IMG/VR virus record: IMGVR_UViG_2706796519_000001
Span: 6,271 to 70,270 of that record
Strand: one strand, 5' to 3'
DNA: 64,000 nt
DNA from: a virus
Taxonomy: Duplodnaviria; Caudoviricetes
In this document: positions 1-64,000 of the stretch, one piece after another
Position numbering within the stretch: position 1 is the stretch's first letter
Layout of the letters: the number at the start of each line of letters is the position of its first letter
Made by a program: the position numbers and the translations under genes
Notes under the pieces: model-generated
Databases searched by the model: none
What the model was told of the DNA's origin: nothing
What the model saw: the letters and a program-made list of their open reading frames with translations, nothing else

Positions 1-402
1 ATGACCCTCATCGTTCTCGGCGTCTACGTGCTCGTCGTCGCCCGCCTGACCCGGCTCATCAACTCGGACACGATCTTGGACCGGCCTCGCCTCGCGATCA
101 TCACCCGAGCGCGGGCGAGTCGGATGGATGCGAACGAGGCTCGCGCGCTCGGCCAGGATGTCCGCGCGACCCTGTTGGAGCGCCGGGCGCGGCGTTGGGC
201 GGCGGCGATGTACTGGGTGCAGTGCCCCTGGTGCGTCGGCATGTGGATCGCGCTGGCCTCGGCGATTGCTCCCGTCTTGATCCTCGGCTGGCACTGGGCG
301 GCGTTCCTGCCGGTCGCCCTCGCCACCTCGCATCTGGTCGGTGTCTGTGCTCGGTTCGCGGACACCGAGGAGATCGCGGTGGTCGAGGATGATGACCAGT
401 AG
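1..402 (+). CDS. Membrane protein, DUF1360-like
   Basis: Hydrophobic N- and C-terminal segments and a CPWCxGxW motif; immediately upstream of the portal gene. Confidence 0.7.
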   Translation: MTLIVLGVYVLVVARLTRLINSDTILDRPRLAIITRARASRMDANEARALGQDVRATLLERRARRWAAAMYWVQCPWCVGMWIALASAIAPVLILGWHWAAFLPVALATSHLVGVCARFADTEEIAVVEDDDQ

Positions 403-415
403 CACGCTCGCCGGA

Positions 416-421
416 TAACCT
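416..421 (+). promoter_or_regulatory. TANNNT -10 element (TAACCT), predicted leaderless portal transcript
   Basis: 7 nt upstream of ATG 429 with no Shine-Dalgarno sequence; same geometry recurs at several other genes. Confidence 0.55.
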
Positions 422-428
422 GACCCGT

Positions 429-2297
429 ATGGCCGCATCGACCCTGCGCATCGTGCGCCGCCCCAAGGGCGCTCCGGCGCTCCGGTCTCTGACGGCGGCG
501 TCGCAGCCGATTGACGACCCGCAGAAGATCAAGGGCAACATCAACGGTTTGCTCCGCACGACGTGGCAAGCCGAGGCCTGGGACATGCTCGACCTGGTGG
601 GTGAGCTGCGGTATTACGTCGGCTGGCGCGCGTCGAGTTGCAGCCGTGTCCGGCTGGTCGTCTCCGAGCTTGACGACGACGGTGCTCCGACCGGCGGCGT
701 CGCCGACGACAACCCCGACCGGCAGAAGCTCATCGAGATCGCCCGCGCCATCGCGGGCGGTCGACTGGGCCAATCACAGCTGGTGAAGCGTCTGGTCGAG
801 TGCTTGACGGTGCCGGGTGAGTCCTACATCGCCATCCTCCTCCGCGACGACGGCGAGCACTGGCTGGCCCTGACCCGCGAGGAGTGGAAGTCCAAGCCGG
901 GCGGCGGCACCGACATCGAGATGCCCGACGGGACGATGCACGAATACGTCAAGGGTGTCGACCGGCTGTTCCGCGTGTGGAACCCCCGGCCTCGCCGGGC
1001 CAAGGAGGCGGATTCGCCGGTACGGGCCTGCCTCGATCCACTCCGCGAGATCGTCCGCACGACTAAGAAGATCAAGAACGCGAGCAAATCCCGCCTCATC
1101 GGCAACGGCGTCGTGTTCCTGCCGCAGGAGATGTCGCTGCCCGCTGCGCAGGCTCCGCTCGCCGCCGGGAAGCCGGGCGACCCGACGCCGGTGTTCTCCG
1201 GTGCCGCCGGAGCCGAGCAGCTGAGCGACCTGCTCTACAACGTCGCCAAGGTCGCCGTCGATGACGAGGACTCGCAGGCAGCGTTCATCCCGATCTTCGC
1301 GACCGTCCCCGGCGAACACCTGCAGAAGGTGAACCACCTCAAGTTCGGGAACGAGATCACCGAGGTCGAGATCAAGACGCGCAACGACGCCATCGCGCGG
1401 CTCGCGATGGGCCTCGACGTGTCGCCGGAGCGGCTGCTGGGCCTCGGCTCCAACTCGAACCACTGGTCGGCGTGGCAGATCGGCGACGAAGATGTCCAGC
1501 TGCACATCAACCCCGTCATGGAGACCATCTGCCAGTTCATCAACGATCAGGTGCTCAGGCGCGTGTTCGAGGACATGGGTCTGGACCCGAGCAAGTACGT
1601 GCTCTGGTATGACGCGTCGCAACTCACGATCGACCCTGACAAGTCGGATGAGGCGACCGAGGCACACGACCGGGGCGCGATCACGTCGGAGGCCTACCGC
1701 AAGTACCTCGGCCTCGGCGATGAGTCGGGCTACGACCTTGAGAGCATCGACGGCTGGAAGCTGCTCGCGCAGGACATCGTTGCCAAGAACCCCGAGATGA
1801 TCACGACGTGGGCACCGTTAATCGACGCGCTGGAAGGCGTCGAGTTCCCGCAGCCCGTCACCGCGCTGCCTCCCGGCAACGAGGAGAACCCCGAGGGCGA
1901 ACCCGAGGGTCAGAGCGCCGGGGGCGAGGAACCCGACACCGAGGAGAGCAGCGAGCAGGCCGCAATCACCGCCCGCGTGCACTCGTCGGCGGAGTGGGTG
2001 TTGGCGGAGCGGCTGCTGGTGGCCCGTGCGCTCGAACTCGCCGGGAAGCGCCGCGTCAAGACGTACGACCACGACCAGAGGGCGCGGCTGTCGAGCTACC
2101 CGGCGCACCGCTGGCATCGGATGCTGCCGCCGGTCGAGGAGCAGGACATCCCCCGCCTGATCAACGGCTGGGACTCCGCGTTGGAAGATCACGCGATCTC
2201 GCTGCTCGGGGTCGATACCGAACAGCTCCGCGCTCACGTTCGGGCGGAGATTTACCGGGAGCTGACCCGTCCCGTAGTCGACGCCGAGGTGGTGTGA
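429..2297 (+). CDS. Portal protein
   Basis: 622 aa, first large head gene; Cluster B-like N-terminus and NHWSAW motif; TGA overlaps the next ATG. Confidence 0.85.
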   Translation: MAASTLRIVRRPKGAPALRSLTAASQPIDDPQKIKGNINGLLRTTWQAEAWDMLDLVGELRYYVGWRASSCSRVRLVVSELDDDGAPTGGVADDNPDRQKLIEIARAIAGGRLGQSQLVKRLVECLTVPGESYIAILLRDDGEHWLALTREEWKSKPGGGTDIEMPDGTMHEYVKGVDRLFRVWNPRPRRAKEADSPVRACLDPLREIVRTTKKIKNASKSRLIGNGVVFLPQEMSLPAAQAPLAAGKPGDPTPVFSGAAGAEQLSDLLYNVAKVAVDDEDSQAAFIPIFATVPGEHLQKVNHLKFGNEITEVEIKTRNDAIARLAMGLDVSPERLLGLGSNSNHWSAWQIGDEDVQLHINPVMETICQFINDQVLRRVFEDMGLDPSKYVLWYDASQLTIDPDKSDEATEAHDRGAITSEAYRKYLGLGDESGYDLESIDGWKLLAQDIVAKNPEMITTWAPLIDALEGVEFPQPVTALPPGNEENPEGEPEGQSAGGEEPDTEESSEQAAITARVHSSAEWVLAERLLVARALELAGKRRVKTYDHDQRARLSSYPAHRWHRMLPPVEEQDIPRLINGWDSALEDHAISLLGVDTEQLRAHVRAEIYRELTRPVVDAEVV

Positions 2298-4804
2298 TGT
2301 TTCCCGAGCCGGGCGAAGCCATCAACCGGACCATCGAGGCGGAGACGGCGCTGACCGATCTCTACGCCGAGGCCTTGAATCAGTGGGTTGCTGAGACGTC
2401 TGGATATGTGCTTCCAGAGATCATCAATCTGACTGCCGCGACCCTGCCCCCAGACCCGAATGCCGTAGTAGAAACGTCAGGGCGATGGGATCAGCTTGCG
2501 GAGACGCTGATCCTATCGGGTCTCGTAGGGATATTTGCTCTATCAATTTATGAGGCCGCATCCGCCCTGGATATAGAACTGCCCTCGGCGAGTCTCGGCG
2601 CGTCGCGAGCGCGTGAATTGCCCGACCTCGTTGTGCAATCTCTCGTTCGGACGACCGAGGCGACCGTAGAGGAGATCGAGCGCGCGTGGGAGATCGTGCA
2701 GGGCGACCCCTACCTCAAGCAGGCCTGTGACGACTTCATCGAGACGCAGCGCGAGACCGTCGCCGCGACGCCGGGCATCATGAGCGCCAAGGTGTCGGCG
2801 GCGATGGACGAGTCAATCCGTACCGCTCCGGCTCCGACCGCAGATTCGTCGGAGCCGACCGTGACCGTCATGATCGAGCGGCAGCGCGAGGCCGTGGCGG
2901 AGGTGATGACGCCGGGCAGCCAGGCGGTGCGCGACGTCTCCCGCAATCAGGGATACCAGGCGGCGGGGGTCCAGAACGCGGCGGTCATCACGGCAGCCGC
3001 GCTGAGCGAGGATGCAGGCGAACTCGACAAGGTGTGGATCGCGACGATTGACGGTCGGACGCGCCCGACCCACTTCGCCGCCGACGGCCAGCGCGCACCC
3101 CTCGCCGGTAGTTTCACCGTAGGCGGAACGCACCTCGCGTACCCCGCCGACCCGACCGGCCCGGCTGCGGAGGTCAAGAATTGCCGCTGCAGGGTCGGCA
3201 TCCTGGCCCAGGATGAACAGCTGCCCAGCGAGGTCGACCGGCACACTGAGCGGCTTTCGGGCCGGGATGCAACGGCGCGCAATCGTGTCGGCTCGCAAGC
3301 TGACGAGATCGAGCGCCGGGCGGAGCGCGGAACCGTGCGTGCCCGCGACGACGAAGATGGGATTGGCAGGACGGCTGCCGGACCCCCGACCGAGGAGCAC
3401 GACATGACCGTTGGCAAGTCCAACAAGTTCCAGCATGACGGGTCCGCGACGACCACGACGCTGGCGACCGAGGGCGAGGAGAACGACGGCGAGGAGCAGA
3501 GCGAGACGTTCCGCACCTTCACCGACGCGGTGATTGCGCTGTTGGGCGTGTCGACCTCCGACGACCGGATGATCGCCACGGACGCTGAGTTGTCCTACCG
3601 GTCGTTCCCGCACCCGCTCATGTGGATGAAGCAGACCGGCTCCGGCTACGGCGGGCACACCGAGGCCTTCACCGTCGGCGCGATCGAGTCGGCCCGCGTC
3701 GAGGGCGACAAGGTGTACGGCTCCGGCTACCTGCTCAACACGCCCGAGGCCGATGAGGCGGCGGGCGAACTGGCGCACAAGGTCACCGCGCCGTCGGTCG
3801 ACCTCGCTCAGACCGAGTGGAAGCTGACCAACGAGGACGGCGACGAGATCACCGAGGAGGAGTGGTGGGATTTGCCCATCGACGCCAAGGTGCTGCAGTG
3901 CATCACCGCAGCCGAGTTGATCGGCACGACGCTGGTGGCAAAGCCTGCCTTCGGCGACACCTCGATCACCCTCAACGCCGAGCGCGAAAGTCGCGACATC
4001 GCCGTGGTCGCGAGCGCGGCTGAGGAGTTCCGGCCTCGCGTGTACCCGGCGGAGATGTTCGCCGCGCCGGGCCTGACCGAGCCGACGTTGCCGACGATGG
4101 ACCCCGAAACCGGGCGGTTCTTCGGCCACCTCGCGTGCTTTGGCGCGTGCCACCGCTCGATTCAGAGCAAGTGCGTCATGGCTCCCAAGTCGCCGACCGA
4201 CTACGCGCACTTCCACACCTCGCCCGCCGTCCGGCTCGATGACGGTCGAGCGCTGCCGGTTGGGCGGCTGACCGTCGGGACCGGCCACGCGCCGGACCAT
4301 GTGAACGGTCGCGTCGCCGCTGCTCACTACGACAACACCGGTGCCTGCTTCGCGCTGGTGCGGGTGTACGAGACCGAGGTCGGCATCGAGTTCTCCGGCG
4401 TCGCCCATCCGCAGGCGACCCCCGAGCAGATCGAGATGGGCATCACGGCTCCGCTGTCGGGCGACTGGCGCGACTTCGGTCAGGGTCTCGAACTCGTCGC
4501 CGCGCTCGCCGTGAACACGCCCGGCTTCGCTGCCCGTGGCCGGGAGGATTCGATGGGTCGCCCGGTGGCGCTGGTTGCGTCGCTCGGTCCCGCCCCGTCG
4601 ACCTCGGCTCAGGGCCAGGCCGCGCTCACCGCCGAGAACATCGCCGAGATCGTGGAGGCGGCGTTCGACCGGGCGACGACCAAGGCCGCTCGCAAGGCGG
4701 AGGCGGAGGGTCTGCTGGCAGCGGCGGCGTCCAAGGTCGGTGCGCCTCCGCCGGAGCCTGAGCCGGTCGATGAGGTCGAGGCTCTGCTGGCGAGGGCACG
4801 CTGA
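2297..4804 (+). CDS. MuF-like minor capsid protein / capsid maturation protease fusion
   Basis: Start chosen at ATG 2297, overlapping the portal stop and in frame with ORF 1808-4804; MuF motif KVWIAT-DGRTRPTH...HLAYPADP...NCRC, then a protease-like C-terminal half. Confidence 0.85.
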   Translation: MFPEPGEAINRTIEAETALTDLYAEALNQWVAETSGYVLPEIINLTAATLPPDPNAVVETSGRWDQLAETLILSGLVGIFALSIYEAASALDIELPSASLGASRARELPDLVVQSLVRTTEATVEEIERAWEIVQGDPYLKQACDDFIETQRETVAATPGIMSAKVSAAMDESIRTAPAPTADSSEPTVTVMIERQREAVAEVMTPGSQAVRDVSRNQGYQAAGVQNAAVITAAALSEDAGELDKVWIATIDGRTRPTHFAADGQRAPLAGSFTVGGTHLAYPADPTGPAAEVKNCRCRVGILAQDEQLPSEVDRHTERLSGRDATARNRVGSQADEIERRAERGTVRARDDEDGIGRTAAGPPTEEHDMTVGKSNKFQHDGSATTTTLATEGEENDGEEQSETFRTFTDAVIALLGVSTSDDRMIATDAELSYRSFPHPLMWMKQTGSGYGGHTEAFTVGAIESARVEGDKVYGSGYLLNTPEADEAAGELAHKVTAPSVDLAQTEWKLTNEDGDEITEEEWWDLPIDAKVLQCITAAELIGTTLVAKPAFGDTSITLNAERESRDIAVVASAAEEFRPRVYPAEMFAAPGLTEPTLPTMDPETGRFFGHLACFGACHRSIQSKCVMAPKSPTDYAHFHTSPAVRLDDGRALPVGRLTVGTGHAPDHVNGRVAAAHYDNTGACFALVRVYETEVGIEFSGVAHPQATPEQIEMGITAPLSGDWRDFGQGLELVAALAVNTPGFAARGREDSMGRPVALVASLGPAPSTSAQGQAALTAENIAEIVEAAFDRATTKAARKAEAEGLLAAAASKVGAPPPEPEPVDEVEALLARAR

Positions 4805-5028
4805 TGGGGTGCCGTTGCGGCGGGGGCGCGGGCTCCGGCCAAACTCAAGCCGACATCATCGGGTACCGCGCGTATCTGCCTGACGGGACCGTCTTGCCTC
4901 CGCTCGATGAGCCGCCGTTCTTCCAGTACCGCGAGGCCCACACCGAGGTGCTTTTGGCCGGGGGCGGTGTCACGCGGGTGATCCGGCGCGCGGAGCAGAC
5001 CGACCAGCCTGCCGAGGCTCCGGCGTAG
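4804..5028 (+). CDS. Small head-region protein (MGCRCGG start)
   Basis: 74 aa, coupled to the upstream stop, phage-like codon usage. Confidence 0.7.
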   Translation: MGCRCGGGAGSGQTQADIIGYRAYLPDGTVLPPLDEPPFFQYREAHTEVLLAGGGVTRVIRRAEQTDQPAEAPA

Positions 5029-5136
5029 GCCTGCACGGTCAGCGTCTACGTTTCACAGCAGAGAGTTCCTGATCTGAGCTATGTGCCGGGGCGCGCTCGC
5101 CGAAACAACGATCGACACCGAACCGAGGAGTTCGCA

Positions 5137-6978
5137 GTGACTATCCAGAAGCCGATCCCGCGCCACCGCGTGTTCAGCGTCGTCAACGTCGGCCAGTTCG
5201 CGGCACGTGCCGGGTTCACCATGCCCGAGACTCTGCCCGAGACCGTGGCCGAACTTGAGCCGCTGCTCGCTGCGGCCCGCGCGGAGGTGAACGTCTATCA
5301 GGCGCAGCACGCCGCCGGTCGCGAACTGTCCGGTGAGGACATCGAGTCCATGCGCGGCTTGCTCGCCGAGGGCGGTTACCTCGACCAGTTGGAGGCCGCG
5401 TTTTCGACGGCTCAGGCTGCCGAGGCCGACCACTCCGCCGAGATCAGCGGCCTGCTGAGCCGTGCCGCCGGTCAGGCTCCGCCTGCGGAGGACGACTCCG
5501 CCACGCAGGATGACGCGGAGACCGACGAGACCGACGGCGACGGCGGAGAGGGCGCGGAGGCACCCGAGGGCGCGCAGGAGGAGCAGCGGGAACTTGTTAC
5601 CGCTGGCGCTCCGCCCGCGACCACAGGTGGTCAGCGTCCGGTCGCCTTCACCAGCACCGGCACCGACAACCTGCCGGGCCATGAGGCCTCCGAGCGCACC
5701 CCCGGCTGGAACATGCACCCCGGTGCACCCGGCTACCGCGCCGGTATGGGCCAGGTCGGGTTCTCCGACATCGCCCGGTCTCTGGACTCGATCCGGCCCG
5801 GCTCGCGCGCCTCGATGCGCCCGAACCGGCCCAACAAGGTCCAGGACGGTCGCGAGTACGCCCGTCAGGTGGTCTCGACCCTCGACCGCAACGTTCAGGT
5901 GGTCGATGATCCGCACGCGCTGGTCGCCGCGATCAACGAGGCCACCAAGTCCGGCAATCTCGCTCGCCCGACGTTCGACAAAGAGACCGGAAGCCTGACG
6001 GCTGCCGGTGGCTGGTGCGCCCCGTCGGAGCAGTTGTACGACTTCTGCGACGTGCCGGACGCGACCGACCTGGTGTCGCTGCCGGAGATCACGATCAACC
6101 GTGGCGGCATCCGCTGGCCGGTCGAGCCTGATCTGACCGAAATCTTCGAGGAGTTCGAGTGGTTCTTCACTGAGGCCCAGCTCGAAGCCGAGGATGAGGA
6201 CGGCAACCCGACCGCGATCAAGACGTGCGTCGAGGTGCCTTGCACCGACGAGTTCGAGGAGATCCGCCTCAACGCCGTCGGCTGGTGCGTCGAAGCGGGC
6301 ATCCTGCAGGTTCAGGGATGGCCGGAGTTGGTCGAGTGGTTCATGCGCAACCTCACGCAGGAGCACCTGCGCGCGCTGAGCCGCCGGACCATCCTCGACA
6401 TGGTGGCCGGGTCCGGCTCGGAGATCGTCATTCCGGCGACCTCCACGATGGGCGCGATGGCCTCCGTGCTGAACAGCCTCGCGCTGGTGGCGACCAACAT
6501 CCGCCTCAAGCGGGGTCTGTCGCGTACTGCCGTGATCGAGGGCGTGGCCCCGTCGTGGTTCCATGAGGTCATCCGCGCCGACATCGCGATGCGGGCGGGC
6601 GGCGTCGAGGTGTTCACCGTGACCGACGCGCAGATCGACGCGGCGCTGCGAGCACGCAACCTGTCGCTGCAGTTCGTGGGCGACTGGCAGACCCGCGCTG
6701 CGGACCTGCCGGGCAACCTCGCGACGACCACCTGGCCGGACACCGTGAACGTCCTGCTGTACCCGGCGGGTACCTGGTTCCGCTCGATGAGCAACGTGAT
6801 CGAGCTGGGCGTGATGTACCCGAAGGAGCAGCTGCAGGTGAACCGCTTCACGCGGATGTTCACCGAGGACGCCATCGCCGTCGGCAAGCGCTGCGGTGAG
6901 TCGGTGAACGTCAAGCTGACGCTCGACGTCTCCGGCGCGACCGGCGCTCTGCAGCGTCGGACCAACCTGGCAGCGTAA
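5137..6978 (+). CDS. Major capsid protein (hexamer-type) with acidic scaffold-like N-terminal region
   Basis: GTG 5137 follows a GAGGAG SD; acidic/helical N-terminus, then a capsid-like domain (TAAGGWCAPSE). Confidence 0.85.
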   Translation: MTIQKPIPRHRVFSVVNVGQFAARAGFTMPETLPETVAELEPLLAAARAEVNVYQAQHAAGRELSGEDIESMRGLLAEGGYLDQLEAAFSTAQAAEADHSAEISGLLSRAAGQAPPAEDDSATQDDAETDETDGDGGEGAEAPEGAQEEQRELVTAGAPPATTGGQRPVAFTSTGTDNLPGHEASERTPGWNMHPGAPGYRAGMGQVGFSDIARSLDSIRPGSRASMRPNRPNKVQDGREYARQVVSTLDRNVQVVDDPHALVAAINEATKSGNLARPTFDKETGSLTAAGGWCAPSEQLYDFCDVPDATDLVSLPEITINRGGIRWPVEPDLTEIFEEFEWFFTEAQLEAEDEDGNPTAIKTCVEVPCTDEFEEIRLNAVGWCVEAGILQVQGWPELVEWFMRNLTQEHLRALSRRTILDMVAGSGSEIVIPATSTMGAMASVLNSLALVATNIRLKRGLSRTAVIEGVAPSWFHEVIRADIAMRAGGVEVFTVTDAQIDAALRARNLSLQFVGDWQTRAADLPGNLATTTWPDTVNVLLYPAGTWFRSMSNVIELGVMYPKEQLQVNRFTRMFTEDAIAVGKRCGESVNVKLTLDVSGATGALQRRTNLAA

Positions 6979-7000
6979 GGCCGCTCGGTAACAGCAGACT

Positions 7001-7049
7001 GAGGGCGAGTGTCGTGAGCAACCCGAGGCCGCTCACGGCGCTCGCCCTC
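7001..7049 (+). terminator. Long GC-rich hairpin between the two capsid genes
   Basis: gagggcgagtgtcgtgagc (7001-7019) pairs with gctcacggcgctcgccctc (7031-7049): 19-bp stem including G-U pairs. Confidence 0.65.
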
Positions 7050-7080
7050 GCTGTGCATCTAGACCTGGGAGGATGACACC

Positions 7081-7887
7081 ATGACCGCACCCGTCTTGCT
7101 GCCTCTGCAGTTCGAGCCGCCGTTGCAGAACCCGTCACCGTACGGGTTGTTCGCGGCGACCGATTGGCAGGTGCCCGCCGAGGTCGGCGACTCGACCGAG
7201 GGCGACGCTGTACGGCACCTCAACGGCGTCGACTTCCGGCCCGTCGGCAACTATGGCGGCGAGGAGCAGTCCGGCCTCTGGCCGAACGATTCGTGCGTCA
7301 CCGGCACCGTCCCGACCCCTGGCCTACGCAAAGAGGGTCTGCGGACCGAAGGCCTCGACACGTTTGATCCGACCGTGGTGTGGGCGTACGACGAGTGCGA
7401 CCTGACCGAGCCGTCGCGGCGCGAGGTTCGCGTACGGGCGGCGCAGATCCTCCGCTTGGAGGAACAGGTCAAGGTCGAGCGCGAGTTGGCGGCGCGGATG
7501 CTGGTCGATGCCGGAGTCATCTCCCAGACCGCCACGACCCTCGCTCAAGCCGTCGGGTACTTGGAGGCGCAGATGGCGCTGACCAGCACCGTCGGGTACT
7601 TCCACATCGGCGCGCAGTGGGTCGCTCAGGACACTGACCTGTTCATCAAGGCGGGCACCGCGTACCGGTCGCCGCTCGGCCACCTGTGGGTGATCGGCGG
7701 AGGCTACGTTGACGGCCTTGAGGACACCATCGTGGCGACCTCGCCGACGTACGGGTGGAGGGATGACCCGACCGTGCGCGAGGCCATCGAGGAGCGTCAC
7801 AACACGTTTGTGGCGGTCGCTGAGCGTACCGTCCTGGTCGGGTACGAACACCTGGTCGCCGCCGTCACCATCGACACCACGCCGTAG
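7081..7887 (+). CDS. Second capsid protein (putative pentamer protein)
   Basis: 268 aa directly after the major capsid gene, GGAGG SD; matches the recalled Cluster B hexamer/pentamer gene order. Confidence 0.6.
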   Translation: MTAPVLLPLQFEPPLQNPSPYGLFAATDWQVPAEVGDSTEGDAVRHLNGVDFRPVGNYGGEEQSGLWPNDSCVTGTVPTPGLRKEGLRTEGLDTFDPTVVWAYDECDLTEPSRREVRVRAAQILRLEEQVKVERELAARMLVDAGVISQTATTLAQAVGYLEAQMALTSTVGYFHIGAQWVAQDTDLFIKAGTAYRSPLGHLWVIGGGYVDGLEDTIVATSPTYGWRDDPTVREAIEERHNTFVAVAERTVLVGYEHLVAAVTIDTTP

Positions 7888-7898
7888 AGGAGAGACCC

Positions 7899-8708
7899 AT
7901 GCCCACCGGAATCATCGCCACTGTGGACGACGGCTATGCGACCGTCGACTTCGTGAATCCCGCGCTGCGCGGTCCCGGCCTCAAGGCCGTGATCGACATC
8001 GCCGGTCCCCACGCCATCGAGACCATCACCCGCAAGGGTCCGCGCCGCCAGTACAAGATGCTGGTCGGCAACGCTCAGGCGGCAGGCCTCCTCGATGGAG
8101 ATGAGCCGGGGCGGGTGCGCACCGCCGGTCCCGATCTCGGCGCGGCGGCGGCGCTGGTCGCCGCCGACCCGAACGTCAACGCCGGAGCCGATCACGCCGA
8201 CTGGCACACGCCGTACGACGAGTACACCAGCGCCAACAAGTACGTCGGCACCACGACCGTCACCGCAGCGCGGGCGGCAGCCGCCCCGGCCTACACGGGC
8301 CGGGCCAACGCGATCGGCGGCACCAACGCGGGCGACACCCCGACCCACGCCGAGGTAATCGCTCACGTCAAGCGCGGTCACCCCGAGGGCGGGTTCGTCG
8401 GGTCGACGCCGGGCGGTGAGCCGGTCTACCCCGACCCTGACGTCAGCGAGCCGACCATGACGTGGACTCGCGCTCAGCTCGACGCGTACGCGGGAGACAT
8501 GACCCCGCCGATCGACACCACCGGCCTCGCCAGCAAGCAGGCGGTGCTCGACGCGATCGCCGCCAACCCGCCCGCCGGAGAGCCGAGCCTGACCTGGCTG
8601 CGGATTCAGCTCGACGCGTACGCGGCGGCAATGGAGCCGTCCATCGACACGACCGGCCTGGCCGACAAGCAGGCCGTGCTCGACGCTATCGCCGCCAACC
8701 AGGAGTAG
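7899..8708 (+). CDS. Virion (capsid decoration-like) protein with a duplicated 44-aa C-terminal repeat
   Basis: 269 aa; two copies of W-x-R-x-QLDAYA...IDTTGLA-x-KQAVLDAIAAN with a 132-bp period. Confidence 0.6.
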   Translation: MPTGIIATVDDGYATVDFVNPALRGPGLKAVIDIAGPHAIETITRKGPRRQYKMLVGNAQAAGLLDGDEPGRVRTAGPDLGAAAALVAADPNVNAGADHADWHTPYDEYTSANKYVGTTTVTAARAAAAPAYTGRANAIGGTNAGDTPTHAEVIAHVKRGHPEGGFVGSTPGGEPVYPDPDVSEPTMTWTRAQLDAYAGDMTPPIDTTGLASKQAVLDAIAANPPAGEPSLTWLRIQLDAYAAAMEPSIDTTGLADKQAVLDAIAANQE

Positions 8709-8719
8709 AGGGGTTTGTA

Positions 8720-9127
8720 ATGACCAGTAATGACCCGGCACCGGCGGGAGGTCTCCGAGGCCGACTGCAGCTGCTCATCCCCGCGTCGTGGCGCGAAGGC
8801 TGGTATCGCATCGCCTCCGGCGGTGTGATGTTCCTGCTGGCGTTCGGCCTCCTCGACGCCAACGAGGCCGCGCTGTGGACGCAGTTCGGCGTCGGGCTGG
8901 TGACGTTGATCTTTGCCCTGATCTACGCCTACACCCCGGCCCGCGTGGCTCTGTATGCGTTCCTCGGCGTCGGTGGGTCGGTGCTGCTGTATTACGGCAT
9001 CGTCACAGACGTCCGTTGGGCCTTGATCACTGCCGCCGTCGCTCAGGCTTTCGGTATCGCTACCGCAGCTGCCAAGACGGTCACGGTCGATGGTTCCAGC
9101 GGCCAAGTGGTTTCTCGCCGGGCGTAA
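8720..9127 (+). CDS. Holin (about 4 TM segments)
   Basis: ATG 8720 after GAGGGG; four hydrophobic segments and a charged C-terminus. Confidence 0.6.
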   Translation: MTSNDPAPAGGLRGRLQLLIPASWREGWYRIASGGVMFLLAFGLLDANEAALWTQFGVGLVTLIFALIYAYTPARVALYAFLGVGGSVLLYYGIVTDVRWALITAAVAQAFGIATAAAKTVTVDGSSGQVVSRRA

Positions 9128-9132
9128 GTCCG

Positions 9133-9477
9133 GTGACGAACCCGTGGGACGGGCCAAGGCACCGTTCGTGGGCATCGAACACGATGCTCACGTTCATCCT
9201 GCTCTTGGTCTGCATCGCGGCCACCGTGACGACAGACATCATCGGTGAGCCGCCCGCGTATCTTGTCGGCCTCCTCGGCACCGCTGCCGGGGCGTTCTTT
9301 ACGGCCATCGGCTCCGATAAGCAGAAGCGCGACGCGGACGTTCGAGACACCGCTGTGGAGGCGAAGCAAACCGCCGAGCGGGCGGAGACCAAAGCCGACT
9401 CGCTGGGCGAGATCGCCGAGCGCGACCACCCCGGCGAACTGCCAACCCCGCCGTTCGAGGGCGGTGGTACCAGGTGA
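9133..9477 (+). CDS. Membrane protein (2 TM plus charged coiled tail)
   Basis: GTG 9133 in frame with ORF 8788-9477; two hydrophobic segments. Confidence 0.65.
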   Translation: MTNPWDGPRHRSWASNTMLTFILLLVCIAATVTTDIIGEPPAYLVGLLGTAAGAFFTAIGSDKQKRDADVRDTAVEAKQTAERAETKADSLGEIAERDHPGELPTPPFEGGGTR

Positions 9478-10073
9478 CTTCCGTGCTTAGCCTCCTGTAC
9501 TCGTTGCCGTTCATCGTCGGCTTGGCGGTGGGTATGGCGGGCATGAAGGTCTATCAACACATTCAGTGCCGTGTGGCCGATGCCCATCACCCGCTGCCCG
9601 GCGGGCGGCGTCGGCATCCCGCACCGATCAGTCGCGTGTGGCTGGGGGGATTCCTGACCCTCGCCGTGCTCGGCTACGTGTTGCTGCTGGTCAGCAACAC
9701 CGAGGAGCGTTACAAGACTCTCAGCGAGGACGTCCGGCGCTGCCAGATCGAGTTCCAGCAGGCCTTGGTCGACCGGTCCAGGATCACCGGCGAGAACGAC
9801 GCCATTTTCCGCCAGCGGGGCGACCTGATGCAGGAGTACGGGCGGGCGACGTCGCTGTGGCTGAGCCAGCTGGTCAATCTCCCGCCGGACATCGCCGAAC
9901 TGCCGCAGAACGACCCTCGCGTCATCGCGTGGGGTCAGGCTGTGACGCAGGTTTACTCGCAGCACACCACCCGCATCAACGCCAAGCTCGACGCGACCTC
10001 CAAGCGACTAGAGGAACTGGAACAGGACCGTCACGACCATCCGCTGCCGCAGGCGACATGTGGAGTGAGGTGA
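9474..10073 (+). CDS. Membrane protein (2 TM plus coiled-coil)
   Basis: 199 aa, GTGA overlap with the upstream gene. Confidence 0.7.
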   Translation: MTSVLSLLYSLPFIVGLAVGMAGMKVYQHIQCRVADAHHPLPGGRRRHPAPISRVWLGGFLTLAVLGYVLLLVSNTEERYKTLSEDVRRCQIEFQQALVDRSRITGENDAIFRQRGDLMQEYGRATSLWLSQLVNLPPDIAELPQNDPRVIAWGQAVTQVYSQHTTRINAKLDATSKRLEELEQDRHDHPLPQATCGVR

Positions 10074-10315
10074 TCGCCGTCGTGGTGATCACGATGTCCC
10101 CGCCCCTCGCCGACGCTCCGACGATGCTGGTGTCCTCCGGCCCGTACCCGCTGGCCCCGTACGTCTCTTGCCGGGACGGCTACGTGGCCCCGAGCCTTGA
10201 CCAGTGCCCGACGATTCAGAAGCACACGACCGGCCCGCCCATACCTCCGATCGGCGGAGGTCCACGCCGTCGAGGCGGGCTGCTCGGTCTCGGCGGCGTC
10301 GGCGGTCTCCTGTGA
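10070..10315 (+). CDS. Small Pro/Gly-rich exported or membrane protein
   Basis: GTGA overlap with the upstream stop; hydrophobic N-terminus, two Cys residues. Confidence 0.55.
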   Translation: MIAVVVITMSPPLADAPTMLVSSGPYPLAPYVSCRDGYVAPSLDQCPTIQKHTTGPPIPPIGGGPRRRGGLLGLGGVGGLL

Positions 10316-10400
10316 TTGCACGCCGATCGAATACGGTGGTACCAGCCTCGGAGACCGACCCCGGCGCGTGCGCGCCACCGAACTAGAGGAGCAGGTCAGC

Positions 10401-11204
10401 ATGACCACCTTCCCGCTCGTCAAGGGCACGCGCCTCCGCGCCACCAAGGTCGACAGCTGCGGTAAGCCCATCGCTGGACCCCGCAACCGGCTCGTGACCT
10501 CCGGCTTCGTGACGCTGGGCCTGACCGCTGTGATGCGCGAGGCTCAGGACTTGACGCAGGACAACGCCGAGGGCAAGGAATGCGTCTCTGACCGCACCGC
10601 GCCCGAGCGTCGCTGGTACACCCCGGCGCTGGAACTCTGCAACGTCAACCCCGGCCTGATCACGATGTTCACCGGCTGGGAGAACCTGCTGGACGCGGAC
10701 GATGAGGTCATCGGCTTCCGCGACCAGAAGGAGATCGAGAGCGACTACGGCATCGCTCTTGAGGTCTGGACCTCGGGCAAGTCGGAGGACGACTGCGGCG
10801 ACATCCCCACGACCGACGCGGCGCTGCTCGACACAAGCTCGGGCCGCAAGTACGGGTATTTCCTGTTCGCGGGCACCGAGTGGACGCTGGGTGACATCAC
10901 GATCGGCGCGACCGTCGCGACCCTGACCCTGACGGGCCGGACCATCGCGATGCCCAACTGGGGCAAGGGTCCGTACAACGTGCAGGACGACGGCACCGGC
11001 ACCGCCTCGCGCCTGCTGGTCCCGACGTCCAAGAAGGAACACCTCACCGTGTTCCGTACCCCGATCGCTCCGCCGGAGCCGACCGAGGGCAGTCAGCCGG
11101 TGCCGCTGGCTACGTCGTCGGTGTTCACCGATCCCGACTTCTACTACGGCGGTCCGGCCTCCGAGCCGCCCGCCGACGTCGCGCCCGATCAGCCTGCGGC
11201 GTAA
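10401..11204 (+). CDS. Major tail (tube) protein
   Basis: ATG 10401 after GAGGAG; RLRATKVDSCG motif typical of actinophage tail tube proteins; followed by a hairpin. Confidence 0.85.
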   Translation: MTTFPLVKGTRLRATKVDSCGKPIAGPRNRLVTSGFVTLGLTAVMREAQDLTQDNAEGKECVSDRTAPERRWYTPALELCNVNPGLITMFTGWENLLDADDEVIGFRDQKEIESDYGIALEVWTSGKSEDDCGDIPTTDAALLDTSSGRKYGYFLFAGTEWTLGDITIGATVATLTLTGRTIAMPNWGKGPYNVQDDGTGTASRLLVPTSKKEHLTVFRTPIAPPEPTEGSQPVPLATSSVFTDPDFYYGGPASEPPADVAPDQPAA

Positions 11205-11230
11205 GATCACCTGATCAGCGAAGCCGTGTC

Positions 11231-11262
11231 GCGACCCTCGCCCCGACAAGGGCGGGGGTCGC
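11231..11262 (+). terminator. Hairpin terminator after the major tail gene
   Basis: gcgaccctcgccc / gggcgggggtcgc 13-bp stem with a short T tract downstream. Confidence 0.65.
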
Positions 11263-11286
11263 ACTCGTTTGAGATAGCCTGGCCGG

Positions 11287-12042
11287 GTGACCTTTGAGTG
11301 GCCCGTAGAGCGCAGCCTGCTCCCTGCGCTGCCGGAGCTGACCGACCCGCCGAGCGCGGAATACGTGCAGGCGCTCGCGGAGCGCAACGCGGCGGAGGCT
11401 CTGGCGATTCAGGTGCTCTGGGCTCTGAGCGGTCGACAGTTCGGTCTGCGGACGGTGACGGCTCGCCCGTGCCGGTCTCCGCTGCCGCACGAACAGTATG
11501 GCTACGGCGGCGTTATCGTCACCAGCTACGTCCTCAGCTGGGAGGGTAACTACTGGCGGTCGTTCCCGTGCGGATGCTCTGGCCCATGCCGCGAGACCGG
11601 CCCGAACATGGTCCACCTGCCCGGCCCGGTCGCCGAGGTGTCCCTGGTCGAGATCAACGGCGTCGCGCTCGACGTGGCGCAGTGGAAGCTGGAAGGCAAC
11701 GTGCTCTATCGGGTGACCGCGCCGTGGCCGACGCAAGACTTGAACCGCCCGCTCGGATCCAACGGCACCTGGGGCGTCACCTACAAGCTCGGGCTGCCCG
11801 TGCCCGGCGGCGTCGCGGAACTGACCGCGATCCTCGCCAAAGAGTTCCTGACCGCAATCGCGGGCGGAGGCAACTGCCGACTGCCGCGCACCGTCACGAC
11901 CGCCTCACGGCAGGGTGTCACGTACCGGGTGTACGACCCGGCGGTGATCTATGCCAATGGCAAAACCGGCCTCGCCGAGGTCGACATGTGGCTGGCCGCG
12001 ATCAACCCTCATCATCTCCTCGCCGCTCCGACGGTGCGCTGA
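11287..12042 (+). CDS. Head-to-tail adaptor
   Basis: 251 aa; LWALSGRQFG, TVRPC-like and CRLP motifs; position after the major tail gene; TAGCCT -10 lies 6 nt upstream. Confidence 0.75.
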   Translation: MTFEWPVERSLLPALPELTDPPSAEYVQALAERNAAEALAIQVLWALSGRQFGLRTVTARPCRSPLPHEQYGYGGVIVTSYVLSWEGNYWRSFPCGCSGPCRETGPNMVHLPGPVAEVSLVEINGVALDVAQWKLEGNVLYRVTAPWPTQDLNRPLGSNGTWGVTYKLGLPVPGGVAELTAILAKEFLTAIAGGGNCRLPRTVTTASRQGVTYRVYDPAVIYANGKTGLAEVDMWLAAINPHHLLAAPTVR

Positions 12043-12533
12043 TGGCCGACCCCGCAGCGCACGTCGTCGCGACCGTCATGCAGTCGATGAGCGAGGCCTT
12101 CACGGTCCCGCCCGCCGACCCGACCCCGGTGAGGTTCTTTGCCGGGGACGGTCCCGCCCTCGCCGCGTGGGACTCGCACGCGAGTCAAAGCTGCGACATA
12201 CCGTTCCTGTGGGTGCTGGCGCAGCGCCGGTACCGGTCTCAGACGTTCCCGGCTCCGACGATTGACACGACGCCGTGCGGGCTGAGCCGGGTGATTCAAC
12301 TGCAGGTCGGGGTGGGCCGGTGCGTGGACGTGTCCGAACTGCCTAGCTGGGACACCTACCTCGCCGAGGCGACCCGATCGCTCGGCGACTCGTACCGCAT
12401 CGAGCTGGCCCTTTGCAAGGCGGCGAAGTTGCTGACCGCCGACGGAATCGAGGCCGGAACCGACACCCTGCTGCCGTATGGTCCAGAGGGCGGCGTGGTC
12501 GCGTGGACCGGCGTCATTTACGCGAGTCTGTGA
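12042..12533 (+). CDS. Head-tail joining region protein (possible tail terminator)
   Basis: ATG overlaps the upstream TGA; call from synteny. Confidence 0.55.
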   Translation: MADPAAHVVATVMQSMSEAFTVPPADPTPVRFFAGDGPALAAWDSHASQSCDIPFLWVLAQRRYRSQTFPAPTIDTTPCGLSRVIQLQVGVGRCVDVSELPSWDTYLAEATRSLGDSYRIELALCKAAKLLTADGIEAGTDTLLPYGPEGGVVAWTGVIYASL

Positions 12534-12542
12534 GGAGTGGAC

Positions 12543-12875
12543 ATGGCCCAGATCACGATCGAGGGAAGCATCAGCCCGGCAGCGGGCCTCGCACGCGGCG
12601 AGCGCCGAACGGTCCAGGACACCCCTGATGTTCGTGCCTTTGTCGCGAAGGGGTTCGCGGTGATCGTGGATGAGCGCACAGAGACCGAGCGCGAGGTTGA
12701 CGAGCAGGCGGAGTTCGCCCGCGACGCGCTCGGCGTTCCGGCCCGAAACGCCAGCCGCGACGACTGGGCAGAGTTCCTGGCTCAGCACCCCGGCGGGTTC
12801 GTCACCGAGGGCAAGAACCGCGACCAGCTCATTGCCGAATGGGATGCCTGGGAGCCGACCGTAGCCGCTGAGTAA
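12543..12875 (+). CDS. Small virion-region protein with a helical C-terminal domain
   Basis: GAGGAG SD; 110 aa. Confidence 0.65.
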   Translation: MAQITIEGSISPAAGLARGERRTVQDTPDVRAFVAKGFAVIVDERTETEREVDEQAEFARDALGVPARNASRDDWAEFLAQHPGGFVTEGKNRDQLIAEWDAWEPTVAAE

Positions 12876-13291
12876 TGGCTCGGATCACCGCCCGCGTCGA
12901 GATCAACGAGGCCGGGCTGGAACAGCAGTCCGGCGTCATCCTCCGTCGGAAACATCGCTCGCTCACGCGCCAGATCGCGACCGAGGGACGGGTGCGCGTC
13001 CCGGTGCTCACCGGCAATCTCGGGCGCACGATCGGCGAGCTACCGCAGCGGTACCGCCCGTTCCACGTGGACGGCGGCGTCGAGGCGACCGCCGACTATG
13101 CGGCGGCGGTCCACGAAGGGTCTAGGCCTCACCGCATCGTCGCCCGCCGGGCGGAGGCGCTGCACTTCTGGTGGCACGGTCGCGAGATATTCCGCAAGTC
13201 GGTTTGGCATCCCGGCACTCGATCTCGCCCGTTCCTGCGGAACGCGGGCGAAGCGGTGATTGCTCGCGACCCGCACATCAGCCGGGTGTAG
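12875..13291 (+). CDS. HK97-gp10-like neck/tail completion protein
   Basis: TGNLGRTI...YAAAVHEGS...RPFL motifs. Confidence 0.65.
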   Translation: MARITARVEINEAGLEQQSGVILRRKHRSLTRQIATEGRVRVPVLTGNLGRTIGELPQRYRPFHVDGGVEATADYAAAVHEGSRPHRIVARRAEALHFWWHGREIFRKSVWHPGTRSRPFLRNAGEAVIARDPHISRV

Positions 13292-13344
13292 CCCGACGTC
13301 GGTGGTATCGTCGCCGCCGTAGGCCTCGGACCCTTGGGAGACTA

Positions 13345-13911
13345 ATGACCACGTTCAACGCTGACGGCACTCGGGAGAAGGCGCATTCGCTGCCCGAGGC
13401 GGAGCCGGACCCCTCGATTCAACTCGAACCGCCTGCTGATCTTGACGATGCGCTCGACGTCGAGACCGACGACACGGCCACCGTCATCGCCGATCTATCG
13501 ACCGACGCGGCGGATGATCCACGGGACACGGTGAAGGCGGAGGTGGTCGAGCCGGAAGCGGTGGGCACCGCGATCGCGCTATCACCTCGGCTCGACGTCT
13601 CGACCATCGAGAAGTGGGACCACGACTGGCTTGAGTTCAAGGGCGACAAGCTCGGCATCCGCGTCCCCACCCGGCAGGCGCTCGCCGCGTTCTCGCTCGC
13701 CTCGGGCAAGTACGTCGACATCGGCGTCAAGAACGACCTCACCGGCCTGTTCATCGCGCGGCATCTCTCGCCGGAGTCCTACGGTCGGGTGTTCTCGCGT
13801 CTGATGGACCCTGACGAGGAGGACTACACCGTGGACACCGTGGGCGAGCTATTCAACGCGATCGTCACGGCCTCGCTGCAGCCCGAGGACAAGGGCGACA
13901 AGCAGGGGTAA
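13345..13911 (+). CDS. Tail assembly chaperone
   Basis: ATG 13345 after GGGAG; directly upstream of the tape measure gene. Confidence 0.7.
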   Translation: MTTFNADGTREKAHSLPEAEPDPSIQLEPPADLDDALDVETDDTATVIADLSTDAADDPRDTVKAEVVEPEAVGTAIALSPRLDVSTIEKWDHDWLEFKGDKLGIRVPTRQALAAFSLASGKYVDIGVKNDLTGLFIARHLSPESYGRVFSRLMDPDEEDYTVDTVGELFNAIVTASLQPEDKGDKQG

Positions 13912-13939
13912 TCGCTACCCCGTGCGATAGCCTGACCGG

Positions 13940-16900
13940 GTGACCTCCGCCGGGAACATCAAGCTCGGCGTCGAAATCGACGCCAGCGACCTGAGCGCCC
14001 GACTGGGTGAGGCGGTGCGGCGCGCCATCGGTCCGGCGCTCGCGGAGGTGCAGCGGGAACTCAACAAGGTCCAGCGCGAGTACGAGCAGACGACACGCGC
14101 AGCCGACAAGTCGAGCACCGCGCAGACCGCCGGGGCCAAGACGGTCGCCGAGGCGGTCGAGAAGGTCGGCGAGCAGCAGACCAAGACAGCCGCCAAGACG
14201 AAGGCGGCGGGCGAGGTCACCACCCGGCAGATCAACGCCATCACCCGCGCGCTGACCAAGCAGACGGCGGCGTGGGAAGCGAACACCGCAGCCCGCCTCG
14301 GCAACGCTGCTGCTCCGGTCGGCGGTGGCCCGCCCCGAGGCGGAGGCGGCGGTGGACCTCCGCGCGGCGGCAGTCGCGGGTTCGGCGACCTGTTCACCGG
14401 GCAAGGCGGCGGCTCTCGATTCATCACCTCACCGGCAGGCATCAACCTCGGCGCGCTCGGCATCGGGTCTCTTCCCGCTGCGACGACGGCGGTGATGCAG
14501 GTTGTCGGCGCGGTCCAGCAGCTTGGGCAGGCCGGGCTCGCGCTGCCGGGTATTTACGGCGCGGCTGCCGCGTCGGTCGGTACCGCCATCATCGGGTTCA
14601 AGGGCATCGGCGACGCGGTGAAGGCACTCAACGAGGCCGCGAAGTCGGGTGACGCCAAGGATCTCGAAAAGGCCACCGAGGCGATGAAGGATCTGGACCC
14701 GGCGGCGGTCGCGGTCGCCAAGACGGTCTCGGGCCTCGTACGGGGTCCGCTGCTCGATCTGCAGAAGGCGACCGCCGGGCGGATGCTCAAGGGGTTCGAC
14801 TCCGAACTGCAGAACCTCGCCGACCGTGCGCTGCCTCGGGTCGGCGACGGCATCGGCAAGATCGCCGATAGCTGGAACGGCACGCTCAAGTCGCTGACCG
14901 GCTCGCTCGGCTCCGACCGCAACTTGGGCCTGATGGACCGGATTCTCGGCAACACGGCCAACGGCCAGAGCCGGATGAACAAGGCCATCGACCCGCTGGT
15001 CCACGCGATCGCGACGCTGACCGCTGGGGGCACGGACGTCCTGCCCCGGCTCGCTGACGGTCTCGCCGCCGGAGCGGAGCGGTTCGACAAGTGGATCACG
15101 AAGATCGACTCCGACGGTCGACTCAACAAGTGGATCAACGACGGCATCACCGGCCTGCACCAGTTGGCGGAGTCGGGCCTGAATCTCGTCAAGATCGTCA
15201 CCGACATCACGAAGGCCTCCGGCGCGGATCAGGGCGGGTTCCTCAAGTGGCTGTCCGACGCGACGACGCGGCTGCGGACGCTGACCAGTTCGGTCTCCGG
15301 CCAGAACGCGATGCGTGAGTTCTTCCGCGAGGGCAAGGAACAGGGCCAGCAGTGGCTCCCGATCTTGAAGAACCTCGGCGAGGTGCTGATCGAGGTCTAC
15401 CAGGCGAGCAAGACGTGGAGCGGCATCCTGCTCCCGTTCCTGCAGGTGACGACCGATCTGCTCACCTCGATGCCCGGCCTGCTGCACGCGGTGCTGGTCG
15501 GGTTCCTGGCGTGGAAAACAATCGGCGTGTTTAAGCCGATACTCTCCGGCCTCGACGGCATCGCGGGCGGTATCGACAAGGTGGCCGCGAAGGCGGGCAA
15601 GGGCGGCAAGCTCGGCGGTGTCCGCAACGCCATCGGCGCGCTCGGGTCGACCCGAGGCCTCGCCGGAGCGGGACTGCTCGCGGGCGGAACGATCACTCAG
15701 CTCACCTCCGACAAGAACGACGTCGCCAGCCAGCTGCTCGGCGCGGCGTCGACCATCGGTGGCGGTGCGTTGACGGGTGCCGCGATCGGCTCCGTCATCC
15801 CCGGCATCGGCACGGCTATCGGGGCCGGAGCGGGCGCGGCGGTCGGCACGGCTATCGCCGGTATCAACTACCTCCTCGCCGACAACAAGCGGGCACAGGA
15901 GGAGGCCGCTGCGGCGACCGAGAAGCTGGCAGCGGCGAACGAGCGCAGCCACCAGGCGATGGAGCTAAACGCTGCGGCTATCAAGGGCGTCAACGACGCG
16001 CTCGCGGAATCCGGCGGCAAGATCGACGCAGCTGCGATCGCGGGAATCGGCGACCAGATCAACAACATCCCCGACCGGCTCGCCGGAGCCTACGACGAGA
16101 ACACGCTCAAGGGCATCGCCTCCGCGCTCGGCGACGTTGGTATGACGACCGAGCAGATGGCTCAGACCATCACGGGTAGCCAGGGCCAGTTCGACGCGCT
16201 CACCGCCCGTCTCAATCAGATGGGTCCGGCGGGGCAGATCGCGGCGGCGCAGCTGGCCTCGATTCGCGACAACACGCTCGGCGCAGCGAGCAACGCGGCC
16301 ACGGCGGCTCCGCTGCTCCAACAGCTGTCCGACATGTTCGGCGGCATCGCTCAGGCCGGGGTCGGAGTCCAGAACGCGTTCGACGCGGTGCCCAAGGATG
16401 TGCCGGTCAACATCTCCGCGCCCGGCGGTCAGGCCGTGTTCGACATCTTGAAGCAGATCGGCGCGCAGATCGACGTCAACCGCGACGGCGAGATTCACCT
16501 GTCCGCTCCGCTCAGCCAGCAGGTGCTCGACCAGCTCAAGTCGCTCGGCGTGCAAATCCAGCAGAACCGCGACGGCACCATCAACGTTCAGATCAGCGAG
16601 CAGCAGTACCTCGACACGCTCAGCAAGCTCGGGTCGCTCGGCGACGCGTACAAGCAGCTGTTCGCGGGTACTCCGGCGCTGCCCAACGTGCCGGTCACCC
16701 CGCCTCCTCCGGCGCGTGCGCCGGGCCTGCCGGGTCTGTTGCTGCCGCCACACGGCGCGGACGGCATGGTGATTCCCGGCTACGCGCCGGGCCACGACGT
16801 CGTGAACGCTGTACTCGCGCCCGGCGAGGGCGTGCTGATCCCCGAGGCGGTGCGCGGCATCGGTGGTCCCTCGGGTGTCTACGCGCTCAACAGCAAGTTC

Positions 16901-19900
16901 CGCCGGGGACTGTCGACACGGTATTACGCCGACGGCGGCGTGGAGCCGCACCTCGGAACCGGCGCGCTGCCCGGCCCGCCTCCTGGGCCGGAGACCGAAC
17001 TGTCGGTGCTGATTCAGATCAGGGATTTGCTCGGCGGCAAGGGCGGTGCAGCGGCGAATCCGATCGCGGCGACCGCCTCCAACACGGCCACGGCTGCCAA
17101 GGCGGCGACCAACGCGACCGGCGGAGGCCTCGGCCCGTTCGGCACCCCGCTCAAGCAGCGCGGCGACCCGGCGTACGAGATGGCAGCGGCGGCAATCTCC
17201 GCGCTCGGCGGCGACCCCGAGAAGTGGATCGGCACCGACCCGACCCTGCAGGCGGCGACGTCGAGCGTGCTCCCCGGCGGCGTCCCGATGTCGATGGACT
17301 ACTCCAAGGCGATGGCCGCGTTGCAGGCCTTTGCCCGGTCCGGCGACCTCGGCGACGTTCAGGGCCTCGGCCTCAACGCCAACGATCCCGTCATCACCGC
17401 TCTCACCTCCGCCCGCAACAAAAAGAAGGGCGGGCTGTCTGACGACGAGATCGCCGGTCTGGTCGGGTCGACGCTCGGGCCGACCCCGTACGCGGGCACC
17501 CTCACCGAACAGAACAGCTCGCTCGTCAAGTCGCTGCAGCGGTATCGCGAGCAGCTGATGAAGCAGGCCGGTATCGACCCCAACACCGGCCTCGCACGCG
17601 GCAGCGCCTCGACGGCCAGCACGACCGGCGTCCCGATGACGGCTCTGCCGACGGGGGCGATGGACCCGATCAGCGCGTACGCGCAGCGGTTCTCCGGCGG
17701 CAAGTACGACTGGGGCGCGTCCGATCTCGCCAGCGGTCTGTCCGACTGCTCCGGCGCGGTCTCCGATCTAGTCGAGATCATCACGAAGGGTCAGGCGACG
17801 TCGGCCCGCCTGTTCAGCACCGCTGACGCGGGGTCGGTGTTGTCGGGCCTCGGCGCGGTCTCGGGCGCGGTGCCCGGTGCGCTGCAGATCGGATGGTCGG
17901 CGGAGCACATGCGGGCGACCCTGCCGAACGGGGTCAATTTCGAGTCCGGCGGCGGGACCGGCCAGGGTGCGACGTACGGCGGCAACGCCAAGGGCGCAGC
18001 CGGGATGCCGAACATCATGAGCCTGCCGATCAACGGCGTGCCGCTCGGGGCGGGATACACGGCCTCTATGGGGGCGGGCGGGCTGCCAGGTGCCGCCACG
18101 GGCGGCGCAACGCCGGTCTACGTCACCAACTGGCCGGGGCAGGGTCAAGGCGGCTTGGCGGGCCTCCTGGGCGGCAAAATGGCCGAAGCCGGTCTCGGAG
18201 CGGCGGGTGGAGCAGCAGCCAACGTCTCCGGCGACGTGCTCGGCGCGATCGGCGGTCTGGGCCAGGAGTCGTGGAACAAAGAGGGCGCGAGCTACGCCGC
18301 GCTCAACACTCTCGTCAAAGAGGGCAACCCGCTCGCCCTCGCGAAGGCTCTCGGTCTCAACGTCGAGGATTTCACCCGCGAGGGCGGCAACGCGGGCGAA
18401 CTAACCACCAACGACGGCTCCGGCTACGACGCGAGCGGACGTCTGTTCTCCGACACCGCCGGTCTCATCGACCGCACGTTCACCTCGCTCAACGCTCAGC
18501 TGCAGGCGATGCGGGACCAGATGGTCGACGTCATCGAGCAGACCAACGAGAAGCTGCAAGAATCCGCGCTCGAACCGATCGTCAAGAGCGGCGTGCAGTC
18601 CGCGCTCGAATCGCTCAAGGACTCCGTGTCCAACGCGATCGGTACCGCGATGGGCAACGCGGCGGCTCCGCCGATCGCCGACGCGGTGAGCAGCGCGGTC
18701 GCCTCGCTGCCCGTCGATAGCTCCGGCGCGGGCAGTACGGGCGGCGACCTCGCCAGCGGAATCACCGGCGCAGCGGGCAACCTGTTCGCGACCGGCGGGC
18801 CGGTCTACGGCGGCATCCCCGGCAAGGACTCCGTACCGGCGCTGCTCATGCCGAACGAGCACGTGTTCACCTCCGCTGAGGTTGCCCGCATGGGAGGCCA
18901 CGCGGCGGTCGAGCGGTTCCGGTCGGCGCTGATGACCGGCGGCGTGCGTCACTTCGCGACGGGCGGCGTGCGTCACTTCGCGACGGGCGGCGGCGTCATC
19001 GGCAACGACACCGTGGGCGCGGAGTTCTTTGGCGTCTCCGAGGTGCCGATCATCTCGACCATCGTCAACCTCCTCGTACGCGTGCTGCTCAAGGTGATCG
19101 GCGTCGAGATCGAGGTGCGCGACACGCTCAACGAGATGACCGACGACTTCCGTGGATTCCGTGGCGATGCGTTCAAGGCGTTCGACGCTCAGGGCCGGTT
19201 GCTCAACGACACCTCGGGCCTGATCGAGCGGTCGAGTTCGAGCGACGAGACCGCTGCCGCCGAGCGCATCCGCATCCTCAAGATCGTCATTCAGGCCATC
19301 ATCAAGTACCTGATCGAGAAGGTCATCGTTCCGATCGCCAAGGCGGTCGCCAACTCCGCAATTCAGGCCGGAGCGTCGGCAGCCGGAGCAGCGGTCAACA
19401 CGCAGGCACCCGGCGCGGGCGGCATCGTCGAGTCGCTCATCTCCTCGGCGGGTCAGGCGGGCGTCGACATCGCCGCCGAGGTTGGGACCGACTTCGCGCT
19501 GGCAATCTCTGAGACCCTGATCGACACGGTGTCCGAAGGCCTGCAGTCGACGTTCCCCGACCTCATGACGGGCATCTTCTCGGGCGGGGCGCTGGCCTCG
19601 ATCTTTGACCCGATCAGCGGCATTCTCGGATCCATCCTCGGCATCTTCACCGGGCTGCTCGGCGGAGGCGCGCTCGGCGGAGCGGCGACGATGATCCCCG
19701 GCGACAGCCTGTTCCCGTTCGATCAGGGCGGCATGGCTCAGGGCATCGGCTATCTGCCCAAGGCGACGATGGATGACGAGTTGGTGTTGTCGCCGGTCGA
19801 GACCGACTTGTTCAGCCGGTTCGTCTCCGCGCTCGAACGCGGCGGGTTCGGCTCCGGCGGCAACAAGACGGTCCATGCTCCAATTACAGTGATCGGTGGG

Positions 19901-19951
19901 CGGGAAACTGCCGAGCAGGTCGAGAACCGCCTGCTCAAGATGCTGAGCTGA
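13940..19951 (+). CDS. Tape measure protein with a C-terminal NlpC/P60-like peptidoglycan hydrolase motif
   Basis: 2003 aa, Ala/Gly-rich and helical; YDWGA...DCSG...H motif near 17700-17920. Confidence 0.95.
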   Translation: MTSAGNIKLGVEIDASDLSARLGEAVRRAIGPALAEVQRELNKVQREYEQTTRAADKSSTAQTAGAKTVAEAVEKVGEQQTKTAAKTKAAGEVTTRQINAITRALTKQTAAWEANTAARLGNAAAPVGGGPPRGGGGGGPPRGGSRGFGDLFTGQGGGSRFITSPAGINLGALGIGSLPAATTAVMQVVGAVQQLGQAGLALPGIYGAAAASVGTAIIGFKGIGDAVKALNEAAKSGDAKDLEKATEAMKDLDPAAVAVAKTVSGLVRGPLLDLQKATAGRMLKGFDSELQNLADRALPRVGDGIGKIADSWNGTLKSLTGSLGSDRNLGLMDRILGNTANGQSRMNKAIDPLVHAIATLTAGGTDVLPRLADGLAAGAERFDKWITKIDSDGRLNKWINDGITGLHQLAESGLNLVKIVTDITKASGADQGGFLKWLSDATTRLRTLTSSVSGQNAMREFFREGKEQGQQWLPILKNLGEVLIEVYQASKTWSGILLPFLQVTTDLLTSMPGLLHAVLVGFLAWKTIGVFKPILSGLDGIAGGIDKVAAKAGKGGKLGGVRNAIGALGSTRGLAGAGLLAGGTITQLTSDKNDVASQLLGAASTIGGGALTGAAIGSVIPGIGTAIGAGAGAAVGTAIAGINYLLADNKRAQEEAAAATEKLAAANERSHQAMELNAAAIKGVNDALAESGGKIDAAAIAGIGDQINNIPDRLAGAYDENTLKGIASALGDVGMTTEQMAQTITGSQGQFDALTARLNQMGPAGQIAAAQLASIRDNTLGAASNAATAAPLLQQLSDMFGGIAQAGVGVQNAFDAVPKDVPVNISAPGGQAVFDILKQIGAQIDVNRDGEIHLSAPLSQQVLDQLKSLGVQIQQNRDGTINVQISEQQYLDTLSKLGSLGDAYKQLFAGTPALPNVPVTPPPPARAPGLPGLLLPPHGADGMVIPGYAPGHDVVNAVLAPGEGVLIPEAVRGIGGPSGVYALNSKFRRGLSTRYYADGGVEPHLGTGALPGPPPGPETELSVLIQIRDLLGGKGGAAANPIAATASNTATAAKAATNATGGGLGPFGTPLKQRGDPAYEMAAAAISALGGDPEKWIGTDPTLQAATSSVLPGGVPMSMDYSKAMAALQAFARSGDLGDVQGLGLNANDPVITALTSARNKKKGGLSDDEIAGLVGSTLGPTPYAGTLTEQNSSLVKSLQRYREQLMKQAGIDPNTGLARGSASTASTTGVPMTALPTGAMDPISAYAQRFSGGKYDWGASDLASGLSDCSGAVSDLVEIITKGQATSARLFSTADAGSVLSGLGAVSGAVPGALQIGWSAEHMRATLPNGVNFESGGGTGQGATYGGNAKGAAGMPNIMSLPINGVPLGAGYTASMGAGGLPGAATGGATPVYVTNWPGQGQGGLAGLLGGKMAEAGLGAAGGAAANVSGDVLGAIGGLGQESWNKEGASYAALNTLVKEGNPLALAKALGLNVEDFTREGGNAGELTTNDGSGYDASGRLFSDTAGLIDRTFTSLNAQLQAMRDQMVDVIEQTNEKLQESALEPIVKSGVQSALESLKDSVSNAIGTAMGNAAAPPIADAVSSAVASLPVDSSGAGSTGGDLASGITGAAGNLFATGGPVYGGIPGKDSVPALLMPNEHVFTSAEVARMGGHAAVERFRSALMTGGVRHFATGGVRHFATGGGVIGNDTVGAEFFGVSEVPIISTIVNLLVRVLLKVIGVEIEVRDTLNEMTDDFRGFRGDAFKAFDAQGRLLNDTSGLIERSSSSDETAAAERIRILKIVIQAIIKYLIEKVIVPIAKAVANSAIQAGASAAGAAVNTQAPGAGGIVESLISSAGQAGVDIAAEVGTDFALAISETLIDTVSEGLQSTFPDLMTGIFSGGALASIFDPISGILGSILGIFTGLLGGGALGGAATMIPGDSLFPFDQGGMAQGIGYLPKATMDDELVLSPVETDLFSRFVSALERGGFGSGGNKTVHAPITVIGGRETAEQVENRLLKMLS

Positions 19952-19961
19952 GGAGACCCCG

Positions 19962-21395
19962 GTGACGTTTCGCGGCTACTTCGCCCTCAACGGGGTCGAG
20001 ATCGCGAATAGCTCGCGTGTCGCGGCACACCTCGGCGTCGAGGCTCCGACCTCCGACGTGGGCATGTTCGAGGAGGCGGGCGACTGCTCGCTCACGCCGA
20101 TCGAGCCGGGCCGACTGCTCAGCGCCGTCGCCCCGAGCCAGACCCCGATCGGGCCGGGCCGACTGCTCTACACACCGCCGGATGGCACCCGCCTGTACGG
20201 GCCGGGCCTCGGAGTGGTCGGCGATTGCTGGTCGAGCGAGAACATGTGCTTTGGCTGCCGCCTTGAGATCGGCTACGACGACACCTGGCCGGGCCTCAAG
20301 GCTCTGGTCGATGACGGTATCTATCGGCCTGAGCTGGCCCCGTGGTACACGACGCGAGCGCCGGAGTCGGGCGAGTTCGGCGGCATCTGGGTCATGGACG
20401 TGAAGGGTCTCGGGCCGACGCCGGTCAGCCGACCGATCACCGAGATGGCCGGGCCGGGCGGTGTCCCCGGCCCGCACCGCGACACCAGCCGCTCCGTGTC
20501 GTTCGATGCGCTGCTGATCGCGTGCACCTCCGCCGGTCTGCAGTTCGGCCTGCAGTGGCTCGCGTGCCGCCTCCGCGAGACCGTCGACCGCGACGACTCG
20601 ACGCTGCGGTACCTCGCCGCGCACCCCGGCCACAGCGCCGTCGACCCCCAGAGCCTCGTACGCGAGGTCCACGGGGTCGTGCTGACCAAGGAACCGCAGA
20701 TCACGGCAGCGTTCGCGGGCGGATCACGCTCCCACCAGCAGGCGACCGTCTACCGGGTGACGTGGGAACTCGGGGTGAGCCAGCCGTACGCCTACCTTCC
20801 GCAGATCGACCTCGACGTGGCGTGGGATGAGGTCGCGACGCAGCCGATTCAGTGGGTCCACGGCGCGGACTGCGAGCAGCCCGCCGACTGTGCGGCGATG
20901 CCGGTCCTGTTCTCCGACACCTGCACCATCGAGACCATCGACGTCATCACCTCGCCTCCTCCCAACTGCGGCGGATGTCTGCCGGTCGGTCTGCTCGACC
21001 GGCACGTGTACAACGTGCCCGTGTTCGCGGCTCCGTACCGGTGCCGCGAGACGGCGGCGAGCCTGACCATTCGCAACGTCGGTGAGCGGCAACTCACCCT
21101 GCAGGGCCACTGGCGTCTCGCCGAGACCAACCCGGCGTGCGCCAACGAGCAGTTCCCTATTCAGGTCGCCGGTCTCCCGCCCGGCGGAGCGCTGCACCTC
21201 GACGCCGTGAGCGGACGGTACTGGGCGATGTACGGCGGTCGGAAACACCGCCCGTGGGGCATCGTCGGCACCCCGTCCGGCGCGCCGTGGCAGCCACCGA
21301 TCATCGACCGTTCCCATGCCTGGGAATTCATCGTCACCGCGCCCGGCGATGCCGAGTTCGAGGTGGAGATGAGCCTGGCCGATCGTGAGGCCTGA
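19962..21395 (+). CDS. Minor tail protein (distal tail, Dit-like)
   Basis: 477 aa, first gene after the tape measure; GGAG SD. Confidence 0.8.
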   Translation: MTFRGYFALNGVEIANSSRVAAHLGVEAPTSDVGMFEEAGDCSLTPIEPGRLLSAVAPSQTPIGPGRLLYTPPDGTRLYGPGLGVVGDCWSSENMCFGCRLEIGYDDTWPGLKALVDDGIYRPELAPWYTTRAPESGEFGGIWVMDVKGLGPTPVSRPITEMAGPGGVPGPHRDTSRSVSFDALLIACTSAGLQFGLQWLACRLRETVDRDDSTLRYLAAHPGHSAVDPQSLVREVHGVVLTKEPQITAAFAGGSRSHQQATVYRVTWELGVSQPYAYLPQIDLDVAWDEVATQPIQWVHGADCEQPADCAAMPVLFSDTCTIETIDVITSPPPNCGGCLPVGLLDRHVYNVPVFAAPYRCRETAASLTIRNVGERQLTLQGHWRLAETNPACANEQFPIQVAGLPPGGALHLDAVSGRYWAMYGGRKHRPWGIVGTPSGAPWQPPIIDRSHAWEFIVTAPGDAEFEVEMSLADREA

Positions 21396-21396
21396 C

Positions 21397-22485
21397 ATGG
21401 CCGACGACCAGCACCGCGTCATCACCGACAATCAGATCGTCGCCCTGCAGACCAAGGGCGGCGCAACGCTGTACGAGTTCCGCGCGAGCGACCAGGAGAC
21501 GTTCAACTGGTCGCGCGAGTCGACCAACGTCTCGACGTTCGACCTGACCGCTCCGCCGATCGGCGACCCCGATCGGGTGCCCGCGATTCAGCCGTGGCTT
21601 CACTGGGTGACCGTGTGGGACGGCGACCGCGACGCGCTGCTGTGGAAGGGTCCGGTGTACAAGTCGGTCGCCAACAAGCGCGGCGTCCAGATCAGCGCCC
21701 GAGACACCAACGTCTACCTCAGCCGGACCCGCACGCCAATCACGAAGCGGTGGGATGCTGCGGACCCGTCGTGGGTCGCGGGCGAGCTGTGGCGACCGAT
21801 GGCAGAGCGGCAAGGCCTCGACCTCAACCCGATCATCCTCACCGACCCCGAGGGCGACCGGTACGACTTCCACTGCGTCGCCGACGAACAGATGCTCGAC
21901 CAGACGGTCAAGGAACTCGTCAACCTCGGTCTGACCTACACGTGCGTGTCCGGCGCGCCGATCCTCGGCCCGGCTCCGCGCAACGCCATCGCGATGCTCG
22001 GTGAGTCCGACTTCATCGGCGACGGCATCAGCATCATCCGCGACGGCTCGCAGGTGTTCAACGACGTGCTGGTGAGGGTGCCGGGCGATGAGGTGCGCGA
22101 TCGCGTCCCGCTGGCCGGAGCGAACCTTGAGACCATCGTCAACCTCGACAACATCAGCGACGTCTCCAACGTCGCTCGCGCGGCTCGCCAGTATCTCCGG
22201 CAGACCTCTCAAGTGCGGGCCGATCTCGACCTGCCGAGCGGGACCGTGCTGCACCCGAGCGCGCCGGTCTCGATTGACGAGTTGATCCCGAGCACGCGGT
22301 ATTGGATCACGGCTCAGGGCGTGCAGCAGGAGATGCGACTTGAGTCGGTCACCGTCGACCGGGCGGCGGGGTCCGCTACCGTCAAAGTCACTATGACGCA
22401 GGTGGTGGACGTTCCCGAGCTAACCGACACCGAAGGCACCAACCGGACCCTCGGAGGGCAATTGCTACCAGGACAGACCTCATGA
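21397..22485 (+). CDS. Minor tail protein (baseplate hub-like)
   Basis: Second gene after the tape measure; call from synteny. Confidence 0.75.
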   Translation: MADDQHRVITDNQIVALQTKGGATLYEFRASDQETFNWSRESTNVSTFDLTAPPIGDPDRVPAIQPWLHWVTVWDGDRDALLWKGPVYKSVANKRGVQISARDTNVYLSRTRTPITKRWDAADPSWVAGELWRPMAERQGLDLNPIILTDPEGDRYDFHCVADEQMLDQTVKELVNLGLTYTCVSGAPILGPAPRNAIAMLGESDFIGDGISIIRDGSQVFNDVLVRVPGDEVRDRVPLAGANLETIVNLDNISDVSNVARAARQYLRQTSQVRADLDLPSGTVLHPSAPVSIDELIPSTRYWITAQGVQQEMRLESVTVDRAAGSATVKVTMTQVVDVPELTDTEGTNRTLGGQLLPGQTS

Positions 22486-24749
22486 GCGTGATCGCGCCGG
22501 GCCGGGCTCCGCGCACCGACGCCGAATGGTCGGTCGAGGTGAATGACCGGCTGCGCGCTTTGGAGAACGCGCGCACCGTCCGCGTCGGACCGTGGACTCT
22601 CTCGACCGATCCGGTGAGCGGAGCTTTGCGGGCGATGCGCCCCGGCCAGACGGTGCTGATCGACGGCGAGGGCGCAACCGAGATCGCCCCGGCCAAGGTC
22701 GACCTGACGGGCCTGGTGACGACCGACCAGCTGAACACCGCGCTCGACGGCATCGACGGCGGTGGGTCGATAGACCTCGAATCGGTATGGTCGGCGCTCT
22801 ACACACAGCTCACCGGCATCCTCAACCCGGTCAACGCGCTGACCGCGCTCGCCAATTTCTTCAAGCTCGAACTCGGCGCGCCGATCACCTCCAACCGGCT
22901 GCCGCTCATCCCCCTGAGTCACATCCGCCCCGTCAACCCCAACCTGCTCATCGACGGGTCGTTCGATGATGAGGCCTCGCTGCTCGGGTTCCCTGACTGG
23001 GACTACGACGAAGCCGACGGTCGCGACCGGCCAGGCTGCGCGTACACGATGGCCGACGGGTTCACGCACGTCATCCACTCCAACGCCATCGAGGTCGAAG
23101 CAGACGACCGGTTTGATTTCGAGGTCTACGCGAAGTGGATCGGCCTAACCGTGAGCGCGGCGACGCCGATCCAACTCGCCATTTCGAGCTACCGGGATGA
23201 CGACGTGCTGATCAACGGGGCACCCGCCGTCATCGCCTCCGCCGGAGCGGCGGGCGACAGTGCCGGATGGACGACACGGCTGCACGTCGAGGAGTGGGCA
23301 CCGCCGGAGGATGCGGCGTACATCGTGGTCGAACTGACGGTGACGTCGGGTGCGACCGGCGGCGGGGTGAAGTTCGATGACGCGGCGGCGCGCAAGACGG
23401 GTACCCTGCCACAGTCGTACGTTTCGGGCCTGGTCGCTGCGATCAGTTCGATCTGGTCCGGTATCCAGGCGCGGATTGACGACTTCACCGACCTGCTCGA
23501 CGCGATCGGCGGGTTCGTCGTCGGCTCCGGCGACGGCCAGCTCACCGACATCGTGACCCGGCTGCAGGCTCTCAACCCGCTGACCGGCGTGTTCGACGCG
23601 TCCAAGCTCGGCAACATCAGCAACATCCCGATGATTGCCAAGGAACGCATCACGGGACTGGTCGATGCTCTTGAGGAGGGCGGGCAGGCGCTCCGCGACG
23701 CGATCGTTCAGGCGCTCACCGGCTCCGTACCGCCCGGCGGAGCGACGAACGACAACGTGATCTCGGCGCTGCTCGCCATCCCGGCCTCGGCAGTCCAGTC
23801 GGCCATCGACGGCGCGTCCAACATTGACGACGCGATTCAGCAGGCAATTGACTCGGTGATCGCGGGCGCGGGCAACCTGGTCGGCAACGGGTTCGGGTTC
23901 GCCGACATGATCAATCAGCTCGCCGGTCTCCGTAACTCGACCGCCGGAGCCAACGCGGCGGTCACCAACCTGCAGGCTCAGGTCGCCGGTCTCGACCCGG
24001 CGGCGTCGTCGGAGGTCGTCAACTTCGGCGAGTTCGTGGACGGGGCATCTCCCCCGTCGATGTTCACGAAGGTCAACGACATCGGCTCCGGCTCGCTCAT
24101 CACCTCTGGCGGGCAGCTGGCGTGGTCGGGTAGCTCCGCCGGGCGCGAGCTATATCTGTTCAACGGCGGTCCGCTGCAGACCGACCTGTTCGAGGTGACG
24201 TTCGTCCTCCCGTCCGTACCGTCGCACGGGTGGTTCGGCACGGACGGCGCGAACTATGTGTATCTGATCGGGCGCTCCGACGCGACGGGCACAAACATGG
24301 TGCTGTGCCGTCTCGCGTGGGATGAGGCGCGGTTCTACAGCTTTAACGCGGGCGTATTCACACAAATGGGTCCGACCCTTTCGGAAAGCGATATTTTGAC
24401 CGGCGGCTGCGCCGTGAGTTTCAAAGGCGGGACCGTCGCCGAGCCGCGCTATTTCGAGGCGCGGATCAACGGCACAAAAGTGCTCAGCACAACCGACTCC
24501 GCCCCGGTGTCTCTGTTCGGCGCAAATTACCGGCTGTGCGGTCTCGGCGTCGAGAAGGGCAGCAGCTTCGACACGGGCAAGATTTCTACCTGGTCGATGT
24601 ATGACGGCGGTTCATCGTCCGGCTCCGGCGTCGTCGCGGGATACACCGCTGCCGGTCTGACCAACTTGAATATCTGGAAGGGCACAAAGGCGGAATACGA
24701 CGCGATTGTTTCCAAGAACAACAACACGATCTATGTGGTGAAGAACTGA
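22482..24749 (+). CDS. Minor tail protein, large, with a carbohydrate-binding-like domain
   Basis: 755 aa; NPNLLIDGSFDD CBM-like segment; C-terminal WKGTKAEYDAIVSKNNNTIYVV adaptor motif. Confidence 0.8.
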   Translation: MSVIAPGRAPRTDAEWSVEVNDRLRALENARTVRVGPWTLSTDPVSGALRAMRPGQTVLIDGEGATEIAPAKVDLTGLVTTDQLNTALDGIDGGGSIDLESVWSALYTQLTGILNPVNALTALANFFKLELGAPITSNRLPLIPLSHIRPVNPNLLIDGSFDDEASLLGFPDWDYDEADGRDRPGCAYTMADGFTHVIHSNAIEVEADDRFDFEVYAKWIGLTVSAATPIQLAISSYRDDDVLINGAPAVIASAGAAGDSAGWTTRLHVEEWAPPEDAAYIVVELTVTSGATGGGVKFDDAAARKTGTLPQSYVSGLVAAISSIWSGIQARIDDFTDLLDAIGGFVVGSGDGQLTDIVTRLQALNPLTGVFDASKLGNISNIPMIAKERITGLVDALEEGGQALRDAIVQALTGSVPPGGATNDNVISALLAIPASAVQSAIDGASNIDDAIQQAIDSVIAGAGNLVGNGFGFADMINQLAGLRNSTAGANAAVTNLQAQVAGLDPAASSEVVNFGEFVDGASPPSMFTKVNDIGSGSLITSGGQLAWSGSSAGRELYLFNGGPLQTDLFEVTFVLPSVPSHGWFGTDGANYVYLIGRSDATGTNMVLCRLAWDEARFYSFNAGVFTQMGPTLSESDILTGGCAVSFKGGTVAEPRYFEARINGTKVLSTTDSAPVSLFGANYRLCGLGVEKGSSFDTGKISTWSMYDGGSSSGSGVVAGYTAAGLTNLNIWKGTKAEYDAIVSKNNNTIYVVKN

Positions 24750-24750
24750 G

Positions 24751-26127
24751 ATGCCGGTCTATATCGGAGATCAGCCGATTGACGATATTCTCGGCATCAC
24801 CGACGCCGATGATTATGACGCGGTGTATCTCGGTTCCGATCAGGTGTGGCCTCCGATCGAGTTCCCCTATATCGTCATCGACTCGAACATCACCGACGCC
24901 GAGGTGCCCGAGGGTACGACGGGATGCTGGGTGTCGCTGCACGGCGGCGGCGAGGCAGGCGGCAAGGGCGGGCATGAGGACGGCACGACCGCGACCGGTT
25001 CGGCGTCGGGTGGCGCGCGCGGGGCGGGCGGCGCGGTCGTGGATAGGTTCTTCATATACGCCGAGGATTTGCCGAGCACCCTCTGGTCGCTGATCAAAGG
25101 CAACGGCGGCGCATCCAACGGTATCGACGGCACGGCCTCGCGGTTCCTCTGCGGCAGCGTCGACATCCTCGCCGGGGGCGGAGCAGCCCAAGTCGGCGGC
25201 ACCGCCTCGGTCACAGGCCTGCCGACCGACTACTACGCGCCCAAGCTCTACAACGGGGCCAGCAGCGGCAACGCCACCGGGGCCGGGGCGGCGGGCGGTT
25301 CCGGCGGCGGGTCGTCGTGGACCGGCGACAACACCCCCAACCCGAGCAACGGGTCCAGCGGCGGCACCTCGACTCCGGCCACCGACCAGTATTGGCCCGC
25401 CGGAGACGGCGGCGACGGCGGTAACGGTCACGGCTCCGGTGCCGGGCATCACTACGCCTCCGGCGGAGGAGGCGGGGGCGGCGGCGGAGCCTACGACGGT
25501 TTGAACGGGTCGAACGGCACACAGAACGCGGGCGGCAACGGTGGGCGCGGCGGTGATGGTCGCGTCGAGGTCGAATGGGTCAACACTCATGTGCCTCGCG
25601 ATCGGACGTGGCAGTTCGGGGCCGGGGCATGGTCGTGGACATGCCCGGCTTGGGCGCAGACCGGCTGGAAAGTCGACATCATCGAATGGGCCGGAGGCAA
25701 GGCGGGCGCGAACGGCGGCTCGACCTCGGCGGGTAACGGCGGTCTCGCCGGGGCGACCAACTCGCAGACCCTCACCCTCGGTACCGACATCGCGCTGGGC
25801 TCGACGCTCAGCGGCAACGTCGGCACGGGCGGAGCGTCCAACGGGGCCAACGGCGGCAACACGACCTGCACACAGCTCGGACACAACGTGCTCGGCGCGA
25901 CCGGCAACACCGGGGCGCAGGACGGCCAGGCTTCCAGTCCGATCACGATCGGCGGCAAGACGTACCCCGGCGGTCCCGGCGGCACGTCCGGCACCAGTTC
26001 CTCGGCGGGGCAGGACGGCTCCGCGCCGGGCGGCGGCGGCGAGGGCGGCGGCTCGCTGTTCTTTGTCGGCCTGGCAGGCGGCAAGGGCGGCGACGGTCGC
26101 GTCATCATCCGGCTTCGGGAGGTCTGA
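24751..26127 (+). CDS. Glycine-rich minor tail protein
   Basis: 458 aa, two Gly-rich domains; N-terminal YxG...VW motif. Confidence 0.8.
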   Translation: MPVYIGDQPIDDILGITDADDYDAVYLGSDQVWPPIEFPYIVIDSNITDAEVPEGTTGCWVSLHGGGEAGGKGGHEDGTTATGSASGGARGAGGAVVDRFFIYAEDLPSTLWSLIKGNGGASNGIDGTASRFLCGSVDILAGGGAAQVGGTASVTGLPTDYYAPKLYNGASSGNATGAGAAGGSGGGSSWTGDNTPNPSNGSSGGTSTPATDQYWPAGDGGDGGNGHGSGAGHHYASGGGGGGGGGAYDGLNGSNGTQNAGGNGGRGGDGRVEVEWVNTHVPRDRTWQFGAGAWSWTCPAWAQTGWKVDIIEWAGGKAGANGGSTSAGNGGLAGATNSQTLTLGTDIALGSTLSGNVGTGGASNGANGGNTTCTQLGHNVLGATGNTGAQDGQASSPITIGGKTYPGGPGGTSGTSSSAGQDGSAPGGGGEGGGSLFFVGLAGGKGGDGRVIIRLREV

Positions 26128-27632
26128 TGGCCGGATGGTTCCAGTTGCCGCCGGGCCTGGCCGGTGTGCAGATACCCGGCTGGTTCCAGGACACGCCCGA
26201 GCCGGGCACCCCGACGCCGATGGTCGGCTGGTGGGCCGTGCTCGGTATCGACGGCGCGCTCAGCATCCACCAGGTCTCGCACGTCGAACTGGCAACGCTG
26301 TCCGGCCTCGGCGTCGTGCTCGACGTCGCCGTGACCCGCAGCGTCGCCCTGCAGAAGCTCGCCAAGATCGCCGTCGAGCAGACCCTCAGCGTCATCAGCA
26401 CGGTCCAGCTGGGCACGCTCGGAGGCCTCGACCTCGCGCAGCAGATCACGCTCGCCCGCGCTATCGCCCTGGCTCGAATCGCTCCGCTCGACGCGGCGCT
26501 GAACGTCGCCGTCACGTCGCAGGTCGAGATCGCGCACACGAAGGCCTTCGCCCTGCAGACGACGTTTCTAGCCGGGCGCGAGGTCGACCTGACCAAGATC
26601 GGCACGCTCGACGTCTCCCGCGAGATCACCGTGGGCCGGTCGACTGAGCTGATCGCGATGCGGTGGTTCGACCTCGCGACCGAGGTGGTCTGGTCGAACC
26701 CGCTGGCGCTGCAGAAGATCGCCCGACTCGACCTGACGCAGACCGTCACGGTGAACCGGGCGCTCGACCTCATGCGCGTTGCGGACATGCCGCTGACGGC
26801 GGCAACCCTCAACCTCAACTCGACGGTGAGCCTCGACAAGGTACGGACGGTCGACGCGACGCTGAACCTCGCGCTGTCCGGCGTCGTCGCGCTCGATCGC
26901 GTTGGGCCGCTGAGCGTGTCGTCGCAGTGGAGCCTCGCCGCGATGACCGGTCTGACGAAGGTCGCTCAGCTCGGAGTGAGCCAGTCGCTGTCTCTGCTCG
27001 GGTCCGCTGCCCTCGCCAAGCGGTTCGATGAGGCCTACATTGCAGCCGTCTCGCTTGCCGCAGGAGCGACGATGGCGTTCCCGCCGACCGGTCTACCCGT
27101 GCAAGCCGATCGGACGACGACCGGGGCATATACGTACGTGTTCCCGCGCAACTGCGAGATCATCGACCGCATCGTGCTCGGCGGCGGCGGAGGCGGCAAA
27201 GGTCTCGGCATCTGCTGCACGTGGGGCAACGGCGGAGCGGGCGGCGGGTATGACTCCGACACGATCACGCGCGGGCCGGGCGGCATCGCGTATTCGGTGC
27301 TGCAGTGCTCCGGCACGATCGGGACCGGTGGTTCTGCCGGATCATCGTCCGGCGGCAACGGCGGCAATGGCACAGCCACGACGTCGGTCTGCGCGGGCGC
27401 GGTGACGCTGACCGGAGCAGCCGGAGCCGGGGCAACATCGGCGGCGCTCGACTTCACCGGCAAGTCGCCCGGCAACCGAACCCAAGGCAGCCTGACGATG
27501 ACGGGCGGCGGCGAGGTGCAGAACAGTCAGGCCGGAGCCGCGCCGGGCGGCGGAGGCGGCGGCGGAATCTCGACGTTCGCGGCGGGCGGCGCGGGCGCTC
27601 GCGGCCAGGCCTCGTACATGGCTCGCCAGTAA
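26127..27632 (+). CDS. Minor tail protein with degenerate beta-repeats of about 21 aa and a Gly-rich C-terminus
   Basis: 501 aa; repeated L-x-K/R-I/V-x-x-L-D pattern. Confidence 0.75.
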   Translation: MAGWFQLPPGLAGVQIPGWFQDTPEPGTPTPMVGWWAVLGIDGALSIHQVSHVELATLSGLGVVLDVAVTRSVALQKLAKIAVEQTLSVISTVQLGTLGGLDLAQQITLARAIALARIAPLDAALNVAVTSQVEIAHTKAFALQTTFLAGREVDLTKIGTLDVSREITVGRSTELIAMRWFDLATEVVWSNPLALQKIARLDLTQTVTVNRALDLMRVADMPLTAATLNLNSTVSLDKVRTVDATLNLALSGVVALDRVGPLSVSSQWSLAAMTGLTKVAQLGVSQSLSLLGSAALAKRFDEAYIAAVSLAAGATMAFPPTGLPVQADRTTTGAYTYVFPRNCEIIDRIVLGGGGGGKGLGICCTWGNGGAGGGYDSDTITRGPGGIAYSVLQCSGTIGTGGSAGSSSGGNGGNGTATTSVCAGAVTLTGAAGAGATSAALDFTGKSPGNRTQGSLTMTGGGEVQNSQAGAAPGGGGGGGISTFAAGGAGARGQASYMARQ

Positions 27633-27661
27633 CATCACCCCCAGATGAGAGGATCAACGTC

Positions 27662-28051
27662 ATGGCCCAGGTAGGCATCACCGCGTATCTCGCGAACAAA
27701 TTGCTCGATCACGTGGGCCGCAACGTCGCCTACACTCCGCCCGCGATCGTCTACGCCAAGGCGCACACCGGCATCCCCGGCGCGGCGGGTACCCTCGCCG
27801 CCTCCGCGCAGGCCACCCGTCTTGCCCTCTCGTTTGCCGCAGCGGCGTCCGGCAGCATGTCAGCCAACACAACCCCCGAGTGGACCCTCAACGCGACCGA
27901 GACGATCAGCCACGTGTCGTTCTGGGACAGCCCGACGGCGGGCAACTGCCTCTGGACCGCAGCGGCCTCGGTGTCCAAGGGCGGTGTCTCCGGCGACATC
28001 ATTCGCATCGCGACCGATACGCTGACATTCAGCCCGATCGCGGCAGACTAG
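27662..28051 (+). CDS. Minor tail protein
   Basis: YLANKLLDH...HTGIPG...W motif common in actinophage tail clusters; GAGG SD. Confidence 0.7.
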   Translation: MAQVGITAYLANKLLDHVGRNVAYTPPAIVYAKAHTGIPGAAGTLAASAQATRLALSFAAAASGSMSANTTPEWTLNATETISHVSFWDSPTAGNCLWTAAASVSKGGVSGDIIRIATDTLTFSPIAAD

Positions 28052-28059
28052 GAGACCTG

Positions 28060-28494
28060 ATGAGCACCCCGACCCCGCAGGGCACCAACTACGAGTGGGC
28101 TGTGATCTGGCAGGTAGCGACGCTGCCCGACGACGGCACCGTGCCCGACCCGCCGGAGCGTCCGGCCCGGCCCGAGCTACCGCTGCCGACGTACGACCCG
28201 ACGACCGGCAACCCGATTCCGCCGGAACTGACGCCGCTGCAGCAACAGCTGCAGGACCAGTACGTCGCCGACTTGGAGGCCTACGACGACGCGGTGGCGG
28301 CGCGCGAGGAGGTCGTGGACACCGTGCTCGCCGACCCGGCCAACTGGCAGTCCGCGCTCACCGTCCTGCCCGGCGGCGAGGTCGATGCCCGCGCTGCGCT
28401 CAAGACTCTGGTCGAGGCTAACCGGGACAACAAGTACGCGAAGGATTTCGAGTTGGCGACCGCTCCGGCCCGCATCTGGACCGCGACCACTTAA
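28060..28494 (+). CDS. Tail-region hypothetical protein
   Basis: GGAG SD; 144 aa, Pro-rich. Confidence 0.65.
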   Translation: MSTPTPQGTNYEWAVIWQVATLPDDGTVPDPPERPARPELPLPTYDPTTGNPIPPELTPLQQQLQDQYVADLEAYDDAVAAREEVVDTVLADPANWQSALTVLPGGEVDARAALKTLVEANRDNKYAKDFELATAPARIWTATT

Positions 28495-28503
28495 GCTGAG
28501 CGC

Positions 28504-29133
28504 GTGACCACGCCCACTGTTTGCGTCGCCGAGCACCTGCTGGTCACCGACGCGGGAGAACTCAACCTCGCCCCGTGGTCGGTGCCTCGCAATGTGCTCG
28601 ATGAGATCGCTCAGAGCAGCGGTGACACGACGAAGCTGCTCGCGACCGAGAGCTTGGAGACGGCGCGGCTGCTGATCAACTGGTCGGGCAGTTGGCTCAA
28701 CGACACGCCGGTCGACCACATGGTTCGAGTACAGGTGACGCGCCGTTTCCGACGGTGGGTCACCTCGAACCCGAACGCGGTGCAGTTCCGCGATCGGTGG
28801 TCGAGCGCGATCGACACCGACCCCGAGGTGCCGGTGGTCTCGGGCATCTTCAACTCCCAGACCGGCTCCGCCGGGGACATCGGCACCAACACCGTCGCCG
28901 AGCCCAACCCCGGCAAGTTCTGGCACTGGTGGGGCACCAACACCTCCGACGAGTGGCTGGGACCGGTCGAGCCCGGCCAGCGGTTCAACCTCGCCTACCG
29001 GGCGTACGTGTGGACTCCGCCTCCGTTCTCCAACAACGCCAACAAGAACGCTCCCAGCCATGAGGCGGAGACCGGCTACGCCCGCATCGCGGTCCACGCG
29101 ATGCCCGAGCCGAGCAAGCAGGTGATCGGATGA
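28504..29133 (+). CDS. Minor tail protein
   Basis: 209 aa, Trp-rich beta protein; TAAGCT -10 lies 6 nt upstream. Confidence 0.65.
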   Translation: MTTPTVCVAEHLLVTDAGELNLAPWSVPRNVLDEIAQSSGDTTKLLATESLETARLLINWSGSWLNDTPVDHMVRVQVTRRFRRWVTSNPNAVQFRDRWSSAIDTDPEVPVVSGIFNSQTGSAGDIGTNTVAEPNPGKFWHWWGTNTSDEWLGPVEPGQRFNLAYRAYVWTPPPFSNNANKNAPSHEAETGYARIAVHAMPEPSKQVIG

Positions 29134-29243
29134 TTGCGACGCGACCCTGCCGCTGCGGACGTCGGATGCTCGGCGCGCTGATATGGGGCGGTCTCCGATG
29201 GTTCTGCCCTAGCTGCGAACAAGTCATCGAGGTGATCGGATGA
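29130..29243 (+). CDS. 37-aa Cys-rich mini-protein (CxC...CxxC)
   Basis: Hand-translated MIATRPCRCGRRMLGALIWGGLRWFCPSCEQVIEVIG; ATGA overlaps at both ends; below the ORF-track cutoff. Confidence 0.6.
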   Translation: MIATRPCRCGRRMLGALIWGGLRWFCPSCEQVIEVIG

Positions 29244-29848
29244 GCCTGAAACTCTGCACCTCGGAGTACATGCTCAGCAACGTCAACGGCATCGGCGTCC
29301 GGCGCGGCTGGCTGCCGCGCGTCCTGAGCGAGCAGTTCCTTGAGTCCCAGAAGGACGGCGAGATCAAACTGTCGCCCGACCCGGTAACGATGATCGACGG
29401 CGACGTGAGCTGGCATAACGACGACAACGGCGACCAGATCGTGTTCGTGCTGGTGCACCGCGCTCCGCGCACGATCATCGCGCAGTCGCCCTCGACGGTC
29501 GTGATCCACGATGCGTGGACCAAGCGCGTCGGCACGGCTCCAAGCGCCGATTACCCGAGCGTCGCACAGGACACATTCGGCGGTCGGCTGCAGATCGACC
29601 GTGCCGAGGTCGCGCCGGACGACATCAAGTTCGGGCGGTATTTCCTCGACGGCGACGACTCGCAGGTGTGGGTGCCGATCGGCCTGGTCCCGCAGGGCCA
29701 AGGCTTCCACTTCCGCTACATCGCCTCGGTCCAGACGCCGGGAACGTGGGTCTCGCCGGGCACGAACAGCGACGTGACACCGCGCTGGGAGGCCTACGCA
29801 CGTTGGACGCGCCTGGTGGCGCTCGGATGGCCGGTGGGTTCGCTATGA
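29240..29848 (+). CDS. Minor tail protein
   Basis: 202 aa, ATGA-coupled, begins with a CxSE motif like its neighbours. Confidence 0.65.
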   Translation: MSLKLCTSEYMLSNVNGIGVRRGWLPRVLSEQFLESQKDGEIKLSPDPVTMIDGDVSWHNDDNGDQIVFVLVHRAPRTIIAQSPSTVVIHDAWTKRVGTAPSADYPSVAQDTFGGRLQIDRAEVAPDDIKFGRYFLDGDDSQVWVPIGLVPQGQGFHFRYIASVQTPGTWVSPGTNSDVTPRWEAYARWTRLVALGWPVGSL

Positions 29849-30465
29849 CGGCTCCGATCAACCCCGACCACTTTGAGATCCGGCCTGACGGCTCGATCGC
29901 TCCGCAGCCGTGGATGCAGTGGCGGCACGTCGCCTCGGTCGAGGCCGCGTCCAAGACGGGCAGCTACGCCGTCGTCGGCGGCATCAACAAGAACGACCTC
30001 CTCCACAAGCTGCAGCTGCCGTGGCAGAACAACAGCCCGATCCCCCAGCACTGCTACGGCCTGATCACGCGCGGCGGGTGCCGGGTCTCGCTGCAGGCTC
30101 GCTCGGTCGGGTACCTGCAGGTCACCTCGGGATTCAAGCTCAACGCGCCCGGCGACGCGGGTGACTTGGAGATCGCGAGCCGGTTCGGGTGCGGAGCCGA
30201 CATGGGGCGCGGCGGCACGCTCGCCGTCGGCACCGAGTTCGGGATTATCGAGGAGCGGATGAACAGCGTGACGTTCCCGCTCGCGCCGGAGCGGGCCGGA
30301 TGGCCGGTGATCGAGCCGGGTGACCTGATCACCGCGCGGGTCGAGGTGCGGTTCGTCTCGCAGCAGTGGGAAACGACCAGCATCGACGGCGGCACCTCGG
30401 GCAGCGATTCCAGCTACAACAGCGGCGCAACGCGGCTCGATCTGTTCGCGGTGCCGGTAATCTGA
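29845..30465 (+). CDS. Minor tail protein
   Basis: ATGA overlap at 29845-29848; 206 aa. Confidence 0.65.
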   Translation: MTAPINPDHFEIRPDGSIAPQPWMQWRHVASVEAASKTGSYAVVGGINKNDLLHKLQLPWQNNSPIPQHCYGLITRGGCRVSLQARSVGYLQVTSGFKLNAPGDAGDLEIASRFGCGADMGRGGTLAVGTEFGIIEERMNSVTFPLAPERAGWPVIEPGDLITARVEVRFVSQQWETTSIDGGTSGSDSSYNSGATRLDLFAVPVI

Positions 30466-30488
30466 GGCCATGCCTCGGAGACTGACCA

Positions 30489-30836
30489 ATGGGTTTTGAG
30501 CCGCCTGCCGGATACGTCGACTGCGAAGCCGACGCGGAGGCCTCGCCGCCCAACGCCGGACCCTTCCATGAGATTGACGTGCTCGACGTCGGCGTGATCC
30601 ACGCCCGGCGTCCGCTGCCCAACGCGATACCGGCGCTGAGCAGCGCAGCGAGTCCCAAGGTCTCCGAGATCAATCGTCTCGGTTACCTGAACCTGTTCGT
30701 TCAGAACCACCTGGCCGAGGGCGAGTACGAGGCGCTGCTGGCGCGGATGCTCGACCCTGACGAGGAGGTGCCGCCGGACGCCATGCTGCGGGTCTCCCGC
30801 GCTATCGCGACGGCGGGCACCGCCCGCCCTACCTAG
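30489..30836 (+). CDS. Tail assembly chaperone paralogue (G-like)
   Basis: Aligns by eye with the C-terminal half of 13345-13911 (R.P...A..A.S.A...V...LF...HL...Y...R..DPDEE). Confidence 0.6.
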   Translation: MGFEPPAGYVDCEADAEASPPNAGPFHEIDVLDVGVIHARRPLPNAIPALSSAASPKVSEINRLGYLNLFVQNHLAEGEYEALLARMLDPDEEVPPDAMLRVSRAIATAGTARPT

Positions 30837-30853
30837 CCGTCATCAACCTGGCG

Positions 30854-31177
30854 TTGATGGCGGCGCACAACTGGCGAGCGCTGCGGAGTCGCCTGCAGGA
30901 CAAAGGCATCGCCGACCCGATGGCGATGACGTCGATGCATCACGTGCTCGACGTGATCGAGCAGATGGGCCTCGAATCGGCGGTCCACGGGGCCACGAAA
31001 GAGATCGAGGCCAAGGCCAAGATCAGCGCGTTCTACAACAAGCTCTACGCGCCCGACCCGACCGCCCGCATCATCAACGGCGACGGCTGGCAGCCGCAAC
31101 CTGCCGGGTTCGAGGAGGCCGAAATCGAGGCCTCGTTCGACGCATTCATGTCCGCTGTCAACGCGACCGGCGGCTGA
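30854..31177 (+). CDS. Putative chaperone T-like ORF in the -1 frame of the upstream gene
   Basis: Frame is open from 30761 and overlaps the end of 30489-30836; no SD before 30854. Confidence 0.55.
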   Translation: MMAAHNWRALRSRLQDKGIADPMAMTSMHHVLDVIEQMGLESAVHGATKEIEAKAKISAFYNKLYAPDPTARIINGDGWQPQPAGFEEAEIEASFDAFMSAVNATGG

Positions 31178-31194
31178 GCCGTTATCCTGCCCGT

Positions 31195-31608
31195 ATGACC
31201 ATCGCCAACGTCATGATGGACACCGCGCAGCCGGTCGGCTCGAAACTTGACGATGAGATGATCGCCGAGATCGAGGAGATTGCCCCCGGCGTCCCGCCGG
31301 ACGGCACCATCACCGAGGCCAAGCTGCACGCTCAGGCGGTCTCCCGAGAGAAGATCAAGCCGGGCGCGGTCGACTCGACCATCATCGCCGAAGGCGGCAT
31401 CAAGGCTGTCAACTACGAGTCCAAGAGCGTCGGCGCGACGGCGCTCGCCGATCACGCGGTCGGCGCGCTGCAGGCCGGGACCGGGGTGCCGACGACGTAC
31501 GACTTCGCGGGCAACCCGATCGAGGACAGGCGCGTGTATTGCACCGCTGCCCAGTACGCCTCGCTGGCCGAGAAGGATCCCAACACCGAATACCTGGTCA
31601 CTGCCTGA
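31195..31608 (+). CDS. Tail-fibre adaptor-like minor tail protein
   Basis: C-terminal CTAAQYASLAEKDPNTEYLV motif; TATCCT -10 lies 6 nt upstream. Confidence 0.6.
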   Translation: MTIANVMMDTAQPVGSKLDDEMIAEIEEIAPGVPPDGTITEAKLHAQAVSREKIKPGAVDSTIIAEGGIKAVNYESKSVGATALADHAVGALQAGTGVPTTYDFAGNPIEDRRVYCTAAQYASLAEKDPNTEYLVTA

Positions 31609-31609
31609 C

Positions 31610-32731
31610 ATGCCCGGCTATCGCGCCTCCGCCCCGATCATCGCCCGATACCACGGGGCGACCCCGATCGAACGGGTGTATCGCGGCGAGACCCTGGTGT
31701 GGTCCCGCTCGGTCATCCACGACGGGTTCGACCTCGCGGGCATCTTGGAGCGGTGGATCAACGAACTCCGCTCCGGCGACCTCGGCGCGCTCTGCACCGA
31801 CATCACCGGCACCCTCACCGACGGCCTCGGCAACGTCATCGGCACGACCGTCGACTACGTGGAGGGCGGCGTCAACGGCCTCGGCAAGCTCGTCAACAAC
31901 GCGGGCACCTCGCTCGCCGACGCTTACTGCGGGGCGTGGGGCGGGTCGGTCGCACCGGACGGCCTGATTGGTCTCGTCAACGGCATCCCGATCTTCGGGC
32001 CGATCCTCGGCGACTGGCTGAGCGGCGAGTTCGACATCGAATCCATCATCGGCCAGATTCCGGTCGTCTCCGAGATCGGGCGGCTGATCGGCCTGTTCCC
32101 CGACGTCGAGGGCAATCTGCTCGACCCGCTCAACTACGTCGTCAACGCGGCGGGTGAGGTCATCGGCGTGCTCTCCTGCGGCGAGTTCAAGCCGACCGGC
32201 GGCGTGTTCGAGGGCGTGTGCTTCGTCATCGGCTCGATCGGTAACGCGGCGCGGATGTTGGTGCCGGACGGGCTGATGAGCCTCAACAAGCAGGTCTCCC
32301 GCGTCCGGCATGAGACCGTGCTGCCCGGCGACGACGGGTTCCTTGAGACGCAGATCGCGGAACTGGGAGACCCCGGCTATGTGACTCAGCTGTTCCGCCG
32401 GTACGCGAACGACGGCTCCGGCGCTCGCGGGGTCGGCCTCGACTTCCGCAACTCTCAGGCCTCGATCGTGCGCCGCGTTGCGTCGGCTGACGTGCTGGTC
32501 GCGCCGGACGTCGCAAGTTTCGGGCCGGGCGACACGTTCCGCCTCGACCAACTCGGCAACGTCCACAGCCTGACCAAGAACGGCGAGCCGGTCATCGCGT
32601 GGAACGACTCGACCGGGACGGCGGCGAGCGGCGCGACCAACCGCAGCGTGGCGATGATGATGCAATCGGCGAAGGAACTGAGCGGGTCTCGCCTGTTCAG
32701 CCCTTCGCTCAACTACGTCGACGCCGCTTAG
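31610..32731 (+). CDS. Minor tail protein (putative receptor-binding)
   Basis: ATG 31610; N-terminal IERVYRGETLVW motif; beta-rich C-terminal domain. Confidence 0.65.
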   Translation: MPGYRASAPIIARYHGATPIERVYRGETLVWSRSVIHDGFDLAGILERWINELRSGDLGALCTDITGTLTDGLGNVIGTTVDYVEGGVNGLGKLVNNAGTSLADAYCGAWGGSVAPDGLIGLVNGIPIFGPILGDWLSGEFDIESIIGQIPVVSEIGRLIGLFPDVEGNLLDPLNYVVNAAGEVIGVLSCGEFKPTGGVFEGVCFVIGSIGNAARMLVPDGLMSLNKQVSRVRHETVLPGDDGFLETQIAELGDPGYVTQLFRRYANDGSGARGVGLDFRNSQASIVRRVASADVLVAPDVASFGPGDTFRLDQLGNVHSLTKNGEPVIAWNDSTGTAASGATNRSVAMMMQSAKELSGSRLFSPSLNYVDAA

Positions 32732-32973
32732 GACGCACGCCGCTCGCGGGTCTCTCGCCAACGCTCGCGCGTGATCCGCTCGGCGGCGACACTCGGGGCG
32801 GGCGAGGGCGTAGAGGCCTCTAGGCGGGCACGCAGGACGGCAAGGCGCATCTGGTCCCGGTAGAGCGCGCAGCCGATCATCATCCCGCCGACAACGGCGA
32901 CGACCCACGACTGCGGTTCGTGCGAGGTAACCCCGGCGAGCAGTGTCAGCAGTCCAGCGAACAGCAGTCTCAC
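32728..32973 (-). CDS. Small 2-TM membrane protein
   Basis: GTG 32973 after a GAGGAGG SD. Confidence 0.65.
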   Translation of the reverse strand: MRLLFAGLLTLLAGVTSHEPQSWVVAVVGGMMIGCALYRDQMRLAVLRARLEASTPSPAPSVAAERITRERWRETRERRAS

Positions 32974-33074
32974 CGAGGCCTCCTCTGCGGGTGCTGGGGC
33001 GGCGTCGAGACGATGATCGTGCGATCGGGGTGCCGGATCAGTTCGAGGAGCACCGCCCACTGCCACGGCTTCAT
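32970..33074 (-). CDS. 34-aa mini-ORF resembling the start of a terminase ATPase domain
   Basis: Hand-translated MKPWQWAVLLELIRHPDRTIIVSTPPQHPQRRPR; 4-nt overlaps with both neighbours. Confidence 0.5.
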   Translation of the reverse strand: MKPWQWAVLLELIRHPDRTIIVSTPPQHPQRRPR

Positions 33075-33280
33075 CCCTGGTGCCTTGCGCCGTGCCAACC
33101 GCGACCGGGACGCTCCGCGTGCCAGGCGTCGATCGTCTCCGGCTTCCACCCCTTATGGGTACCGATCTCGACGTCGTGCGGCGGCAACTCGGAGAGCGAG
33201 ACGCTGCGGCGCGACTTCACGCCGATGCGCCTCGCGACCTCCGCGTGGCTCAAGTACCGGGGCACCTTGCGCGCGATCAT
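33071..33280 (-). CDS. Helix-turn-helix DNA-binding protein (AlpA/excisionase-like)
   Basis: YLSHAEVARRIGV...GWKPETIDAW...RPGRG. Confidence 0.8.
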   Translation of the reverse strand: MIARKVPRYLSHAEVARRIGVKSRRSVSLSELPPHDVEIGTHKGWKPETIDAWHAERPGRGWHGARHQG

Positions 33281-33667
33281 TCAGCTCGCCTCCTGTCCGA
33301 CTTCCCCGACAAGGGTAAGCAGAACGCGCACCGGAGGGGTAGAGGCAGCGCCGATGACGTGTGCGCGGTAGGCCACATTCCGCTCCCACTCCCAGCGAGG
33401 GTCGCGCTGCACCTCGATATTGACCTCACCGCCGTCCTTGAGGGCGTAGTCCAGAACCGAGTCGACGGCGTTGTCGAACTGGTCGACAAGCTCAGTCACC
33501 TTGTCCAGAAACCCCGCCGGGCACATGTTGTCGCCCTTCTCGATGCGCTGGTAGTCGCGCCGATCGAACGCGAGACGCGACGCCATGCCGCGCTGCGACA
33601 GGCCCATGTAGGCACGGTGCGCGGTGATTGTCTCGCCCAGTCCCATCGTGCGGGTCTCGGGATTCAT
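33281..33667 (-). CDS. XRE-family HTH DNA-binding protein
   Basis: ITAHRAYMGLSQRGMASRL...YQRIEKG. Confidence 0.85.
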   Translation of the reverse strand: MNPETRTMGLGETITAHRAYMGLSQRGMASRLAFDRRDYQRIEKGDNMCPAGFLDKVTELVDQFDNAVDSVLDYALKDGGEVNIEVQRDPRWEWERNVAYRAHVIGAASTPPVRVLLTLVGEVGQEAS

Positions 33668-33693
33668 CGTGTTCTCCTCTGTGTTGACGGGTC

Positions 33694-33726
33694 GACCCCG
33701 GCCTTGCCCTAGGGCGGGCCGGGGTC
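33694..33726. terminator. Intergenic hairpin
   Basis: gaccccggcc ... ggccggggtc, 10-bp inverted repeat. Confidence 0.5.
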
Positions 33727-33749
33727 TCTGTTCTCGCAGCTCCGGCGTG

Positions 33750-34517
33750 TCACCACCCGAGCTTTTTGCGGCAGTCCGGCCCGATGCCGTATGCCCGGCT
33801 CTCGTCGTTGGTCAGGGTCCGACCGCAGACACCGCACTCGCCGATCTCGTGGCCGTACCGGGCGGAGGCTTCGGCGGGTCCGACGGCTGCGATCTTCTGC
33901 AGAATCGCCTTGGAGGCCTTCTGGCTGAGGCGCTGCTCGTCGTCGGAGAGCATCAGCTTCACGAACACGTACCCGGCCCAACGTCCCTCGGTCGGGCGGT
34001 CGACCTTGTAGAAGGCGAGCGCGTTGGTCGCGCCGTCCTCGGTCTCGACTGCGTACCGACCGGCGGGCACCTCTGTGGTCGCGGCAGGCTCGTAGCGCTG
34101 CTCGTCAATCCGAACGTTCACCTCGCGAGGCAGCGACTTGAGCCAGTCGATCATCGTGGTCGCGCCCGCCTTGGTCAGCGGGGCGTAGGCGAACTCGTAG
34201 CCGGGCGCGGCGGTCCCGCCCTCGGCCATATGGTCAAGCAGCGCGTTGACGCGGGTGCCGTAGGCGGCGGTGCGTCCGACGACGCCGTTGATGATCCGGC
34301 TGATCTCCGCCGGGGTCTCGTCGGCCATCGGCGCGTAGGCCCAGGTGATGACCATGTTGAGAATGGCGCACCGGCTGACGTACTTGGCCTGCACCAGGCT
34401 CGAATCGTTCCACTTGCGACCGTTGAGAAGATCCTTGATGTAGTTCAGCTGGCCGTCGGTGGCGTTGATCCGCGTCGCGGGCCGGACGGTCGTGGTGGCG
34501 AAGGCGGGGGTTCCCAT
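33750..34517 (-). CDS. DUF6011-like Zn-ribbon protein
   Basis: C-terminal CGVCGRTLTNDESRAYGIGPDC. Confidence 0.75.
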   Translation of the reverse strand: MGTPAFATTTVRPATRINATDGQLNYIKDLLNGRKWNDSSLVQAKYVSRCAILNMVITWAYAPMADETPAEISRIINGVVGRTAAYGTRVNALLDHMAEGGTAAPGYEFAYAPLTKAGATTMIDWLKSLPREVNVRIDEQRYEPAATTEVPAGRYAVETEDGATNALAFYKVDRPTEGRWAGYVFVKLMLSDDEQRLSQKASKAILQKIAAVGPAEASARYGHEIGECGVCGRTLTNDESRAYGIGPDCRKKLGW

Positions 34518-34535
34518 GATCTTGACTCCATCTCC

Positions 34536-34591
34536 GGCGGGTCGGTCCCGCCTACACGCTCAAAGATACCCGACTAGGGCGGGAAAGTCTA
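34536..34591 (-). promoter_or_regulatory. Repeated promoter cassette, copy 1 (TAGACT-17-TATCTT plus leader hairpin)
   Basis: -35 at 34586-34591, -10 at 34563-34568, hairpin GGCGGGACCGACCCGCC at 34536-34552. Confidence 0.75.
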
Positions 34592-34646
34592 GGGGTCCGC
34601 ACGATCGCCCGATACGCTGTGGAGACAACCACCGGAGGAGACCTGA

Positions 34647-36209
34647 GTGACCGAGCGCGTGCTGCCGTTTGACCGCAAAATCATCCGCCAGGACACCGGC
34701 TACTGGTGCGGTCCGGCCTCGACTCAGATGGCCCTGTCCGCACGCGGCAAGTACGTCGATGAGGCGACGCTCGCTCGCGAGTGCAAGACGACCGTCAACG
34801 GAACCGACAACGTCGGCCAGATCGAGCGGGTGCTCGACGTCCGGCTGCCCGAGGGCAACTACACCTCGATGTACCCCGGCGGCACGAAGATCGGCAGCCC
34901 GGCCCGACCGGCGGCGGAGCGCAAGACACGGTTCTGGTGGGACATCGTGCGCTCGATCGACAACGGGTTCGCCGTCATCCTCAACTGGGTCGTGCCCCCG
35001 GCCCGAAAGCCGATCAAGGCCGTCAAAGGCAGCACCAACCCGTCGTACGGCGGTGGGACGACGTACCACTACGTGACCGCCGTCGGGTGGTCCGATGAGG
35101 GCAACGGCGGGCGACCGGCGGTGCTCATCGCCGACAGCGGGTTCGCGCCGAACGTCTATTGGGTCGACCTCGACACGGCGTTCGCCCTGATCCACACCGA
35201 TCTCTACAAGGGGTACGCGTTCGCGGACCTGCCGCTGATCGCTCCGCCTCCGCCCGGCGTCGAGGTGCCGCCCGGCATCCCCATCAAGGTCGGCACTCCG
35301 CCGGTCGCGACGACACCGCCTGCTCCGGTCCCGCCGACGCAGCCGCCCCCGACCAAGCTCGGCTCGCTCACCGACCCGTTCACGGGCGCGCTGTGGTCTC
35401 CGAACCACTACGACGGACGCGGAGGCCTCGGCACGCCGGGATGGATCGCCGTGCACACGCAGGAGGGCGGGCGCACTGCTCGCGATCTCGCGCTGTTCCT
35501 CGCGAACCCGGCCAACGAGGTCTCGTACCACTCGGTCAACGATGACGTCGAGGTGCTGAAATGCGTCGCGGAGACCGACGCGCCGTGGTCCGCGTCCAAC
35601 GCCAACAAGTACGCCTTCCATCACTGCTTCGCCGGTAGCTATGCCGGGTGGTCCCGCGACAAGTGGCTCTCACCGGACGCCAGCGACGGCAAGAACGAGG
35701 ACGTGCAGTTGACCAAGGGCGCGCACGTCGTCGCCTGGTGGTGCGACAAGTACGGCATCCCCGCCGAATGGATCGGCGGGCGGGCGCAGCCGCCGTGGGG
35801 TGCTCGCGGCATCCTCGGTCACGTCGACCTCGGCCAGTGGGGCGGCGGGCATTTCGACCCCGGCGGCAACTTCCCCGTCAACGAGTTCATCCGGCGCGTC
35901 GTGACGTTCCTGACCGGCGACGTCCAGCCTCCGTTGGAGCCGCTGCCGCCGGTCGTCGCGCCGGGCACGAACCCTGATGCCTACAGCGATTGGATGCTGG
36001 TGCGCGGCGACCCGCGCAACGACGTCGACCGGGTGATGAGGGTCCAGTCCAAGCTCAAGCGCGCGTACGCCGCCTACGCCGGGCACCTCGACGTCGATGG
36101 CGACTTCGGCCCGGCGACACAGGCAGCGGTGCGCGAGTTCCAGCGCCGATCGAACCTTGTGGCTGACGGCATCGTCGGCCCGATGACCGCTGCAGCACTA
36201 CGTCCGTGA
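34647..36209 (+). CDS. lysA: Lysin A (C39-like peptidase, Pro-rich linker, amidase_2, peptidoglycan-binding domain)
   Basis: YWCGPAS...HYVT...DS peptidase motifs; HTQE/SYH/GHxD amidase residues; DGDFGPATQAAVREFQ...DGIVGP. Confidence 0.92.
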   Translation: MTERVLPFDRKIIRQDTGYWCGPASTQMALSARGKYVDEATLARECKTTVNGTDNVGQIERVLDVRLPEGNYTSMYPGGTKIGSPARPAAERKTRFWWDIVRSIDNGFAVILNWVVPPARKPIKAVKGSTNPSYGGGTTYHYVTAVGWSDEGNGGRPAVLIADSGFAPNVYWVDLDTAFALIHTDLYKGYAFADLPLIAPPPPGVEVPPGIPIKVGTPPVATTPPAPVPPTQPPPTKLGSLTDPFTGALWSPNHYDGRGGLGTPGWIAVHTQEGGRTARDLALFLANPANEVSYHSVNDDVEVLKCVAETDAPWSASNANKYAFHHCFAGSYAGWSRDKWLSPDASDGKNEDVQLTKGAHVVAWWCDKYGIPAEWIGGRAQPPWGARGILGHVDLGQWGGGHFDPGGNFPVNEFIRRVVTFLTGDVQPPLEPLPPVVAPGTNPDAYSDWMLVRGDPRNDVDRVMRVQSKLKRAYAAYAGHLDVDGDFGPATQAAVREFQRRSNLVADGIVGPMTAAALRP

Positions 36210-36223
36210 GGAGACCGAGCGAC

Positions 36224-36343
36224 GTGACGACGTTGGGATGGCTGCTGGTGCTCATCCTCGGCGTCGCCGCCTCACTCGGCTGGGGCGGGCTGTGGTGGTC
36301 GCTCCGCTCCGACCCCTACCGCCCTTCTGACAGGAGACAGTGA
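36224..36343 (+). CDS. 39-aa single-TM protein between the lysins
   Basis: Hand-translated MTTLGWLLVLILGVAASLGWGGLWWSLRSDPYRPSDRRQ; GAGGAG SD; GTGA overlap with lysB. Confidence 0.6.
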   Translation: MTTLGWLLVLILGVAASLGWGGLWWSLRSDPYRPSDRRQ

Positions 36344-37602
36344 TGCCCGAACTCAAGCTCGGCTACCAGGGACCGCTGTATGCGCCGTGGTTCGATTGGT
36401 TCACCCGCAAGTACAGCCAGACCGCGCCCCTGCTCGGGAAGCGGGACGGCTATTTCGGATCCGACGAGAAGCGCGCCGTCGAGGCTCTGCAGCGCAACCT
36501 CGGCATCGTGATCGACGGCGTGTTCGGCGACCGCACCGCCTCGGCAGCCGGATACACCTGGCCCGGCGCGGACGCTCCGCCGGTCATCGCGCCTCGCCGA
36601 CCGATCTGGTTCTACTCATGCCCCGGCTCCGGCGCGGACTGGTGGCTGGGTCCCAGCTACGACGTCGGCCAGATGATCGCCGGGACGGGATGGAATGAGC
36701 CGGGGCGGCGGAGCCTCAACATCAACCACCAGCCGGTCGGCTTCCCCAAGGGCGGCTACCTCGGGCTGATGGGCGGTGACCCGACGTTCAGCTATATCGA
36801 GGTCATCACAGCCCAGAAGATCGAGTTCGCCCGGCTGTTGCGGGAGAACCCCGACGTGAAGGTGGCTATGGAGGCGCGGCGTCGGGACCGCTCCGCTCGG
36901 GTCGACGTCGAGCTGTGGCCGTCCGGCTACAGCCAGTCAGCCGACGGCATGTGCGACGCGGTGGCGGAGTTGTTCGGCGACGGCGGCGAGTTCGAGCTGA
37001 TCCGCGACCGCATCAACGGCCTGATCCTGTTCGGCAACCCGGCGACTCCGGTCACCGGCATCGCCCGCAAGACGTACCCGGCGTGGTTGAACGCGCTGAT
37101 GCGGAACATCAACATGTCCGACGACTTCTATGCCGTCGCCAAAGATCGCATCCGGCCCGCCTTCTACGCCGAGATCATCAAGGCGGAGATGGAACTGCCG
37201 TTCTTTGTCCACGTGCTGCGCATCGCGGTCCCGATCGTGTTGTCGTGGGCCTCAACGCTGCTGCCGTTCCTGGCTCCGCTCTTGGGCGGTCTCGGGCCGG
37301 GCGTGCAACTCGGTCTCGGAATGATCAGCGGCCTGCAGGGTCTCGGCTCCAACCCGGCTCTCACACAACTGCTCGGCATGGCGAACGGCTCCGCCGACCT
37401 GCAGACGACCGAGCGCGTCGAGGACATCCTGTCTCCGACCGGCATCCTCTCCAACATCCCCGATCTCATCGGGCTGCTCGGGGCGCTGCCCGGCCTGCAG
37501 AGTCACGGCCTGTACCACGCGACCGCTCCGGCCCGGCCCGAGTTCGGCAACCGGGTCGGCACCCAGTTCGCTTACGACATCATCGCCGGGTTCCGCCGGT
37601 AG
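36340..37602 (+). CDS. lysB: Lysin B (mycolylarabinogalactan esterase, cutinase-like) with an N-terminal PG-binding domain
   Basis: GYSQ nucleophile motif, LFGNP, C-terminal His; follows lysA. Confidence 0.9.
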   Translation: MMPELKLGYQGPLYAPWFDWFTRKYSQTAPLLGKRDGYFGSDEKRAVEALQRNLGIVIDGVFGDRTASAAGYTWPGADAPPVIAPRRPIWFYSCPGSGADWWLGPSYDVGQMIAGTGWNEPGRRSLNINHQPVGFPKGGYLGLMGGDPTFSYIEVITAQKIEFARLLRENPDVKVAMEARRRDRSARVDVELWPSGYSQSADGMCDAVAELFGDGGEFELIRDRINGLILFGNPATPVTGIARKTYPAWLNALMRNINMSDDFYAVAKDRIRPAFYAEIIKAEMELPFFVHVLRIAVPIVLSWASTLLPFLAPLLGGLGPGVQLGLGMISGLQGLGSNPALTQLLGMANGSADLQTTERVEDILSPTGILSNIPDLIGLLGALPGLQSHGLYHATAPARPEFGNRVGTQFAYDIIAGFRR

Positions 37603-37649
37603 CTGATAACCTGCGAGGGTCATGTTCTTCGTGGTTGTGGAACAGCGCA

Positions 37650-37684
37650 GAGACCCGGCACCTTCGGGGTAGGTGCCGGGTCTC
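37650..37684. terminator. Bidirectional terminator at convergent genes
   Basis: gagacccggcacc / ggtgccgggtctc, perfect 13-bp stem. Confidence 0.8.
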
Positions 37685-37703
37685 CGCTTTGGTCGGGCAG
37701 GAA

Positions 37704-38306
37704 CTATCCCTGAGCGGCGGCGCGCCACTCGTTGTAGATGTCCTGATCCTCCTCGGTCGCCGCGACCAGGATCACCGGAGCGTCCTGGTTGGCTTTGCGC
37801 TCGCCCTTCTTAATCCGACCGAGCACCCAGCTGATGTCGCGGTCGAGCATCCGCTTGCCCTCGCGGACCAGCGGGCCGTTGAAGAACATCAGGTCGTCAA
37901 TCCGGTCGCCGACCTCGAACGCTTCGCAGGCCTCGTACTCGCCGAACTTGTTCGTGAAGCCGAACTCGTCGGGCAGGGTGAGCGGGATGATGTCGACCTT
38001 GACGAACTCCTGCAGCGGCTTCTCGGGCGAGCTGTAGGCGGTCTTCATCGCGCCGTGTTCCGTGGTGTGCATCAGCACCAGCTGGTCGAGGAAATGGAGC
38101 GGCTTGTACCCGGCGATGCCCGCCGGAGCGGCGGGGGTGTCGAACGGGCTGGCCCCCTTCTTCGCGATCGGCGCATCCCCGCCCATCGGCGCAGCGTCAG
38201 GCAGCGAGGAGGCGTCAGCCTTCGCCTTGGCAGCCGGAGCCGCCTTCTTGGCGGGAGCGGCGGTGGTGGCAGCGCCACCCTTCTTGTCAAACGGTGAACC
38301 GGCCAT
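37704..38306 (-). CDS. Replication-arm protein with a Lys/Ala-rich N-terminus (candidate ssDNA-binding protein)
   Basis: ATG 38306 after AAGGA; lies next to the exonuclease gene; function is inferred. Confidence 0.5.
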   Translation of the reverse strand: MAGSPFDKKGGAATTAAPAKKAAPAAKAKADASSLPDAAPMGGDAPIAKKGASPFDTPAAPAGIAGYKPLHFLDQLVLMHTTEHGAMKTAYSSPEKPLQEFVKVDIIPLTLPDEFGFTNKFGEYEACEAFEVGDRIDDLMFFNGPLVREGKRMLDRDISWVLGRIKKGERKANQDAPVILVAATEEDQDIYNEWRAAAQG

Positions 38307-38365
38307 TGTGGCTGATCCTTTCAGGGGTTGGTTCCGAGATAGAGAACGGAACGGGATGGGTGGGA

Positions 38366-39745
38366 CTACAGGTTGCTCGCGACCGCAGCCGCGAACTCTC
38401 CCAGGTCGTCGTCCCAAACGTCCTGGTAGGTCTCGTACACCGACTGTCCTTCATCGGCGGTGGTGATGCGGGTCAGGGCGACCCTCGCCTCAGCGAGCCG
38501 CAGACCGTCGTCAGACGGCATCGGCAGCGCGTGGATGCCCGCGACGCTCTTGCCGTTCTTGGCAGCCTTGCGCCGGTCGCGGGTCTCGATCGAGGTGATC
38601 ATGGTCTCCGCGCCCCAGGTCAGGTCCATCGTGACGGCCTGGCCGCGCTCGGGCTGATCGGACGGGATGTGCATCAGGACGGCGAACGCGGGCCGGTCGT
38701 CCTCCTCGACGTCATCGGGGTGCGGCACGCCGTAGAGCTTGGGCATCGGATCCCAACCGGAGCCGTCGAGGTTGAGCATCTTCGTCGCCCACCCGTAGAC
38801 GGCGAGCTGCACGGCGTAGCTGAGCCAGCTGTACTGCAGCGACTTGGACGTTTTGACGTCGCCCAAGATCAGGTCGCCGGTCGAGGCGATGCGGTAAATA
38901 CGGTCGATCTGGCCGGTGACGGTCTCCTCGCCGAGATCGTTCATCACGATGCGCTCGACGTACTCGGGCACCGCGATCAGCCCGAACCCCTTGAGGATGT
39001 CCTGGTAGCGGTCGACGTACGGGCGGAACATCTCCGGCACGTCGGAGTAGAGCACCTGCCCGAGGTCGATGGCTTCCAGCCAGGCGTGAACGGCGGTGCC
39101 CAGTTCGGCGGAGTCCTTGCCGCCCTGCAGGTTGTCGAGCACGTCGAGCGCCTTGTCCAGCGGGCCAACCGTCGGTTCATCGAGCGCCGCCACGATCGCG
39201 TCGAGCGCTTCGCCCGCCGTGACCTTGAACCGCTCCGACAACATCGCATCGCGGTCCATCTGACAGACCTTGAGCACGCGCAGCGCGGTCTCCCGGCGCT
39301 TCCACTTCCACAGCCCCACGATGTCATCGAGAGTGTCGGCGACGGTCGTGGCCCGCGTGAATCCGGTCGGGCGGTTGGTCTGCGGAGCCGGGAGGAGGTA
39401 CTGCTTCCACCCGTTGAACTTGGGCTTGTAGCGCGGCGGCTCCGGCGGCAGCGGATACCCTTGCCATTCGGTCTGTCGGCCCATGATCTCGCCCGTGTCA
39501 TCAATCGCGGTCACTGCACTCTCCTCTGTTGTGGTTGCGGCGGGCTCGCTGCCCGCCTCGCTGACGTTCTGCGCCTCCGAGGGGTCTTGTACCGGCGGCA
39601 GCGGCTCCGGCGCGCCTGCGGCGAAATAGGACGGGTCTGCGTACTGCTCTTGCGAGGTCCACCCGGCCTGATCGCCCTTCCCGGCGCGGTACCAGACGGT
39701 GTTGGTATCACGCCGGGCCGGGAACATCTCAGCGACCGTGCTCAT
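38366..39745 (-). CDS. PD-(D/E)XK exonuclease (RecB/Cas4-like)
   Basis: GQIDRIY...GDVKTSK...QLAVY; alternative in-frame start at GTG 39514. Confidence 0.85.
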   Translation of the reverse strand: MSTVAEMFPARRDTNTVWYRAGKGDQAGWTSQEQYADPSYFAAGAPEPLPPVQDPSEAQNVSEAGSEPAATTTEESAVTAIDDTGEIMGRQTEWQGYPLPPEPPRYKPKFNGWKQYLLPAPQTNRPTGFTRATTVADTLDDIVGLWKWKRRETALRVLKVCQMDRDAMLSERFKVTAGEALDAIVAALDEPTVGPLDKALDVLDNLQGGKDSAELGTAVHAWLEAIDLGQVLYSDVPEMFRPYVDRYQDILKGFGLIAVPEYVERIVMNDLGEETVTGQIDRIYRIASTGDLILGDVKTSKSLQYSWLSYAVQLAVYGWATKMLNLDGSGWDPMPKLYGVPHPDDVEEDDRPAFAVLMHIPSDQPERGQAVTMDLTWGAETMITSIETRDRRKAAKNGKSVAGIHALPMPSDDGLRLAEARVALTRITTADEGQSVYETYQDVWDDDLGEFAAAVASNL

Positions 39746-40635
39746 GCAGCAGACCGTCGTAACTTGGTGTGGTCCGCTGCCGGGTGGATGAAGTGCTCCG
39801 CCTTCGAGTCCCAGGGAACGAACTTGCTGCCGTGCAGGTACGAGTGCCAGCAGGAGGACAGATCAGCGAGACGCTGCAGGTTCAACCCTCGCGAGGTCGC
39901 GCCGAGCGGAATCTTGTTGTCCTTGCGGCTGTAATGCTTGATCATGTCGGTGCGCGGGTCTCCCAGACCGACCCCGTTTCCGGTGGCGTAGTCCGTCCAG
40001 AACTTCTCCGCGTCGGGATGGTCGCCGGTCCAGAACAGCAACCATCCCAAAGTCCGAACGGTCGCAATTGAGGCCTCGCCCCATTCTTTGTTGGCCCGCT
40101 TCACTACTGACGACGCGAGCGCGGCAGCCCGTTCCAGCGTGTCGCTGTGCTGATGAGCGAACCGGATAGCGTCAGCGGTGTCCGGCTTGACGTCGACCCG
40201 AGGCATTTTCGGCGGGCCGCTGGTAGCCATCGCCACCGAAATGATCGAGGCGATGCTGGCCTGATTGGCACGAAATCCCGTATAGGCGAGGTGATGGGCC
40301 AGGGTGCGATTGCGTCCGCTGTCCATCTGCAGAAGCTCGTCTTCCGAGACGTCGCGAACGACCAGTACCGGCACACCCGGGTGGTTCTTGGGCAGGCTGG
40401 CAATGGCCTCCGCGCGGTTGTTGCCGTTACCTAGAGTGCCGTCGTGCATGATCGCGAACGGGGTGGCGATGCGCGGGTACCAGCGCCCGATCTCGATGTA
40501 CGTCCGATAGAGCCGGACCGACTCAGGACTGACCTTGCGCTGACCCGCGTGAGGGCGCTTGCGATACTCGCGCGCCTCCGCCGGGGTCCAGACCTCGATC
40601 TGAGGAGTCGACAAGGTGTCAGCGGTGTTCTTCAT
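39742..40635 (-). CDS. ParB/Srx-like (DGQHR-type) domain protein
   Basis: RKVSPESVRLY...GRW...FAIMHDGTLGNGNNRAEAI...MDSGRNRT; AGGAG SD before ATG 40635. Confidence 0.6.
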   Translation of the reverse strand: MKNTADTLSTPQIEVWTPAEAREYRKRPHAGQRKVSPESVRLYRTYIEIGRWYPRIATPFAIMHDGTLGNGNNRAEAIASLPKNHPGVPVLVVRDVSEDELLQMDSGRNRTLAHHLAYTGFRANQASIASIISVAMATSGPPKMPRVDVKPDTADAIRFAHQHSDTLERAAALASSVVKRANKEWGEASIATVRTLGWLLFWTGDHPDAEKFWTDYATGNGVGLGDPRTDMIKHYSRKDNKIPLGATSRGLNLQRLADLSSCWHSYLHGSKFVPWDSKAEHFIHPAADHTKLRRSAA

Positions 40636-40703
40636 GTTCGTTCTCCTATGGTTGTTTTCCCGGCGGGGCGATCCCGCACGGGCCAGGCGGTTCGATCCCG
40701 CCA

Positions 40704-40738
40704 AGTCTTGTGTCATCTGTCATCAGTCTTGTGCCATC
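40704..40738. repeat. 14-bp direct repeat pair with 21-bp period
   Basis: agtcttgtgtcatc (40704-40717) and agtcttgtgccatc (40725-40738). Confidence 0.7.
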
Positions 40739-41144
40739 AGCGATAACTCCGAATCGGCGTCAATTCTCGCCCTCGCTTCTGCTGACGGCGATGAGTACCG
40801 CACAGATCATGAGCAACGGTCTCTCGAGTGCATTCGGGTCCAGTACAGATCGCAGCCTGGCGTTTCCCAAACCGCCGATCGGGCTGAGGTTCCGGGACTT
40901 CCACCCCTGCCTCGCGTGCGATCTTCCGCCGATAATCCTCGTAATCAGTGCTGATGAATGCCCAGTCCCGCGTCTTGGGCCAGCCGTGTTCGTATCCCGG
41001 CACTTTCGCGTCGGCCAGCCGGTCAAAATGGAGGATGAATCCGCGACGGGTGTTCTTGCGTCGGCACACCTCGCCAACGACGGCTCCGCATCGAGTGCAC
41101 TCGATAGCCAGTGTTGATTTGATTTGCACCTCGGTCACGCTCAT
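40737..41144 (-). CDS. Cys/His-rich putative zinc-binding protein
   Basis: CxxC...C...H and CxxxxC...CxxH; ATGA overlap with the helicase stop. Confidence 0.65.
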   Translation of the reverse strand: MSVTEVQIKSTLAIECTRCGAVVGEVCRRKNTRRGFILHFDRLADAKVPGYEHGWPKTRDWAFISTDYEDYRRKIAREAGVEVPEPQPDRRFGKRQAAICTGPECTRETVAHDLCGTHRRQQKRGRELTPIRSYR

Positions 41145-42835
41145 CGCTCGATCCCGCCGTCGAGAACGCGGCTCGCGAGCTTGACGCTGATCTCGTCGCT
41201 CAGCCGGGCCTTCGTCATGTCGGCGTACCCGGCGATTCCCAGCTGCCGGGCGTATCGCTGCTGCGCCTCCGAGGGCGGCTGATTCCGTCGCCATGAGGCG
41301 CGGCGGTCGGGCAACTGCTGGTCGGTCTCGACAATCCAGACCTCGGCACCTTCCAGCGCGGCGGGGAGATCAACGTACTCAGGTTCCTCAGCGATGTAGC
41401 GACCGGAGCCGGTGACCCATCCGCCGTTCCTGGTCCGGTAGTTGATCTGGCCGATGGCCCAGGTGGTCCGCTCGTCTCCGGTCGGGCGTATCCCGTCCTT
41501 CGGCCAGACGAACACGATCTCGTTGTCGCCCATCAGGTTGATGAACGGGACACCCGCCGGGGTCTCCAACCACAGCGTCGTGTCGTTGGCGAGGAGGTCG
41601 ATGGTCACCATGTCGACCGGACCCTGCCGCACGATCTTGGTCACCGCGTCGTCAAGATCGCCGTCGAGCAAATCGTCCAGCGGAGCGTCGAGCAGTTCCA
41701 GCCCGTCCTCATCGACGGCCTTGGTCTCCGCGCCGGGGAGCAGCTGCGTCAGGTTGACCAGCTTCATCGTCCGCGCCGATCCGGCGAGGTCGAGCACCAG
41801 AGCGTCCGACTTGCCGGGGTACAGGCGGAGCGCGCGACCGACCATCTGCGAATACAGGTTGCGCGAGCGGGTCGGGCGGGCGAGCACCACGGTGTCGCAC
41901 ATCGGGAAGTCAGCGCCCTCGGTCAACACCTGCACGGTCACCAGCGCCCGGCACTCGCCGGACCGGAACGCTTCGTACATCGGCTGCCGGTCGGCGTAGT
42001 TGATCGCGCCGGTCACCGCGACGGCGGGATAATCCTCGGCAGTCAGCGCCTCGGCGATGTGGTGAGCGGCGTCGACCGAGGCGGCGAAGATGATCGGGGT
42101 GCGATCGGCGGCGTGCAGCTTGATCGCGTCGACCACGTACTGCGTCGCCGCCTCCATGACCTCGGCGAGATCGCCCTGGTGGAAGTCTCCGGCGACCGTC
42201 CGCACGTCATCGAGCGCGTCGAGACCCTTGATCTTCACGGTCAGCCCGCGCGGCTTGACCAGGTACTTTTTGCGGATGGCCCACGCGATGTCCTTCTCGT
42301 AGGCGATGTTCTCGATGACGTCGCCGAGGCCGATGACGCCGCGCTCGTTGCGGTACATCGTCGCGGTGAATCCGGCCATCAGCGCCGCGTCGTACCCGCC
42401 CAGTTCGCGGAACGTCGTGTGGAACCCCTCGGCTCCGGCGTGGTGCACCTCATCCCAGAGGATCACATGCCGCTCGCCCAGCGCCTCGCGGCGGTGAGCG
42501 GTGGCGAGGGTCTGCAGCGTCGCGAACACGATGTCGGCGTGGCTGTCGTCGGTCTCGGCACGGACGATGCCGGTCTTGTCGGCGTAGTGGGGCGCGACGG
42601 CGATGAAGTCGCGTCGCATCTGATCGAGCAATTCGCCCCGGTGGGCGAGGGCGATGACGCGCTGGTTGCGGTCGAGGGCGCGGCGTCCGACCTCGCCGAT
42701 GACGGTGGACTTGCCGGAGCCGGTGGGGAGCACGACGCCGGTGCGGCGAGTGCCGTCTGCCCACTTGGCCTCTACGGCGTCGGCGGCTGCGGTCTGATAG
42801 TCCCGCAACTCGCGGGGCGCGGCGGAGGCGGTCAT
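41141..42835 (-). CDS. Superfamily 2 DNA helicase
   Basis: PTGSGKS Walker A, DEVHH, TAT, QMVGRALR. Confidence 0.95.
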   Translation of the reverse strand: MTASAAPRELRDYQTAAADAVEAKWADGTRRTGVVLPTGSGKSTVIGEVGRRALDRNQRVIALAHRGELLDQMRRDFIAVAPHYADKTGIVRAETDDSHADIVFATLQTLATAHRREALGERHVILWDEVHHAGAEGFHTTFRELGGYDAALMAGFTATMYRNERGVIGLGDVIENIAYEKDIAWAIRKKYLVKPRGLTVKIKGLDALDDVRTVAGDFHQGDLAEVMEAATQYVVDAIKLHAADRTPIIFAASVDAAHHIAEALTAEDYPAVAVTGAINYADRQPMYEAFRSGECRALVTVQVLTEGADFPMCDTVVLARPTRSRNLYSQMVGRALRLYPGKSDALVLDLAGSARTMKLVNLTQLLPGAETKAVDEDGLELLDAPLDDLLDGDLDDAVTKIVRQGPVDMVTIDLLANDTTLWLETPAGVPFINLMGDNEIVFVWPKDGIRPTGDERTTWAIGQINYRTRNGGWVTGSGRYIAEEPEYVDLPAALEGAEVWIVETDQQLPDRRASWRRNQPPSEAQQRYARQLGIAGYADMTKARLSDEISVKLASRVLDGGIER

Positions 42836-42885
42836 GTGAATCCGATCTGAGGCTGAGAGTGGATCTGAGTCTGAGGTTGAGAGGT

Positions 42886-42949
42886 GCGGGCCGGTCCGGC
42901 AGAACCGGCCCGCGATCTCATTTATACCCGACGACGACGGGAAAGTCTA
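42886..42949 (-). promoter_or_regulatory. Repeated promoter cassette, copy 2 (TAGACT-17-TATAAA) with a different leader hairpin
   Basis: -35 at 42944-42949, -10 at 42921-42926, 10-bp inverted repeat at 42886-42913. Confidence 0.75.
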
Positions 42950-43111
42950 GGGCCATCGTCGCGTGATCGAAACGATCATCTCGTTGCGACGGGCGGAGCG
43001 GTAGGCCTTGAACATCTCCCACAGTGAATCGCCCTCGTAGAGCAACTGATCGTGGTAACCGTCAGGGGTCTCGTCTCGACCCTCGACGCGCCACTTCGCC
43101 GCCCGGCTCAC
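42947..43111 (-). CDS. 54-aa hypothetical protein
   Basis: Hand-translated MSRAAKWRVEGRDETPDGYHDQ...; GTGA overlap. Confidence 0.6.
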   Translation of the reverse strand: MSRAAKWRVEGRDETPDGYHDQLLYEGDSLWEMFKAYRSARRNEMIVSITRRWP

Positions 43112-43524
43112 GGGGCCACCCATCCCGGCTCATCCCAGAGCGGCTTGTTCACCGCGTCGGGAGCGTCGCTGACCTCGTAGGTCTCGACGCCGTTGGAGAC
43201 GAACGGCTGCAGATAGCCGGGCGAGTAGGTGCAACTGCTGTACCCGTAGCCGGAGCCGTAGCACGACGACCGGGCGTTGACCCAGTGCGCCGGGGTATAG
43301 AACTCGCGGTACCGGGTCCAGCTGCCGTCGGGCCGACGGGCGGTGTCGCAGATGTCGCGACGGGTGCCCTTGAACGGCCAGATGCCCGGCGTGGTGATGC
43401 AGGCGGTCCCCGGCGGATTGGCGGAGGCCTTCGGCGGCTCACACTGGCTCACCCCGAGCGCGATCAGGACCGAGGCACCGGCAGTGATCGCGAGCTTGGC
43501 GGGCACGGATTCCCTAATCCTCAT
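43108..43524 (-). CDS. Exported CDGP-like domain protein
   Basis: Signal-like N-terminus; RRDICD...DGSWTRYREF...C...E-x-Y...P pattern. Confidence 0.65.
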   Translation of the reverse strand: MRIRESVPAKLAITAGASVLIALGVSQCEPPKASANPPGTACITTPGIWPFKGTRRDICDTARRPDGSWTRYREFYTPAHWVNARSSCYGSGYGYSSCTYSPGYLQPFVSNGVETYEVSDAPDAVNKPLWDEPGWVAP

Positions 43525-43982
43525 TTGTCGACCCGCCCGCCTGCAGCGGCGGCAAGCTGGAACAGCTGAGTGAGGCGGTCGTACCCGACCAGCTTCAGCT
43601 CGTTCGCGCTGATCGTCTCGCCCGTGTGCGCCTTGAGCATCGCCACCAGCCCGGCGAGATCGCCGAGGTTGCGGACGAAATACCCGTCCGGCTTGTCGCC
43701 GCTCGGCTCGCCGGTCGGGACGAAGAACTGCACATACCCGCTGCGGCTCGCCATCAGGCGCTCCGCCTCTTTGCTGGTGGGAGGGGTGTCGTTCTTGATG
43801 CACCGGGTGAGGTAGTTCTTCAGGGCGGTGACCCGATCGCGGTTGTTCTCCCACCACTGGTCGCGGTGCTGAGCCTGGTGGGCGGCGGTCTGCCGCTCCC
43901 ACTCGGCGACCGCATCCTCGTGCAGCTTGATCACCGATTCGGCGGCGTCGATGAGCGACTGCGTTTTGAACGTGACGGACAT
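43521..43982 (-). CDS. Hypothetical protein
   Basis: 153 aa, AAGGAG SD. Confidence 0.7.
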   Translation of the reverse strand: MSVTFKTQSLIDAAESVIKLHEDAVAEWERQTAAHQAQHRDQWWENNRDRVTALKNYLTRCIKNDTPPTSKEAERLMASRSGYVQFFVPTGEPSGDKPDGYFVRNLGDLAGLVAMLKAHTGETISANELKLVGYDRLTQLFQLAAAAGGRVDK

Positions 43983-44015
43983 GGGTTCTCCTTCGTGGTT
44001 GTGTCGAGCGCCGGG

Positions 44016-46901
44016 TCAGTCGGCGTCGTTGATCTCGGCTGCAGCGAGCAGCCGGGCCTGAGCAGCGCTATTGGCGCTGGGGATGTAGCGCGAGCCGGAC
44101 GGGGTGCCGGTCAGCGTCTCGATCAGCTGGTACCGCAGGGCGCGGTCGGTCGCCTCGGCGATGCGCTGCTTCCAGTACGGGCCGACGTCGTTGCGCGACT
44201 GGGCATAGTTGTCGGGCCGGATCGCCATGACCAGTTCGCCGCGAGTGACACCCTGCTGCGGGAAGCGGTCGACGTACTCGCGGATCCGAATCGCCGTCTC
44301 CACCAGCGGCTCCGGCACGGGCCGGGCCAGCACGACCTCGCCCTGCATCGGGTCGATCGCGCAGTTGGGGCCGGTGATGACGGGAGCCTTGATGTCGGTG
44401 CCGGGTTCGAGCACCCCGAGGTCCAGCATCATCAGCGGAATCGCATCCTCCAACTGCTCGATGTTCTTCTGCTTCGTGGTCCAGACCTCGATCGCCTTAC
44501 CCGGCAGCCGACCGTTCGCGTCGAGCAACTGGTCGTAGGCCCACCTCGCCTCGCGCACCACCAGTTCGGAGTCGAGTGCGCCGTTGAGGGCGGAGCTACC
44601 GCGCGCGACCTCGGGCGCGCCCTTGGACGTGTGGTGCACGACGCAGACCCCGGCGTTGGTGTGGTCCTTGAGCTTGTCGAACCGGCGCACCGCCTTGCCC
44701 ACGTCGGTCGCCGAGTTCTCCTCCAGGCCGGAGGACATGCGGGCGAACGTGTCGAAGATGACCAGGCCGATCTCCTGCCGGACGATGTAGGCCGCGATGT
44801 CGCCCCAGGCCTCGTTGGTCGCTTGAACGAGGATGATGCCGTTGCCGAGCAGCAGGTTGTCGTCCAACTCGATGTCGTGCGCGGCTTCCCAGGCGCGGAG
44901 GCGCTGCACCGCTCCGGCGAGGCCTTCACCGGGCAGGTAGAGCACCTTCGTCTTGAGGGTTTTGCGGCCCTGCCAGCGCTTGCCGGTCGCGATGTGGCAG
45001 GCCATGTCGAGCGCGATGCTCGACTTGCCCATGCCGGGCGCGCCGATGATGCAACTCAGACCCCCGTGCTCGATCAGACCGTCGATCACGAACTCGGGCG
45101 GCGGCATCTCCCGCCAGTGGGAGAACGGGGCGATGCGCGGCACCCCGGCGTGGGCGGAGTCGAACACGTCGGGGTCCGATTCCTCGACCTCATCGGGGTA
45201 CGGCGAGTCCTTGGCGACCTTGCCGAAATCGGCGGGCAGCGCATCCACGCTCAGGTCGACCGGCGCGGCCTGAGCAGCGGGTTCCGGCGCGGCGGCGACG
45301 GGTGAACTGGCAGTTTCCTCGGGCGCGGCGTTCGAGCCGACAAGATGCCCGTCGTCATCGTCCGCGTGCCACAGGGCACCCTCATCGTCCTCGGCCACGG
45401 TCTCGTCGCCGTACAGCGCAATCCATTCGTCGCAGGAGCAGAACCGCTGTGTCTCGCCGCAATGGACGCACGCACGATCGCCGGGGTAGCTCGCGACCGG
45501 CGTCCACTGATGGGTGCAGGCCTCCTGCTGAGCATCAGCGGCAGCCTCATCCTCGGTCTGGGCCTCGACGGGCGCGGGCATCTCGAAATCGCCGTCACCG
45601 GTCATCCCGTGATCGGGGTCGGGCTGGCGAGGCCTGATGTCGGGGTCGACCTCGGTGCCGGTCGGGGTGAGGTCGAGCGCGTCCATCGCCGTGCCGACCT
45701 TGCCGCCGAAGCTGGTCAGCGCGACCGCCTGCAGCTTGGAGATGGTCGAGGTGCCCTTGTCCTTGACCCACTGGTCGAACGGCTCCGCCGGGTTGTCGGT
45801 CCAGATGTGCAGCGGGGCGTTGACCTCGGTGTAGCGACCGGCGGTGCACCCTGCGCCATGAGCGGTCGCCGACTTGGGGCTGGCGTGCACGCCCGGCGCG
45901 GTCCACACCTCGCACCCGCACGAATCGGCGCGCGGAGCCGGTGTCCACCCGAGCGGTTCGAGGATGGCAGCCCACGGGGTCTGCTCAGCCCACTGGTCGA
46001 TCGCGGTCGCCAACTCAGGATTGGAGGCCTCGGCGTTGCGCTCAGCGCGCTCGGCGCGGAGCGTCCCGGCCTCGATGATCTTGTCGGCCAGCCAGTCCGG
46101 CAACTCGTAGTCCCGACCGACCAACTCGTACGCGCCCTCGGGCCGGGTCGACGGCGGAATCAGCACGTACCGGCGGTCCCACAAGACAGCGAACCCGTCG
46201 TCTCCGCCCCACGTCATCGCACCGAGGTTGCGCGGGAGGACGGGCCACAGCCGGTCCGGCACGGTGAAGTAGAAATGCCCGCCGTCGGCGTGCGCCCACG
46301 TGCTCGGGTCGTCGGGGTCTGCACCTTCGCCGCGATGGCCGGGGGTGACGACGGTGGGCGGAGGCAGCGTGTCGTCGTCAGGGTCGAGGTCGTTCGCCTC
46401 GAACCAGCGCCGCACCTGACCGGCGGTGTCGCAGTCGATGACGACGAGACCGGACGCGCCGACCTCGACGGCGAGGTTGACCCCGACCGGCTCGGCCATG
46501 ACGATCTCGCCCGCATCCTCCCGCTTCTTTGACCAGTTGACCTGCTGACCGTGGTCGCCGTCCGGCGTCACCTCCACCCACGTCGAGAACTGCTGCACGT
46601 ACGCCTTGAGGTACCGGTCGAGCACGGTTTTCTCGTTGGTGGCGAGGGCGAGACCGGCTGCCGACTTGATCGTGGCCCAGTCGCGGCGACCGGCGTCCTT
46701 CGCGGCCTCCTGAGCGGCTTTGTCGTCGGCCCGGCGCTTGGCCGGGGTCCGCATGTCAGCGGGCACCTTGGAGTCGGGATAGATGAACAGCAGGTGCAGA
46801 CCGATGTCCGCAGCTTGGCGGATGAACGCGCGCACGGCCTCATGGTCGCGGTTGTCGATACCGGAGCCGAGCACGGCCTGTAGAGGGGTGGAACCGAGCA
46901 T
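44016..46901 (-). CDS. Bifunctional primase-polymerase / AAA (RepA-like) helicase
   Basis: LVVIDCD and GGHFYF prim-pol motifs; GAPGMGKS Walker A; LVIFDT Walker B; VVHHTSK. Confidence 0.9.
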   Translation of the reverse strand: MLGSTPLQAVLGSGIDNRDHEAVRAFIRQAADIGLHLLFIYPDSKVPADMRTPAKRRADDKAAQEAAKDAGRRDWATIKSAAGLALATNEKTVLDRYLKAYVQQFSTWVEVTPDGDHGQQVNWSKKREDAGEIVMAEPVGVNLAVEVGASGLVVIDCDTAGQVRRWFEANDLDPDDDTLPPPTVVTPGHRGEGADPDDPSTWAHADGGHFYFTVPDRLWPVLPRNLGAMTWGGDDGFAVLWDRRYVLIPPSTRPEGAYELVGRDYELPDWLADKIIEAGTLRAERAERNAEASNPELATAIDQWAEQTPWAAILEPLGWTPAPRADSCGCEVWTAPGVHASPKSATAHGAGCTAGRYTEVNAPLHIWTDNPAEPFDQWVKDKGTSTISKLQAVALTSFGGKVGTAMDALDLTPTGTEVDPDIRPRQPDPDHGMTGDGDFEMPAPVEAQTEDEAAADAQQEACTHQWTPVASYPGDRACVHCGETQRFCSCDEWIALYGDETVAEDDEGALWHADDDDGHLVGSNAAPEETASSPVAAAPEPAAQAAPVDLSVDALPADFGKVAKDSPYPDEVEESDPDVFDSAHAGVPRIAPFSHWREMPPPEFVIDGLIEHGGLSCIIGAPGMGKSSIALDMACHIATGKRWQGRKTLKTKVLYLPGEGLAGAVQRLRAWEAAHDIELDDNLLLGNGIILVQATNEAWGDIAAYIVRQEIGLVIFDTFARMSSGLEENSATDVGKAVRRFDKLKDHTNAGVCVVHHTSKGAPEVARGSSALNGALDSELVVREARWAYDQLLDANGRLPGKAIEVWTTKQKNIEQLEDAIPLMMLDLGVLEPGTDIKAPVITGPNCAIDPMQGEVVLARPVPEPLVETAIRIREYVDRFPQQGVTRGELVMAIRPDNYAQSRNDVGPYWKQRIAEATDRALRYQLIETLTGTPSGSRYIPSANSAAQARLLAAAEINDAD

Positions 46902-46933
46902 GGGGGTGAATCCCTTCGTGGTTGTGGTTGGTG

Positions 46934-47434
46934 CTACAGATCGGGGTTGACGTCGTGGCGGGGGCGGGCGGCGATTCCTCCGCCGAGGGCGAGATACCCG
47001 ACGCCATCGGTCCAGATGTCGGCGTGCTCGGGTGACTTGATCAGCCGGGCGACCTTGACCAGGGCCATGCAGATCGCGACTTGTTCGGGGGTGACGTCGT
47101 GGCCGAAGATCACGGCCCAGAGCGCGCCGGTCTCGCGGAAGTTGATCTCCGCGTCGCCGTAGACCGCGTTGCGGTCGTTGTTGACGAGATCGGCGGCGCG
47201 ATTGCAGATGTCGCGGGCGCGGTCGCCGGTCGTCTCCTCGCGGAGCACGTAGTGGTAGCTCGGGTCGCCGGGAAACGGCAGGTTGTCGTCGTAGTCATGG
47301 GCGGGGTCGTATCCCATCACGGGTCTCCTCGGGGTAGCAGCGGCGTTGATCTCGCGCTCGAAAGCTCCGCAGGTGCAGGCGATGCCGTCGGGCCGGAGAA
47401 ATTCACAGCTGGGGTTGTGCAGCGTATGCCTCAT
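46934..47434 (-). CDS. DUF6378-like domain protein
   Basis: AADLVNNDRNAVYGD...NF...ALW...VAICMALVKVAR...DxxTDGVGY. Confidence 0.75.
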   Translation of the reverse strand: MRHTLHNPSCEFLRPDGIACTCGAFEREINAAATPRRPVMGYDPAHDYDDNLPFPGDPSYHYVLREETTGDRARDICNRAADLVNNDRNAVYGDAEINFRETGALWAVIFGHDVTPEQVAICMALVKVARLIKSPEHADIWTDGVGYLALGGGIAARPRHDVNPDL

Positions 47435-47437
47435 CGC

Positions 47438-49291
47438 TCAGACCTTGGCCCAGGCGTGGCCCATGTCGGCGCGGTCGGTGCGCAGGATCGGGACGCGCTG
47501 AGCCCAGTCGATCAGGAACGGCGGCGGAGTCATCATGATGCGCTGGACCTCCTCGGCGACGGCGGTGTCCACCACGACCTCATCGTGCATCGCGAGGTGC
47601 AGCGAGTCGCCGAGGCCTTGCCGCTCCATCTCGACAATCGTGTGCGCGAGCACGTCGTACGCCGACCCCTGAATGCAGTAGTTGACGGCCTTGTACTCGA
47701 ACCCGGCGTCGATCGGGAGGATGCGCCCGGCGGCGGTGATCGTGACGCCGGTCTGCGTCGCGACGTCCATCACCCGACTCATCCACGCCTCGCACCGCTT
47801 CATCGCGTTGAACATCTGCCGCCTGATCTGCATCGCCGATTCCTCGGTGTGGTTGATCTTGCGGGCGAGGTTCGCGATTCCCAGACCGTACATCGTCGCC
47901 AGCAGCACGATCTTGGCGATGTCGCGCCCGGCCTTGGTCATCGGCAGGCCGCACGACCGCTGGATCGGCTCATAGAGATCATCACCGCGCTCGTAGCTCT
48001 CCACGAACTCGACGTCGCGGGCCATCGCCGCCATCGTCACCGGCTCGATCTGAGACCAGTCGATGGAGGTGAGGCCTTGCCCGTCGTCGCAGATGACGGG
48101 GCGCGCCTCCGCCGGGAACTGCTGCAACTCAGGCAGGCCGTAGCTCATCCGGCCCGTCGCGCTCGCGCCGAGCACCCCGACCTGCGGGTGGCAGCGCCCG
48201 GTGACCGAGGCCTGACGGTCCACCTTGTCGAGGTAGCCCATGACCTTCTCGATCGTGGCGAGCTTGCGCTGCGCGGCGGCGAGCGGATGGTCCAGACCGT
48301 CGAGGTTGGCCTTGTCGGATTTGAGCTTGCCGCGAGGGGTGCGCGGCCACGGGTCGGGCAGCTCGCCGCGCTCATGCAGGTACTCGACCAGCTTCGCGCC
48401 CTTCCCGGCTCCGCCTTCCAGCCCGTGCACCGCCAGCTCGGCGATAGCCAGGTTGCGCTCGACGTCGACCTGCTCGGCGTACCGATCGAGATATTCGCGG
48501 TCGACGTTCAGCCCGAGCGCGGAGCGCCGGAGCATGACGCGGTGGGTCGTCTCCTGCACCCCCAGTTGCGCCTGGGCCTCCGCCGGGGTGTTGGCACCGA
48601 ACCCGGCGAACGAGTGATCCATCGCCCACTCGGTGCACATCCCGCGCAGCATCGGTTCCAGCTGCAGCGTGACCACGGTGTCGCCCATCGCGCCCTGCCG
48701 ATAGATCGGCGAGCCGATGTCGAGGCCTTCGTACCCGGCCTGAATCGTTTTGTAGCCGGAGGCCTTGAACGCGCGCTCCATCCCGCCCTTGAAATCGCTG
48801 TAGCCGAGCACGCGGATAGCGAGCGCTTCCAGGTTCTTGCGGATCATCGTGTCCGGCAGCGAGAACCGGGCCAGCAGCAGCGTGTCCACGACGCGGTTGA
48901 TCGTGTCGAGCGTGATCAGACCCGCGTGGTGCAGCGGCGGGATGTCGAACGGGGCGTTGTGCAGGATCAGGTGACTGGCCCGGCCCAGCAGCGCCTCCGC
49001 GATGTCGTGGTGGAGCCGGTCGCGGGCCGGGTCGAGCAGAATCGCCTCGCACCGCCCGTCCGACCGGTGCCACGCCGCCGTCAGGCAGTTGATCGTGAAC
49101 GCATTGTCGAGGCCGGGGGTCTCGATGTCGATCGCGAGCGGAGCGTCCATCGGGAACCGCTCAGCTGCGCGCTGAGCTTCCAGGCCGGTGCTCAGGTACG
49201 AGCCAAGCACCGGGTCGAACGATCGGCGGTTGGGGACGCGAGGCACGGCAGTGGTGCCGAGGCGGGCGGCGTCGGAGTCGGTGAGCTTCAT
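47438..49291 (-). CDS. polA: DNA polymerase I (family A) with a 3'-5' exonuclease domain
   Basis: DIET, HNAPFD, ATGRMS, DWSQIE, R..AK...LATMYG, MHDE motifs; ATG 49291 overlaps the upstream stop. Confidence 0.95.
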   Translation of the reverse strand: MKLTDSDAARLGTTAVPRVPNRRSFDPVLGSYLSTGLEAQRAAERFPMDAPLAIDIETPGLDNAFTINCLTAAWHRSDGRCEAILLDPARDRLHHDIAEALLGRASHLILHNAPFDIPPLHHAGLITLDTINRVVDTLLLARFSLPDTMIRKNLEALAIRVLGYSDFKGGMERAFKASGYKTIQAGYEGLDIGSPIYRQGAMGDTVVTLQLEPMLRGMCTEWAMDHSFAGFGANTPAEAQAQLGVQETTHRVMLRRSALGLNVDREYLDRYAEQVDVERNLAIAELAVHGLEGGAGKGAKLVEYLHERGELPDPWPRTPRGKLKSDKANLDGLDHPLAAAQRKLATIEKVMGYLDKVDRQASVTGRCHPQVGVLGASATGRMSYGLPELQQFPAEARPVICDDGQGLTSIDWSQIEPVTMAAMARDVEFVESYERGDDLYEPIQRSCGLPMTKAGRDIAKIVLLATMYGLGIANLARKINHTEESAMQIRRQMFNAMKRCEAWMSRVMDVATQTGVTITAAGRILPIDAGFEYKAVNYCIQGSAYDVLAHTIVEMERQGLGDSLHLAMHDEVVVDTAVAEEVQRIMMTPPPFLIDWAQRVPILRTDRADMGHAWAKV

Positions 49292-49896
49292 CGAGGGCCC
49301 TTGTCGGTGTCGTCGCCCAGAATGATGCCGGTCGGCTCGCCGTCGGCGGCGCGGTCCCGATCGAGCCACACCGCATAGGCCTCGTTCGCCTGCTCCGGTG
49401 TGATCACCCCGGCGTTGACGATCTCGCTCAGGGTGTCCCGGTCGAGCCACGACTGAAATTTCTCAGCCACCTGCAGCACCGGCCCGAGCACCGGCCCGTC
49501 GCCGTTGCGCGGGAGGACGTAGAGCGTGTCCCCGCGAAACAACTCGACCGCAGCCTTGAGCGCCGTCTCGCGGGACCAGGTGCCGCCGTGCATCGCGGGA
49601 ATCGTGTACAACGGCAGCTGGCTCGCGTCGAACTCGTCGGACGCCGGTACCTCGCCCCACCGGATCACGGTCGCCGGGAACGTCACCCCGGCCTGGTCGA
49701 TGGTCATCGGATCCCAGCCGCCGGGGCTGATCCACACGTCGATGCGCGGGGTGCCGTCGTCGTAGCGGTCCACCTCGCGGCGCACGAACGCGACGGCCTC
49801 ACTGGTGTGATCGCCGGGGATGCGCAGCCAGGAGATGACGGTGCCGTCGGGCACGGTCTCAAGCTCGGCGGCGGAGGCGACGAACGCCGCGCTCAT
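49288..49896 (-). CDS. Hypothetical protein
   Basis: ATGA overlaps; 202 aa. Confidence 0.65.
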   Translation of the reverse strand: MSAAFVASAAELETVPDGTVISWLRIPGDHTSEAVAFVRREVDRYDDGTPRIDVWISPGGWDPMTIDQAGVTFPATVIRWGEVPASDEFDASQLPLYTIPAMHGGTWSRETALKAAVELFRGDTLYVLPRNGDGPVLGPVLQVAEKFQSWLDRDTLSEIVNAGVITPEQANEAYAVWLDRDRAADGEPTGIILGDDTDKGPR

Positions 49897-50327
49897 CGAC
49901 GTGCGCCCGAGGTCGCGACGTCCACGTTCAGCTCGTAGGCCTTGAGGGCGTCGGCGACGGCGGCGGGCAGCTCGTCGCGATCGAACACGACGTACCCGGC
50001 CTCGCGGGTCCACCGGCGCTCGAACTCGCGGTGGCGGGTGACCTTCTCGGAGACCTCGCCGTTCTTGCGGCGGAGCGGGCCGCTGACCTTGACGTTGGTC
50101 AACTCGCCGTTCGTCCAATTGACGGTCGAGAACTCGGGCCGGAACGTCTCTCCCGTGCGGGTGTACGGGTCCCCGACGTCGGGCACGGTCTCGGGCCGGA
50201 TGCCGAAGTAGGCCGTGTGGGTGACGATGGTCTCGTCGCCCTGAATCGCGCGCCGGGTCACGCGGGTGTTGGTGACGCTGCGAAGCCAGTCGATGTCGCG
50301 GGTGCCGGTGATCGGGTCAGTAGGCAT
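49893..50327 (-). CDS. Hypothetical protein
   Basis: 144 aa, AGGAG SD. Confidence 0.7.
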   Translation of the reverse strand: MPTDPITGTRDIDWLRSVTNTRVTRRAIQGDETIVTHTAYFGIRPETVPDVGDPYTRTGETFRPEFSTVNWTNGELTNVKVSGPLRRKNGEVSEKVTRHREFERRWTREAGYVVFDRDELPAAVADALKAYELNVDVATSGARR

Positions 50328-50366
50328 GGTCGGGGTTCTCCTGTCGTGGTTGTGGTGAGGTCGAGG

Positions 50367-50627
50367 CTAGCTCTGGCGGTCGGGGATGTCTCCGAGATGA
50401 GTGGCGGGGTCGCCGTCGGCGAACGACGCGACCAGCTTGGCGGGACCGTGGCCGTTGGAGCCGGTCGTGCGCCAGACCCGAACGACGTCGCGCCCGCCCT
50501 CGTAGGAGATCGTGACCCGGCACCCGACGTCCCACCCCGAGGCGGAGGCGTCGAGGCCGGAGTTCTTGGAGCCGAGGCGGGACGCTTCGCCGCGCTGGCC
50601 TTGCACGGTGCCATAGAAGTGCGCCAT
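50367..50627 (-). CDS. Hypothetical protein
   Basis: 86 aa, MAHFYGTVQG...RLGSK. Confidence 0.7.
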   Translation of the reverse strand: MAHFYGTVQGQRGEASRLGSKNSGLDASASGWDVGCRVTISYEGGRDVVRVWRTTGSNGHGPAKLVASFADGDPATHLGDIPDRQS

Positions 50628-50995
50628 CAGCGGATACCTCCCAGCGCCATCGACGCGCCCACGATGGTGAATTTGTCCTCGACGTTGATGCCGTGCCGCT
50701 CGTTGACGGCATCGACGTAGCGCCGCACCCAGTCGTACGAGACCATCGGCGGAGCCTCCCAGATCGGGACGTACCCGGCCTCGGTCTCGTTGACCAACGC
50801 CACGCCCATCACCTCATCGAAATACAGGCAGGTGCGCGCGTTGGGGTTGTCGTTGAGCCGGGCCAGGGTGAAAGCCTCGACCGTGCCGCAGCGGTCGCAG
50901 ATGTAGCGGTCGGTGTAGCGGCTCAGCGCGTTGCGGACCTCGACGGGGTTGAGCGGCTTCGCGCACAGCGGGCAGCGCTGCTGCGGCGTGCTCAT
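50627..50995 (-). CDS. Zn-ribbon protein
   Basis: CPLC...NALSR...ICDRCG; ATGA overlap. Confidence 0.65.
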   Translation of the reverse strand: MSTPQQRCPLCAKPLNPVEVRNALSRYTDRYICDRCGTVEAFTLARLNDNPNARTCLYFDEVMGVALVNETEAGYVPIWEAPPMVSYDWVRRYVDAVNERHGINVEDKFTIVGASMALGGIR

Positions 50996-51378
50996 CGGGT
51001 CACCCGCAACCCGGCGTACACGTCGCCCTCGCCGGTGTTGGGGTCGACCACGACGTGGCACGGCCACAGGCCGACCAGCTTGCCGTGATCATCCCAGCAG
51101 CCCGGCGTCGCCGTCTCGGGACCGCAGACCCGGTTGCCCCTCGTCCGGCAGTCCCACGCCGGGTCGTCCTCCTCGGGGCCGATGCCGGTCACCATCTCGA
51201 CGTACTCGGCGTAGTCGAACGAGCGCCCGGTGAAGGCGGTCGAGGTCGAGGCCTCGGCGGTTGTCACCTGGTGATCGCGCGGCTCCGCTACAGCGAGGCC
51301 CAGGGGCAGTCCGGCGGCGAGGCCGACGAACACGCCAGCCGCGAACATCACCGCGCGGTCGATAGTCGAAGGTTTCAT
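50992..51378 (-). CDS. Membrane-anchored protein
   Basis: N-terminal TM segment; EEDDPAWDC..GNRVCG. Confidence 0.65.
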   Translation of the reverse strand: MKPSTIDRAVMFAAGVFVGLAAGLPLGLAVAEPRDHQVTTAEASTSTAFTGRSFDYAEYVEMVTGIGPEEDDPAWDCRTRGNRVCGPETATPGCWDDHGKLVGLWPCHVVVDPNTGEGDVYAGLRVTR

Positions 51379-51403
51379 CAGGTCAGAGCCTTTCAGGTCT
51401 CCC

Positions 51404-51461
51404 GGCGGGTCGGTCCCGCTCGGGTTAGTTTTTTATACCCGATAGACCCACTGGCCGTCTA
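51404..51461 (-). promoter_or_regulatory. Repeated promoter cassette, copy 3 (TAGACG-18-TATAAA plus leader hairpin)
   Basis: -35 at 51456-51461, -10 at 51432-51437, hairpin at 51404-51419. Confidence 0.65.
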
Positions 51462-51842
51462 GCCCGAGTTTCCCGACGTATGACGGTATTGTCCGGTACG
51501 GTGCCACCGCTGACCTCTTTGGGCCTGGTAGAGCGTCACAATAGCGCGGCTCAGATCGGGCGGCAGCAAACTCAGCACCCGGCCTATCTCCGAGGCCGGA
51601 TTCCACGCGCCCAACGCAGCCTCGGTCGGAGCCTCGCCGGTCTCGCGGATCGACAGTTCCTCGATCAGCGCGCAGAACGGGCCGAAGTGGTTGGCGCTTT
51701 GCGGTCGGGCGCAGGCGTACCCGAGCGCGAATGCGAGCGCGGCGGTCGGGGTCTCCGATAGCGGGGTCGCCGGGCCGGACGGTGCGCCGAAGTCGGGCCG
51801 GACGGGAACGGGGCGGCGGTCGGGATTGTGGTCGTGGGTCAT
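51459..51842 (-). CDS. Hypothetical protein
   Basis: 127-aa ORF filling the gap; weak SD. Confidence 0.5.
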   Translation of the reverse strand: MTHDHNPDRRPVPVRPDFGAPSGPATPLSETPTAALAFALGYACARPQSANHFGPFCALIEELSIRETGEAPTEAALGAWNPASEIGRVLSLLPPDLSRAIVTLYQAQRGQRWHRTGQYRHTSGNSG

Positions 51843-52211
51843 GCGCTGGACTCTACCCCGTCAGCGTCGGGTGACTGCCTCACGCGCGTGCGCGCGCGCG
51901 ATCTTAGTGGTTCGCACCCCACGACGTCTATTAAGAATTATTCTTAGAATGCGACCCCTCGACTTTATTTTGAACAGGGGTATAGGATCGGCGGCGAGAC
52001 TTGCCGGTCCATACCACCCCGCTATCGCGGTCCTGATCGGCAAGATTATTTTTTCTCTGGAGTCGCCCGAGAACCCCACTGGGACTACCCCGAGGGCGAC
52101 GTCTGGGAGACCGCAGGCGCGTCTCGCTCGCGCCCGCCTCGCGGACAAGGCCGACGGGTGGGACGCGGATATGGGATAGCGCGCTAACCCGTAGTCAGAT
52201 AGAGTCGAGGC
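51843..52211. other. AT-rich non-coding divergence region (candidate origin or control region)
   Basis: No credible gene; T/A tracts; palindrome TAAGAAT-T-ATTCTTA at 51932-51946. Confidence 0.5.
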
Positions 52212-52985
52212 ATGACCACGAAACATGACGGGCGCGATCTGCCCTACACACTCGATGAAGCCGACGCGAATATCTCGGAGACGCTGAACCGTCCGGCGGG
52301 ATTCGCCGAGACCGTCCAGAAGCTCGCCGACGTCAAGGCCGTCAGCAAGACGCTGAAGGATCGGCGCGAACAGGTCTGGAAGCAGGTCAAGGGCCTGTCC
52401 GACGGCAAGAACGTCCGCGCCGTGCGCAGCGGTGCGCCGGGCGGCGGGTGGGTGTTGCGCCCGATCACGTCGCCGAGGTCCGCGACCCGCAAGGCCTACA
52501 GCGCAGCGGTGAAGGCGGCGGAACCGGAGCTGTGGCGGCGGTGCCTCGTTCCGCGCCGGGTGATCACGGTGGCCGCGCCGAAGGACTACGAGAGCAGCGG
52601 ACTCGACGTGAAGTTGCCCGCGCTGCCGAACCGGGGCGCGTCGCCGGAGGCGCTGATCAGGATGTACAAGTCCAAGCTCTACACCGATCAGCTGCGGGAA
52701 CTCGGGCTGATGGAGGACGACGCGAAGCTGGCGCTCGACAAGATCGCGGCGGAGATCGGGTGGGAGGGCGAGCAGTACCGGTTCACCGACGGGTGGCGGG
52801 TGCAGCTGGTGCAGGAGACGTTTGACGGGGAGCGGCTGCGGCAGATCGACCCGGCGGCGTGGGACCGGCTGAGCGAGGTCGTGGAGACCGGCGGCGTCAC
52901 CAAGCTCACCCTCAGCGAGTACGACAACGCGGTCGCGAACGGGTGGGTCGACTTGGATGAAATTGACGAGATCGACGGTGACTGA
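52212..52985 (+). CDS. Hypothetical protein
   Basis: 257 aa, phage-like codon usage; TAGAGT -10 lies 6 nt upstream. Confidence 0.75.
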   Translation: MTTKHDGRDLPYTLDEADANISETLNRPAGFAETVQKLADVKAVSKTLKDRREQVWKQVKGLSDGKNVRAVRSGAPGGGWVLRPITSPRSATRKAYSAAVKAAEPELWRRCLVPRRVITVAAPKDYESSGLDVKLPALPNRGASPEALIRMYKSKLYTDQLRELGLMEDDAKLALDKIAAEIGWEGEQYRFTDGWRVQLVQETFDGERLRQIDPAAWDRLSEVVETGGVTKLTLSEYDNAVANGWVDLDEIDEIDGD

Positions 52986-53066
52986 GCCGAGGCGGCGACG
53001 CTCCGCTGAGCGAAGTTCCACACCTTTTGGTTGCGGCCAGACCCAGGACGGTATACCTTGCTATCC

Positions 53067-53315
53067 ATGACCACGAGAACCCCCGCGCGGCGTCCCGAGG
53101 CCTCGCGGCACCCGGCCCAGGGCACCCAGCTGATGCCTATCAAAGGCAGCCTTGAGCTGCGCAAACGTCTCAAGATCGCGGCGGCGGAGGACGGCTTGAC
53201 CTATGCCGAGATGATCTGGGCGCTACTGGATATTCGCGAGGATCGGCGTGCCCGGCAGCGCCGAATGCAGCGGTCGCCGCTGCACCGCGTACCCGACCCG
53301 GTGATCGAGTTGTGA
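53067..53315 (+). CDS. Ribbon-helix-helix-like DNA-binding protein
   Basis: QLMPIKG...LRKRLKIAAAEDGLTYAEMIWALLD; TACCTT -10 lies 7 nt upstream. Confidence 0.65.
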   Translation: MTTRTPARRPEASRHPAQGTQLMPIKGSLELRKRLKIAAAEDGLTYAEMIWALLDIREDRRARQRRMQRSPLHRVPDPVIEL

Positions 53316-53475
53316 GCGCGTCGAGGCCGCTCGGCGGCTGCGTGTGCGGCGGAGACCTCCGAGGGTCGTGCCCGGTGCACGATCGCCCGCGAGGCGAGAA
53401 GCTAGAACGCAAAGATGACGATGACCGGCCCGCGATCGGGTTGACCGGCGAGGTTCGCCCGCCGGACGGTGAGCC

Positions 53476-53694
53476 GTGATCGCCCTCGGCACCCAGGTGC
53501 CTGAGCTGAGCGACGAGCACGCCGACGGCACGATCTGGGCCGACGTCGAGGGCGACATCTGGACCCCGTGCCCGTTCGGGTGGGTCGTGAGCCGACGGAT
53601 GCCGTTCTCCATCGTCTCCGACCTCGCCCACCCCGGTCCCGTCTACGGGCCGTACACCGCCGTGCTCCACCCGACTGACCCCGGCCCGAGATGA
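53476..53694 (+). CDS. Hypothetical protein
   Basis: 72 aa; WADVEGDIW...GPYT; overlap with the next gene. Confidence 0.6.
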   Translation: MIALGTQVPELSDEHADGTIWADVEGDIWTPCPFGWVVSRRMPFSIVSDLAHPGPVYGPYTAVLHPTDPGPR

Positions 53695-53933
53695 CGACCA
53701 GAGGAGGCGGCGTGAGCCGTACCGGCGGTCACTCGTCTGCACTCGATGCCTCTGACTTGCGGCGTCTCGGGATAATCCGTGCGCGTGTCGACAGGGCGAC
53801 CGCTTGCCACTACCGCGACAGCGGCAGGATCATCGTCGTAGCCGACAAGAACGACTTTGAGGCGGCTGCGCTCGCGCTCGCGGAGCTGACCGCCTCATGT
53901 GCACCGGAGGAGGAGGAGGAGACGACGCCGTGA
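53691..53933 (+). CDS. Hypothetical protein
   Basis: 4-nt overlaps with both neighbours. Confidence 0.55.
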   Translation: MTTRGGGVSRTGGHSSALDASDLRRLGIIRARVDRATACHYRDSGRIIVVADKNDFEAAALALAELTASCAPEEEEETTP

Positions 53934-54571
53934 CGGTCAGCGACGACGACATAGCCAACATGCTCAACGAGGAACTGTTCGCGCGCCGGACCAAGGCGCT
54001 GTTCCTCTCCAACGCGGGCGCGACCATCGCCAAGATCGCCGAGGAATGCGGGGTGTCGACCTCGACCGTCCGCAAGGATCTCGACATCGCCAAACGCCAG
54101 TACCTCGCCGATACCCCTGACCAGCGCCGGGCCGTGCAGATGTCCGTCATTCACGACATGCGCAAGGCGAACTACCCGGCGATGATGCGCGGGGACACCG
54201 ACGCCGCCAACGTCATCCTCCGAGGTCTCAAGCAGGAGGCCAGCCTGTTCGGGTTGTTCCCGAAGGTGCTGGAAGTGCCGGGTATCGACTCCGTGAGCGC
54301 GGCGAACGAGGCCGCTGCGCTGATCGAACGCATCGCACAAATCGACCCCCAAGGACTCAGGGAGATCACCCGTGGACAAACACCGCTTGACGTCGACACC
54401 GTGGAAGATAACGACGAACCTCCCACGGGCTCAACACCTTTCGATGCTGCGCAACCTGCTGGGTATGTGGGGGAGACCGACGAACCAGCCGAGGCCGGAG
54501 ACTCCGCCGGAGTACCTGGACCGGCTATCGACCCCGACGGCGATGACGACTGGTCCAATATCGGCGGCTGA
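53930..54571 (+). CDS. HTH DNA-binding protein (terminase small subunit-like)
   Basis: ARRTKALFLSNAGATIAKIAEECGVSTSTVRKDL HTH, helical middle region, acidic tail; small-terminase call is inferred. Confidence 0.6.
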   Translation: MTVSDDDIANMLNEELFARRTKALFLSNAGATIAKIAEECGVSTSTVRKDLDIAKRQYLADTPDQRRAVQMSVIHDMRKANYPAMMRGDTDAANVILRGLKQEASLFGLFPKVLEVPGIDSVSAANEAAALIERIAQIDPQGLREITRGQTPLDVDTVEDNDEPPTGSTPFDAAQPAGYVGETDEPAEAGDSAGVPGPAIDPDGDDDWSNIGG

Positions 54572-55166
54572 GCCGGAGCCTCGCGTCACCCACAGCTGCG
54601 ATCTGGTCGAGCGGCACAGGATCACCCTGCCCGCCGGAGCGACCGGCGATAACGTCGCCGTCGCCCGGCTCCACGCGGAGGCCTATGCCCGAGCGCGGGG
54701 GTTTGAGCTGAGTGCCGGGTCGATCGGCGTCGTCAGCCGCAGGGGCAAGGCCGGTGATGAGTTCATCGGGGTCACGTTCGACGTCACGGTCGGCAAGGGC
54801 GACATCGCCCTCGACCAGTCGACGCCGGGCGTGCTCGATCGGTGGACGTGGAGCGGGGGCGCGGTGCAGTGGTGGCGTCGCGTGCTGAACAACGGCGACG
54901 GTCGCCAAGGCAGAGTCCTCGCCCGGCGCGATGATCTGGACCGGGGTCGCCGGGTCGTGCCCGGCCCGTGGCGCGGAGCGCAGGCGCTGAACGGCTTCGA
55001 TCAGGCTTCCCAGACCGGCCATCCGACCGTCGCCGACGACCGGGTACCGCCGTGGATGAAGCACAGCGAGACCCCGACGTGGGAAGGCGGCTCCGCCGGT
55101 CCCCACACCGAGGCCTGCGACGGCGAGCCTCACCCCGGCCAGTCGTGCCCCGTCGACTATCCCTGA
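54543..55166 (+). CDS. Hypothetical protein
   Basis: Long ORF in the rightward operon; start uncertain. Confidence 0.55.
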   Translation: MTTGPISAAEPEPRVTHSCDLVERHRITLPAGATGDNVAVARLHAEAYARARGFELSAGSIGVVSRRGKAGDEFIGVTFDVTVGKGDIALDQSTPGVLDRWTWSGGAVQWWRRVLNNGDGRQGRVLARRDDLDRGRRVVPGPWRGAQALNGFDQASQTGHPTVADDRVPPWMKHSETPTWEGGSAGPHTEACDGEPHPGQSCPVDYP

Positions 55167-55348
55167 TGGGCAAGGTCAAGAACCCTCGCCGGGCACGGGA
55201 GACGGTGAACTGGCGGGTGTATGCGGCTGGGCCGACGAAGGCCTTGGCCGTCGAGCCGGGCGGCGACCATGAGTGGGTGTTCGAGGGGTCGGAGTCGACG
55301 TTGGACGACGCGATCGAGTTCGCTGCCTCCCGACTGCGCGATGAGTGA
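55166..55348 (+). CDS. 60-aa hypothetical protein
   Basis: ATG overlaps the upstream TGA. Confidence 0.55.
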   Translation: MGKVKNPRRARETVNWRVYAAGPTKALAVEPGGDHEWVFEGSESTLDDAIEFAASRLRDE

Positions 55349-55363
55349 GTTATTCTCTGCGCT

Positions 55364-55873
55364 GTGGGTGGATGGCGACCAGATGAGATGCTGGTACCGG
55401 CGTTGCTGGCGGGGTCACCGACGACGATGGATGACCTTGACGGGTGCGACCGGGTGTGGGCCGTCGTGGTGATGACCGATGATGAGGACATGACCGCCGA
55501 GGCCATCGCTGAGCGACTAGGCTGCTCGCTCCGGCTGGTCCGCACGATCCTCGCCGACCCGGCGACCGTGCTGATGCGGATGTACCGGGCGGAGGCGGAG
55601 ACATTCGAGCGTGAGTTGGGCATGGCCTCCGGCGAGGTCGCCCGCCTCAACTCGGCGCTGATGACGGTGACGGGTGAGCGGGACCGGATGCAGGTCCAGC
55701 GCGACCGCCTGCTGCAGGTGAGCCTCGCCGAGCGGGCCGGGGAGACCCACAGCTGCGGCTGTCTCGTCTCCCGCTACAACACCTACGTCTCCCCCAGTGG
55801 GAAGATGGGCTGCCGCGAGCATCGACGTCTCGCCGTCGCCCGGCACCGTGCACGTTCCAAGCTCAGCGCGTAG
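55364..55873 (+). CDS. HTH-containing coiled-coil protein with a C-terminal Cys/His motif
   Basis: MTAEAIAERLGCSLRLVRTI; 5' end may be frameshifted (see findings). Confidence 0.65.
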   Translation: MGGWRPDEMLVPALLAGSPTTMDDLDGCDRVWAVVVMTDDEDMTAEAIAERLGCSLRLVRTILADPATVLMRMYRAEAETFERELGMASGEVARLNSALMTVTGERDRMQVQRDRLLQVSLAERAGETHSCGCLVSRYNTYVSPSGKMGCREHRRLAVARHRARSKLSA

Positions 55874-55883
55874 CCTCGACCGC

Positions 55884-56198
55884 ATGGGCAAGCGGGGTAC
55901 TCGCTCCGGCCTCCGGCGAGGCCGGGCCAAGGTCGCCCGACCGGGACACGGCGGGCCATCCCTTCACAGCGCTACAGGCAACGTCGGCGCATTCTCGGCC
56001 CGCTCCGGCGGAGGTCGCGGCGGAGGCGGCTATCGAGGGTTCAAGTCCAAGAAACAGTGGCGCTGGGCCTACGCGACGCATCAGCCGTGGGCGCGAAAGA
56101 AGGCTCACGAAACCAAGGGCGGCAAGATCACCCGCTACCGTCGACTGCCCGCCTCCAAGCACTCCGGCCACAAGGGATCTCGCGTCCCCAAGGCCTAA
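55884..56198 (+). CDS. Very basic Arg/Lys/Gly-rich protein
   Basis: ATG 55884 lies 7 nt after TAGCCT; FKSKKQWRWAYA motif. Confidence 0.7.
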   Translation: MGKRGTRSGLRRGRAKVARPGHGGPSLHSATGNVGAFSARSGGGRGGGGYRGFKSKKQWRWAYATHQPWARKKAHETKGGKITRYRRLPASKHSGHKGSRVPKA

Positions 56199-56602
56199 CG
56201 CCACCCCGGCGCGATCTCGGCGAGCGCGGCGGCTCCGAGCGTGCACCCGTCGAGATGGTCGAGGAGGTAGTGGGCCTTGCACTCGCGGCACATGTCATCG
56301 TCCCCGTACGGGGATTTCGCGCGGATTAACTCGGTCGTCCGGCGCTGGCCCTGTCTCCCGCTGCACGGGCAGCAGTGTGGGCGGATGTTGTTGCGGGTGT
56401 AGCGCCCGCCGAACTCGCCCGCAATGATCCTGTCCACGATCATCGTCTTGTCGTTGACCATCGCCCCGCACTCCCAGCACGCGACCTTCTCGCCGTCGCC
56501 GCCGAACCCCGAGGCCGGACTCAGCAGCCACGCGCGCCTCGCCCGGCGATCGTATGAACTGCCGCGTTCGTTGGAGTTGCAGCGTCCCGCCCTGCTGCTC
56601 AT
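56195..56602 (-). CDS. HNH endonuclease
   Basis: CWEC...VDRII...GGRYTRNNIRPHCCPC (His-to-Asp variant). Confidence 0.8.
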   Translation of the reverse strand: MSSRAGRCNSNERGSSYDRRARRAWLLSPASGFGGDGEKVACWECGAMVNDKTMIVDRIIAGEFGGRYTRNNIRPHCCPCSGRQGQRRTTELIRAKSPYGDDDMCRECKAHYLLDHLDGCTLGAAALAEIAPGWR

Positions 56603-56703
56603 CGGGCCGGACGTCCGCACCGTGCGCAGACCTCGACCGCTCGCCCGGCCCGAACAATCGTCATCGTCGTCAAGTGACGGCACGGGGCGTGCGGCGCGCT
56701 CAC
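56599..56703 (-). CDS. 34-aa Zn-finger-like mini-protein
   Basis: Hand-translated MSAPHAPCRHLTTMTIVRAGRAVEVCARCGRPAR; 4-nt overlaps at both ends. Confidence 0.5.
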   Translation of the reverse strand: MSAPHAPCRHLTTMTIVRAGRAVEVCARCGRPAR

Positions 56704-56861
56704 CGGATGGCCTCGCCGTCCCAGCAGGCATCATGCAACATCTCGGGCCGGATCGTGCCGAACGCCAGCCACCACAGGCACGGCTGAATATCGACCAGCT
56801 TGACGTCGAGGTGGGACGTGCGTCGAGCTTTAGCGCTGATCACGCGATCGTCGCCCTTCAT
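56700..56861 (-). CDS. 53-aa hypothetical protein
   Basis: Hand-translated MKGDDRVISAK...; 4-nt overlaps at both ends. Confidence 0.55.
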   Translation of the reverse strand: MKGDDRVISAKARRTSHLDVKLVDIQPCLWWLAFGTIRPEMLHDACWDGEAIR

Positions 56862-57070
56862 AGACCGAACTCCTCCTCGTACATCGGCAAGAACTCGCTC
56901 GCCGGGCGCGGTCGCCCGGCCTCGACAGCGACGTCAAACATCCCCCGCAGGTGTTCGAGGTAGTGGACGTGCGGCGACCGCTCGAATCCGGCGTCCGGTG
57001 CTTCCACGATGCGGTGCACGATCTTGCGGCGCTGCTTCGCGACGTCCATGCCGCGCTCGATGCTGATCAC
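56858..57070 (-). CDS. Hypothetical protein
   Basis: GGAGG SD, GTGA overlap. Confidence 0.6.
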   Translation of the reverse strand: MISIERGMDVAKQRRKIVHRIVEAPDAGFERSPHVHYLEHLRGMFDVAVEAGRPRPASEFLPMYEEEFGL

Positions 57071-57324
57071 CACGCCTCCTCGCACGCCACCTCGGGCCGG
57101 TGCACCAGATAGCACCGATTACACAACACCTCGCGCGGACCGACCGTGAACTCAGCGAGATTCAGCGCGTCGGCGGTGCCCGGTCCGCGCCCGTCGGGCC
57201 ACTCCTCGATCGGCTCCGGCCTCGGTCCGCAATCAACCCCCGGCAGGCACGCCCGGCACCCCGTCGTGGCGGAGTGGGCGCGGTGTCCGCATCGTCGGCA
57301 CGGCACCCGGTAGTCGAACGTCAC
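57067..57324 (-). CDS. Cys-rich Zn-binding protein
   Basis: CxxCxH...CxxC...C; CxxC..H...C. Confidence 0.6.
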   Translation of the reverse strand: MTFDYRVPCRRCGHRAHSATTGCRACLPGVDCGPRPEPIEEWPDGRGPGTADALNLAEFTVGPREVLCNRCYLVHRPEVACEEAW

Positions 57325-57530
57325 CGCCCGTCGCCGTTCGGGACGACGACCGGCCCGTGTGTCGGGCAGCGGAGCCGTCCGGCCTGCTCGCAGTCGAGGC
57401 ACTTGCCCGTCTGAACAGCGTTGTGGGCCTCGACGGCGGCAGCTAGCCGCTCGATCGCGGAGATGGCGCGCTCGGCGGTTTCCTGCCAGCTGGCCGGGTT
57501 GCCTCCGGCAATCATGTCGAACAGTGACAT
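57321..57530 (-). CDS. Small protein with a CxxC...CxxH motif
   Basis: GGAGG SD; coupled overlap. Confidence 0.6.
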   Translation of the reverse strand: MSLFDMIAGGNPASWQETAERAISAIERLAAAVEAHNAVQTGKCLDCEQAGRLRCPTHGPVVVPNGDGR

Positions 57531-57895
57531 CAGATGACCTCCGACCCGTTGTGATCCTCGACCCTGGCGGTGTTGACCCATCCGCCCTTGGGAGCCTTCG
57601 GCCCGCCGGTGCGGGTCGCGACGACGACGTGGTTGTGCCCCAGCCGGAACACGCCGCCCTTCCATGCCGGTTCCACCAGCAGGAACTCCGGCCTCGCGCC
57701 CCGGCTCAGGGCGACCTTGCCGACGCGCTCGGTGCGGGTCGCCCCGTCGAGCACCCGCACGTCGACCGCAGCCTTGTAGGCGGCAGCGATCGAGGGGTGC
57801 GTGTCCTCGATCAGCGTGAGGTCGAGCGCGTCGCCGTGCTGTGTGCGCAGCCGTGCCGCGATCTCGATCAGGGTCGGGTTCGGCGTGTCGGTCAT
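57530..57895 (-). CDS. Hypothetical protein
   Basis: AAGGGAG SD, ATGA overlap. Confidence 0.65.
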   Translation of the reverse strand: MTDTPNPTLIEIAARLRTQHGDALDLTLIEDTHPSIAAAYKAAVDVRVLDGATRTERVGKVALSRGARPEFLLVEPAWKGGVFRLGHNHVVVATRTGGPKAPKGGWVNTARVEDHNGSEVI

Positions 57896-58170
57896 GTGAT
57901 CGGTGCTCCCTTCGAGGTGATCTGCAGTCCGTTGCGGCGCAGGTTGGCGATGTCGTTCTTGCGGCTCCGGTACTCGCTCGGCGTCCCGGCGATCGTGCCG
58001 ATGAGGCGACCGTCGAGATAGACCTTGTAGTGCCCAGTGCGGCTCCGGCATGGCTTGAGTTCACCGCCTGCCGCCTCGATCGCGGCGAGTAGCGCCCGCG
58101 TGTCGCGATCGGAGGTTCGATTGCTGGCTCGCTTGGAGCCGGGTTGGGGTCCGCTGCAGACCACCGTCAC
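57892..58170 (-). CDS. HicA-like toxin-fold protein
   Basis: LLAAIEAAGG...TGHYKVY...TIAGTPSEYRSRKNDIANLRRNG. Confidence 0.6.
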   Translation of the reverse strand: MTVVCSGPQPGSKRASNRTSDRDTRALLAAIEAAGGELKPCRSRTGHYKVYLDGRLIGTIAGTPSEYRSRKNDIANLRRNGLQITSKGAPIT

Positions 58171-58478
58171 CACCACATTTCGCCGTCGTGGAGGACGACG
58201 GTGAACTGGTCGCCGTCGCTCGCGGAGTCGATCGCAGCACACACGTCGCGCCGGTCGACCGGCGCGAGCCGAGCGACCAGCGTCGTGCTCGACAGTTGGA
58301 TAGATGCGTGGTTGCCGGTCGAGACATTCACCGCTTCCAGCACGCGGTACGTCTTGGCGGCGACGTAGGTGCGAGCGGTGATGACTTTGTAGGCCTGTCC
58401 GCGCTCGACCGCTCCCAGCATCACCCCTCGGTACACGTCCCCCGGCTGCAACTCAGCTGCCTCGATCACCGTGCTCAT
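58167..58478 (-). CDS. Hypothetical protein
   Basis: First gene after promoter copy 4; AAGGGG SD. Confidence 0.7.
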   Translation of the reverse strand: MSTVIEAAELQPGDVYRGVMLGAVERGQAYKVITARTYVAAKTYRVLEAVNVSTGNHASIQLSSTTLVARLAPVDRRDVCAAIDSASDGDQFTVVLHDGEMWW

Positions 58479-58492
58479 ATCGGTCCCCTTCC

Positions 58493-58549
58493 GGCGGGTC
58501 GGTCCCGCCTCATGTCTCTTAACTTACCCGACGTCGTCGGGCTAGTCTA
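58493..58549 (-). promoter_or_regulatory. Repeated promoter cassette, copy 4 (TAGACT-17-TAAGTT plus leader hairpin)
   Basis: -35 at 58544-58549, -10 at 58521-58526, hairpin at 58493-58509. Confidence 0.75.
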
Positions 58550-58552
58550 GGT

Positions 58553-58753
58553 CTACTTTTGTGTCACGATCCGGCGCGGCTCGCGCTGCAGATGCTCATC
58601 GAGCTGCCCGACGAGAGACGGGCGCGGAGGCCGGGCCGGAGCCGCGTGGACGCGGACCTTGCCGTCCTTGCGGACGGCGCGCGGCGTGAGGCAGATCGGG
58701 CACAGCTGCTCCGTGACGTACCGCTCGCGATCGGCCCACCTCCGCCGGGACAT
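58553..58753 (-). CDS. Small basic protein with a CxxC...H motif
   Basis: 66 aa, LCPIC...VRKDGKVRVH. Confidence 0.55.
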   Translation of the reverse strand: MSRRRWADRERYVTEQLCPICLTPRAVRKDGKVRVHAAPARPPRPSLVGQLDEHLQREPRRIVTQK

Positions 58754-58782
58754 CAGCGGAGGTGAGCCAGACCCGAGGCACT

Positions 58783-58953
58783 TCACCGACCCGCACTCCA
58801 CGCCGCCGGGAGGAACCCGCCCCGGTCGATCCATTCGTGCAGCGCCAAGATCAGCTCGGCGAGCCGGACTGCTTGGGCGTCGTGATCCTCGGCGAACTGC
58901 ACGATGCCGCGCGCGAGTCCCAGCGTCTCGGCCAGGTTGGCGTCGGGGTCCAT
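58783..58953 (-). CDS. 56-aa hypothetical protein
   Basis: MDPDANL...LHEWIDRGGFLP..W; start overlaps the upstream stop. Confidence 0.65.
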   Translation of the reverse strand: MDPDANLAETLGLARGIVQFAEDHDAQAVRLAELILALHEWIDRGGFLPAAWSAGR

Positions 58954-59195
58954 CAGGAGACCTCGACCCAACGCATCACGACCCGCAACGCGGCGTCGTA
59001 ACTGTCGGCGTCGATGATCTCGTTGACGAACTCGCGCGCCTGGTCGCGGGTCGCTCCGCCGGAGAGCAGCGCCCGCTGGACCCGACCGATGATCAGGAAC
59101 ACGTTGCCGTCGTCGCCGGTCAGCTTCACGTGGACGTCAGGGAACTTCGGCCCGGTCGTCTCCGGCTCGGTGGCCGGAGCGGTGTCGTTTGCCAT
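58953..59195 (-). CDS. Hypothetical protein
   Basis: LTGDDGNVFLIIGRV..AL...G...YDAAL; GGAGGAGG SD. Confidence 0.75.
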   Translation of the reverse strand: MANDTAPATEPETTGPKFPDVHVKLTGDDGNVFLIIGRVQRALLSGGATRDQAREFVNEIIDADSYDAALRVVMRWVEVS

Positions 59196-59246
59196 GCTGT
59201 AGTGCCTCCTCCCGCCCGATCGGCGGAGTTGTAGGGGTTTGTGTGC

Positions 59247-59273
59247 GCGTTGGCCGGACGCGCCCCCGGTCGT
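59247..59273. repeat. 27-nt intergenic repeat, copy 1
   Basis: gcgttggccggacgcgcccccggtcgt, 26/27 identical to 61677-61703. Confidence 0.8.
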
Positions 59274-59276
59274 GCT

Positions 59277-59858
59277 CTAGTGCCGCTCGAACGGGCTGCC
59301 GTAGCGCCCGCCGGAGCCGCCTGCCCCGAGCGGCGAGACGTACCCGCCCGACGCGTACCGTGCCCCGGTCAAGACGGCCACGACGCTCGGCTCCGCCGGG
59401 TCGGACGTGCCCAGCACCCGGCCATAGTCGCCCATCTCCTCGGCGACCGGCGGCTCCACGCCCTCGGGCAGCAGGTTCTCCGCATCGACCAGCGACCGGA
59501 GTGTTGCCCAGATGGCCTCGCCGACGAACTGCAACAGGCCGGGCCAGTTGAAACGGCGACCGTCCTGCCCCGTCACGGCCCAGCGGACGCTGCGACCCTC
59601 GCGCCACCCGACGGCGGCGTAGGCGTACTCGCGACCGTTGAGGTACCGCTGGAACGCGACGACCGGGTTCTCGCCCTGCGCCACGCGCGGCATCTTGGGC
59701 TTGCGCGCCTCCTCTTCGGCGACCGCCTGTTCAGCGGCCTGCCTCGTCAGCTCATCGGCGACGGCGCGTGCCCTTGCGGCCTCGGCGCGGAGCTGTGCGG
59801 CGGAGACCGGCTCGACGCTCTTGACGTTGGTGGCCTTCTCGCCCTCGGATTCACTCAT
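59277..59858 (-). CDS. Hypothetical protein (coiled-coil N-terminus)
   Basis: GAGGA SD before ATG 59858. Confidence 0.7.
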   Translation of the reverse strand: MSESEGEKATNVKSVEPVSAAQLRAEAARARAVADELTRQAAEQAVAEEEARKPKMPRVAQGENPVVAFQRYLNGREYAYAAVGWREGRSVRWAVTGQDGRRFNWPGLLQFVGEAIWATLRSLVDAENLLPEGVEPPVAEEMGDYGRVLGTSDPAEPSVVAVLTGARYASGGYVSPLGAGGSGGRYGSPFERH

Positions 59859-59901
59859 GGTTTTGATCCTCTCAGTGGTTGTGATTTGTTGGGTTGTGGG
59901 A

Positions 59902-59951
59902 GGGGTCCGGCGAGGGCGCACGGGCGGAGCACACCCACCTCGCCGGACCCC
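59902..59951. terminator. 14-bp perfect inverted repeat with a 22-nt loop
   Basis: ggggtccggcgagg / cctcgccggacccc. Confidence 0.55.
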
Positions 59952-59957
59952 GGTCTG

Positions 59958-60281
59958 TTATCCGCGCGGGACGACGTACACGCCCCACCGGACCCGCCGT
60001 ACCAGCGTCGGTTGGCTCCGGTGCAGGTCGGCGAGGCGGCTGTTGACGACGTTGGCAGGCAGGTCCATCTCCTCCGCAACGGCGGTGTAGTGCGCCCCGT
60101 CGTCGTGCTTCACCAGGACGTCATAGACCTCGCGCTGCTTGCGAGTGAGCACGGACGGGTCGCCGGGCGTGAAGGCGGCGGGCCGACCGTACGTGTCGAA
60201 TGCCGATAGCAGCGCAGCCGCCTCGTACGGGTCATCGCCCGGCTCGATCTCGACCGTCACCTCACCTTTCGTGATCTTCAC
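59958..60281 (-). CDS. Winged-HTH DNA-binding protein
   Basis: LTRKQREVYDVL...TAVAEEMDLPANVVNSRLADL...VRRVRWGVY. Confidence 0.7.
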   Translation of the reverse strand: MKITKGEVTVEIEPGDDPYEAAALLSAFDTYGRPAAFTPGDPSVLTRKQREVYDVLVKHDDGAHYTAVAEEMDLPANVVNSRLADLHRSQPTLVRRVRWGVYVVPRG

Positions 60282-61351
60282 GCGCTCGCCCCAACCATCG
60301 GACCCCACCGGAGCACCTGATCCGTCGTCAGCGGCAGAGCCTTGCGCAGCCCGGCGTACGCGTCCGACTTGATCTTGTGCACGTCGGCGGAGGTCAGCGT
60401 GCGGTTGGCGCGCCGGGACGCGGCGTTGCCGCCCTTGCCGAACACGGGCATGAAGTGGTCGGCGTACTCGGTGACCGCGTTGTAGGCGGCGTAGGCCGTG
60501 CCCGCGAACGGGGTGATCGAGGGCGAGTGACGCATGACCTCCATGACCTGAGTGACGCGCTCGACGCGAGCGTTGCGGGCCTTCTCGGAGTCGGCCTTGT
60601 TCACGCCGAACACGTCGTTGAACACCGCCCTCACCCACGCCTCCTCGCGATCGACCTGCAGCGACTCCATCCCGCTCGCGTACACCTCGGTGTACTTGAA
60701 CGTCAGCCCCAGCAGCCTCCGCACCTCAGCCAGCTTCGCCGCCGACGCGCCGACGTGACGCAGGGCGACCGAGCTGACGGCCTCCGCCTCGGCGATGCGC
60801 TGCGTGTTGGCGCAGACGATGCGGACCGGGGAGATGATGGCGCGGAGCGACCCCTGGCCGTCGTGGTGATTGATCACGGCCAGATAGACCTCGGTCGTGT
60901 CGCGGAACCCGTCGGAGCCGGTGAACTCGACGTGAGTCGGCATCAACATCGTCACGAACGTCCGTCGCCCGCCGTCGAGCGCGCCGATGGTCTGGATATG
61001 TGCGCCGGACTGGTCCGTGATGGCGTAGAGGAGGTCGGTGGTCTCCTCGTTCTGGATCGGCTGCCAGCGGTCGCCGACGACGGCCAGCGCCTCCGGCATG
61101 AGCGTGACCGGGTTGGTCCGCAGGACCGTCCACTGGCCGGGCGCGTTGATCTCGGTCGTCCCGCCGAGACCGTCGTCAACGATCTGGGCGTGCTCGACCT
61201 TGCGAACGTTCCAGTCGTTCATGTTCGCCGCTTCCAGCGCCTCCGCCGGGGCCATCTCATGGCCGACCTGCTGCCCGAGTTGATGCCATGCATCGTTGCG
61301 GCTATCGGCGAAGCTGTAGCGACCGGCGGTTCTGTCGATCTCATGTCCCAT
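60278..61351 (-). CDS. DUF932-family protein
   Basis: AWHQLG...LAVVGDRWQPIQN...GALDGGRRTF...NHHDG...PVRIVCANT. Confidence 0.85.
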   Translation of the reverse strand: MGHEIDRTAGRYSFADSRNDAWHQLGQQVGHEMAPAEALEAANMNDWNVRKVEHAQIVDDGLGGTTEINAPGQWTVLRTNPVTLMPEALAVVGDRWQPIQNEETTDLLYAITDQSGAHIQTIGALDGGRRTFVTMLMPTHVEFTGSDGFRDTTEVYLAVINHHDGQGSLRAIISPVRIVCANTQRIAEAEAVSSVALRHVGASAAKLAEVRRLLGLTFKYTEVYASGMESLQVDREEAWVRAVFNDVFGVNKADSEKARNARVERVTQVMEVMRHSPSITPFAGTAYAAYNAVTEYADHFMPVFGKGGNAASRRANRTLTSADVHKIKSDAYAGLRKALPLTTDQVLRWGPMVGASA

Positions 61352-61382
61352 GATCTTGTCTCCGTTCGAGTTGGGTTGTGGG

Positions 61383-61643
61383 TTAGGACTGGGTGCCGTC
61401 GTGCGGGGTGTTGTCGTCGCCGTTGGACACGCCGTCTCCGTCGTCGTCCTTGGCTCCCCAGCCACCTCCTCCGCCGTGGGAGTTGATGGCGATGTCCTTG
61501 CATTCGGCCTTGTGGCCGGTGCGGTAGGCCATGTTCGAGCTACACAAGACGTCGTCCTGCGGTCCTGCGACGGCGGGCGATGCGAGGGCGAAACCTCCGG
61601 CGATGAGCGAGGCTCCGAGCGCGGCAGTGAGGGTGATCTTCAT
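61383..61643 (-). CDS. Small exported protein with a DxDxDG-type acidic motif
   Basis: Signal peptide; two Cys; KDDDGDGVSNGDDNTP. Confidence 0.7.
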   Translation of the reverse strand: MKITLTAALGASLIAGGFALASPAVAGPQDDVLCSSNMAYRTGHKAECKDIAINSHGGGGGWGAKDDDGDGVSNGDDNTPHDGTQS

Positions 61644-61676
61644 GGTCGTTCCTTCCAGTGGTTGTGTTGGGTTTGT

Positions 61677-61703
61677 GCGTTGGCCGGACGCACCCCCGGT
61701 CGT
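61677..61703. repeat. 27-nt intergenic repeat, copy 2
   Basis: gcgttggccggacgcacccccggtcgt. Confidence 0.8.
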
Positions 61704-61704
61704 T

Positions 61705-61974
61705 CTACTTGGGGAGATCGGTGCCCTGAGTCGCGTCGGCTGCCCAGAGGGTCAGGTTCACGATGTCGGCACCGTCGGTGCTGTCGAGGTCGATGACCGC
61801 GACGCGGCTGGTCTCATCGCCGCCGACGGTCCCAGCTGCCCAGGTCTCGTGAATGTCGGTCCAGGTGATCTGGCCGTGCATATGCTGAGCCGAGAGCATC
61901 GAGTCGAGGATGGAGTAGCCGTCCTCCTCGTTCGAGGTGGCCCAGCCGGTGACGATTGCGGTGCGAACGGTCAT
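61705..61974 (-). CDS. Hypothetical acidic protein
   Basis: First gene after promoter copy 5; GAGG SD. Confidence 0.65.
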   Translation of the reverse strand: MTVRTAIVTGWATSNEEDGYSILDSMLSAQHMHGQITWTDIHETWAAGTVGGDETSRVAVIDLDSTDGADIVNLTLWAADATQGTDLPK

Positions 61975-61987
61975 TTTTGCCTCTCTC

Positions 61988-62047
61988 GGCGGGGTCGGTC
62001 CCGCCTCCAACAAGACTGATATTACCCGACGTCGGCGGGAAAGTCTA
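61988..62047 (-). promoter_or_regulatory. Repeated promoter cassette, copy 5 (TAGACT-17-TAATAT plus leader hairpin)
   Basis: -35 at 62042-62047, -10 at 62019-62024, hairpin at 61988-62005. Confidence 0.8.
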
Positions 62048-62089
62048 TAGCTTTCTAGCTGGGATTATGACAATCTTCCGAGCCGGGAA

Positions 62090-62257
62090 TCACGGTAGCG
62101 ACCAGATTGCTGCGCCGACCGGGATAGTCAGGACCGAGGTGAGCATGATCGTCGCCCCGACCCACTCGCGAGCGGAGCCGTGTTCGGCCCGGCTGAGTAC
62201 GGACATGCCCAAAAGCACGCCGGAGATGCCCACTAGGGCGATGAACAGGACGCTCAC
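62090..62257 (-). CDS. 55-aa 2-TM membrane protein
   Basis: Hand-translated MSVLFIALVGISGVLLGMSVL...IMLTSVLTIPVGAAIWSLP; AAGGAG SD, GTGA overlap. Confidence 0.6.
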   Translation of the reverse strand: MSVLFIALVGISGVLLGMSVLSRAEHGSAREWVGATIMLTSVLTIPVGAAIWSLP

Positions 62258-62616
62258 GGGGTCTCCTTGCGGATCACGTCGGCGATCGGGTCGCCGAACA
62301 TCTCGGATTGTTCTTCGTAGCTGAGCGGGCCGACCACCTCCGCGACCGCATCGGCCTCGATCTGGTTGCGCCGGGCGAGACGTCGCTGTTGCTCGACGTG
62401 GTGTTGGTCAATGGCCTCGCGAGCCTCGGCTACCTGCGCGGCCATATCGGCGCGGATGATCGCGTCCCACAAGGTCAGCGGCTCCGGCGTCGGGCGCGGA
62501 GCGACCAGGTTGTGTGCCCACGCGATGTGCGAGGCATCCTCGGCATCACGGACGCGGCGGCGAGCCTTGCGACCGAACCACCCGCACGCGGGGCAGCGGA
62601 ATCGACGGCACTTCAC
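62254..62616 (-). CDS. Hypothetical protein with a CPAC motif
   Basis: 120 aa, GTGA overlap. Confidence 0.65.
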   Translation of the reverse strand: MKCRRFRCPACGWFGRKARRRVRDAEDASHIAWAHNLVAPRPTPEPLTLWDAIIRADMAAQVAEAREAIDQHHVEQQRRLARRNQIEADAVAEVVGPLSYEEQSEMFGDPIADVIRKETP

Positions 62617-62963
62617 GGGACAATCACCTCAATCTCTCGGCGGAACAGGCACAGTCGTCGCCCTCGGGCGAACGTGATGCAGAACAGCGGCTCGCGCTCA
62701 CCGTTCATGATCGAGGAGACGTGACCGCGCCGGGTACCGCTCACGATCACGGCGTCGCCGATGACCGGCGTCACCTCGGGGTCCGCAGCGCGGGCGCTCG
62801 CCGCGTCGCCGCAGACGGTCTGAGCCTGCCTCTTGGTCGGATAGTGGGTGGGGTCGACCCCCGGCCCGTCGGCGAACCATCCGTGCCGGTGCCCGTGGTG
62901 CTCGACCACGAACGGGCCGGACTCATACCGCGCCGGGTCGGCGGTCTCGCGGTGCCATTTCAT
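62613..62963 (-). CDS. Hypothetical protein
   Basis: AGGAG SD, ATGA overlap. Confidence 0.65.
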   Translation of the reverse strand: MKWHRETADPARYESGPFVVEHHGHRHGWFADGPGVDPTHYPTKRQAQTVCGDAASARAADPEVTPVIGDAVIVSGTRRGHVSSIMNGEREPLFCITFARGRRLCLFRREIEVIVP

Positions 62964-63166
62964 GCGGGTTCTCCTGTCAACAGGCGCGAGGCCTCGGGAA
63001 AGTAGAACGCGGCGGAGCCGCCGCATCCACACAACCGCCGGGCTGCGGTGTGCTTGTCTGGGCAGCAGGCGTTGGCGTCGTACTCGGCCCACCACTCCGC
63101 CCACGTCATCGCCTCCTCGAATACCTCGGCGAGGTTGGGCTGGTCCAGATCGGTATCGGTGATCAT
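62960..63166 (-). CDS. Small Cys-containing protein
   Basis: AGGAG SD; CC...H...CGC. Confidence 0.6.
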   Translation of the reverse strand: MITDTDLDQPNLAEVFEEAMTWAEWWAEYDANACCPDKHTAARRLCGCGGSAAFYFPEASRLLTGEPA

Positions 63167-63203
63167 GTCGGTCTCCTGGTCGATTGTCGGGACGGGGTGG
63201 AGA

Positions 63204-63231
63204 GCGGGGCGGAGTCGAGACCCCGCCCCGC
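63204..63231. terminator. Intergenic hairpin
   Basis: gcggggcgg / ccgccccgc, 9-bp stem. Confidence 0.45.
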
Positions 63232-63237
63232 GTCGGA

Positions 63238-63891
63238 TCACCGGGTGTGCGAGATGTAGCTGAGCCACCGATCGAGGTTGTCCTGCGCGTCGGCGGTGCT
63301 CATGCCCTCGGGCGCGGTGATCGAACCGTCGGCCCAGGCTTCCAGGATGACCTTGTGGATCTGGTCGCCGAGCAGCTGCTTGAGCTTGAGCGGCGACGGG
63401 GCGGAGGCCTTCGCGACGACCGGCTCAGCAGCCTCGATCTCCTCGGCAGCCTCGGCCCGGCGGGCGATCTCCGCGTCCACGGCGGCGTCGACCGTCATCA
63501 GTTCCTCGACCGGGGCGGGTGCCTCGGCCTCGGTCTCGACCGGATCAGCGCCGGGTGCCTCCGCTGCGATCTCGATCGGCAGAGCGACCGTCTTGGACGC
63601 GTTCTTGGCCGCGACCAACTCGGTGAATGCGCTGGCGGGAATCTCGCCCCAGCCGTCGATCTCCGGCGTCCAGTCTCCGAGCTTGCCCTTGATCGCGGTT
63701 GGGAGCACCGGGTAGACCGTCGCGCCCGGCCCGAACTGGCGACCTTGCGCGGCCTTGTAGGCGCTGGCGAAACTCTTGTGCCAGGTGACGCCGTCCACGG
63801 TCGCGACGTAGGGCATGGTCCCGCTGGTGCGGGTGACAGGCGCATCCTCGGTGCCGGGAATCTGTGCGGTGAACTCGATCTTTGCGGCCAT
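63238..63891 (-). CDS. Hypothetical Ala/Glu-rich protein
   Basis: 217 aa; first gene after promoter copy 6. Confidence 0.75.
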   Translation of the reverse strand: MAAKIEFTAQIPGTEDAPVTRTSGTMPYVATVDGVTWHKSFASAYKAAQGRQFGPGATVYPVLPTAIKGKLGDWTPEIDGWGEIPASAFTELVAAKNASKTVALPIEIAAEAPGADPVETEAEAPAPVEELMTVDAAVDAEIARRAEAAEEIEAAEPVVAKASAPSPLKLKQLLGDQIHKVILEAWADGSITAPEGMSTADAQDNLDRWLSYISHTR

Positions 63892-63904
63892 TTTTGCCTT
63901 TCTC

Positions 63905-63963
63905 GGCGGGTCGGTCCCGCCTCCAACAAAGATGATATTACCCGACTTCGGAGTGAAAGTCTA
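63905..63963 (-). promoter_or_regulatory. Repeated promoter cassette, copy 6 (TAGACT-17-TAATAT plus leader hairpin)
   Basis: -35 at 63958-63963, -10 at 63935-63940, hairpin at 63905-63921. Confidence 0.8.
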
Positions 63964-64000
63964 TAGCCTCAGAGCTGGGCGTATGGGTTATCCTGCGGTT

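Follow-up and report, generated by a model that had tools for sequence, protein, structure and literature searches.

A candidate -1 ribosomal frameshift in a tape-measure-distal tail assembly chaperone gene of Cluster B mycobacteriophages

Introduction

The G/GT frameshift is a long-established trait of dsDNA phages with long tails. In phage lambda its products are gpG and gpGT, and the tail chaperone frameshift is described as conserved (Levin, Hendrix and Casjens 1993; Xu, Hendrix and Duda 2004; as cited in PMC5009743). The lambda gene lies between the major tail and tape measure genes and combines a short chaperone ORF with a -1 ORF that overlaps it and lacks its own start, the shift occurring at a heptamer such as G_GGA_AAG. 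Z_ZZN tetranucleotides, for example A_AAG, are recognised as minimal -1 shift sites (PMC5009743), at which one tRNA re-pairs on the overlapping -1 codon close to a 3' stimulator. A further described case is dnaX of Escherichia coli, where a -1 slip on the heptamer A_AAA_AAG, stimulated by a downstream stem-loop and an upstream Shine-Dalgarno-like element, gives the tau and gamma proteins.

Here we analyse a 64,000-nucleotide stretch of viral DNA (hereafter the window), in which two ORFs, 30489-30836 (G) and 30857-31177 (T), are read in different frames. On the evidence of sequence comparison, we consider it highly likely that they form one recoded gene with a real -1 ribosomal frameshift and a predicted G-T fusion product. 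As in lambda, a short ORF homologous to chaperones is overlapped by a -1 ORF without its own start, two products (here predicted) would have a common N-terminus, and the frame relation is kept among relatives. Unlike in lambda, the gene is found about 16.5 kb past the tape measure start, the classical position is taken by a second, non-shifting paralogue, the slip site is the tetranucleotide C_CCU, and many homologues are plain in-frame fusions. The site is similar to the minimal Z_ZZN sites in its predicted single re-pairing tRNA and putative nearby 3' stimulator, but differs from the A_AAG type in that C_CCU is read by a Pro-tRNA. It would have in common with dnaX the -1 slip, the downstream stem-loop, the short spacer and two proteins with a common N-terminus; in contrast, the dnaX shift yields the shorter product, and no upstream Shine-Dalgarno-like stimulator was seen at the window site. 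The locus is very probably of the G/GT type, in a displaced position, with a non-shifting paralogue and a minimal slip site.

Cluster B is among the largest mycobacteriophage groups. Two genome announcements (2023 and 2025; PMC10793310, PMC12352053) report B1 phages to be without a tail chaperone frameshift, and a 2025 description of a B2 phage lists one chaperone only. According to the PRFect paper, about one third of SEA-PHAGES genomes carry no annotated frameshift; which ones is not resolved there. In accessible (non-subscription) texts we found no published description of a frameshift in Rosebush or Cluster B or for DUF7240, and no documented case of C_CCU as a utilised -1 shift site. A T homologue occurs in 519 phage records. 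The annotation of 19 records leaves the pair unnamed (hypothetical or bare gp numbers), Dori having one hypothetical ORF, and in GenBank records up to 2025 both genes are still hypothetical.

Results

Locus layout

Over the region 30000-32000, the window matches Mycobacterium phage Rich at 98.7% identity; for Acadian, Reprobate and further Acadianvirus phages the identity is 85-91%. Because of these identities, we assign the window to a Cluster B (subcluster-B5-type) mycobacteriophage. The counterparts of G and T are gp37 and gp38 in Rich and gp38 and gp39 in Acadian, all of them annotated 'hypothetical protein'. The features of the locus are given in Table 1.

Table 1. Coordinates of the chaperone paralogues, the candidate recoding signals and the tape measure gene in the window
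Feature	Position	Strand	Remarks
Tape-measure-proximal chaperone paralogue, 188 aa, acidic N-terminal extension	13345..13911	+	PF23781 E 1e-40; PHROG 1118 'tail assembly chaperone' E 1e-75
Tape measure protein gene, 2003 aa	13940..19951	+	From the ORF list; annotated tape measure in Rich and Acadian
Shine-Dalgarno GGAG of the G ORF	30477..30480	+	8 nt ahead of ATG 30489; read from the sequence
G ORF, 115 aa, zero-frame product, second Phage_TAC_16 paralogue (= Rich gp37)	30489..30836	+	PF23781 E 3e-39
Candidate -1 slip site C_CCU	30827..30830	+	Pro-tRNA would move from CCU (30828-30830) to CCC (30827-29)
T-frame coding segment, 115 codons and stop, read after the predicted slip	30830..31177	+	DUF7240 (PF23888 E 1e-43); encloses Rich gp38 (30857-31177)
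Putative stimulatory hairpin	30836..30864	+	Stem 30836-30847/30853-30864, loop 30848-30852; covariation

In Rich, Acadian and the window, the tail gene block has the pair at its far end, with three DUF7172 paralogues upstream and a fibre-like gene and a minor tail gene downstream. It does not lie between the major tail and tape measure genes, the major tail gene being upstream of the tape measure in the near-identical phage Rich, and the G start is about 17 kb from the place expected for a chaperone gene.

Two chaperone paralogues

The first-pass annotation had aligned the 115-aa G product by eye with the chaperone ahead of the tape measure gene, and the two proteins are indeed homologous: BLASTP aligns them with 32% identity over 71 residues (E 1e-7), and both match PF23781 (Phage_TAC_16). 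The proximal paralogue ends 29 nt ahead of the tape measure start, and its homologues are named tail assembly chaperone, none of them carrying PF23888 (DUF7240). The same annotation reported no T ORF for this copy. We looked for such a partner and rejected it, as stops close both alternative frames there; the proximal paralogue is the G part only.

The T product, taken from 30857, matches PF23888 with 148 bits against a gathering cut-off of 27. The PHROG 941 profile (233 positions) is covered by G at 2-117 and by T at 127-230, and a profile that spans both implies that single-chain versions must exist; the family merges the two halves owing to single-ORF members such as Dori gp35. Scores of both products are far above the family cut-offs of PF23781, PF23888, PHROG 915 and PHROG 941. 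These entries leave the T half without a function and do not mention that most members would need a frameshift.

All five further genomes that we tested, four of them with an in-frame form of the distal gene, have two Phage_TAC_16 genes about 16-18 kb apart. The earlier proposal of a G/G-T pair relocated by about 17 kb is right as to the distal position, but 'relocated' is too strong for a phage group with two paralogues, and among the data examined there is no sign of a pair having moved off the tape measure gene. On these comparisons, the distal gene has two domains, is widespread and occurs either as a single ORF or in a form split by -1.

Frame relation in relatives and natural fusions

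We compared 46 loci. Apart from the window, these are 32 IMG/VR contigs, a Mycobacterium abscessus prophage, the Gordonia phage Sisko, the Skermania phage SPI1, Dori, GodPhather and GenBank phages of subclusters B1-B5. The T frame equals the G frame minus one in 40 of them, including B1-B5, the M. abscessus prophage and Gordonia and Skermania phages. The remaining six are single in-frame ORFs, with the junction ...GTARP-Y-x-A-V... at the same residue as the split. These six in-frame forms are five loci (L005, which is Dori, L039, L041, L043 and L044) and the protein P0005, a fused protein from Logan; L039 is the contig of the JGI fused protein P0006. The GTARP-Y junction is exactly the product that would be expected if the slip led from CCU onto CCC, the codon overlapping it, and the junction peptide predicted by the first-pass annotation (...GTARPYLAVINL...) agrees with that of these natural single-ORF homologues. 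The junction DNA of the in-frame forms reads CGC CCC TAC, AGG CCC TAC, CGC CCG TAC or CGC CCC TAT. A sequencing error, in the form of a miscounted C run, was considered as their source and rejected, as the codons are not simply those with one extra C.

A search of 1.84 billion representative proteins, with one fused form as the query, placed 55 fused (about 200-240 aa), 50 G-only and 43 T-only clusters among the best 150. The best conserved stretch of the family is WGTARPY.AV..L....HW, and the frame break falls inside it, which means that a conserved motif is cut and not a linker. In a tree of the T part, in-frame and split states are interleaved, the fused L039 being nested among split forms. 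At least eight state changes are forced by well-supported branches; the full count of 26 is an upper estimate, as some of the database proteins counted as 'split' could be truncated genes.

Alternative frames that stay open over long distances are frequent in the G+C-rich DNA of the window. The -1 ORF is nevertheless not a chance ORF, because of its homology, the conservation of its frame in relatives and the natural fusions.

Some of the five in-frame loci keep the hairpin described below together with a C_CCC run. A -1 slip in these forms could in principle give a short product.

The slip site

The sequence at 30825-30836 is CGC CCT ACC TAG, and after CCT the -1 frame reads P-Y-L-A-V-I-N-L-A-L-M, as the first-pass annotation had it when it proposed a CCT-to-CCC slip here. 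Its description of the site as non-canonical is also accurate. The X_XXY_YYZ pattern is not matched by C_CGC_CCU or C_CCU_ACC, and only the tetranucleotide C_CCU, a Z_ZZN site, fits. Re-pairing from CCU to CCC would keep all pairs for a Pro-tRNA, as expected of a shift-prone site. Against a frameshift, an Arg-tRNA would re-pair poorly (CGC to CCG) if both tRNAs shifted.

Conservation at the site is strict. In 39 of the 40 split loci the site reads CGCCCTAC without variation; SPI1, the fortieth, has CGCCCTTT. CGCCCT is common to all 40; it continues as CGC-CCT-TT in SPI1 and as CGC-CCT-AC in the others. The CCCTAC junction, whose conservation in relatives was the point to be checked, is thus kept together with the -1 overlap in every split locus except SPI1, where the overlap alone is kept. 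Entropy is zero at the wobble bases of both CGC and CCT, compared with 0.86-1.42 bits at wobble positions nearby. In CCT, the T is fixed because it is part of the T-frame Tyr codon. The C of CGC, in contrast, is fixed without a coding reason: the base ahead of CCU is C in 40 of 40 split loci though any base would keep Arg, and it is the base that re-pairing from CCU to CCC needs.

SPI1, a Skermania phage (L012, 1463-1520), has the canonical heptamer C_CCU_UUU at the homologous site, with Phe in place of Tyr after Pro, as in some fused homologues. Its downstream sequence differs, and a strong structure (-31.8 kcal/mol over 51 nt) begins 6 nt past the heptamer.

The downstream hairpin

A 12-bp stem with a 5-nt loop begins 5 nt after CCU, and the annotated T start (ATG 30857-30859) is inside its 3' arm. 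A structure 5-9 nt downstream of the site that is backed by covariation is what -1 stimulation calls for, and across 32 distinct sequences 95.6% of the stem cells are paired, with compensatory changes at six of the 12 pairs. None of 500 shuffles reaches these values, slid registers pair at 20-60%, and RNAalifold independently finds the identical stem. The stem pair formed by the wobble positions of two Ala codons is G-C in 20 sequences and C-G in 12; it is never broken, and the swaps have no exception. The hairpin alone has a free energy of -20.7 kcal/mol in the window and about -20 kcal/mol in nearly all split forms, and its 61-nt context in the window has a z score of -4.6 against shuffles. 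On the general model of -1 shifting, with CCU in the A site, the 5-nt spacer would put the stem at the usual distance.

Against a frameshift, hairpins of -17 to -20 kcal/mol are also kept by some in-frame homologues, and the pairing may therefore be due in part to the protein sequence. The mean energy is -15.5 kcal/mol for in-frame forms (five sequences) and -20.0 kcal/mol for split forms.

The C run at the break, and the many interconversions of in-frame and split states on the tree, would also be compatible with a break that is mended by transcriptional slippage or tolerated as a defect in a decaying gene. We consider this extremely improbable. Known RNA polymerase slippage tracts are far longer than three C, and the downstream RNA structure fits ribosomal shifting rather than slippage during transcription. 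Purifying selection acts on both halves in every locus examined, out of the 519 phage records with a T homologue, and the motif does not vary in split forms.

In the window, the fold of the single sequence adds a candidate outer helix (30821-30829/30872-30880) that would pair the slip region with sequence past the hairpin, for a total of -31.7 kcal/mol. No Rfam family was found within 30400-31300.

Translation of the T frame

The -1 frame stays open over 30761-31177, of which 76 nt overlap with G. Its first possible starts are TTG 30854 and ATG 30857; no start codon occurs in this frame between 30761 and 30854, and no Shine-Dalgarno sequence within 20 nt before 30857. The open frame and the missing Shine-Dalgarno had both been reported in the first-pass annotation and are found at these positions. 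A second ORF thus overlaps the first in an alternative frame without translation signals of its own.

Ahead of the annotated ATG, ten T-frame residues (PY.AVI.L..) follow the slip site, and they are kept in all split loci. The change of frame is also visible in the column entropy of 32 distinct sequences. Before the slip site, the G-frame third positions vary most (0.80 bits vs 0 and 0.22), and from the slip site on it is the T-frame third positions (0.79 bits), with the T-frame second positions lowest. The latter is the pattern of the undisputed T coding region, and the switch occurs exactly at the slip site.

These data bear directly on the reading of G and T as two ordinary genes, in which T would be translated from ATG 30857 or TTG 30854 by coupling or re-initiation after G, with no fusion product. 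GenBank annotates all relatives examined in this way, and two genome announcements report no frameshift in B1 phages (PMC10793310, PMC12352053). In B1 and B4, the G stop and the T ATG overlap as TGATG, an arrangement typical of translational coupling, and a separate T product is possible there. However, T has no Shine-Dalgarno sequence, and a hairpin of about -20 kcal/mol contains its ATG in the 3' arm. The start is moreover missing at that position in several relatives, which have ACG (GodPhather), CTG or TTG (Pipefish, Bernardo and L042) or ATC (Sisko). The conserved residues and the T-frame periodicity both extend upstream of the ATG, and the 55 in-frame fused clusters indicate that the halves work as one chain, with the break in the most conserved motif. 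We therefore regard independent initiation at 30854 or 30857 as unlikely, and the two-gene reading as a whole as quite improbable.

Proposed mechanism

We infer the slip itself from the homology, the frame relation, the invariant motif, the covarying hairpin, the in-frame fusions and the periodicity switch reported above. Ribosomes would start at ATG 30489, and the majority would terminate at TAG 30834 to give a 115-aa G-type tail assembly chaperone. In a minority, the Pro-tRNA on CCU (30828-30830) would slip one base back and re-pair on the overlapping CCC, promoted by the 12-bp hairpin 5 nt downstream. The shifted ribosomes would then read the -1 frame from TAC 30830 to TGA 31175, giving a fusion of about 229 aa (114 + 115 residues) with Phage_TAC_16 and DUF7240 domains, whose predicted junction spans GTARPYLAVINLALMAAHNWR.

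By analogy with lambda gpG/gpGT, the fusion may act in tail assembly jointly with the non-shifting paralogue ahead of the tape measure gene. We propose this tail role from homology and from that analogy.

Structure models and the role of the fusion

A model of a fused homologue, built with a 60-sequence alignment, is one confident body (pLDDT 92.9, pTM 0.83), in which the junction is the start of a helix. Its matches in BFVD cover both halves and are full-length proteins of about 200 aa annotated as tail assembly chaperones of actinophages: Lilbeanie (210 columns, TM 0.54/0.57, E 2e-4), SilentRX and Phendrix. A sequence search of solved structures with the fused homologue gave nothing meaningful, and Foldseek against the PDB gave no match at E 0.001 or better.

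The AF2 model of the window G ORF has a pLDDT of 87.7. Compared with 48,161 solved chains, it ranks 3fgx first (Z 7.5, 83 aligned, rmsd 3.1), the HK97 tail assembly chaperone 2ob9 second (Z 5.5, 80 aligned, rmsd 4.2) and YqbN 3klu third (Z 5.2, 80 aligned, rmsd 4.3). These matches of the model to solved chaperones (Z 5.2-7.5) are modest and would only back up the Pfam assignment: G is recognised as a tail assembly chaperone through PF23781, the fold giving weaker support. The T half, taken as part of a longer chain, has no convincing match among solved chains.

The frameshift could also be real while the G/G-T chaperone serves another part of the tail, such as the DUF7172 trio or a fibre or tip, leaving the tape measure to the proximal paralogue alone. 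The pair does stand at the end of the tail block, after three DUF7172 genes and before fibre-like and minor tail genes, and the proximal paralogue holds the classical position. However, the neighbours vary: in GodPhather the pair is directly followed by lysin A, and in SPI1 it is between a reverse-strand ribonucleotide reductase gene and lysis genes, away from tail genes. In addition, the full-length model is similar in both halves to annotated actinophage chaperones of the long-form (G-T) length. We consider such a role unlikely.

In genomes with the in-frame form, normal termination would give no short distal product, which suggests that the proximal paralogue may supply the G role. Extending this, we speculate that the distal gene is an evolutionary toggle, in which one conserved Pro-Tyr pair has switched repeatedly between in-frame fusion and -1 split by one-base changes. 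G-T would then be essential, the proximal paralogue would be the abundant 'G', the short distal product a by-product, and the frameshift a tunable control of the G-T dose. We offer this as a tentative possibility, on balance doubtful; if true, the logic of lambda G/GT would be divided between two genes.

Discussion

If the proposed frameshift is real, it is present in Cluster B phages but elsewhere in the genome than expected, and their annotations would be corrected accordingly. DUF7240 would gain a role, and the generality of the G/GT rule would be supported. The family, which combines a minimal C_CCU site and hairpin, one canonical heptamer and many in-frame fusions, offers a natural test set for why phages frameshift. 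Such genes would escape prediction tools whose training relies on heptamers and on a position next to the tape measure gene.

Several neighbouring genes of the window are also worth recording. Tandem DUF7172 (PHROG 282) paralogues are found at 28504-29133, 29240-29848 and 29845-30465, directly 5' of the G ORF; Dori, Rosebush and Pipefish, among other relatives, have a protein of about 430-450 aa in place of this triplet. Rich (gp24) and Acadian (gp25) annotate the 138-aa protein at 12875-13291 as 'tail assembly chaperone'. Pfam yields no match for it, it matches PHROG 5 'tail completion or Neck1 protein' (E 5e-14), and its GenBank name is probably wrong. The 129-aa protein at 27662-28051 is labelled 'head protein' by RefSeq and PHROG 240, and matches Pfam Gp80 (podophage GP4 fibre I protein) with E 5e-33.

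Follow-up and report, generated by a model that had tools for sequence, protein, structure and literature searches.

The window, the whole 64,000-nucleotide stretch analyzed (positions 6,271 to 70,270 of IMG/VR record IMGVR_UViG_2706796519_000001), derives from a lytic mycobacteriophage of Cluster B, subcluster B5 (Baee-type), with a whole genome of 70,270 bp. The six minus-strand promoter sites listed in the first-pass annotation were all present. Five matched the exact pattern TAGACK-N17-TANNNW (34563-34591, 42921-42949, 58521-58549, 62019-62047, and 63935-63963), all on the minus strand, against 0.03 matches expected from shuffled sequences; the sixth has its −35 at 51456-51461, an 18-nt spacer, and TATAAA as its −10. 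All six are intergenic (gaps of 70 to 115 nt) and lie directly upstream of a leftward ORF, with start codons at 34517, 42835, 51378, 58478, 61974, and 63891, and the proposal that each copy heads a leftward gene block was borne out. In phage Rich (97% identical), the corresponding places are unannotated gaps between leftward genes.

Each site opens a cassette of ∼85 nt that runs −35, dyad CCCG(C/A)C-NWN-G(T/G)CGGG, −10 TANNNT, leader hairpin GGCGGG-N5-CCCGCC, SD, and ATG. The hairpin follows five of the six promoters in the window and belongs to this cassette; it had been treated as a separate finding. Cassette 1 (34515..34591, minus strand, as are all those below) carries the −35 TAGACT (34586-34591), the dyad CCCGCC-CTA-GTCGGG (34569-34583), the −10 TATCTT (34563-34568), and the hairpin GGCGGG-ACCGA-CCCGCC (34536-34552), followed by an SD and the ATG at 34517. 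It heads an operon encoding a DUF6011 protein, an XRE HTH protein, and a phrog_597 DNA-binding protein, and stands back-to-back with lysA. Cassette 2, upstream of the helicase operon (42833..42949), has TAGACT (42944-42949), CCCGTC-GTC-GTCGGG (42927-42941), and TATAAA (42921-42926); its hairpin (42886-42913; −31.6 kcal/mol) differs from the canonical one and is longer, and a CU-rich leader of ∼50 nt precedes the ATG at 42835. In cassette 3, upstream of the replication-gene operon (51376..51461), TAGACG (51456-51461) and TATAAA (51432-51437) enclose the 18-nt spacer (51438-51455), which has no left dyad arm. Its hairpin, (A)GCGGG-ACCGA-CCCGC(C) at 51404-51419, has an additional outer CCCG/CGGG stem, and the ATG is at 51378. 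Cassette 4 (58476..58549) comprises TAGACT (58544-58549), the perfect dyad CCCGAC-GAC-GTCGGG (58527-58541), TAAGTT (58521-58526), a hairpin at 58493-58509, and the ATG at 58478. Cassette 5 (61972..62047) comprises TAGACT (62042-62047), CCCGCC-GAC-GTCGGG (62025-62039), and TAATAT (62019-62024), followed by a hairpin whose loop measures 6 nt (61988-62005) and by the ATG at 61974. Cassette 6 (63889..63963), which heads the last leftward block, combines TAGACT (63958-63963) with the degenerate dyad CACTCC-GAA-GTCGGG (63941-63955), TAATAT (63935-63940), a hairpin at 63905-63921, and the ATG at 63891; it stands back-to-back with gene 1, whose start is leaderless, on the other side of the arbitrary genome end.

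Six proved not to be the full number, as two additions brought the total to eight copies, one of them in the structural arm. The seventh promoter (genome positions 6228-6256, ∼15 to 40 nt left of the window start) heads a RuvC-like gene and looks leaderless. The other addition (51840..51871, minus strand) pairs a dyad, CCCGAC-GCT-GACGGG (51857-51871), with the −10 TAGAGT (51850-51855) and lacks a TAGACT −35. Here a single G separates dyad and −10, placing the dyad one base further from the −10 than in other copies. The −10 lies only 7 nt from the ATG (51842) of the DUF7423 gene, and this copy is therefore probably leaderless. The arrangement is kept in Acadian, Phelemich, Zenteno07, and Imvubu and is looser in LilMcDreamy. 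In leaderless copies generally, the ATG falls 6 to 8 nt past the −10, a spacing kept between phages. Two related features lie outside the set: a distal leftward promoter in the central control region (51901..51930, minus strand; TAGACG-18-TAAGAT), which has no dyad and is followed by an alternating CG leader hairpin, and two tandem hairpin-only copies with no promoter (40663..40701, minus strand; GGCGGG-ATCGA-ACCGCC and GCGGG-ATCGC-CCCGC) upstream of a ParB-like gene. At the place of the distal promoter, Rosebush has the consensus TTGACA-18-TATAAT.

With the two further copies, the set of predicted promoters heads every leftward transcription unit of the phage, covering replication genes, RuvC, the HTH operon, and many small right-arm genes. 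The proposed switch would not extend over the whole non-structural arm, as the rightward non-structural block from 52212 onwards is outside the set. Rightward operons start back-to-back with three of the copies, whose dyads accordingly fall in the −35 zone of the opposite promoter.

The six sites look like genuine host (SigA-type) promoters, judging by their hexamers and by comparison with relatives. The B5 −35 boxes (TAGACT) are weaker than TTGACA and were missed by a simple sigma-70 scan; relatives carry the canonical TTGACA/TTGACT-17-TAACTT/TAAGTT. Between phages, the −10 differs at N3 to N5 only (TAATAT, TAACGT, TAGCTT, and TAACTT), as expected of TANNNT. The design is common to ∼365 related phage records: the cassette recurs within Cluster B in the B1, B4, B5, LilMcDreamy, and Zenteno07 types, at about 6 to 11 copies per genome. 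In B3 (Phaedrus) and Imvubu, the promoter is retained but the dyad is degenerate (left arm only, 16-nt spacer), and in B2 (Rosebush) the promoter is retained with a different spacer. Promoter function as such therefore does not require the palindrome, and dyad symmetry is not universal in the cluster. When the leader hairpin alone served as the anchor, the same upstream −35/−10 hexamers were recovered in Imvubu, Rosebush, Phaedrus, and Cooper.

The claim that the spacer is itself conserved was upheld. Thirteen of its 17 positions exceed 1 bit of information content and the central base is always A or T, while variation is found on either side of this central W and at position 8, the second base past the −35; the corresponding values at the hexamers are partly built in, because the regular expressions fixed some positions for part of the sites. 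A perfect CCCG-N7-CGGG occurs, as had been reported, at 34569, 42927, 58527, and 62025. Of the two copies described as imperfect, that at 63941-63955 (CACTCC...GTCGGG) is degenerate and that at 51438-51455 is absent. CCCG[AC]C-N3-G[GT]CGGG has five exact occurrences in the 70,270-bp genome, compared with 0.18 expected, and four of the five are in promoters; the dyad is essentially confined to promoters and persists at the DUF7423 gene despite the missing −35. Since in-between positions are randomized among phages with only ∼70 to 80% DNA identity, the arms are selected and not merely copied. These patterns support a spacer constrained far beyond the needs of a sigma-70-type promoter, with a twofold symmetry.

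Such constraint could arise if the spacer belonged intrinsically to the promoter and served no dedicated regulator. Its A/T center, the CCCG(A/C)C that follows the −35, and the G-rich bases ahead of the −10 would then tune promoter strength, the response to supercoiling, or contacts with RbpA, CarD, or region 3 of SigA. The GG just upstream of TA and the CCCG(A/C)C are the only spacer features found in all subclusters, even dyad-poor ones, and the cluster-wide constant CCCG(A/C)C beside the −35 could instead be a polymerase-related feature. In the degenerate copies (63941-63955 and 51438-51455), moreover, the right arm is better preserved than the left. However, polymerase makes directional contacts, whereas the inner 7 nt of the dyad are found in both orientations at one promoter position and conservation is mirror-symmetric; the shifted DUF7423 dyad, with its absent −35, also counts against this explanation. 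Strong mycobacterial SigA promoters are not known to depend on particular bases in the spacer. We consider an intrinsic role possible but on the unlikely side.

It is also conceivable that the spacer is kept by copying and gene conversion, and not by a function of its own, the cassette being mainly a portable recombination and expression module comparable to those of T4-type phages. Homology to Acadian and Phelemich ends exactly at the leader/gene junction of cassette 4, where one-gene indels also occur; in Phelemich, the gene that is last in Baee follows a cassette at another position; where Baee keeps only a dyad relic, a metagenomic relative carries the complete cassette; and copy number varies among relatives as described above. 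Homogenization would nevertheless not yield fixed arms amid randomized neighbors (the bases on either side of W, position 8, and the linker from −10 to hairpin), and the arms are conserved between subclusters with low or undetectable DNA identity. Portability as the main explanation therefore seems quite improbable.

The dyad and the leader hairpin showed contrasting substitution patterns. Among 200 dyad arm pair cells, 22 were changed on one side and 1 was compensated, and in 33 of 35 sites the two bases of inner pair 5/11 do not complement each other. The unit occurs in either orientation at the same promoter position, the orthologous dyads of Baee (34569) and Phelemich being inverted relative to one another (Fisher P = 2e−6), although template switching can flip any short palindrome and such flips need not be functional. 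One-sided arm changes together with flips of the unit fit a protein site on double-stranded DNA, not a hairpin. A hairpin role of the dyad, in RNA or DNA, by which transcripts reading through from the unit upstream would be terminated, insulated, or processed at a site overlapping the next promoter, is thus very improbable: most copies fold at only ∼−5 kcal/mol, the 5/11 mismatch is preserved, arm changes go uncompensated, and a U tract is absent. The copy at 58527-58541, a perfect 6-3-6 palindrome folding at −11 kcal/mol, and the variable, covarying, terminator-stem-like inverted repeats that flank the −35 in Rosebush would suit a hairpin better.

For the leader hairpin, 54 of the 65 copies in 10 genomes were canonical and 5 carried compensated double changes, with loops of 3 to 6 nt. 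These compensatory changes fit an RNA structure, while RNA stability alone does not explain the near-invariant stem sequence. The helicase leader retains a strong hairpin (−26 to −36 kcal/mol; z, −4 to −6) whose sequence differs from phage to phage.

Cluster B phages have been described as lacking a repressor (PMC4472886). The genome encodes candidate dimeric DNA binders. Two lie in the operon of cassette 1: an XRE-type HTH protein (33281..33667, minus strand; Pfam HTH_31, phrog_955), whose recognition helix DRRDYQRIE is conserved cluster-wide, and a 69-amino-acid DNA-binding protein (33071..33280, minus strand; phrog_597). A ribbon-helix-helix protein (53067..53315, plus strand; Pfam RHH_10) is encoded by the second gene of the rightward block; this second gene has its own leaderless-looking promoter. 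The fourth candidate (53897..54571, plus strand) has an N-terminal HTH_23/sigma-70 region-4-like domain, and its PHROGs label of RNase E is doubtful. When the DNA-reading parts of these four proteins were compared with spacer type across phages, no tracking and no signal were found; this failure to find a cognate regulator is in keeping with an intrinsic spacer role.

The region-4-like protein raises the alternative that the dyad docks a phage activator or polymerase-retargeting factor, as at "middle"-type promoters, and not a repressor; activation might perhaps extend to the leaderless rightward promoters that stand back-to-back with these sites, given the three dyads in their −35 zones. The weak TAGACT box and the DUF7423 copy, with dyad and −10 but no −35, would be understandable on these terms. 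Copies in B1, B4, Zenteno07, and Imvubu, however, have a consensus −35 and 17-nt spacing and should be strong unaided, and a dimer on −27 to −13 would clash with polymerase at most known promoters. We regard activation as improbable.

The explanation we favor, with moderate confidence, is that of SigA-type promoters with a spacer dyad as a putative phage-protein site and a leader hairpin working at the RNA level, forming a common leftward switch. From sequence, we infer that the leftward sites are read by host RNA polymerase with the housekeeping sigma factor (SigA type: −35 TAGACT, 17 nt, −10 TANNNT). The 15-bp dyad, at positions about −27 to −13, most likely binds a phage-encoded dimeric protein as double-stranded DNA. 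As it sits between the two hexamers, the bound protein would compete with polymerase and would shut all these promoters off together, for example at the early-to-late transition. GGCGGG-N5-CCCGCC, 10 to 16 nt after the −10, would act in RNA as a hairpin that forms close to the predicted 5′ end, within a few nucleotides of it, and beside the ribosome site, probably shielding the message from 5′-end-dependent decay or serving as a protein handle. Of the earlier promoter-plus-operator proposal, the SigA-type appearance and the twofold constraint at the DNA level stood, whereas the four HTH/RHH candidates did not track spacer type; an operator and regulon remain a plausible reading of the dyad, and the shared design points to one common switch for presumed early genes.

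Operators between the −35 and −10 of phage promoters are known, such as that of P22 Arc at Pant, and the phiC31 repressor binds multicopy conserved inverted repeats, with many early promoters sharing one operator type. As here, the dyad overlaps the core promoter, and in P22 and phiC31 a small phage protein, dimeric or tetrameric, recognizes it; the present phage differs in being lytic, with no annotated repressor, an unrelated dyad sequence, and an only putative binder. Cluster K mycobacteriophages reportedly carry start-associated sequences (SAS) and extended SAS, the SAS being 13-bp motifs that contain the RBS and occur independently of promoters. In both systems, conserved non-coding modules recur ahead of some of the genes and carry an inverted repeat that closely precedes the ribosome site; the present module, by contrast, opens with a promoter, and its hairpin is unrelated in sequence.

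Promoter-early stem-loops (PeSLs) of T4-type phages are likewise repeated early-promoter and stem-loop modules in plastic non-structural regions of lytic phage, coinciding with gene indels between relatives (PMC4122927). PeSL stem-loops are terminator-like and sequence-variable, whereas the leader hairpin here is downstream of the start site and nearly invariant, and PeSLs have no conserved spacer dyad (PMC4122927). Cluster A stoperators are asymmetric 13- to 14-bp sites in a single orientation, mostly outside promoters, in temperate phages with a known repressor; they resemble the present dyads as many intergenic copies of a short site in a mycobacteriophage under genome-wide control by one protein, which here is only putative (PMC9262239). 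Cluster O mycobacteriophages (Corndog group) have predicted SigA-like promoters and >30 copies of the 17-bp dyad TGTTCGG-NNN-CCGAACA (PMC4351075). Their dyad is unrelated in sequence, has no conserved leader hairpin attached, and is scattered over the genome, often near or inside gene starts and outside the promoter spacer. Both groups are nonetheless Mycobacterium smegmatis actinophages with several strongly predicted SigA-like leftward promoters, leaderless starts, and a repeated small dyad with invariant arms and a variable, mostly A/T 3-bp center in either orientation (PMC4351075).

The phage genome, probably that of Baee (Cluster B, subcluster B5), is 70,270 bp in length with a G+C content of ∼67%, and the window, corresponding to bases 6271 to 70270, shared 97% nucleotide identity with Mycobacterium phage Rich and 92 to 93% with Acadian and Donny. 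Cluster B ranks second in size among mycobacteriophage groups (>350 genomes), and to our knowledge, how its genes are expressed has hardly been explored. The first-pass annotation had proposed six leftward promoters carrying a palindrome within their spacers. All six were found on the minus strand at the positions claimed, with start codons behind them at 34517, 42835, 51378, 58478, 61974, and 63891; the pattern TAGACK-N17-TANNNW gave five matches, all on the minus strand, compared with 0.03 from shuffled sequences. As proposed, the spacer is 17 nt at five sites and 18 nt at the other (−35 at 51456 to 51461), a perfect CCCG-N7-CGGG palindrome is present in four spacers, and the sites head leftward gene blocks. 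Each fills a gap of 70 to 115 nt upstream of a leftward ORF. The same places in Rich fall between annotated leftward genes. The proposed set was too small, as a seventh copy and a partial eighth were identified in this genome. The sites are genuine, and they form part of something larger than first proposed: eight copies in this genome, a composite cassette (−35, spacer dyad, −10, leader hairpin, Shine-Dalgarno sequence, and ATG), and a spread across the whole cluster.

The seventh copy (TCGACT-ATCCCGACGACGGCGGG-TAAGCT, 6 nt, ATG) lies on the minus strand at genome positions 6228 to 6256, ∼15 to 40 nt left of window base 1. It has a 17-nt spacer, carries no leader hairpin, and heads a RuvC-like resolvase gene that is itself embedded in the rightward structural arm. 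Its 6-nt distance between the −10 box and ATG is kept in Rich, Acadian, and Phelemich, suggesting that the message of the RuvC-like gene is probably leaderless. On the opposite strand, a gp9-like gene starts with TACACT-6 nt-ATG, and the dyad falls in the −35 zone of that promoter. The eighth, partial copy precedes a DUF7423 gene and consists of a dyad (51857 to 51871), one G, TAGAGT, 7 nt, and ATG, without a TAGACT box; the dyad and −10 box at this gene were also found in Acadian, Phelemich, Zenteno07, and Imvubu. AlphaFold modeled the DUF7423 protein as small and helical (pLDDT, 74) with no recognizable fold, and neither Foldseek nor the protein atlas returned a match. Once these two copies are added, the motif starts every leftward transcription block of the genome.

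Rightward blocks carry no such motif. Their starts look leaderless (TANNNT-6 nt-ATG), and three adjoin a leftward cassette in a back-to-back arrangement. TANNNT followed by 6 to 7 nt and ATG, without a Shine-Dalgarno sequence, was observed at genome position 1 (gene 1), at ∼6270 (the gp9-like gene), and at window positions 52212 and 53067 (the RHH gene), with −10 boxes reading TATCCT, TACACT, TAGAGT, and TACCTT. In sequence, these starts look like −10-only leaderless promoters, a class separate from the leftward cassettes. A central control region (window 51843 to 52211) contains divergent promoters, one leftward (TAGACG-18-TAAGAT, 51901 to 51930) with a leader hairpin of alternating CG and one rightward (TCGACT-18-TAGGAT, about 51959 to 51988). 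An AT-rich palindrome, TAAGAAT-T-ATTCTTA (51932 to 51946), sits exactly between the two central −35 boxes and is present in Rich and Acadian, though not in Phelemich.

Several features indicate that the sites are probably SigA-type promoters. A TTGACA-related hexamer lies 16 to 18 nt upstream of the −10 box: five Baee copies have TAGACT (4 of 6 positions) at 17 nt, the remaining copy has TAGACG at 18 nt, and relatives have TTGACA or TTGACT in the corresponding position. Across the alignment of dyad-type sites, the first, second, and sixth bases of TANNNT are kept and the third to fifth vary, the exceptions falling at the last base (A in two Baee copies, TATAAA; C in one Acadian copy); between phages, changes in the −10 box are confined to its three free positions. 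Scans anchored only on the leader hairpin, without imposing either hexamer, recovered both the −35 and −10 boxes at fixed spacing in every subcluster, and in the leaderless copies ATG is kept 6 to 8 nt after the −10 box, which would agree indirectly with the predicted transcription starts at this distance. Given this hairpin-anchored recovery, the restriction of −10 variation to free positions, the consensus −35 of relatives, and the fixed leaderless spacing, the sites very probably function as promoters. A generic sigma-70 scan flagged none of them (8 of 12 matches to the E. coli consensus), and terminators in the generic scan were no more frequent than expected by chance. A search for RNA runs carrying window 56000 to 64000 listed none, returning only a wastewater run with a small share.

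Rich, Acadian, Phelemich, and LilMcDreamy carry the same cassette in the homologous gaps. In PG1 (B1), Zenteno07, and Cooper (B4), the dyad and hairpin are the same, and the −35 box is a canonical TTGACA or TTGACT. Imvubu and Phaedrus (B3) have the promoter with a left arm of TCCCGA(C/G), a degenerate right arm, and a 16-nt spacer, and Rosebush (B2) combines GAGACA with another spacer, A(T/C)GCCGCC..., and has inverted repeats of variable sequence on both sides of the −35 box; the hairpin is the same in all three. In Rosebush, long covarying inverted repeats surround the −35 box, for example at record positions 61109 to 61150 and 61478 to 61519 (CCGGTGGCGGC ... GCCGCCACCGG); these look like a terminator-type stem overlapping the promoter, and none were seen in B5. 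A search with the 76-nt PG1 cassette matched 3,349 places in 365 phage records, ∼11 per B1 genome. Two of the matching records were from Tsukamurella phages, so the cassette may extend beyond Mycobacterium hosts. An exact-pattern scan of viral contigs returned mostly known isolates and a few short metagenomic contigs from uncultured viruses. The group to which Baee belongs has been described as circularly permuted and not temperate, with no integrase or repressor (PMC4472886). A scan of genome contigs for temperate relatives with the cassette yielded one 9.6-kb phage-like MAG contig and no prophage.

The spacer dyad, CCCG(C/A)C-NWN-G(T/G)CGGG, was examined across 35 dyad-type sites from six genomes, a set chosen partly by pattern, so that information values for the hexamers are partly built in. 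Thirteen of the 17 spacer positions carried >1 bit. The layout is twofold symmetric (6-3-6, at about −27 to −13) with conserved arms; only A or T is found at the center, and the two neighboring bases and the second base after the −35 box are free to vary. As these adjacent free positions have been randomized between phages, the arms are under selection rather than simply copied. The fuller dyad CCCG[AC]C-N3-G[GT]CGGG occurred exactly five times in the genome (0.18 expected), with four of the five inside promoters; the exact-pattern scan of the genome identified no stand-alone copies beyond chance. The only exact dyad outside promoters, CCCGACAAGGGCGGG, is on the plus strand at window 11230 to 11265, where it forms part of a larger GC hairpin within the structural operon.

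Selection of the dyad as a hairpin was ruled out by the changes in its arms, which were one-sided in 22 of 200 pair cells and compensated in only 1 of 200, by the inner pair 5/11, non-complementary in 33 of 35 sites, and by an RNA folding energy of only about −5 kcal/mol. The inner positions were tightly linked, with (C,T) in 25 sites, (A,G) in 8, (A,T) in 2, and (C,G) in none (n = 35; Fisher P = 2e−6), and thus the 15-mer CCCGCC-NWN-GTCGGG occurs facing either way at one and the same place in the promoter. For instance, the Baee site upstream of the DUF6011 gene equals the reverse complement of its Phelemich ortholog, center included. Such flips may be a mutational by-product, possible at any small palindrome. 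Mirror-symmetric conservation, indifference to orientation, confinement to promoters, and persistence without a −35 box are together best fitted by a duplex-DNA site for a dimeric protein, and the position at about −27 to −13 along with the consensus-like hexamers of relatives favors a repressor. The best reading of the dyad is as a candidate operator of a single regulon, to which we would give about an even chance, although the B3 phages, Imvubu, and the B2 phages manage without a clear dyad. Host-factor sites such as the DosR box, the PafBC −26 element, and the LexA box would not be expected to fit the dyad spacing.

Four DNA-binding proteins encoded in the genome are candidate regulators. 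Two share the operon headed by the cassette at 34515 to 34591, namely an XRE-type HTH protein (33281 to 33667) and a small phrog_597 protein (33071 to 33280); the other two, an RHH_10 protein (53067 to 53315) and an HTH_23/sigma region-4-like protein (53897 to 54571), share a rightward block. All four were present in each of the nine phages compared. Alignments of their DNA-reading segments from the nine phages revealed no correlation with spacer type (dyad, degenerate, or different), and PDB sequence searches with the XRE protein returned only a weak 434-repressor-like match. The product of 53897 to 54571 (plus strand) is named RNase E by PHROGs and RefSeq; it had only an N-terminal HTH_23/sigma region-4-like match and no nuclease signature, and the name looks unreliable.

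Downstream of the −10 box, at a distance of 10 to 13 nt, GGCGGG-ACCGA-CCCGCC followed by a Shine-Dalgarno sequence was identified at five of the six promoters; the helicase promoter (cassette at 42833 to 42949) has a different, much stronger hairpin instead. Across ten genomes, 65 copies of the leader hairpin were collected, with a loop of 3 to 6 nt whose first base is A, located 10 to 16 nt from the −10 box. The stem was canonical in 54 copies and carried compensated double changes in 5, such as GGCCGG/CCGGCC, GCCGGG/CCCGGC, and GGCGGC/GCCGCC, while almost all uncompensated changes fell at the terminal pair. Helicase leaders from different phages have unrelated sequences and yet keep a hairpin (−26 to −36 kcal/mol; z, −4 to −6). 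The compensatory changes, as expected of base pairing in a structured 5′ leader, and the retained helicase hairpins point to a hairpin formed in the RNA within a few nucleotides of the predicted 5′ end, and this hairpin would most simply be an RNA stabilizer; its stem sequence hardly varies, suggesting that it is also recognized by some factor. A DNA operator was ruled out for this palindrome by its variable loop length (3 to 6 nt), its variable promoter distance (10 to 16 nt), and the compensated changes. No Rfam family reached its gathering score anywhere in the window, leader hairpin included.

Two tandem hairpin copies without a promoter are present on the minus strand upstream of a ParB-like gene (window 40663 to 40701), indicating that the hairpin may act independently of the promoter. 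These copies (region 40663 to 40760) are preceded by two CACAAGACT repeats, and the ParB-like gene belongs to a segment absent from Acadian. After its hairpin, the helicase leader continues for ∼50 nt as CU-rich repeats resembling CCTCAG, among which no clear Shine-Dalgarno sequence is seen (window 42836 to 42885, minus strand); the same place in the helicase leaders of PG1, Zenteno07, and Imvubu holds CA-rich (ACCAC) repeats.

In the cassette at 58476 to 58549, the junction of leader and start codon is the exact point at which Baee loses homology to Acadian and Phelemich, and a one-gene indel there has left an extra small gene in both relatives. The last Baee gene lies behind a differently placed cassette in Phelemich, and a metagenomic relative (L015, 3420 to 3540) carries a complete leftward cassette with its gene in a region homologous to the structural junction at Baee window 11242. 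Hence, the cassettes also appear to behave as mosaic joints, and the Baee dyad within the larger hairpin at 11242 may be a cassette relic.

The back-to-back arrangement of three copies with leaderless rightward (late) starts raises the idea of a phage protein that binds the dyad, shutting the early promoter while opening the adjoining late one, with a second factor reading the leader hairpin in RNA. Such a scheme is improbable as a whole; if true, several hundred actinophages of one strictly lytic group would share a global early-to-late switch. One defined cassette at every leftward unit provides a testable map of transcription units, and the two compact cis elements, the DNA dyad (15 bp) and the RNA hairpin (17 nt), could be used to fish for trans-acting factors. 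In mycobacterial genetics, the cassettes could also serve as a source of strong promoters and leaders that may be switchable.

No description of the cassette was found in the literature searched, where Cluster B is covered only by generic predictions of SigA-like promoters; a B1 preprint goes no further than predicting many reverse-strand SigA-like promoters with high scores. A paper on Alexphander gp94 concerns an F1 phage and was set aside as not relevant. The stoperators of Cluster A are asymmetric 13- to 14-bp sites in one orientation, many of them outside promoters, in temperate phages with a repressor; in contrast, the Cluster B dyad has near symmetry, is found in either orientation, and is restricted to promoters, in a group described as lytic and repressor-less. 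The combination of a repeated promoter and a stem-loop resembles the PeSLs of T4-type phages, as may the mosaic-joint behavior described for them, two or three junctions here coinciding with indels or rearrangements in a small sample. Unlike those PeSLs, the Cluster B stem-loop lies in the leader and does not act as a terminator. The closest relatives of the cassette are the dyads and promoters of Cluster O, the SAS/ESAS of Cluster K, T4 PeSLs, and promoter-embedded phage operators. The sequence of the module is new, and its control logic is of a kind familiar from phages, with no new principle.

Follow-up and report, generated by a model that had tools for sequence, protein, structure and literature searches.

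The regulator Aca2 controls acr-aca2 operons in the Pectobacterium phage ZF40 (Birkholz 2019, PMC6765145). In the published layout, a promoter repeat is combined with an RNA motif that lies just past the transcription start site (TSS), by the RBS, and that is also found in intergenic positions (PMC6765145, PMC13551039). Two hairpins are reportedly bound per dimer of ZF40 Aca2, the Aca1 motif is a single stem-loop, and the Birkholz 2024 Nature work includes 'actino-' and 'proteo-' RNA motifs (PMC13551039).

A comparable arrangement is found in the window, that is, the whole stretch of 64,000 nucleotides analysed here, which belongs to a subcluster B5 mycobacteriophage with 98% identity to phage Rich. 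As in the Aca2 system, strong sigma-70-type promoters carry an inverted repeat between the -35 and -10 boxes, a second repeat folds, as RNA, into a hairpin with which the 5' UTR would begin and which adjoins the RBS, and RNA motifs also occur between genes within operons. The Aca2 regulator itself, a HTH protein of some 120 aa that dimerises through its C-terminal domain and whose gene lies in an operon under its control, has its counterpart in a 128-aa protein whose model shows the full fold (Z about 10). However, this protein does not have the DUF1870 sequence signature, and since its identity to Aca2 is 13-20%, only the fold is common to both, and fold likeness alone does not establish RNA binding. 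Moreover, five leaders of the window have a single hairpin, in contrast to ZF40, with two present only in the leader of a ParB-like gene (40662-40702); the units presumably controlled, replication-gene operons among them, are five to seven here and reach about 14 in relatives, compared with up to three reported; the promoter repeat is not kept in all hairpin-carrying lineages; and no anti-CRISPR gene was recognised with Pfam and PHROGs among the downstream genes examined, which have either no Pfam match or PHROGs of unknown function.

Other described elements share some of these traits. The boxB of the lambda nut site is a pentaloop hairpin of 15-17 nt in early leader RNA, whose loop is read by a phage protein and whose stem can covary. 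The hairpin of the window is likewise short, with a pentaloop, and located in early leader RNA, but its stem is invariant, its loop largely free and its copies stand at every SD, and a search for a conserved second box of nut type downstream of it retrieved only the SD. Taking into account that there is no boxA-like partner, that loops vary and that no tie to terminators is seen, the loading of antitermination factors, one of the functions put forward in an earlier, sequence-only reading of this DNA, is unsupported. The stabilisers of ompA and papA in E. coli and of aprE in B. subtilis also have a GC-rich hairpin a few nucleotides from the inferred 5' end and a strong RBS behind it (PMC3997798); each of them serves a single gene and is defined by its structure, with a free sequence, whereas the stem described here is almost invariant and exists in dozens of copies across several host genera. 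The Cluster O repeat, TGTTCGG-N3-CCGAACA, is similar in its 17 bp, invariant arms and variable centre, and is repeated many times in each genome, often shortly before a gene start; many of its copies are intragenic, and its orientation with respect to transcription is not meaningful according to its authors (PMC4351075). In contrast, the hairpin of the window is strictly oriented, is tied to promoter and SD, and has compensated variants. Finally, the SAS and extended SAS of Cluster K are short repeats at the translation starts of many non-structural genes, the extended form with inverted repeats, but they consist of 13 bp including the SD, are not coupled to promoters and have no sequence similarity to the hairpin (PMC3203893).

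Hairpins and promoters in the window

Six leftward SigA-like promoters fit the pattern TAGACN-N17/18-TAnnn(T/A), with starts at 63963, 62047, 58549, 51461, 42949 and 34591. All the hairpin sites named in the sequence-only reading exist, on the minus strand, and five of the six promoters are followed by GGCGGG-N5-CCCGCC. Thus, in the right-most operon, TAGACT-N17-TAATAT (63935-63963) precedes the canonical hairpin GGCGGG-ACCGA-CCCGCC (63905-63921; covariance model (CM) score 43.3 bits) and a 217-aa gene starting at 63891. The same promoter sequence, with CCCGCC-N3-GTCGGG in its spacer, lies at 62019-62047, followed by a hairpin (61988-62005; 33.1 bits) whose loop has 6 nt, with one extra C with respect to phage Rich. 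TAGACT-N17-TAAGTT (58521-58549), with CCCGAC-N3-GTCGGG in the spacer, leads to a canonical copy that folds (58493-58509; 39.3 bits) and precedes a 103-aa gene (start 58478). Behind TAGACG-N18-TATAAA (51432-51461), the hairpin at 51404-51420, supported by folding and CM, is the variant AGCGGG-ACCGA-CCCGCC, whose outer pair is broken because the arm reads AGCGGG against CCCGCC; it precedes a 128-aa gene with its start at 51378. TAGACT-N17-TATCTT (34563-34591; CCCGCC-N3-GTCGGG in the spacer) and a canonical hairpin (34536-34552; 38.1 bits), whose stem folds in the -12.5 kcal/mol class, lead a DUF6011/HTH/HTH operon, GGAG coming next and then the ATG at 34517.

The sixth promoter, TAGACT-N17-TATAAA (42921-42949), belongs to the helicase operon and is followed in the same place by a non-canonical hairpin of 10-12 bp (42886-42913; z -5.9) and then by a C/U-rich leader. 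A long hairpin of different sequence is present in this leader in 14/14 relatives examined, with z of -4 to -8 in most. Two degenerate hairpins with 5-bp stems are arranged in tandem (40662-40702) ahead of the ParB-like gene, which has a strong SD and its ATG at about 40635: TGCGGG-ATCGC-CCCGCC (40662-40678) and GGCGGG-ATCGA-ACCGCC (40686-40702). Both fold (-29 kcal/mol, z -2.3 for the leader) and give a weak CM match of 16.3 bits, and no recognisable promoter is found upstream of them. The helicase hairpin and the degenerate copies also lie where they had been placed earlier. At three mismatches or fewer, the motif occurs 13 times in the window against 2.56 expected, a count reached in 0/100 shuffles. 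A search of the 64-kb window with Rfam gave nothing at gathering score, and one leader gave only chance-level matches (E >= 0.23).

A simple sigma-70 scan does not call the TAGACT promoters, which match at 8/12 positions; they are taken as promoters because orthologous TTGACA-N17-TAACTT copies exist in other genera. The repeat that matches the stem in the promoter spacer appears only in some lineages; Audrey (B3), KayaCho, Hosp, TPA2, G003 and Skog lack it.

The -10 box and the stem are 10-13 nt apart in 63/67 copies. The TSS typically lies 6-8 nt past the -10 box, and therefore 3-7 unpaired nucleotides would remain 5' of the stem, which would start in the mRNA at about +4 to +7 instead of 10-20 nt in, as previously estimated. 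As had been noticed, the SD follows the stem directly, beginning 0-1 nt past it. Its pairing with the 3' tail of the 16S rRNA, a sequence in which a Mycobacteriaceae 16S gene indeed ends, starts 0-1 nt after the stem in 50/64 copies, with a run of at least 6 bp in 35/64 against 15.9 +/- 3.3 in shuffles.

Conservation and pairing of the element

The element recurs across the Bclasvirinae genomes examined, and TPA2, a phage of Tsukamurella, and Skog, an unrelated phage of Gordonia, also carry it. Searches of bacterial genomes did not retrieve it as a repeated motif: together with an SD, it was matched 9 times across 185,579 species, which we estimate to be the chance level, and only 2 single matches to the motif appeared in 121 Mycobacteriaceae genomes. 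In an unbiased scan of 11 full genomes, 273 perfect 6-bp hairpins preceding an SD and a start codon were obtained, 68 of them with the GGCGGG/CCCGCC stem, and the runner-up stem was present five times. The stem is exact in 58/67 copies across genera, whereas promoter hexamers, spacer, loop and SD all vary. This near-invariance suggests a sequence-specific reader.

The element behaves as an RNA hairpin. In true cassette context, the compensated stems AGCGGG/CCCGCT, GCCGGG/CCCGGC, GTCGGG/CCCGAC, GGCCGG/CCGGCC and GGGCGG/CCGCCC are found, and GGCGAG/CTCGCC appears in three copies in Skog. A covariance model over related phages, the check suggested by the sequence-only reading, gave an alignment with 99.4% of cells paired and 5 cells altered on both sides, matched by 0/500 shuffles, and the element is conserved in relatives. 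Loops of 3 to 7 nt are tolerated in cassette context. Those unpaired bases that 90% or more of the copies share form an asymmetric pattern (A-stem-ANNGN-stem-G), with an A before the stem, A1 and G4 of the loop and a G after the stem. The claim that the loop is as conserved as the stem holds inside subcluster B5, where ACCGA is kept; across relatives only A1 and G4 remain, with positions 2, 3 and 5 varying freely, even inside one genome. The covariance model scores 30-44 bits in forward orientation against 20 or less in reverse. The orientation is always the sense of the downstream gene, left-arm copies sharing the strand of the gene that follows them, and copies without a promoter stand directly 5' of SDs, inside operons.

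A candidate reader with an Aca2-like fold

In the operon behind the hairpin at 34536, the second gene (33281-33667, minus strand) encodes the 128-aa HTH protein that is the candidate reader. Its AlphaFold model (pLDDT 89.3) predicts a full two-domain Aca2 fold, with an N-terminal HTH and a C-terminal alpha/beta dimerisation domain. Full-length structural matches of the model are only to Aca2/DUF1870 proteins: 7ezy (Z 10.6, rmsd 2.9, 106 aligned), the ZF40 Aca2 7vjp (Z 10.1) and 2ox6 (Z 10.9). In VIA-align, the top seven matches are Aca2/DUF1870 chains (Z 8.8-10.9 over 103-122 residues, rmsd 2.7-3.9), and the following ones reach Z 6.5 at most and cover only the HTH; Foldseek gives TM 0.62-0.67. 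In sequence, Pfam DUF1870 (PF08965) is not matched up to E 10, only HTH_31 (E 4.3e-5) and HTH_19 being found, and sequence and profile comparisons with the PDB retrieved only HTH proteins of the 434-repressor type and no Aca2.

Homologues of the protein occur in every hairpin-carrying lineage. Those of TPA2 and G003 have 44% identity, and Skog gp16, which matches it in hhalign (95.8%, E 6.6e-9; 23% identity), is encoded in the first hairpin-led operon of Skog, behind the cassette at 8316. The same operon of the window also encodes a 69-aa Xis/MerR-like DNA-binding protein (33071-33280, minus strand; phrog_597), shared with Skog, which is a weaker candidate for the same role.

Alternative explanations

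The hairpin could instead be a passive leader structure in cis, which would shield early mRNAs from the 5'-end-dependent decay by RNase E or RNase J, and maybe present the SD, with no dedicated protein. The 3-7 nt between the inferred TSS and the stem and the extended SD:16S pairing that starts next to it fit this role, as does the fact that classic stabilisers, such as those of ompA, papA and aprE, are 5' stem-loops with ribosome binding (PMC3997798), and that mycobacterial RNase E, which sets most mRNA decay rates, cleaves single-stranded RNA (PMC10641625). The helicase leader, keeping a hairpin of unrelated and fast-changing sequence in the same place in all 14 genomes, points in the same direction. 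However, such a structure should drift freely through compensated changes, and the exact hexamers are instead kept in 58/67 copies, across genera and hosts; the conserved unpaired A, A1, G4 and G would have no explanation, and internal copies without promoter would come to lie at a 5' end only through processing of the transcript. We therefore regard a purely passive hairpin as rather unlikely. The 5' stabilisation suggested earlier may nevertheless occur as a side effect, and a protein-operated switch of Aca2 type would leave room for passive effects as well, among them protection of the 5' end or stacking on the SD:anti-SD helix.

In double-stranded DNA, GGCGGG-N5-CCCGCC at +4 to +21 could also be an operator at which a dimeric phage repressor blocks elongation or escape from the promoter, in the manner of a palindromic 'stoperator'. 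Its arms are invariant and spaced 11 bp centre to centre, around a 5-bp spacer variable in sequence and mostly fixed in length; it lies just downstream of promoters, one cassette-led operon codes for HTH proteins, and a comparable dyad repeat of 17 bp, likewise with invariant arms, is known from Cluster O phages (PMC4351075). Yet half-site recognition does not predict symmetric compensated double changes in single copies, G.U-type variants exist, and loops of 3, 4, 6 and 7 nt would dephase the half-sites; in addition, flank and loop conservation is strand-specific, the site always points the same way with respect to its gene, and promoter-less copies are locked to the SD instead. Thus, the second DNA operator that had been offered as an option is disfavoured, and we hold it to be improbable. 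A recombination module, in which promoter, hairpin and SD form a short patch of homology that shuffles small early genes, with a secondary role in expression, is highly improbable. PeSL cassettes of T4-type phages reportedly allow such gene shuffling through short homology, as attributed to Arbiol et al. in 2010. The cassettes do stand in front of groups of small variable genes, the second gene behind the hairpin at 58493 has a 45%-identical homologue behind a Skog cassette in genomes that are otherwise unrelated, and two degenerate copies precede the ParB-like insertion, which is missing from Acadian. Nevertheless, 17-30 bases provide very little homology, and the pairing constraint, the asymmetry and an invariant stem with lineage-specific flanks are left unexplained; in any case, shuffling of this kind would be compatible with the Aca2-type reading rather than a competitor to it.

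Proposed joint control of the early operons

The Aca2 fold of the 128-aa protein and the presence of its homologues in every hairpin-carrying lineage make a DNA-plus-RNA switch of Aca2 type the best reading. By analogy with that system, the hairpin would be the RNA target of the phage's own Aca2-like regulator, through which the early operons are switched jointly; we assign this a probability of roughly 0.55. Among the proposals of the sequence-only reading, an RNA element for protein binding is consequently the one favoured by the asymmetry, the compensated stems, the tolerance of loop length, the promoter-less copies and the HTH protein of predicted Aca2 fold, binding itself being what we infer.

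Each early operon would have the hairpin at the very start of its 5' UTR, at about +4 to +21, abutting the SD. As proposed from Aca2 of ZF40, the regulator would build up after infection and read the stem duplex GGCGGG:CCCGCC like a DNA half-site; sitting beside the SD, it would block ribosome access, so that translation of all early operons would be turned off together. The promoters may perhaps also be repressed through the CCCGCC-N3-GTCGGG repeat located between the -35 and -10 boxes. Against this mechanism count the invariance of the stem despite the divergence of the candidate reader to 23% identity in Skog, the absence of the stem-like promoter repeat in some lineages, and the unrelated long hairpin of the helicase operon, which fits a purely structural role at least equally well. 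If the proposal is true, these phages would use a recently published kind of switch, here acting on many operons simultaneously.

Leader hairpins of the window

Six promoter-like units (TAGACN-N17/18-TAnnn(T/A), starting at 63963, 62047, 58549, 51461, 42949 and 34591) are found on the minus strand of the window, which has a G+C content of 67%. The virus record comprises 70,270 bp and the window covers its bases 6271-70270, so the right genome end is included; there, the window shares 98% identity with Mycobacterium phage Rich (Acadianvirus, subcluster B5). In five of the six cases, an exact or near copy of GGCGGG-ACCGA-CCCGCC begins 10-13 nt past the -10 hexamer, with a purine-rich SD adjoining the stem and a start codon 13-27 nt past it. 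The sixth promoter, that of the helicase operon, leads into a different hairpin of 10-12 bp (42886-42913, minus strand), and two degenerate copies lie upstream of the ParB-like gene. Overall, 13 instances of the motif were counted, versus 2.56 expected by chance. The sequence-only reading had described this arrangement, and inspection of the window sequence bore it out: its hairpin coordinates were correct, the five promoters do lead into exact or near copies on the minus strand, and both the divergent helicase hairpin and the degenerate ParB pair are present. A role as a terminator was rejected, the sense strand lacking a U-run after the stem.

Conservation among phages

A 91-nt query containing promoter and hairpin matched 386 phage records, 384 of them from Mycobacterium phages, and all the records examined among the latter belong to Cluster B, the second largest mycobacteriophage group, with more than 350 genomes (PMC9262239). 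In the literature searched, gene control in this cluster is essentially undescribed, and a full-text search gave no account of the hairpin in Cluster B phages. Ten additional complete genomes from different Bclasvirinae genera (Hetaeria, KayaCho, Audrey, LilMcDreamy, Thonko, Saguaro, PenguinLover67, Hosp, RawrgerThat and BirdsNest) were analysed, together with the partial genomes of Acadian, Serendipitous and Reprobate. Full Bclasvirinae genomes carry from 3 to about 14 cassettes, organised as -35, 17-nt spacer, -10, about 11 nt, hairpin, SD and ATG.

Across 64 distinct copies, whose 12 stem bases do not vary because they were selected on, each of four unpaired positions is kept in at least 90%: an A ahead of the stem, A1 and G4 in the loop, and a G behind the stem. 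At loop positions 2, 3 and 5 there is free variation, which extends to copies in a single genome. Thus, the earlier proposal that the loop ACCGA is conserved along with the stem holds inside B5 but not beyond it. A sequence-agnostic scan retrieved 273 perfect 6-bp hairpins ahead of an SD and a start codon; 68 of these have this stem, and the next commonest stem has five copies.

The exact stem hexamers are retained in 58 of 67 copies while all their surroundings drift, and they are found further afield than Cluster B. Seven copies are present in the Tsukamurella phage TPA2, a distant Cluster-B-like relative (35-60% protein identity), eight in a 56-kb metagenomic virus (G003), and seven, clustered at 8-16 kb, in the 152-kb Gordonia phage Skog, whose genome is otherwise unrelated. 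The promoters ahead of the hairpin differ from lineage to lineage. Conversely, a search for the motif plus SD in 185,579 bacterial species returned nine scattered matches, approximately the number estimated for chance, and a covariance model run on 121 Mycobacteriaceae genomes, scoring the best 60 candidates per genome, gave two single matches. A host motif was therefore rejected, since no repeated element of this kind was found in the bacterial genomes searched. Taking into account that the hexamers are kept across phage lineages and not used in the bacterial genomes searched, the element is phage-borne and its sequence is read by something.

The gene at 57892-58242 (minus strand), second behind the hairpin at 58493-58509, has a 45%-identical homologue in Skog (9511-9735), where a cassette is followed by one gene and then directly by this homologue. 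The presence of homologues behind cassettes in otherwise unrelated genomes hints that modules of gene plus cassette may move between phage lineages.

RNA hairpin or DNA site

Five lines of observation point to a folded strand acting in the gene sense. When an inner stem base is changed in a true cassette, its partner is nearly always changed too (AGCGGG/CCCGCT, GCCGGG/CCCGGC, GTCGGG/CCCGAC, GGCCGG/CCGGCC, GGGCGG/CCGCCC and, three times in Skog, GGCGAG/CTCGCC), uncompensated changes affecting almost only the terminal pairs. Some loops in cassette or SD context measure 3, 6 or 7 nt, lengths at which the half-sites of a DNA operator would fall out of phase. Those unpaired bases that are conserved are distributed asymmetrically, and the covariance model scores 30-44 bits in the gene sense versus at most 20 in antisense. 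Left-arm copies lie on the same strand as the gene downstream. Finally, canonical copies devoid of a promoter are placed directly ahead of SDs inside operons (Saguaro 68208, PenguinLover67 63977 and 67423, BirdsNest 69172).

In the covariance-model alignment, which was fitted to the model and leans toward structure, 99.4% of cells pair and five cells are changed on both sides, a result matched by none of 500 shuffles. The covariance analysis and survey of relatives suggested with the first description recovered the hairpin in relatives and supported its pairing through compensated variants. Single canonical leaders have modest z-scores (-1 to -3.5) because short GC-rich RNA folds easily, and folding energy alone is no evidence; in half-stem anchor scans, the signal was swamped by coding-sequence background. 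We conclude that the leader RNA hairpin is real and conserved. Its structure alone is insufficient to explain it, since the exact hexamers persist while their surroundings drift.

A palindrome of the same type, GGCGGG-N5-CCCGCC (30812-30828, plus strand), lies inside a 115-aa ORF (30489-30836) of the tail region. It was rejected as a leader hairpin, being coding and intragenic and therefore a different thing. Every Cluster B genome examined has it at the same position of the gene, although its centre varies (CACCG, CAGTG, TACCG). It is situated approximately at a possible -1 frameshift, proposed in a separate sequence-only note, into a frame open to 31177; judging from this position, it could be a frameshift-stimulating hairpin.

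Other leader sites

In 14 of 14 genomes, the -10 box of the helicase promoter is followed at once by a long leader hairpin whose sequence is unrelated. Folded singly, these hairpins reach -24 to -41 kcal/mol, with z-scores of -4 to -8 in most; MAFFT/RNAalifold gave no consensus for the 14 leaders because MAFFT cannot align non-homologous stems. After this hairpin comes an almost G-free stretch of 50-80 nt (42836-42885, minus strand), in the same place in 13 relatives. Its repeats are CTCAG/CCTCA in B5 and CA-rich (CACCACACCAAC) in other genera, its SD is weak or missing, and it resembles an unstructured translation leader that has been conserved. An alternating CGCGCGCGCGCACGCGCG hairpin (51884-51905, minus strand) is found in a divergent intergenic region, downstream of a further promoter-like site, TAGACG-N18-TAAGAT, at 51930; Hetaeria and RawrgerThat have a similar CGCGCG hairpin after a promoter in the equivalent place.

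Several sites concern gene starts. GGCGGG-N7-CCCGCC at 39539-39557 (minus strand), followed by ACAACCACAACAGAGGAGAG and GTG, lies about 200 nt inside an annotated 459-aa exonuclease-like gene and may mark an internal or a mis-called start. Some deposited ORFs run across hairpins: TPA2 orf4 (L214, TPA2 1473-1988) spans two, and Rich gp50 (window 39742-40716) spans both degenerate copies. Translation probably begins instead at the ATG that comes after each hairpin and its SD. Two 14-bp direct repeats (GATGGCACAAGACT, GATGACACAAGACT), 21 bp apart (40703-40760, minus strand), immediately precede the tandem hairpins of the ParB-like gene. The ParB-like gene and its neighbour are absent from Acadian, Serendipitous and Reprobate.

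A candidate reader of the hairpin

The operon behind the hairpin at 34536-34552 codes for a DUF6011 protein, a 128-aa HTH protein (33281-33667, minus strand) and a 69-aa Xis-like protein. The Xis-like protein, common to Skog, was ranked below the HTH protein as reader because its family is common in actinophages and the Skog copy is far from the cassettes. HTH_31 is the only Pfam match of the 128-aa protein; DUF1870 was not detected by Pfam up to E 10, nor Aca2 by sequence or profile searches. Its AlphaFold model (pLDDT 89.3) pairs an HTH domain with a beta-alpha-beta domain behind it, and only Aca2/DUF1870 chains match it at full length (2ox6, Z 10.9; 7ezy, Z 10.6; ZF40 Aca2 7vjp, Z 10.1; 1s4k, Z 9.3), with a clear drop beyond them to HTH-alone matches at Z 6.5. 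Homologues are encoded by TPA2 and G003 (44% identity), and a remote one is Skog gp16 (hhalign 95.8%, E 6.6e-9), second gene in Skog's first hairpin-led operon.

The Aca2 protein of phage ZF40 recognises, as DNA, an inverted repeat within its own promoter (PMC6765145). As RNA, it also recognises hairpins that open the 5' UTR, its HTH reading the RNA helix much like DNA and thereby blocking the RBS; RNA motifs between genes and control of neighbouring operons have been reported as well (PMC13551039). The window has the same layout of promoter, hairpin and RBS, and the window and several lineages carry CCCGCC-N3-G(T/G)CGGG in the promoter spacer, which is the same hexamer duplex as the hairpin stem; this repeat is absent in Audrey, KayaCho, Hosp, TPA2, G003 and Skog. 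Most leaders here have one hairpin, in place of the two reported for ZF40.

Weighing the explanations

We favour, with a probability of roughly 55%, the proposal that the hairpin belongs to an Aca2-type DNA-plus-RNA switch acting on all early operons, a kind of switch already published. A DNA operator is improbable, given the loops of other lengths and the compensated, strand-oriented stems. The contribution of the SD has also to be considered. The SDs after the stem (GAGGAAGG, GAGAAAGG, GGAAGG, etc.) pair with the extreme 3' end of 16S rRNA, the pairing beginning 0-1 nt past the stem in 50 of 64 copies and running for at least 6 bp in 35 of 64, versus 15.9 +/- 3.3 in shuffles. A Mycobacteriaceae 16S gene carries this tail at its end, the position of the mature 3' end being an assumption. 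By passive means, the hairpin could plausibly stack on the SD helix and shield the 5' end (PMC3997798, PMC10641625), and neither effect conflicts with a regulator; a leader hairpin that is passive and nothing else is unlikely, given the retention of the exact hexamers.

It might also be proposed that host machinery, instead of an Aca2-like protein, reads the hairpin as a translation or stability element. The invariant stem and the flanking A and G would contact a component that Mycobacteriales have conserved (for instance the 30S platform, or the 3' end of 16S rRNA), their retention in Mycobacterium, Tsukamurella and Gordonia phages would reflect this direct contact, and the hairpin helix would stack on an SD duplex using the very last bases of 16S rRNA. 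This explanation seems improbable; if true, it would mean an undescribed phage-specific ribosome-recruitment signal.

Significance

For mycobacterial genetics, the promoter-hairpin-SD unit offers a compact, ready-made expression cassette that can probably be switched. Should one Aca2-like protein read the hairpin at every early operon, the early-to-late shut-off of a lytic family would become directly testable with one protein and one 17-nt RNA. Dozens of small genes without assigned function behind these leaders would then form a defined regulon and a list of candidates for anti-defence or host takeover. Moreover, dual DNA/RNA control by HTH proteins would then reach beyond single anti-CRISPR operons to programmes spanning the genome, and to phages with a laboratory host not noted for CRISPR immunity.
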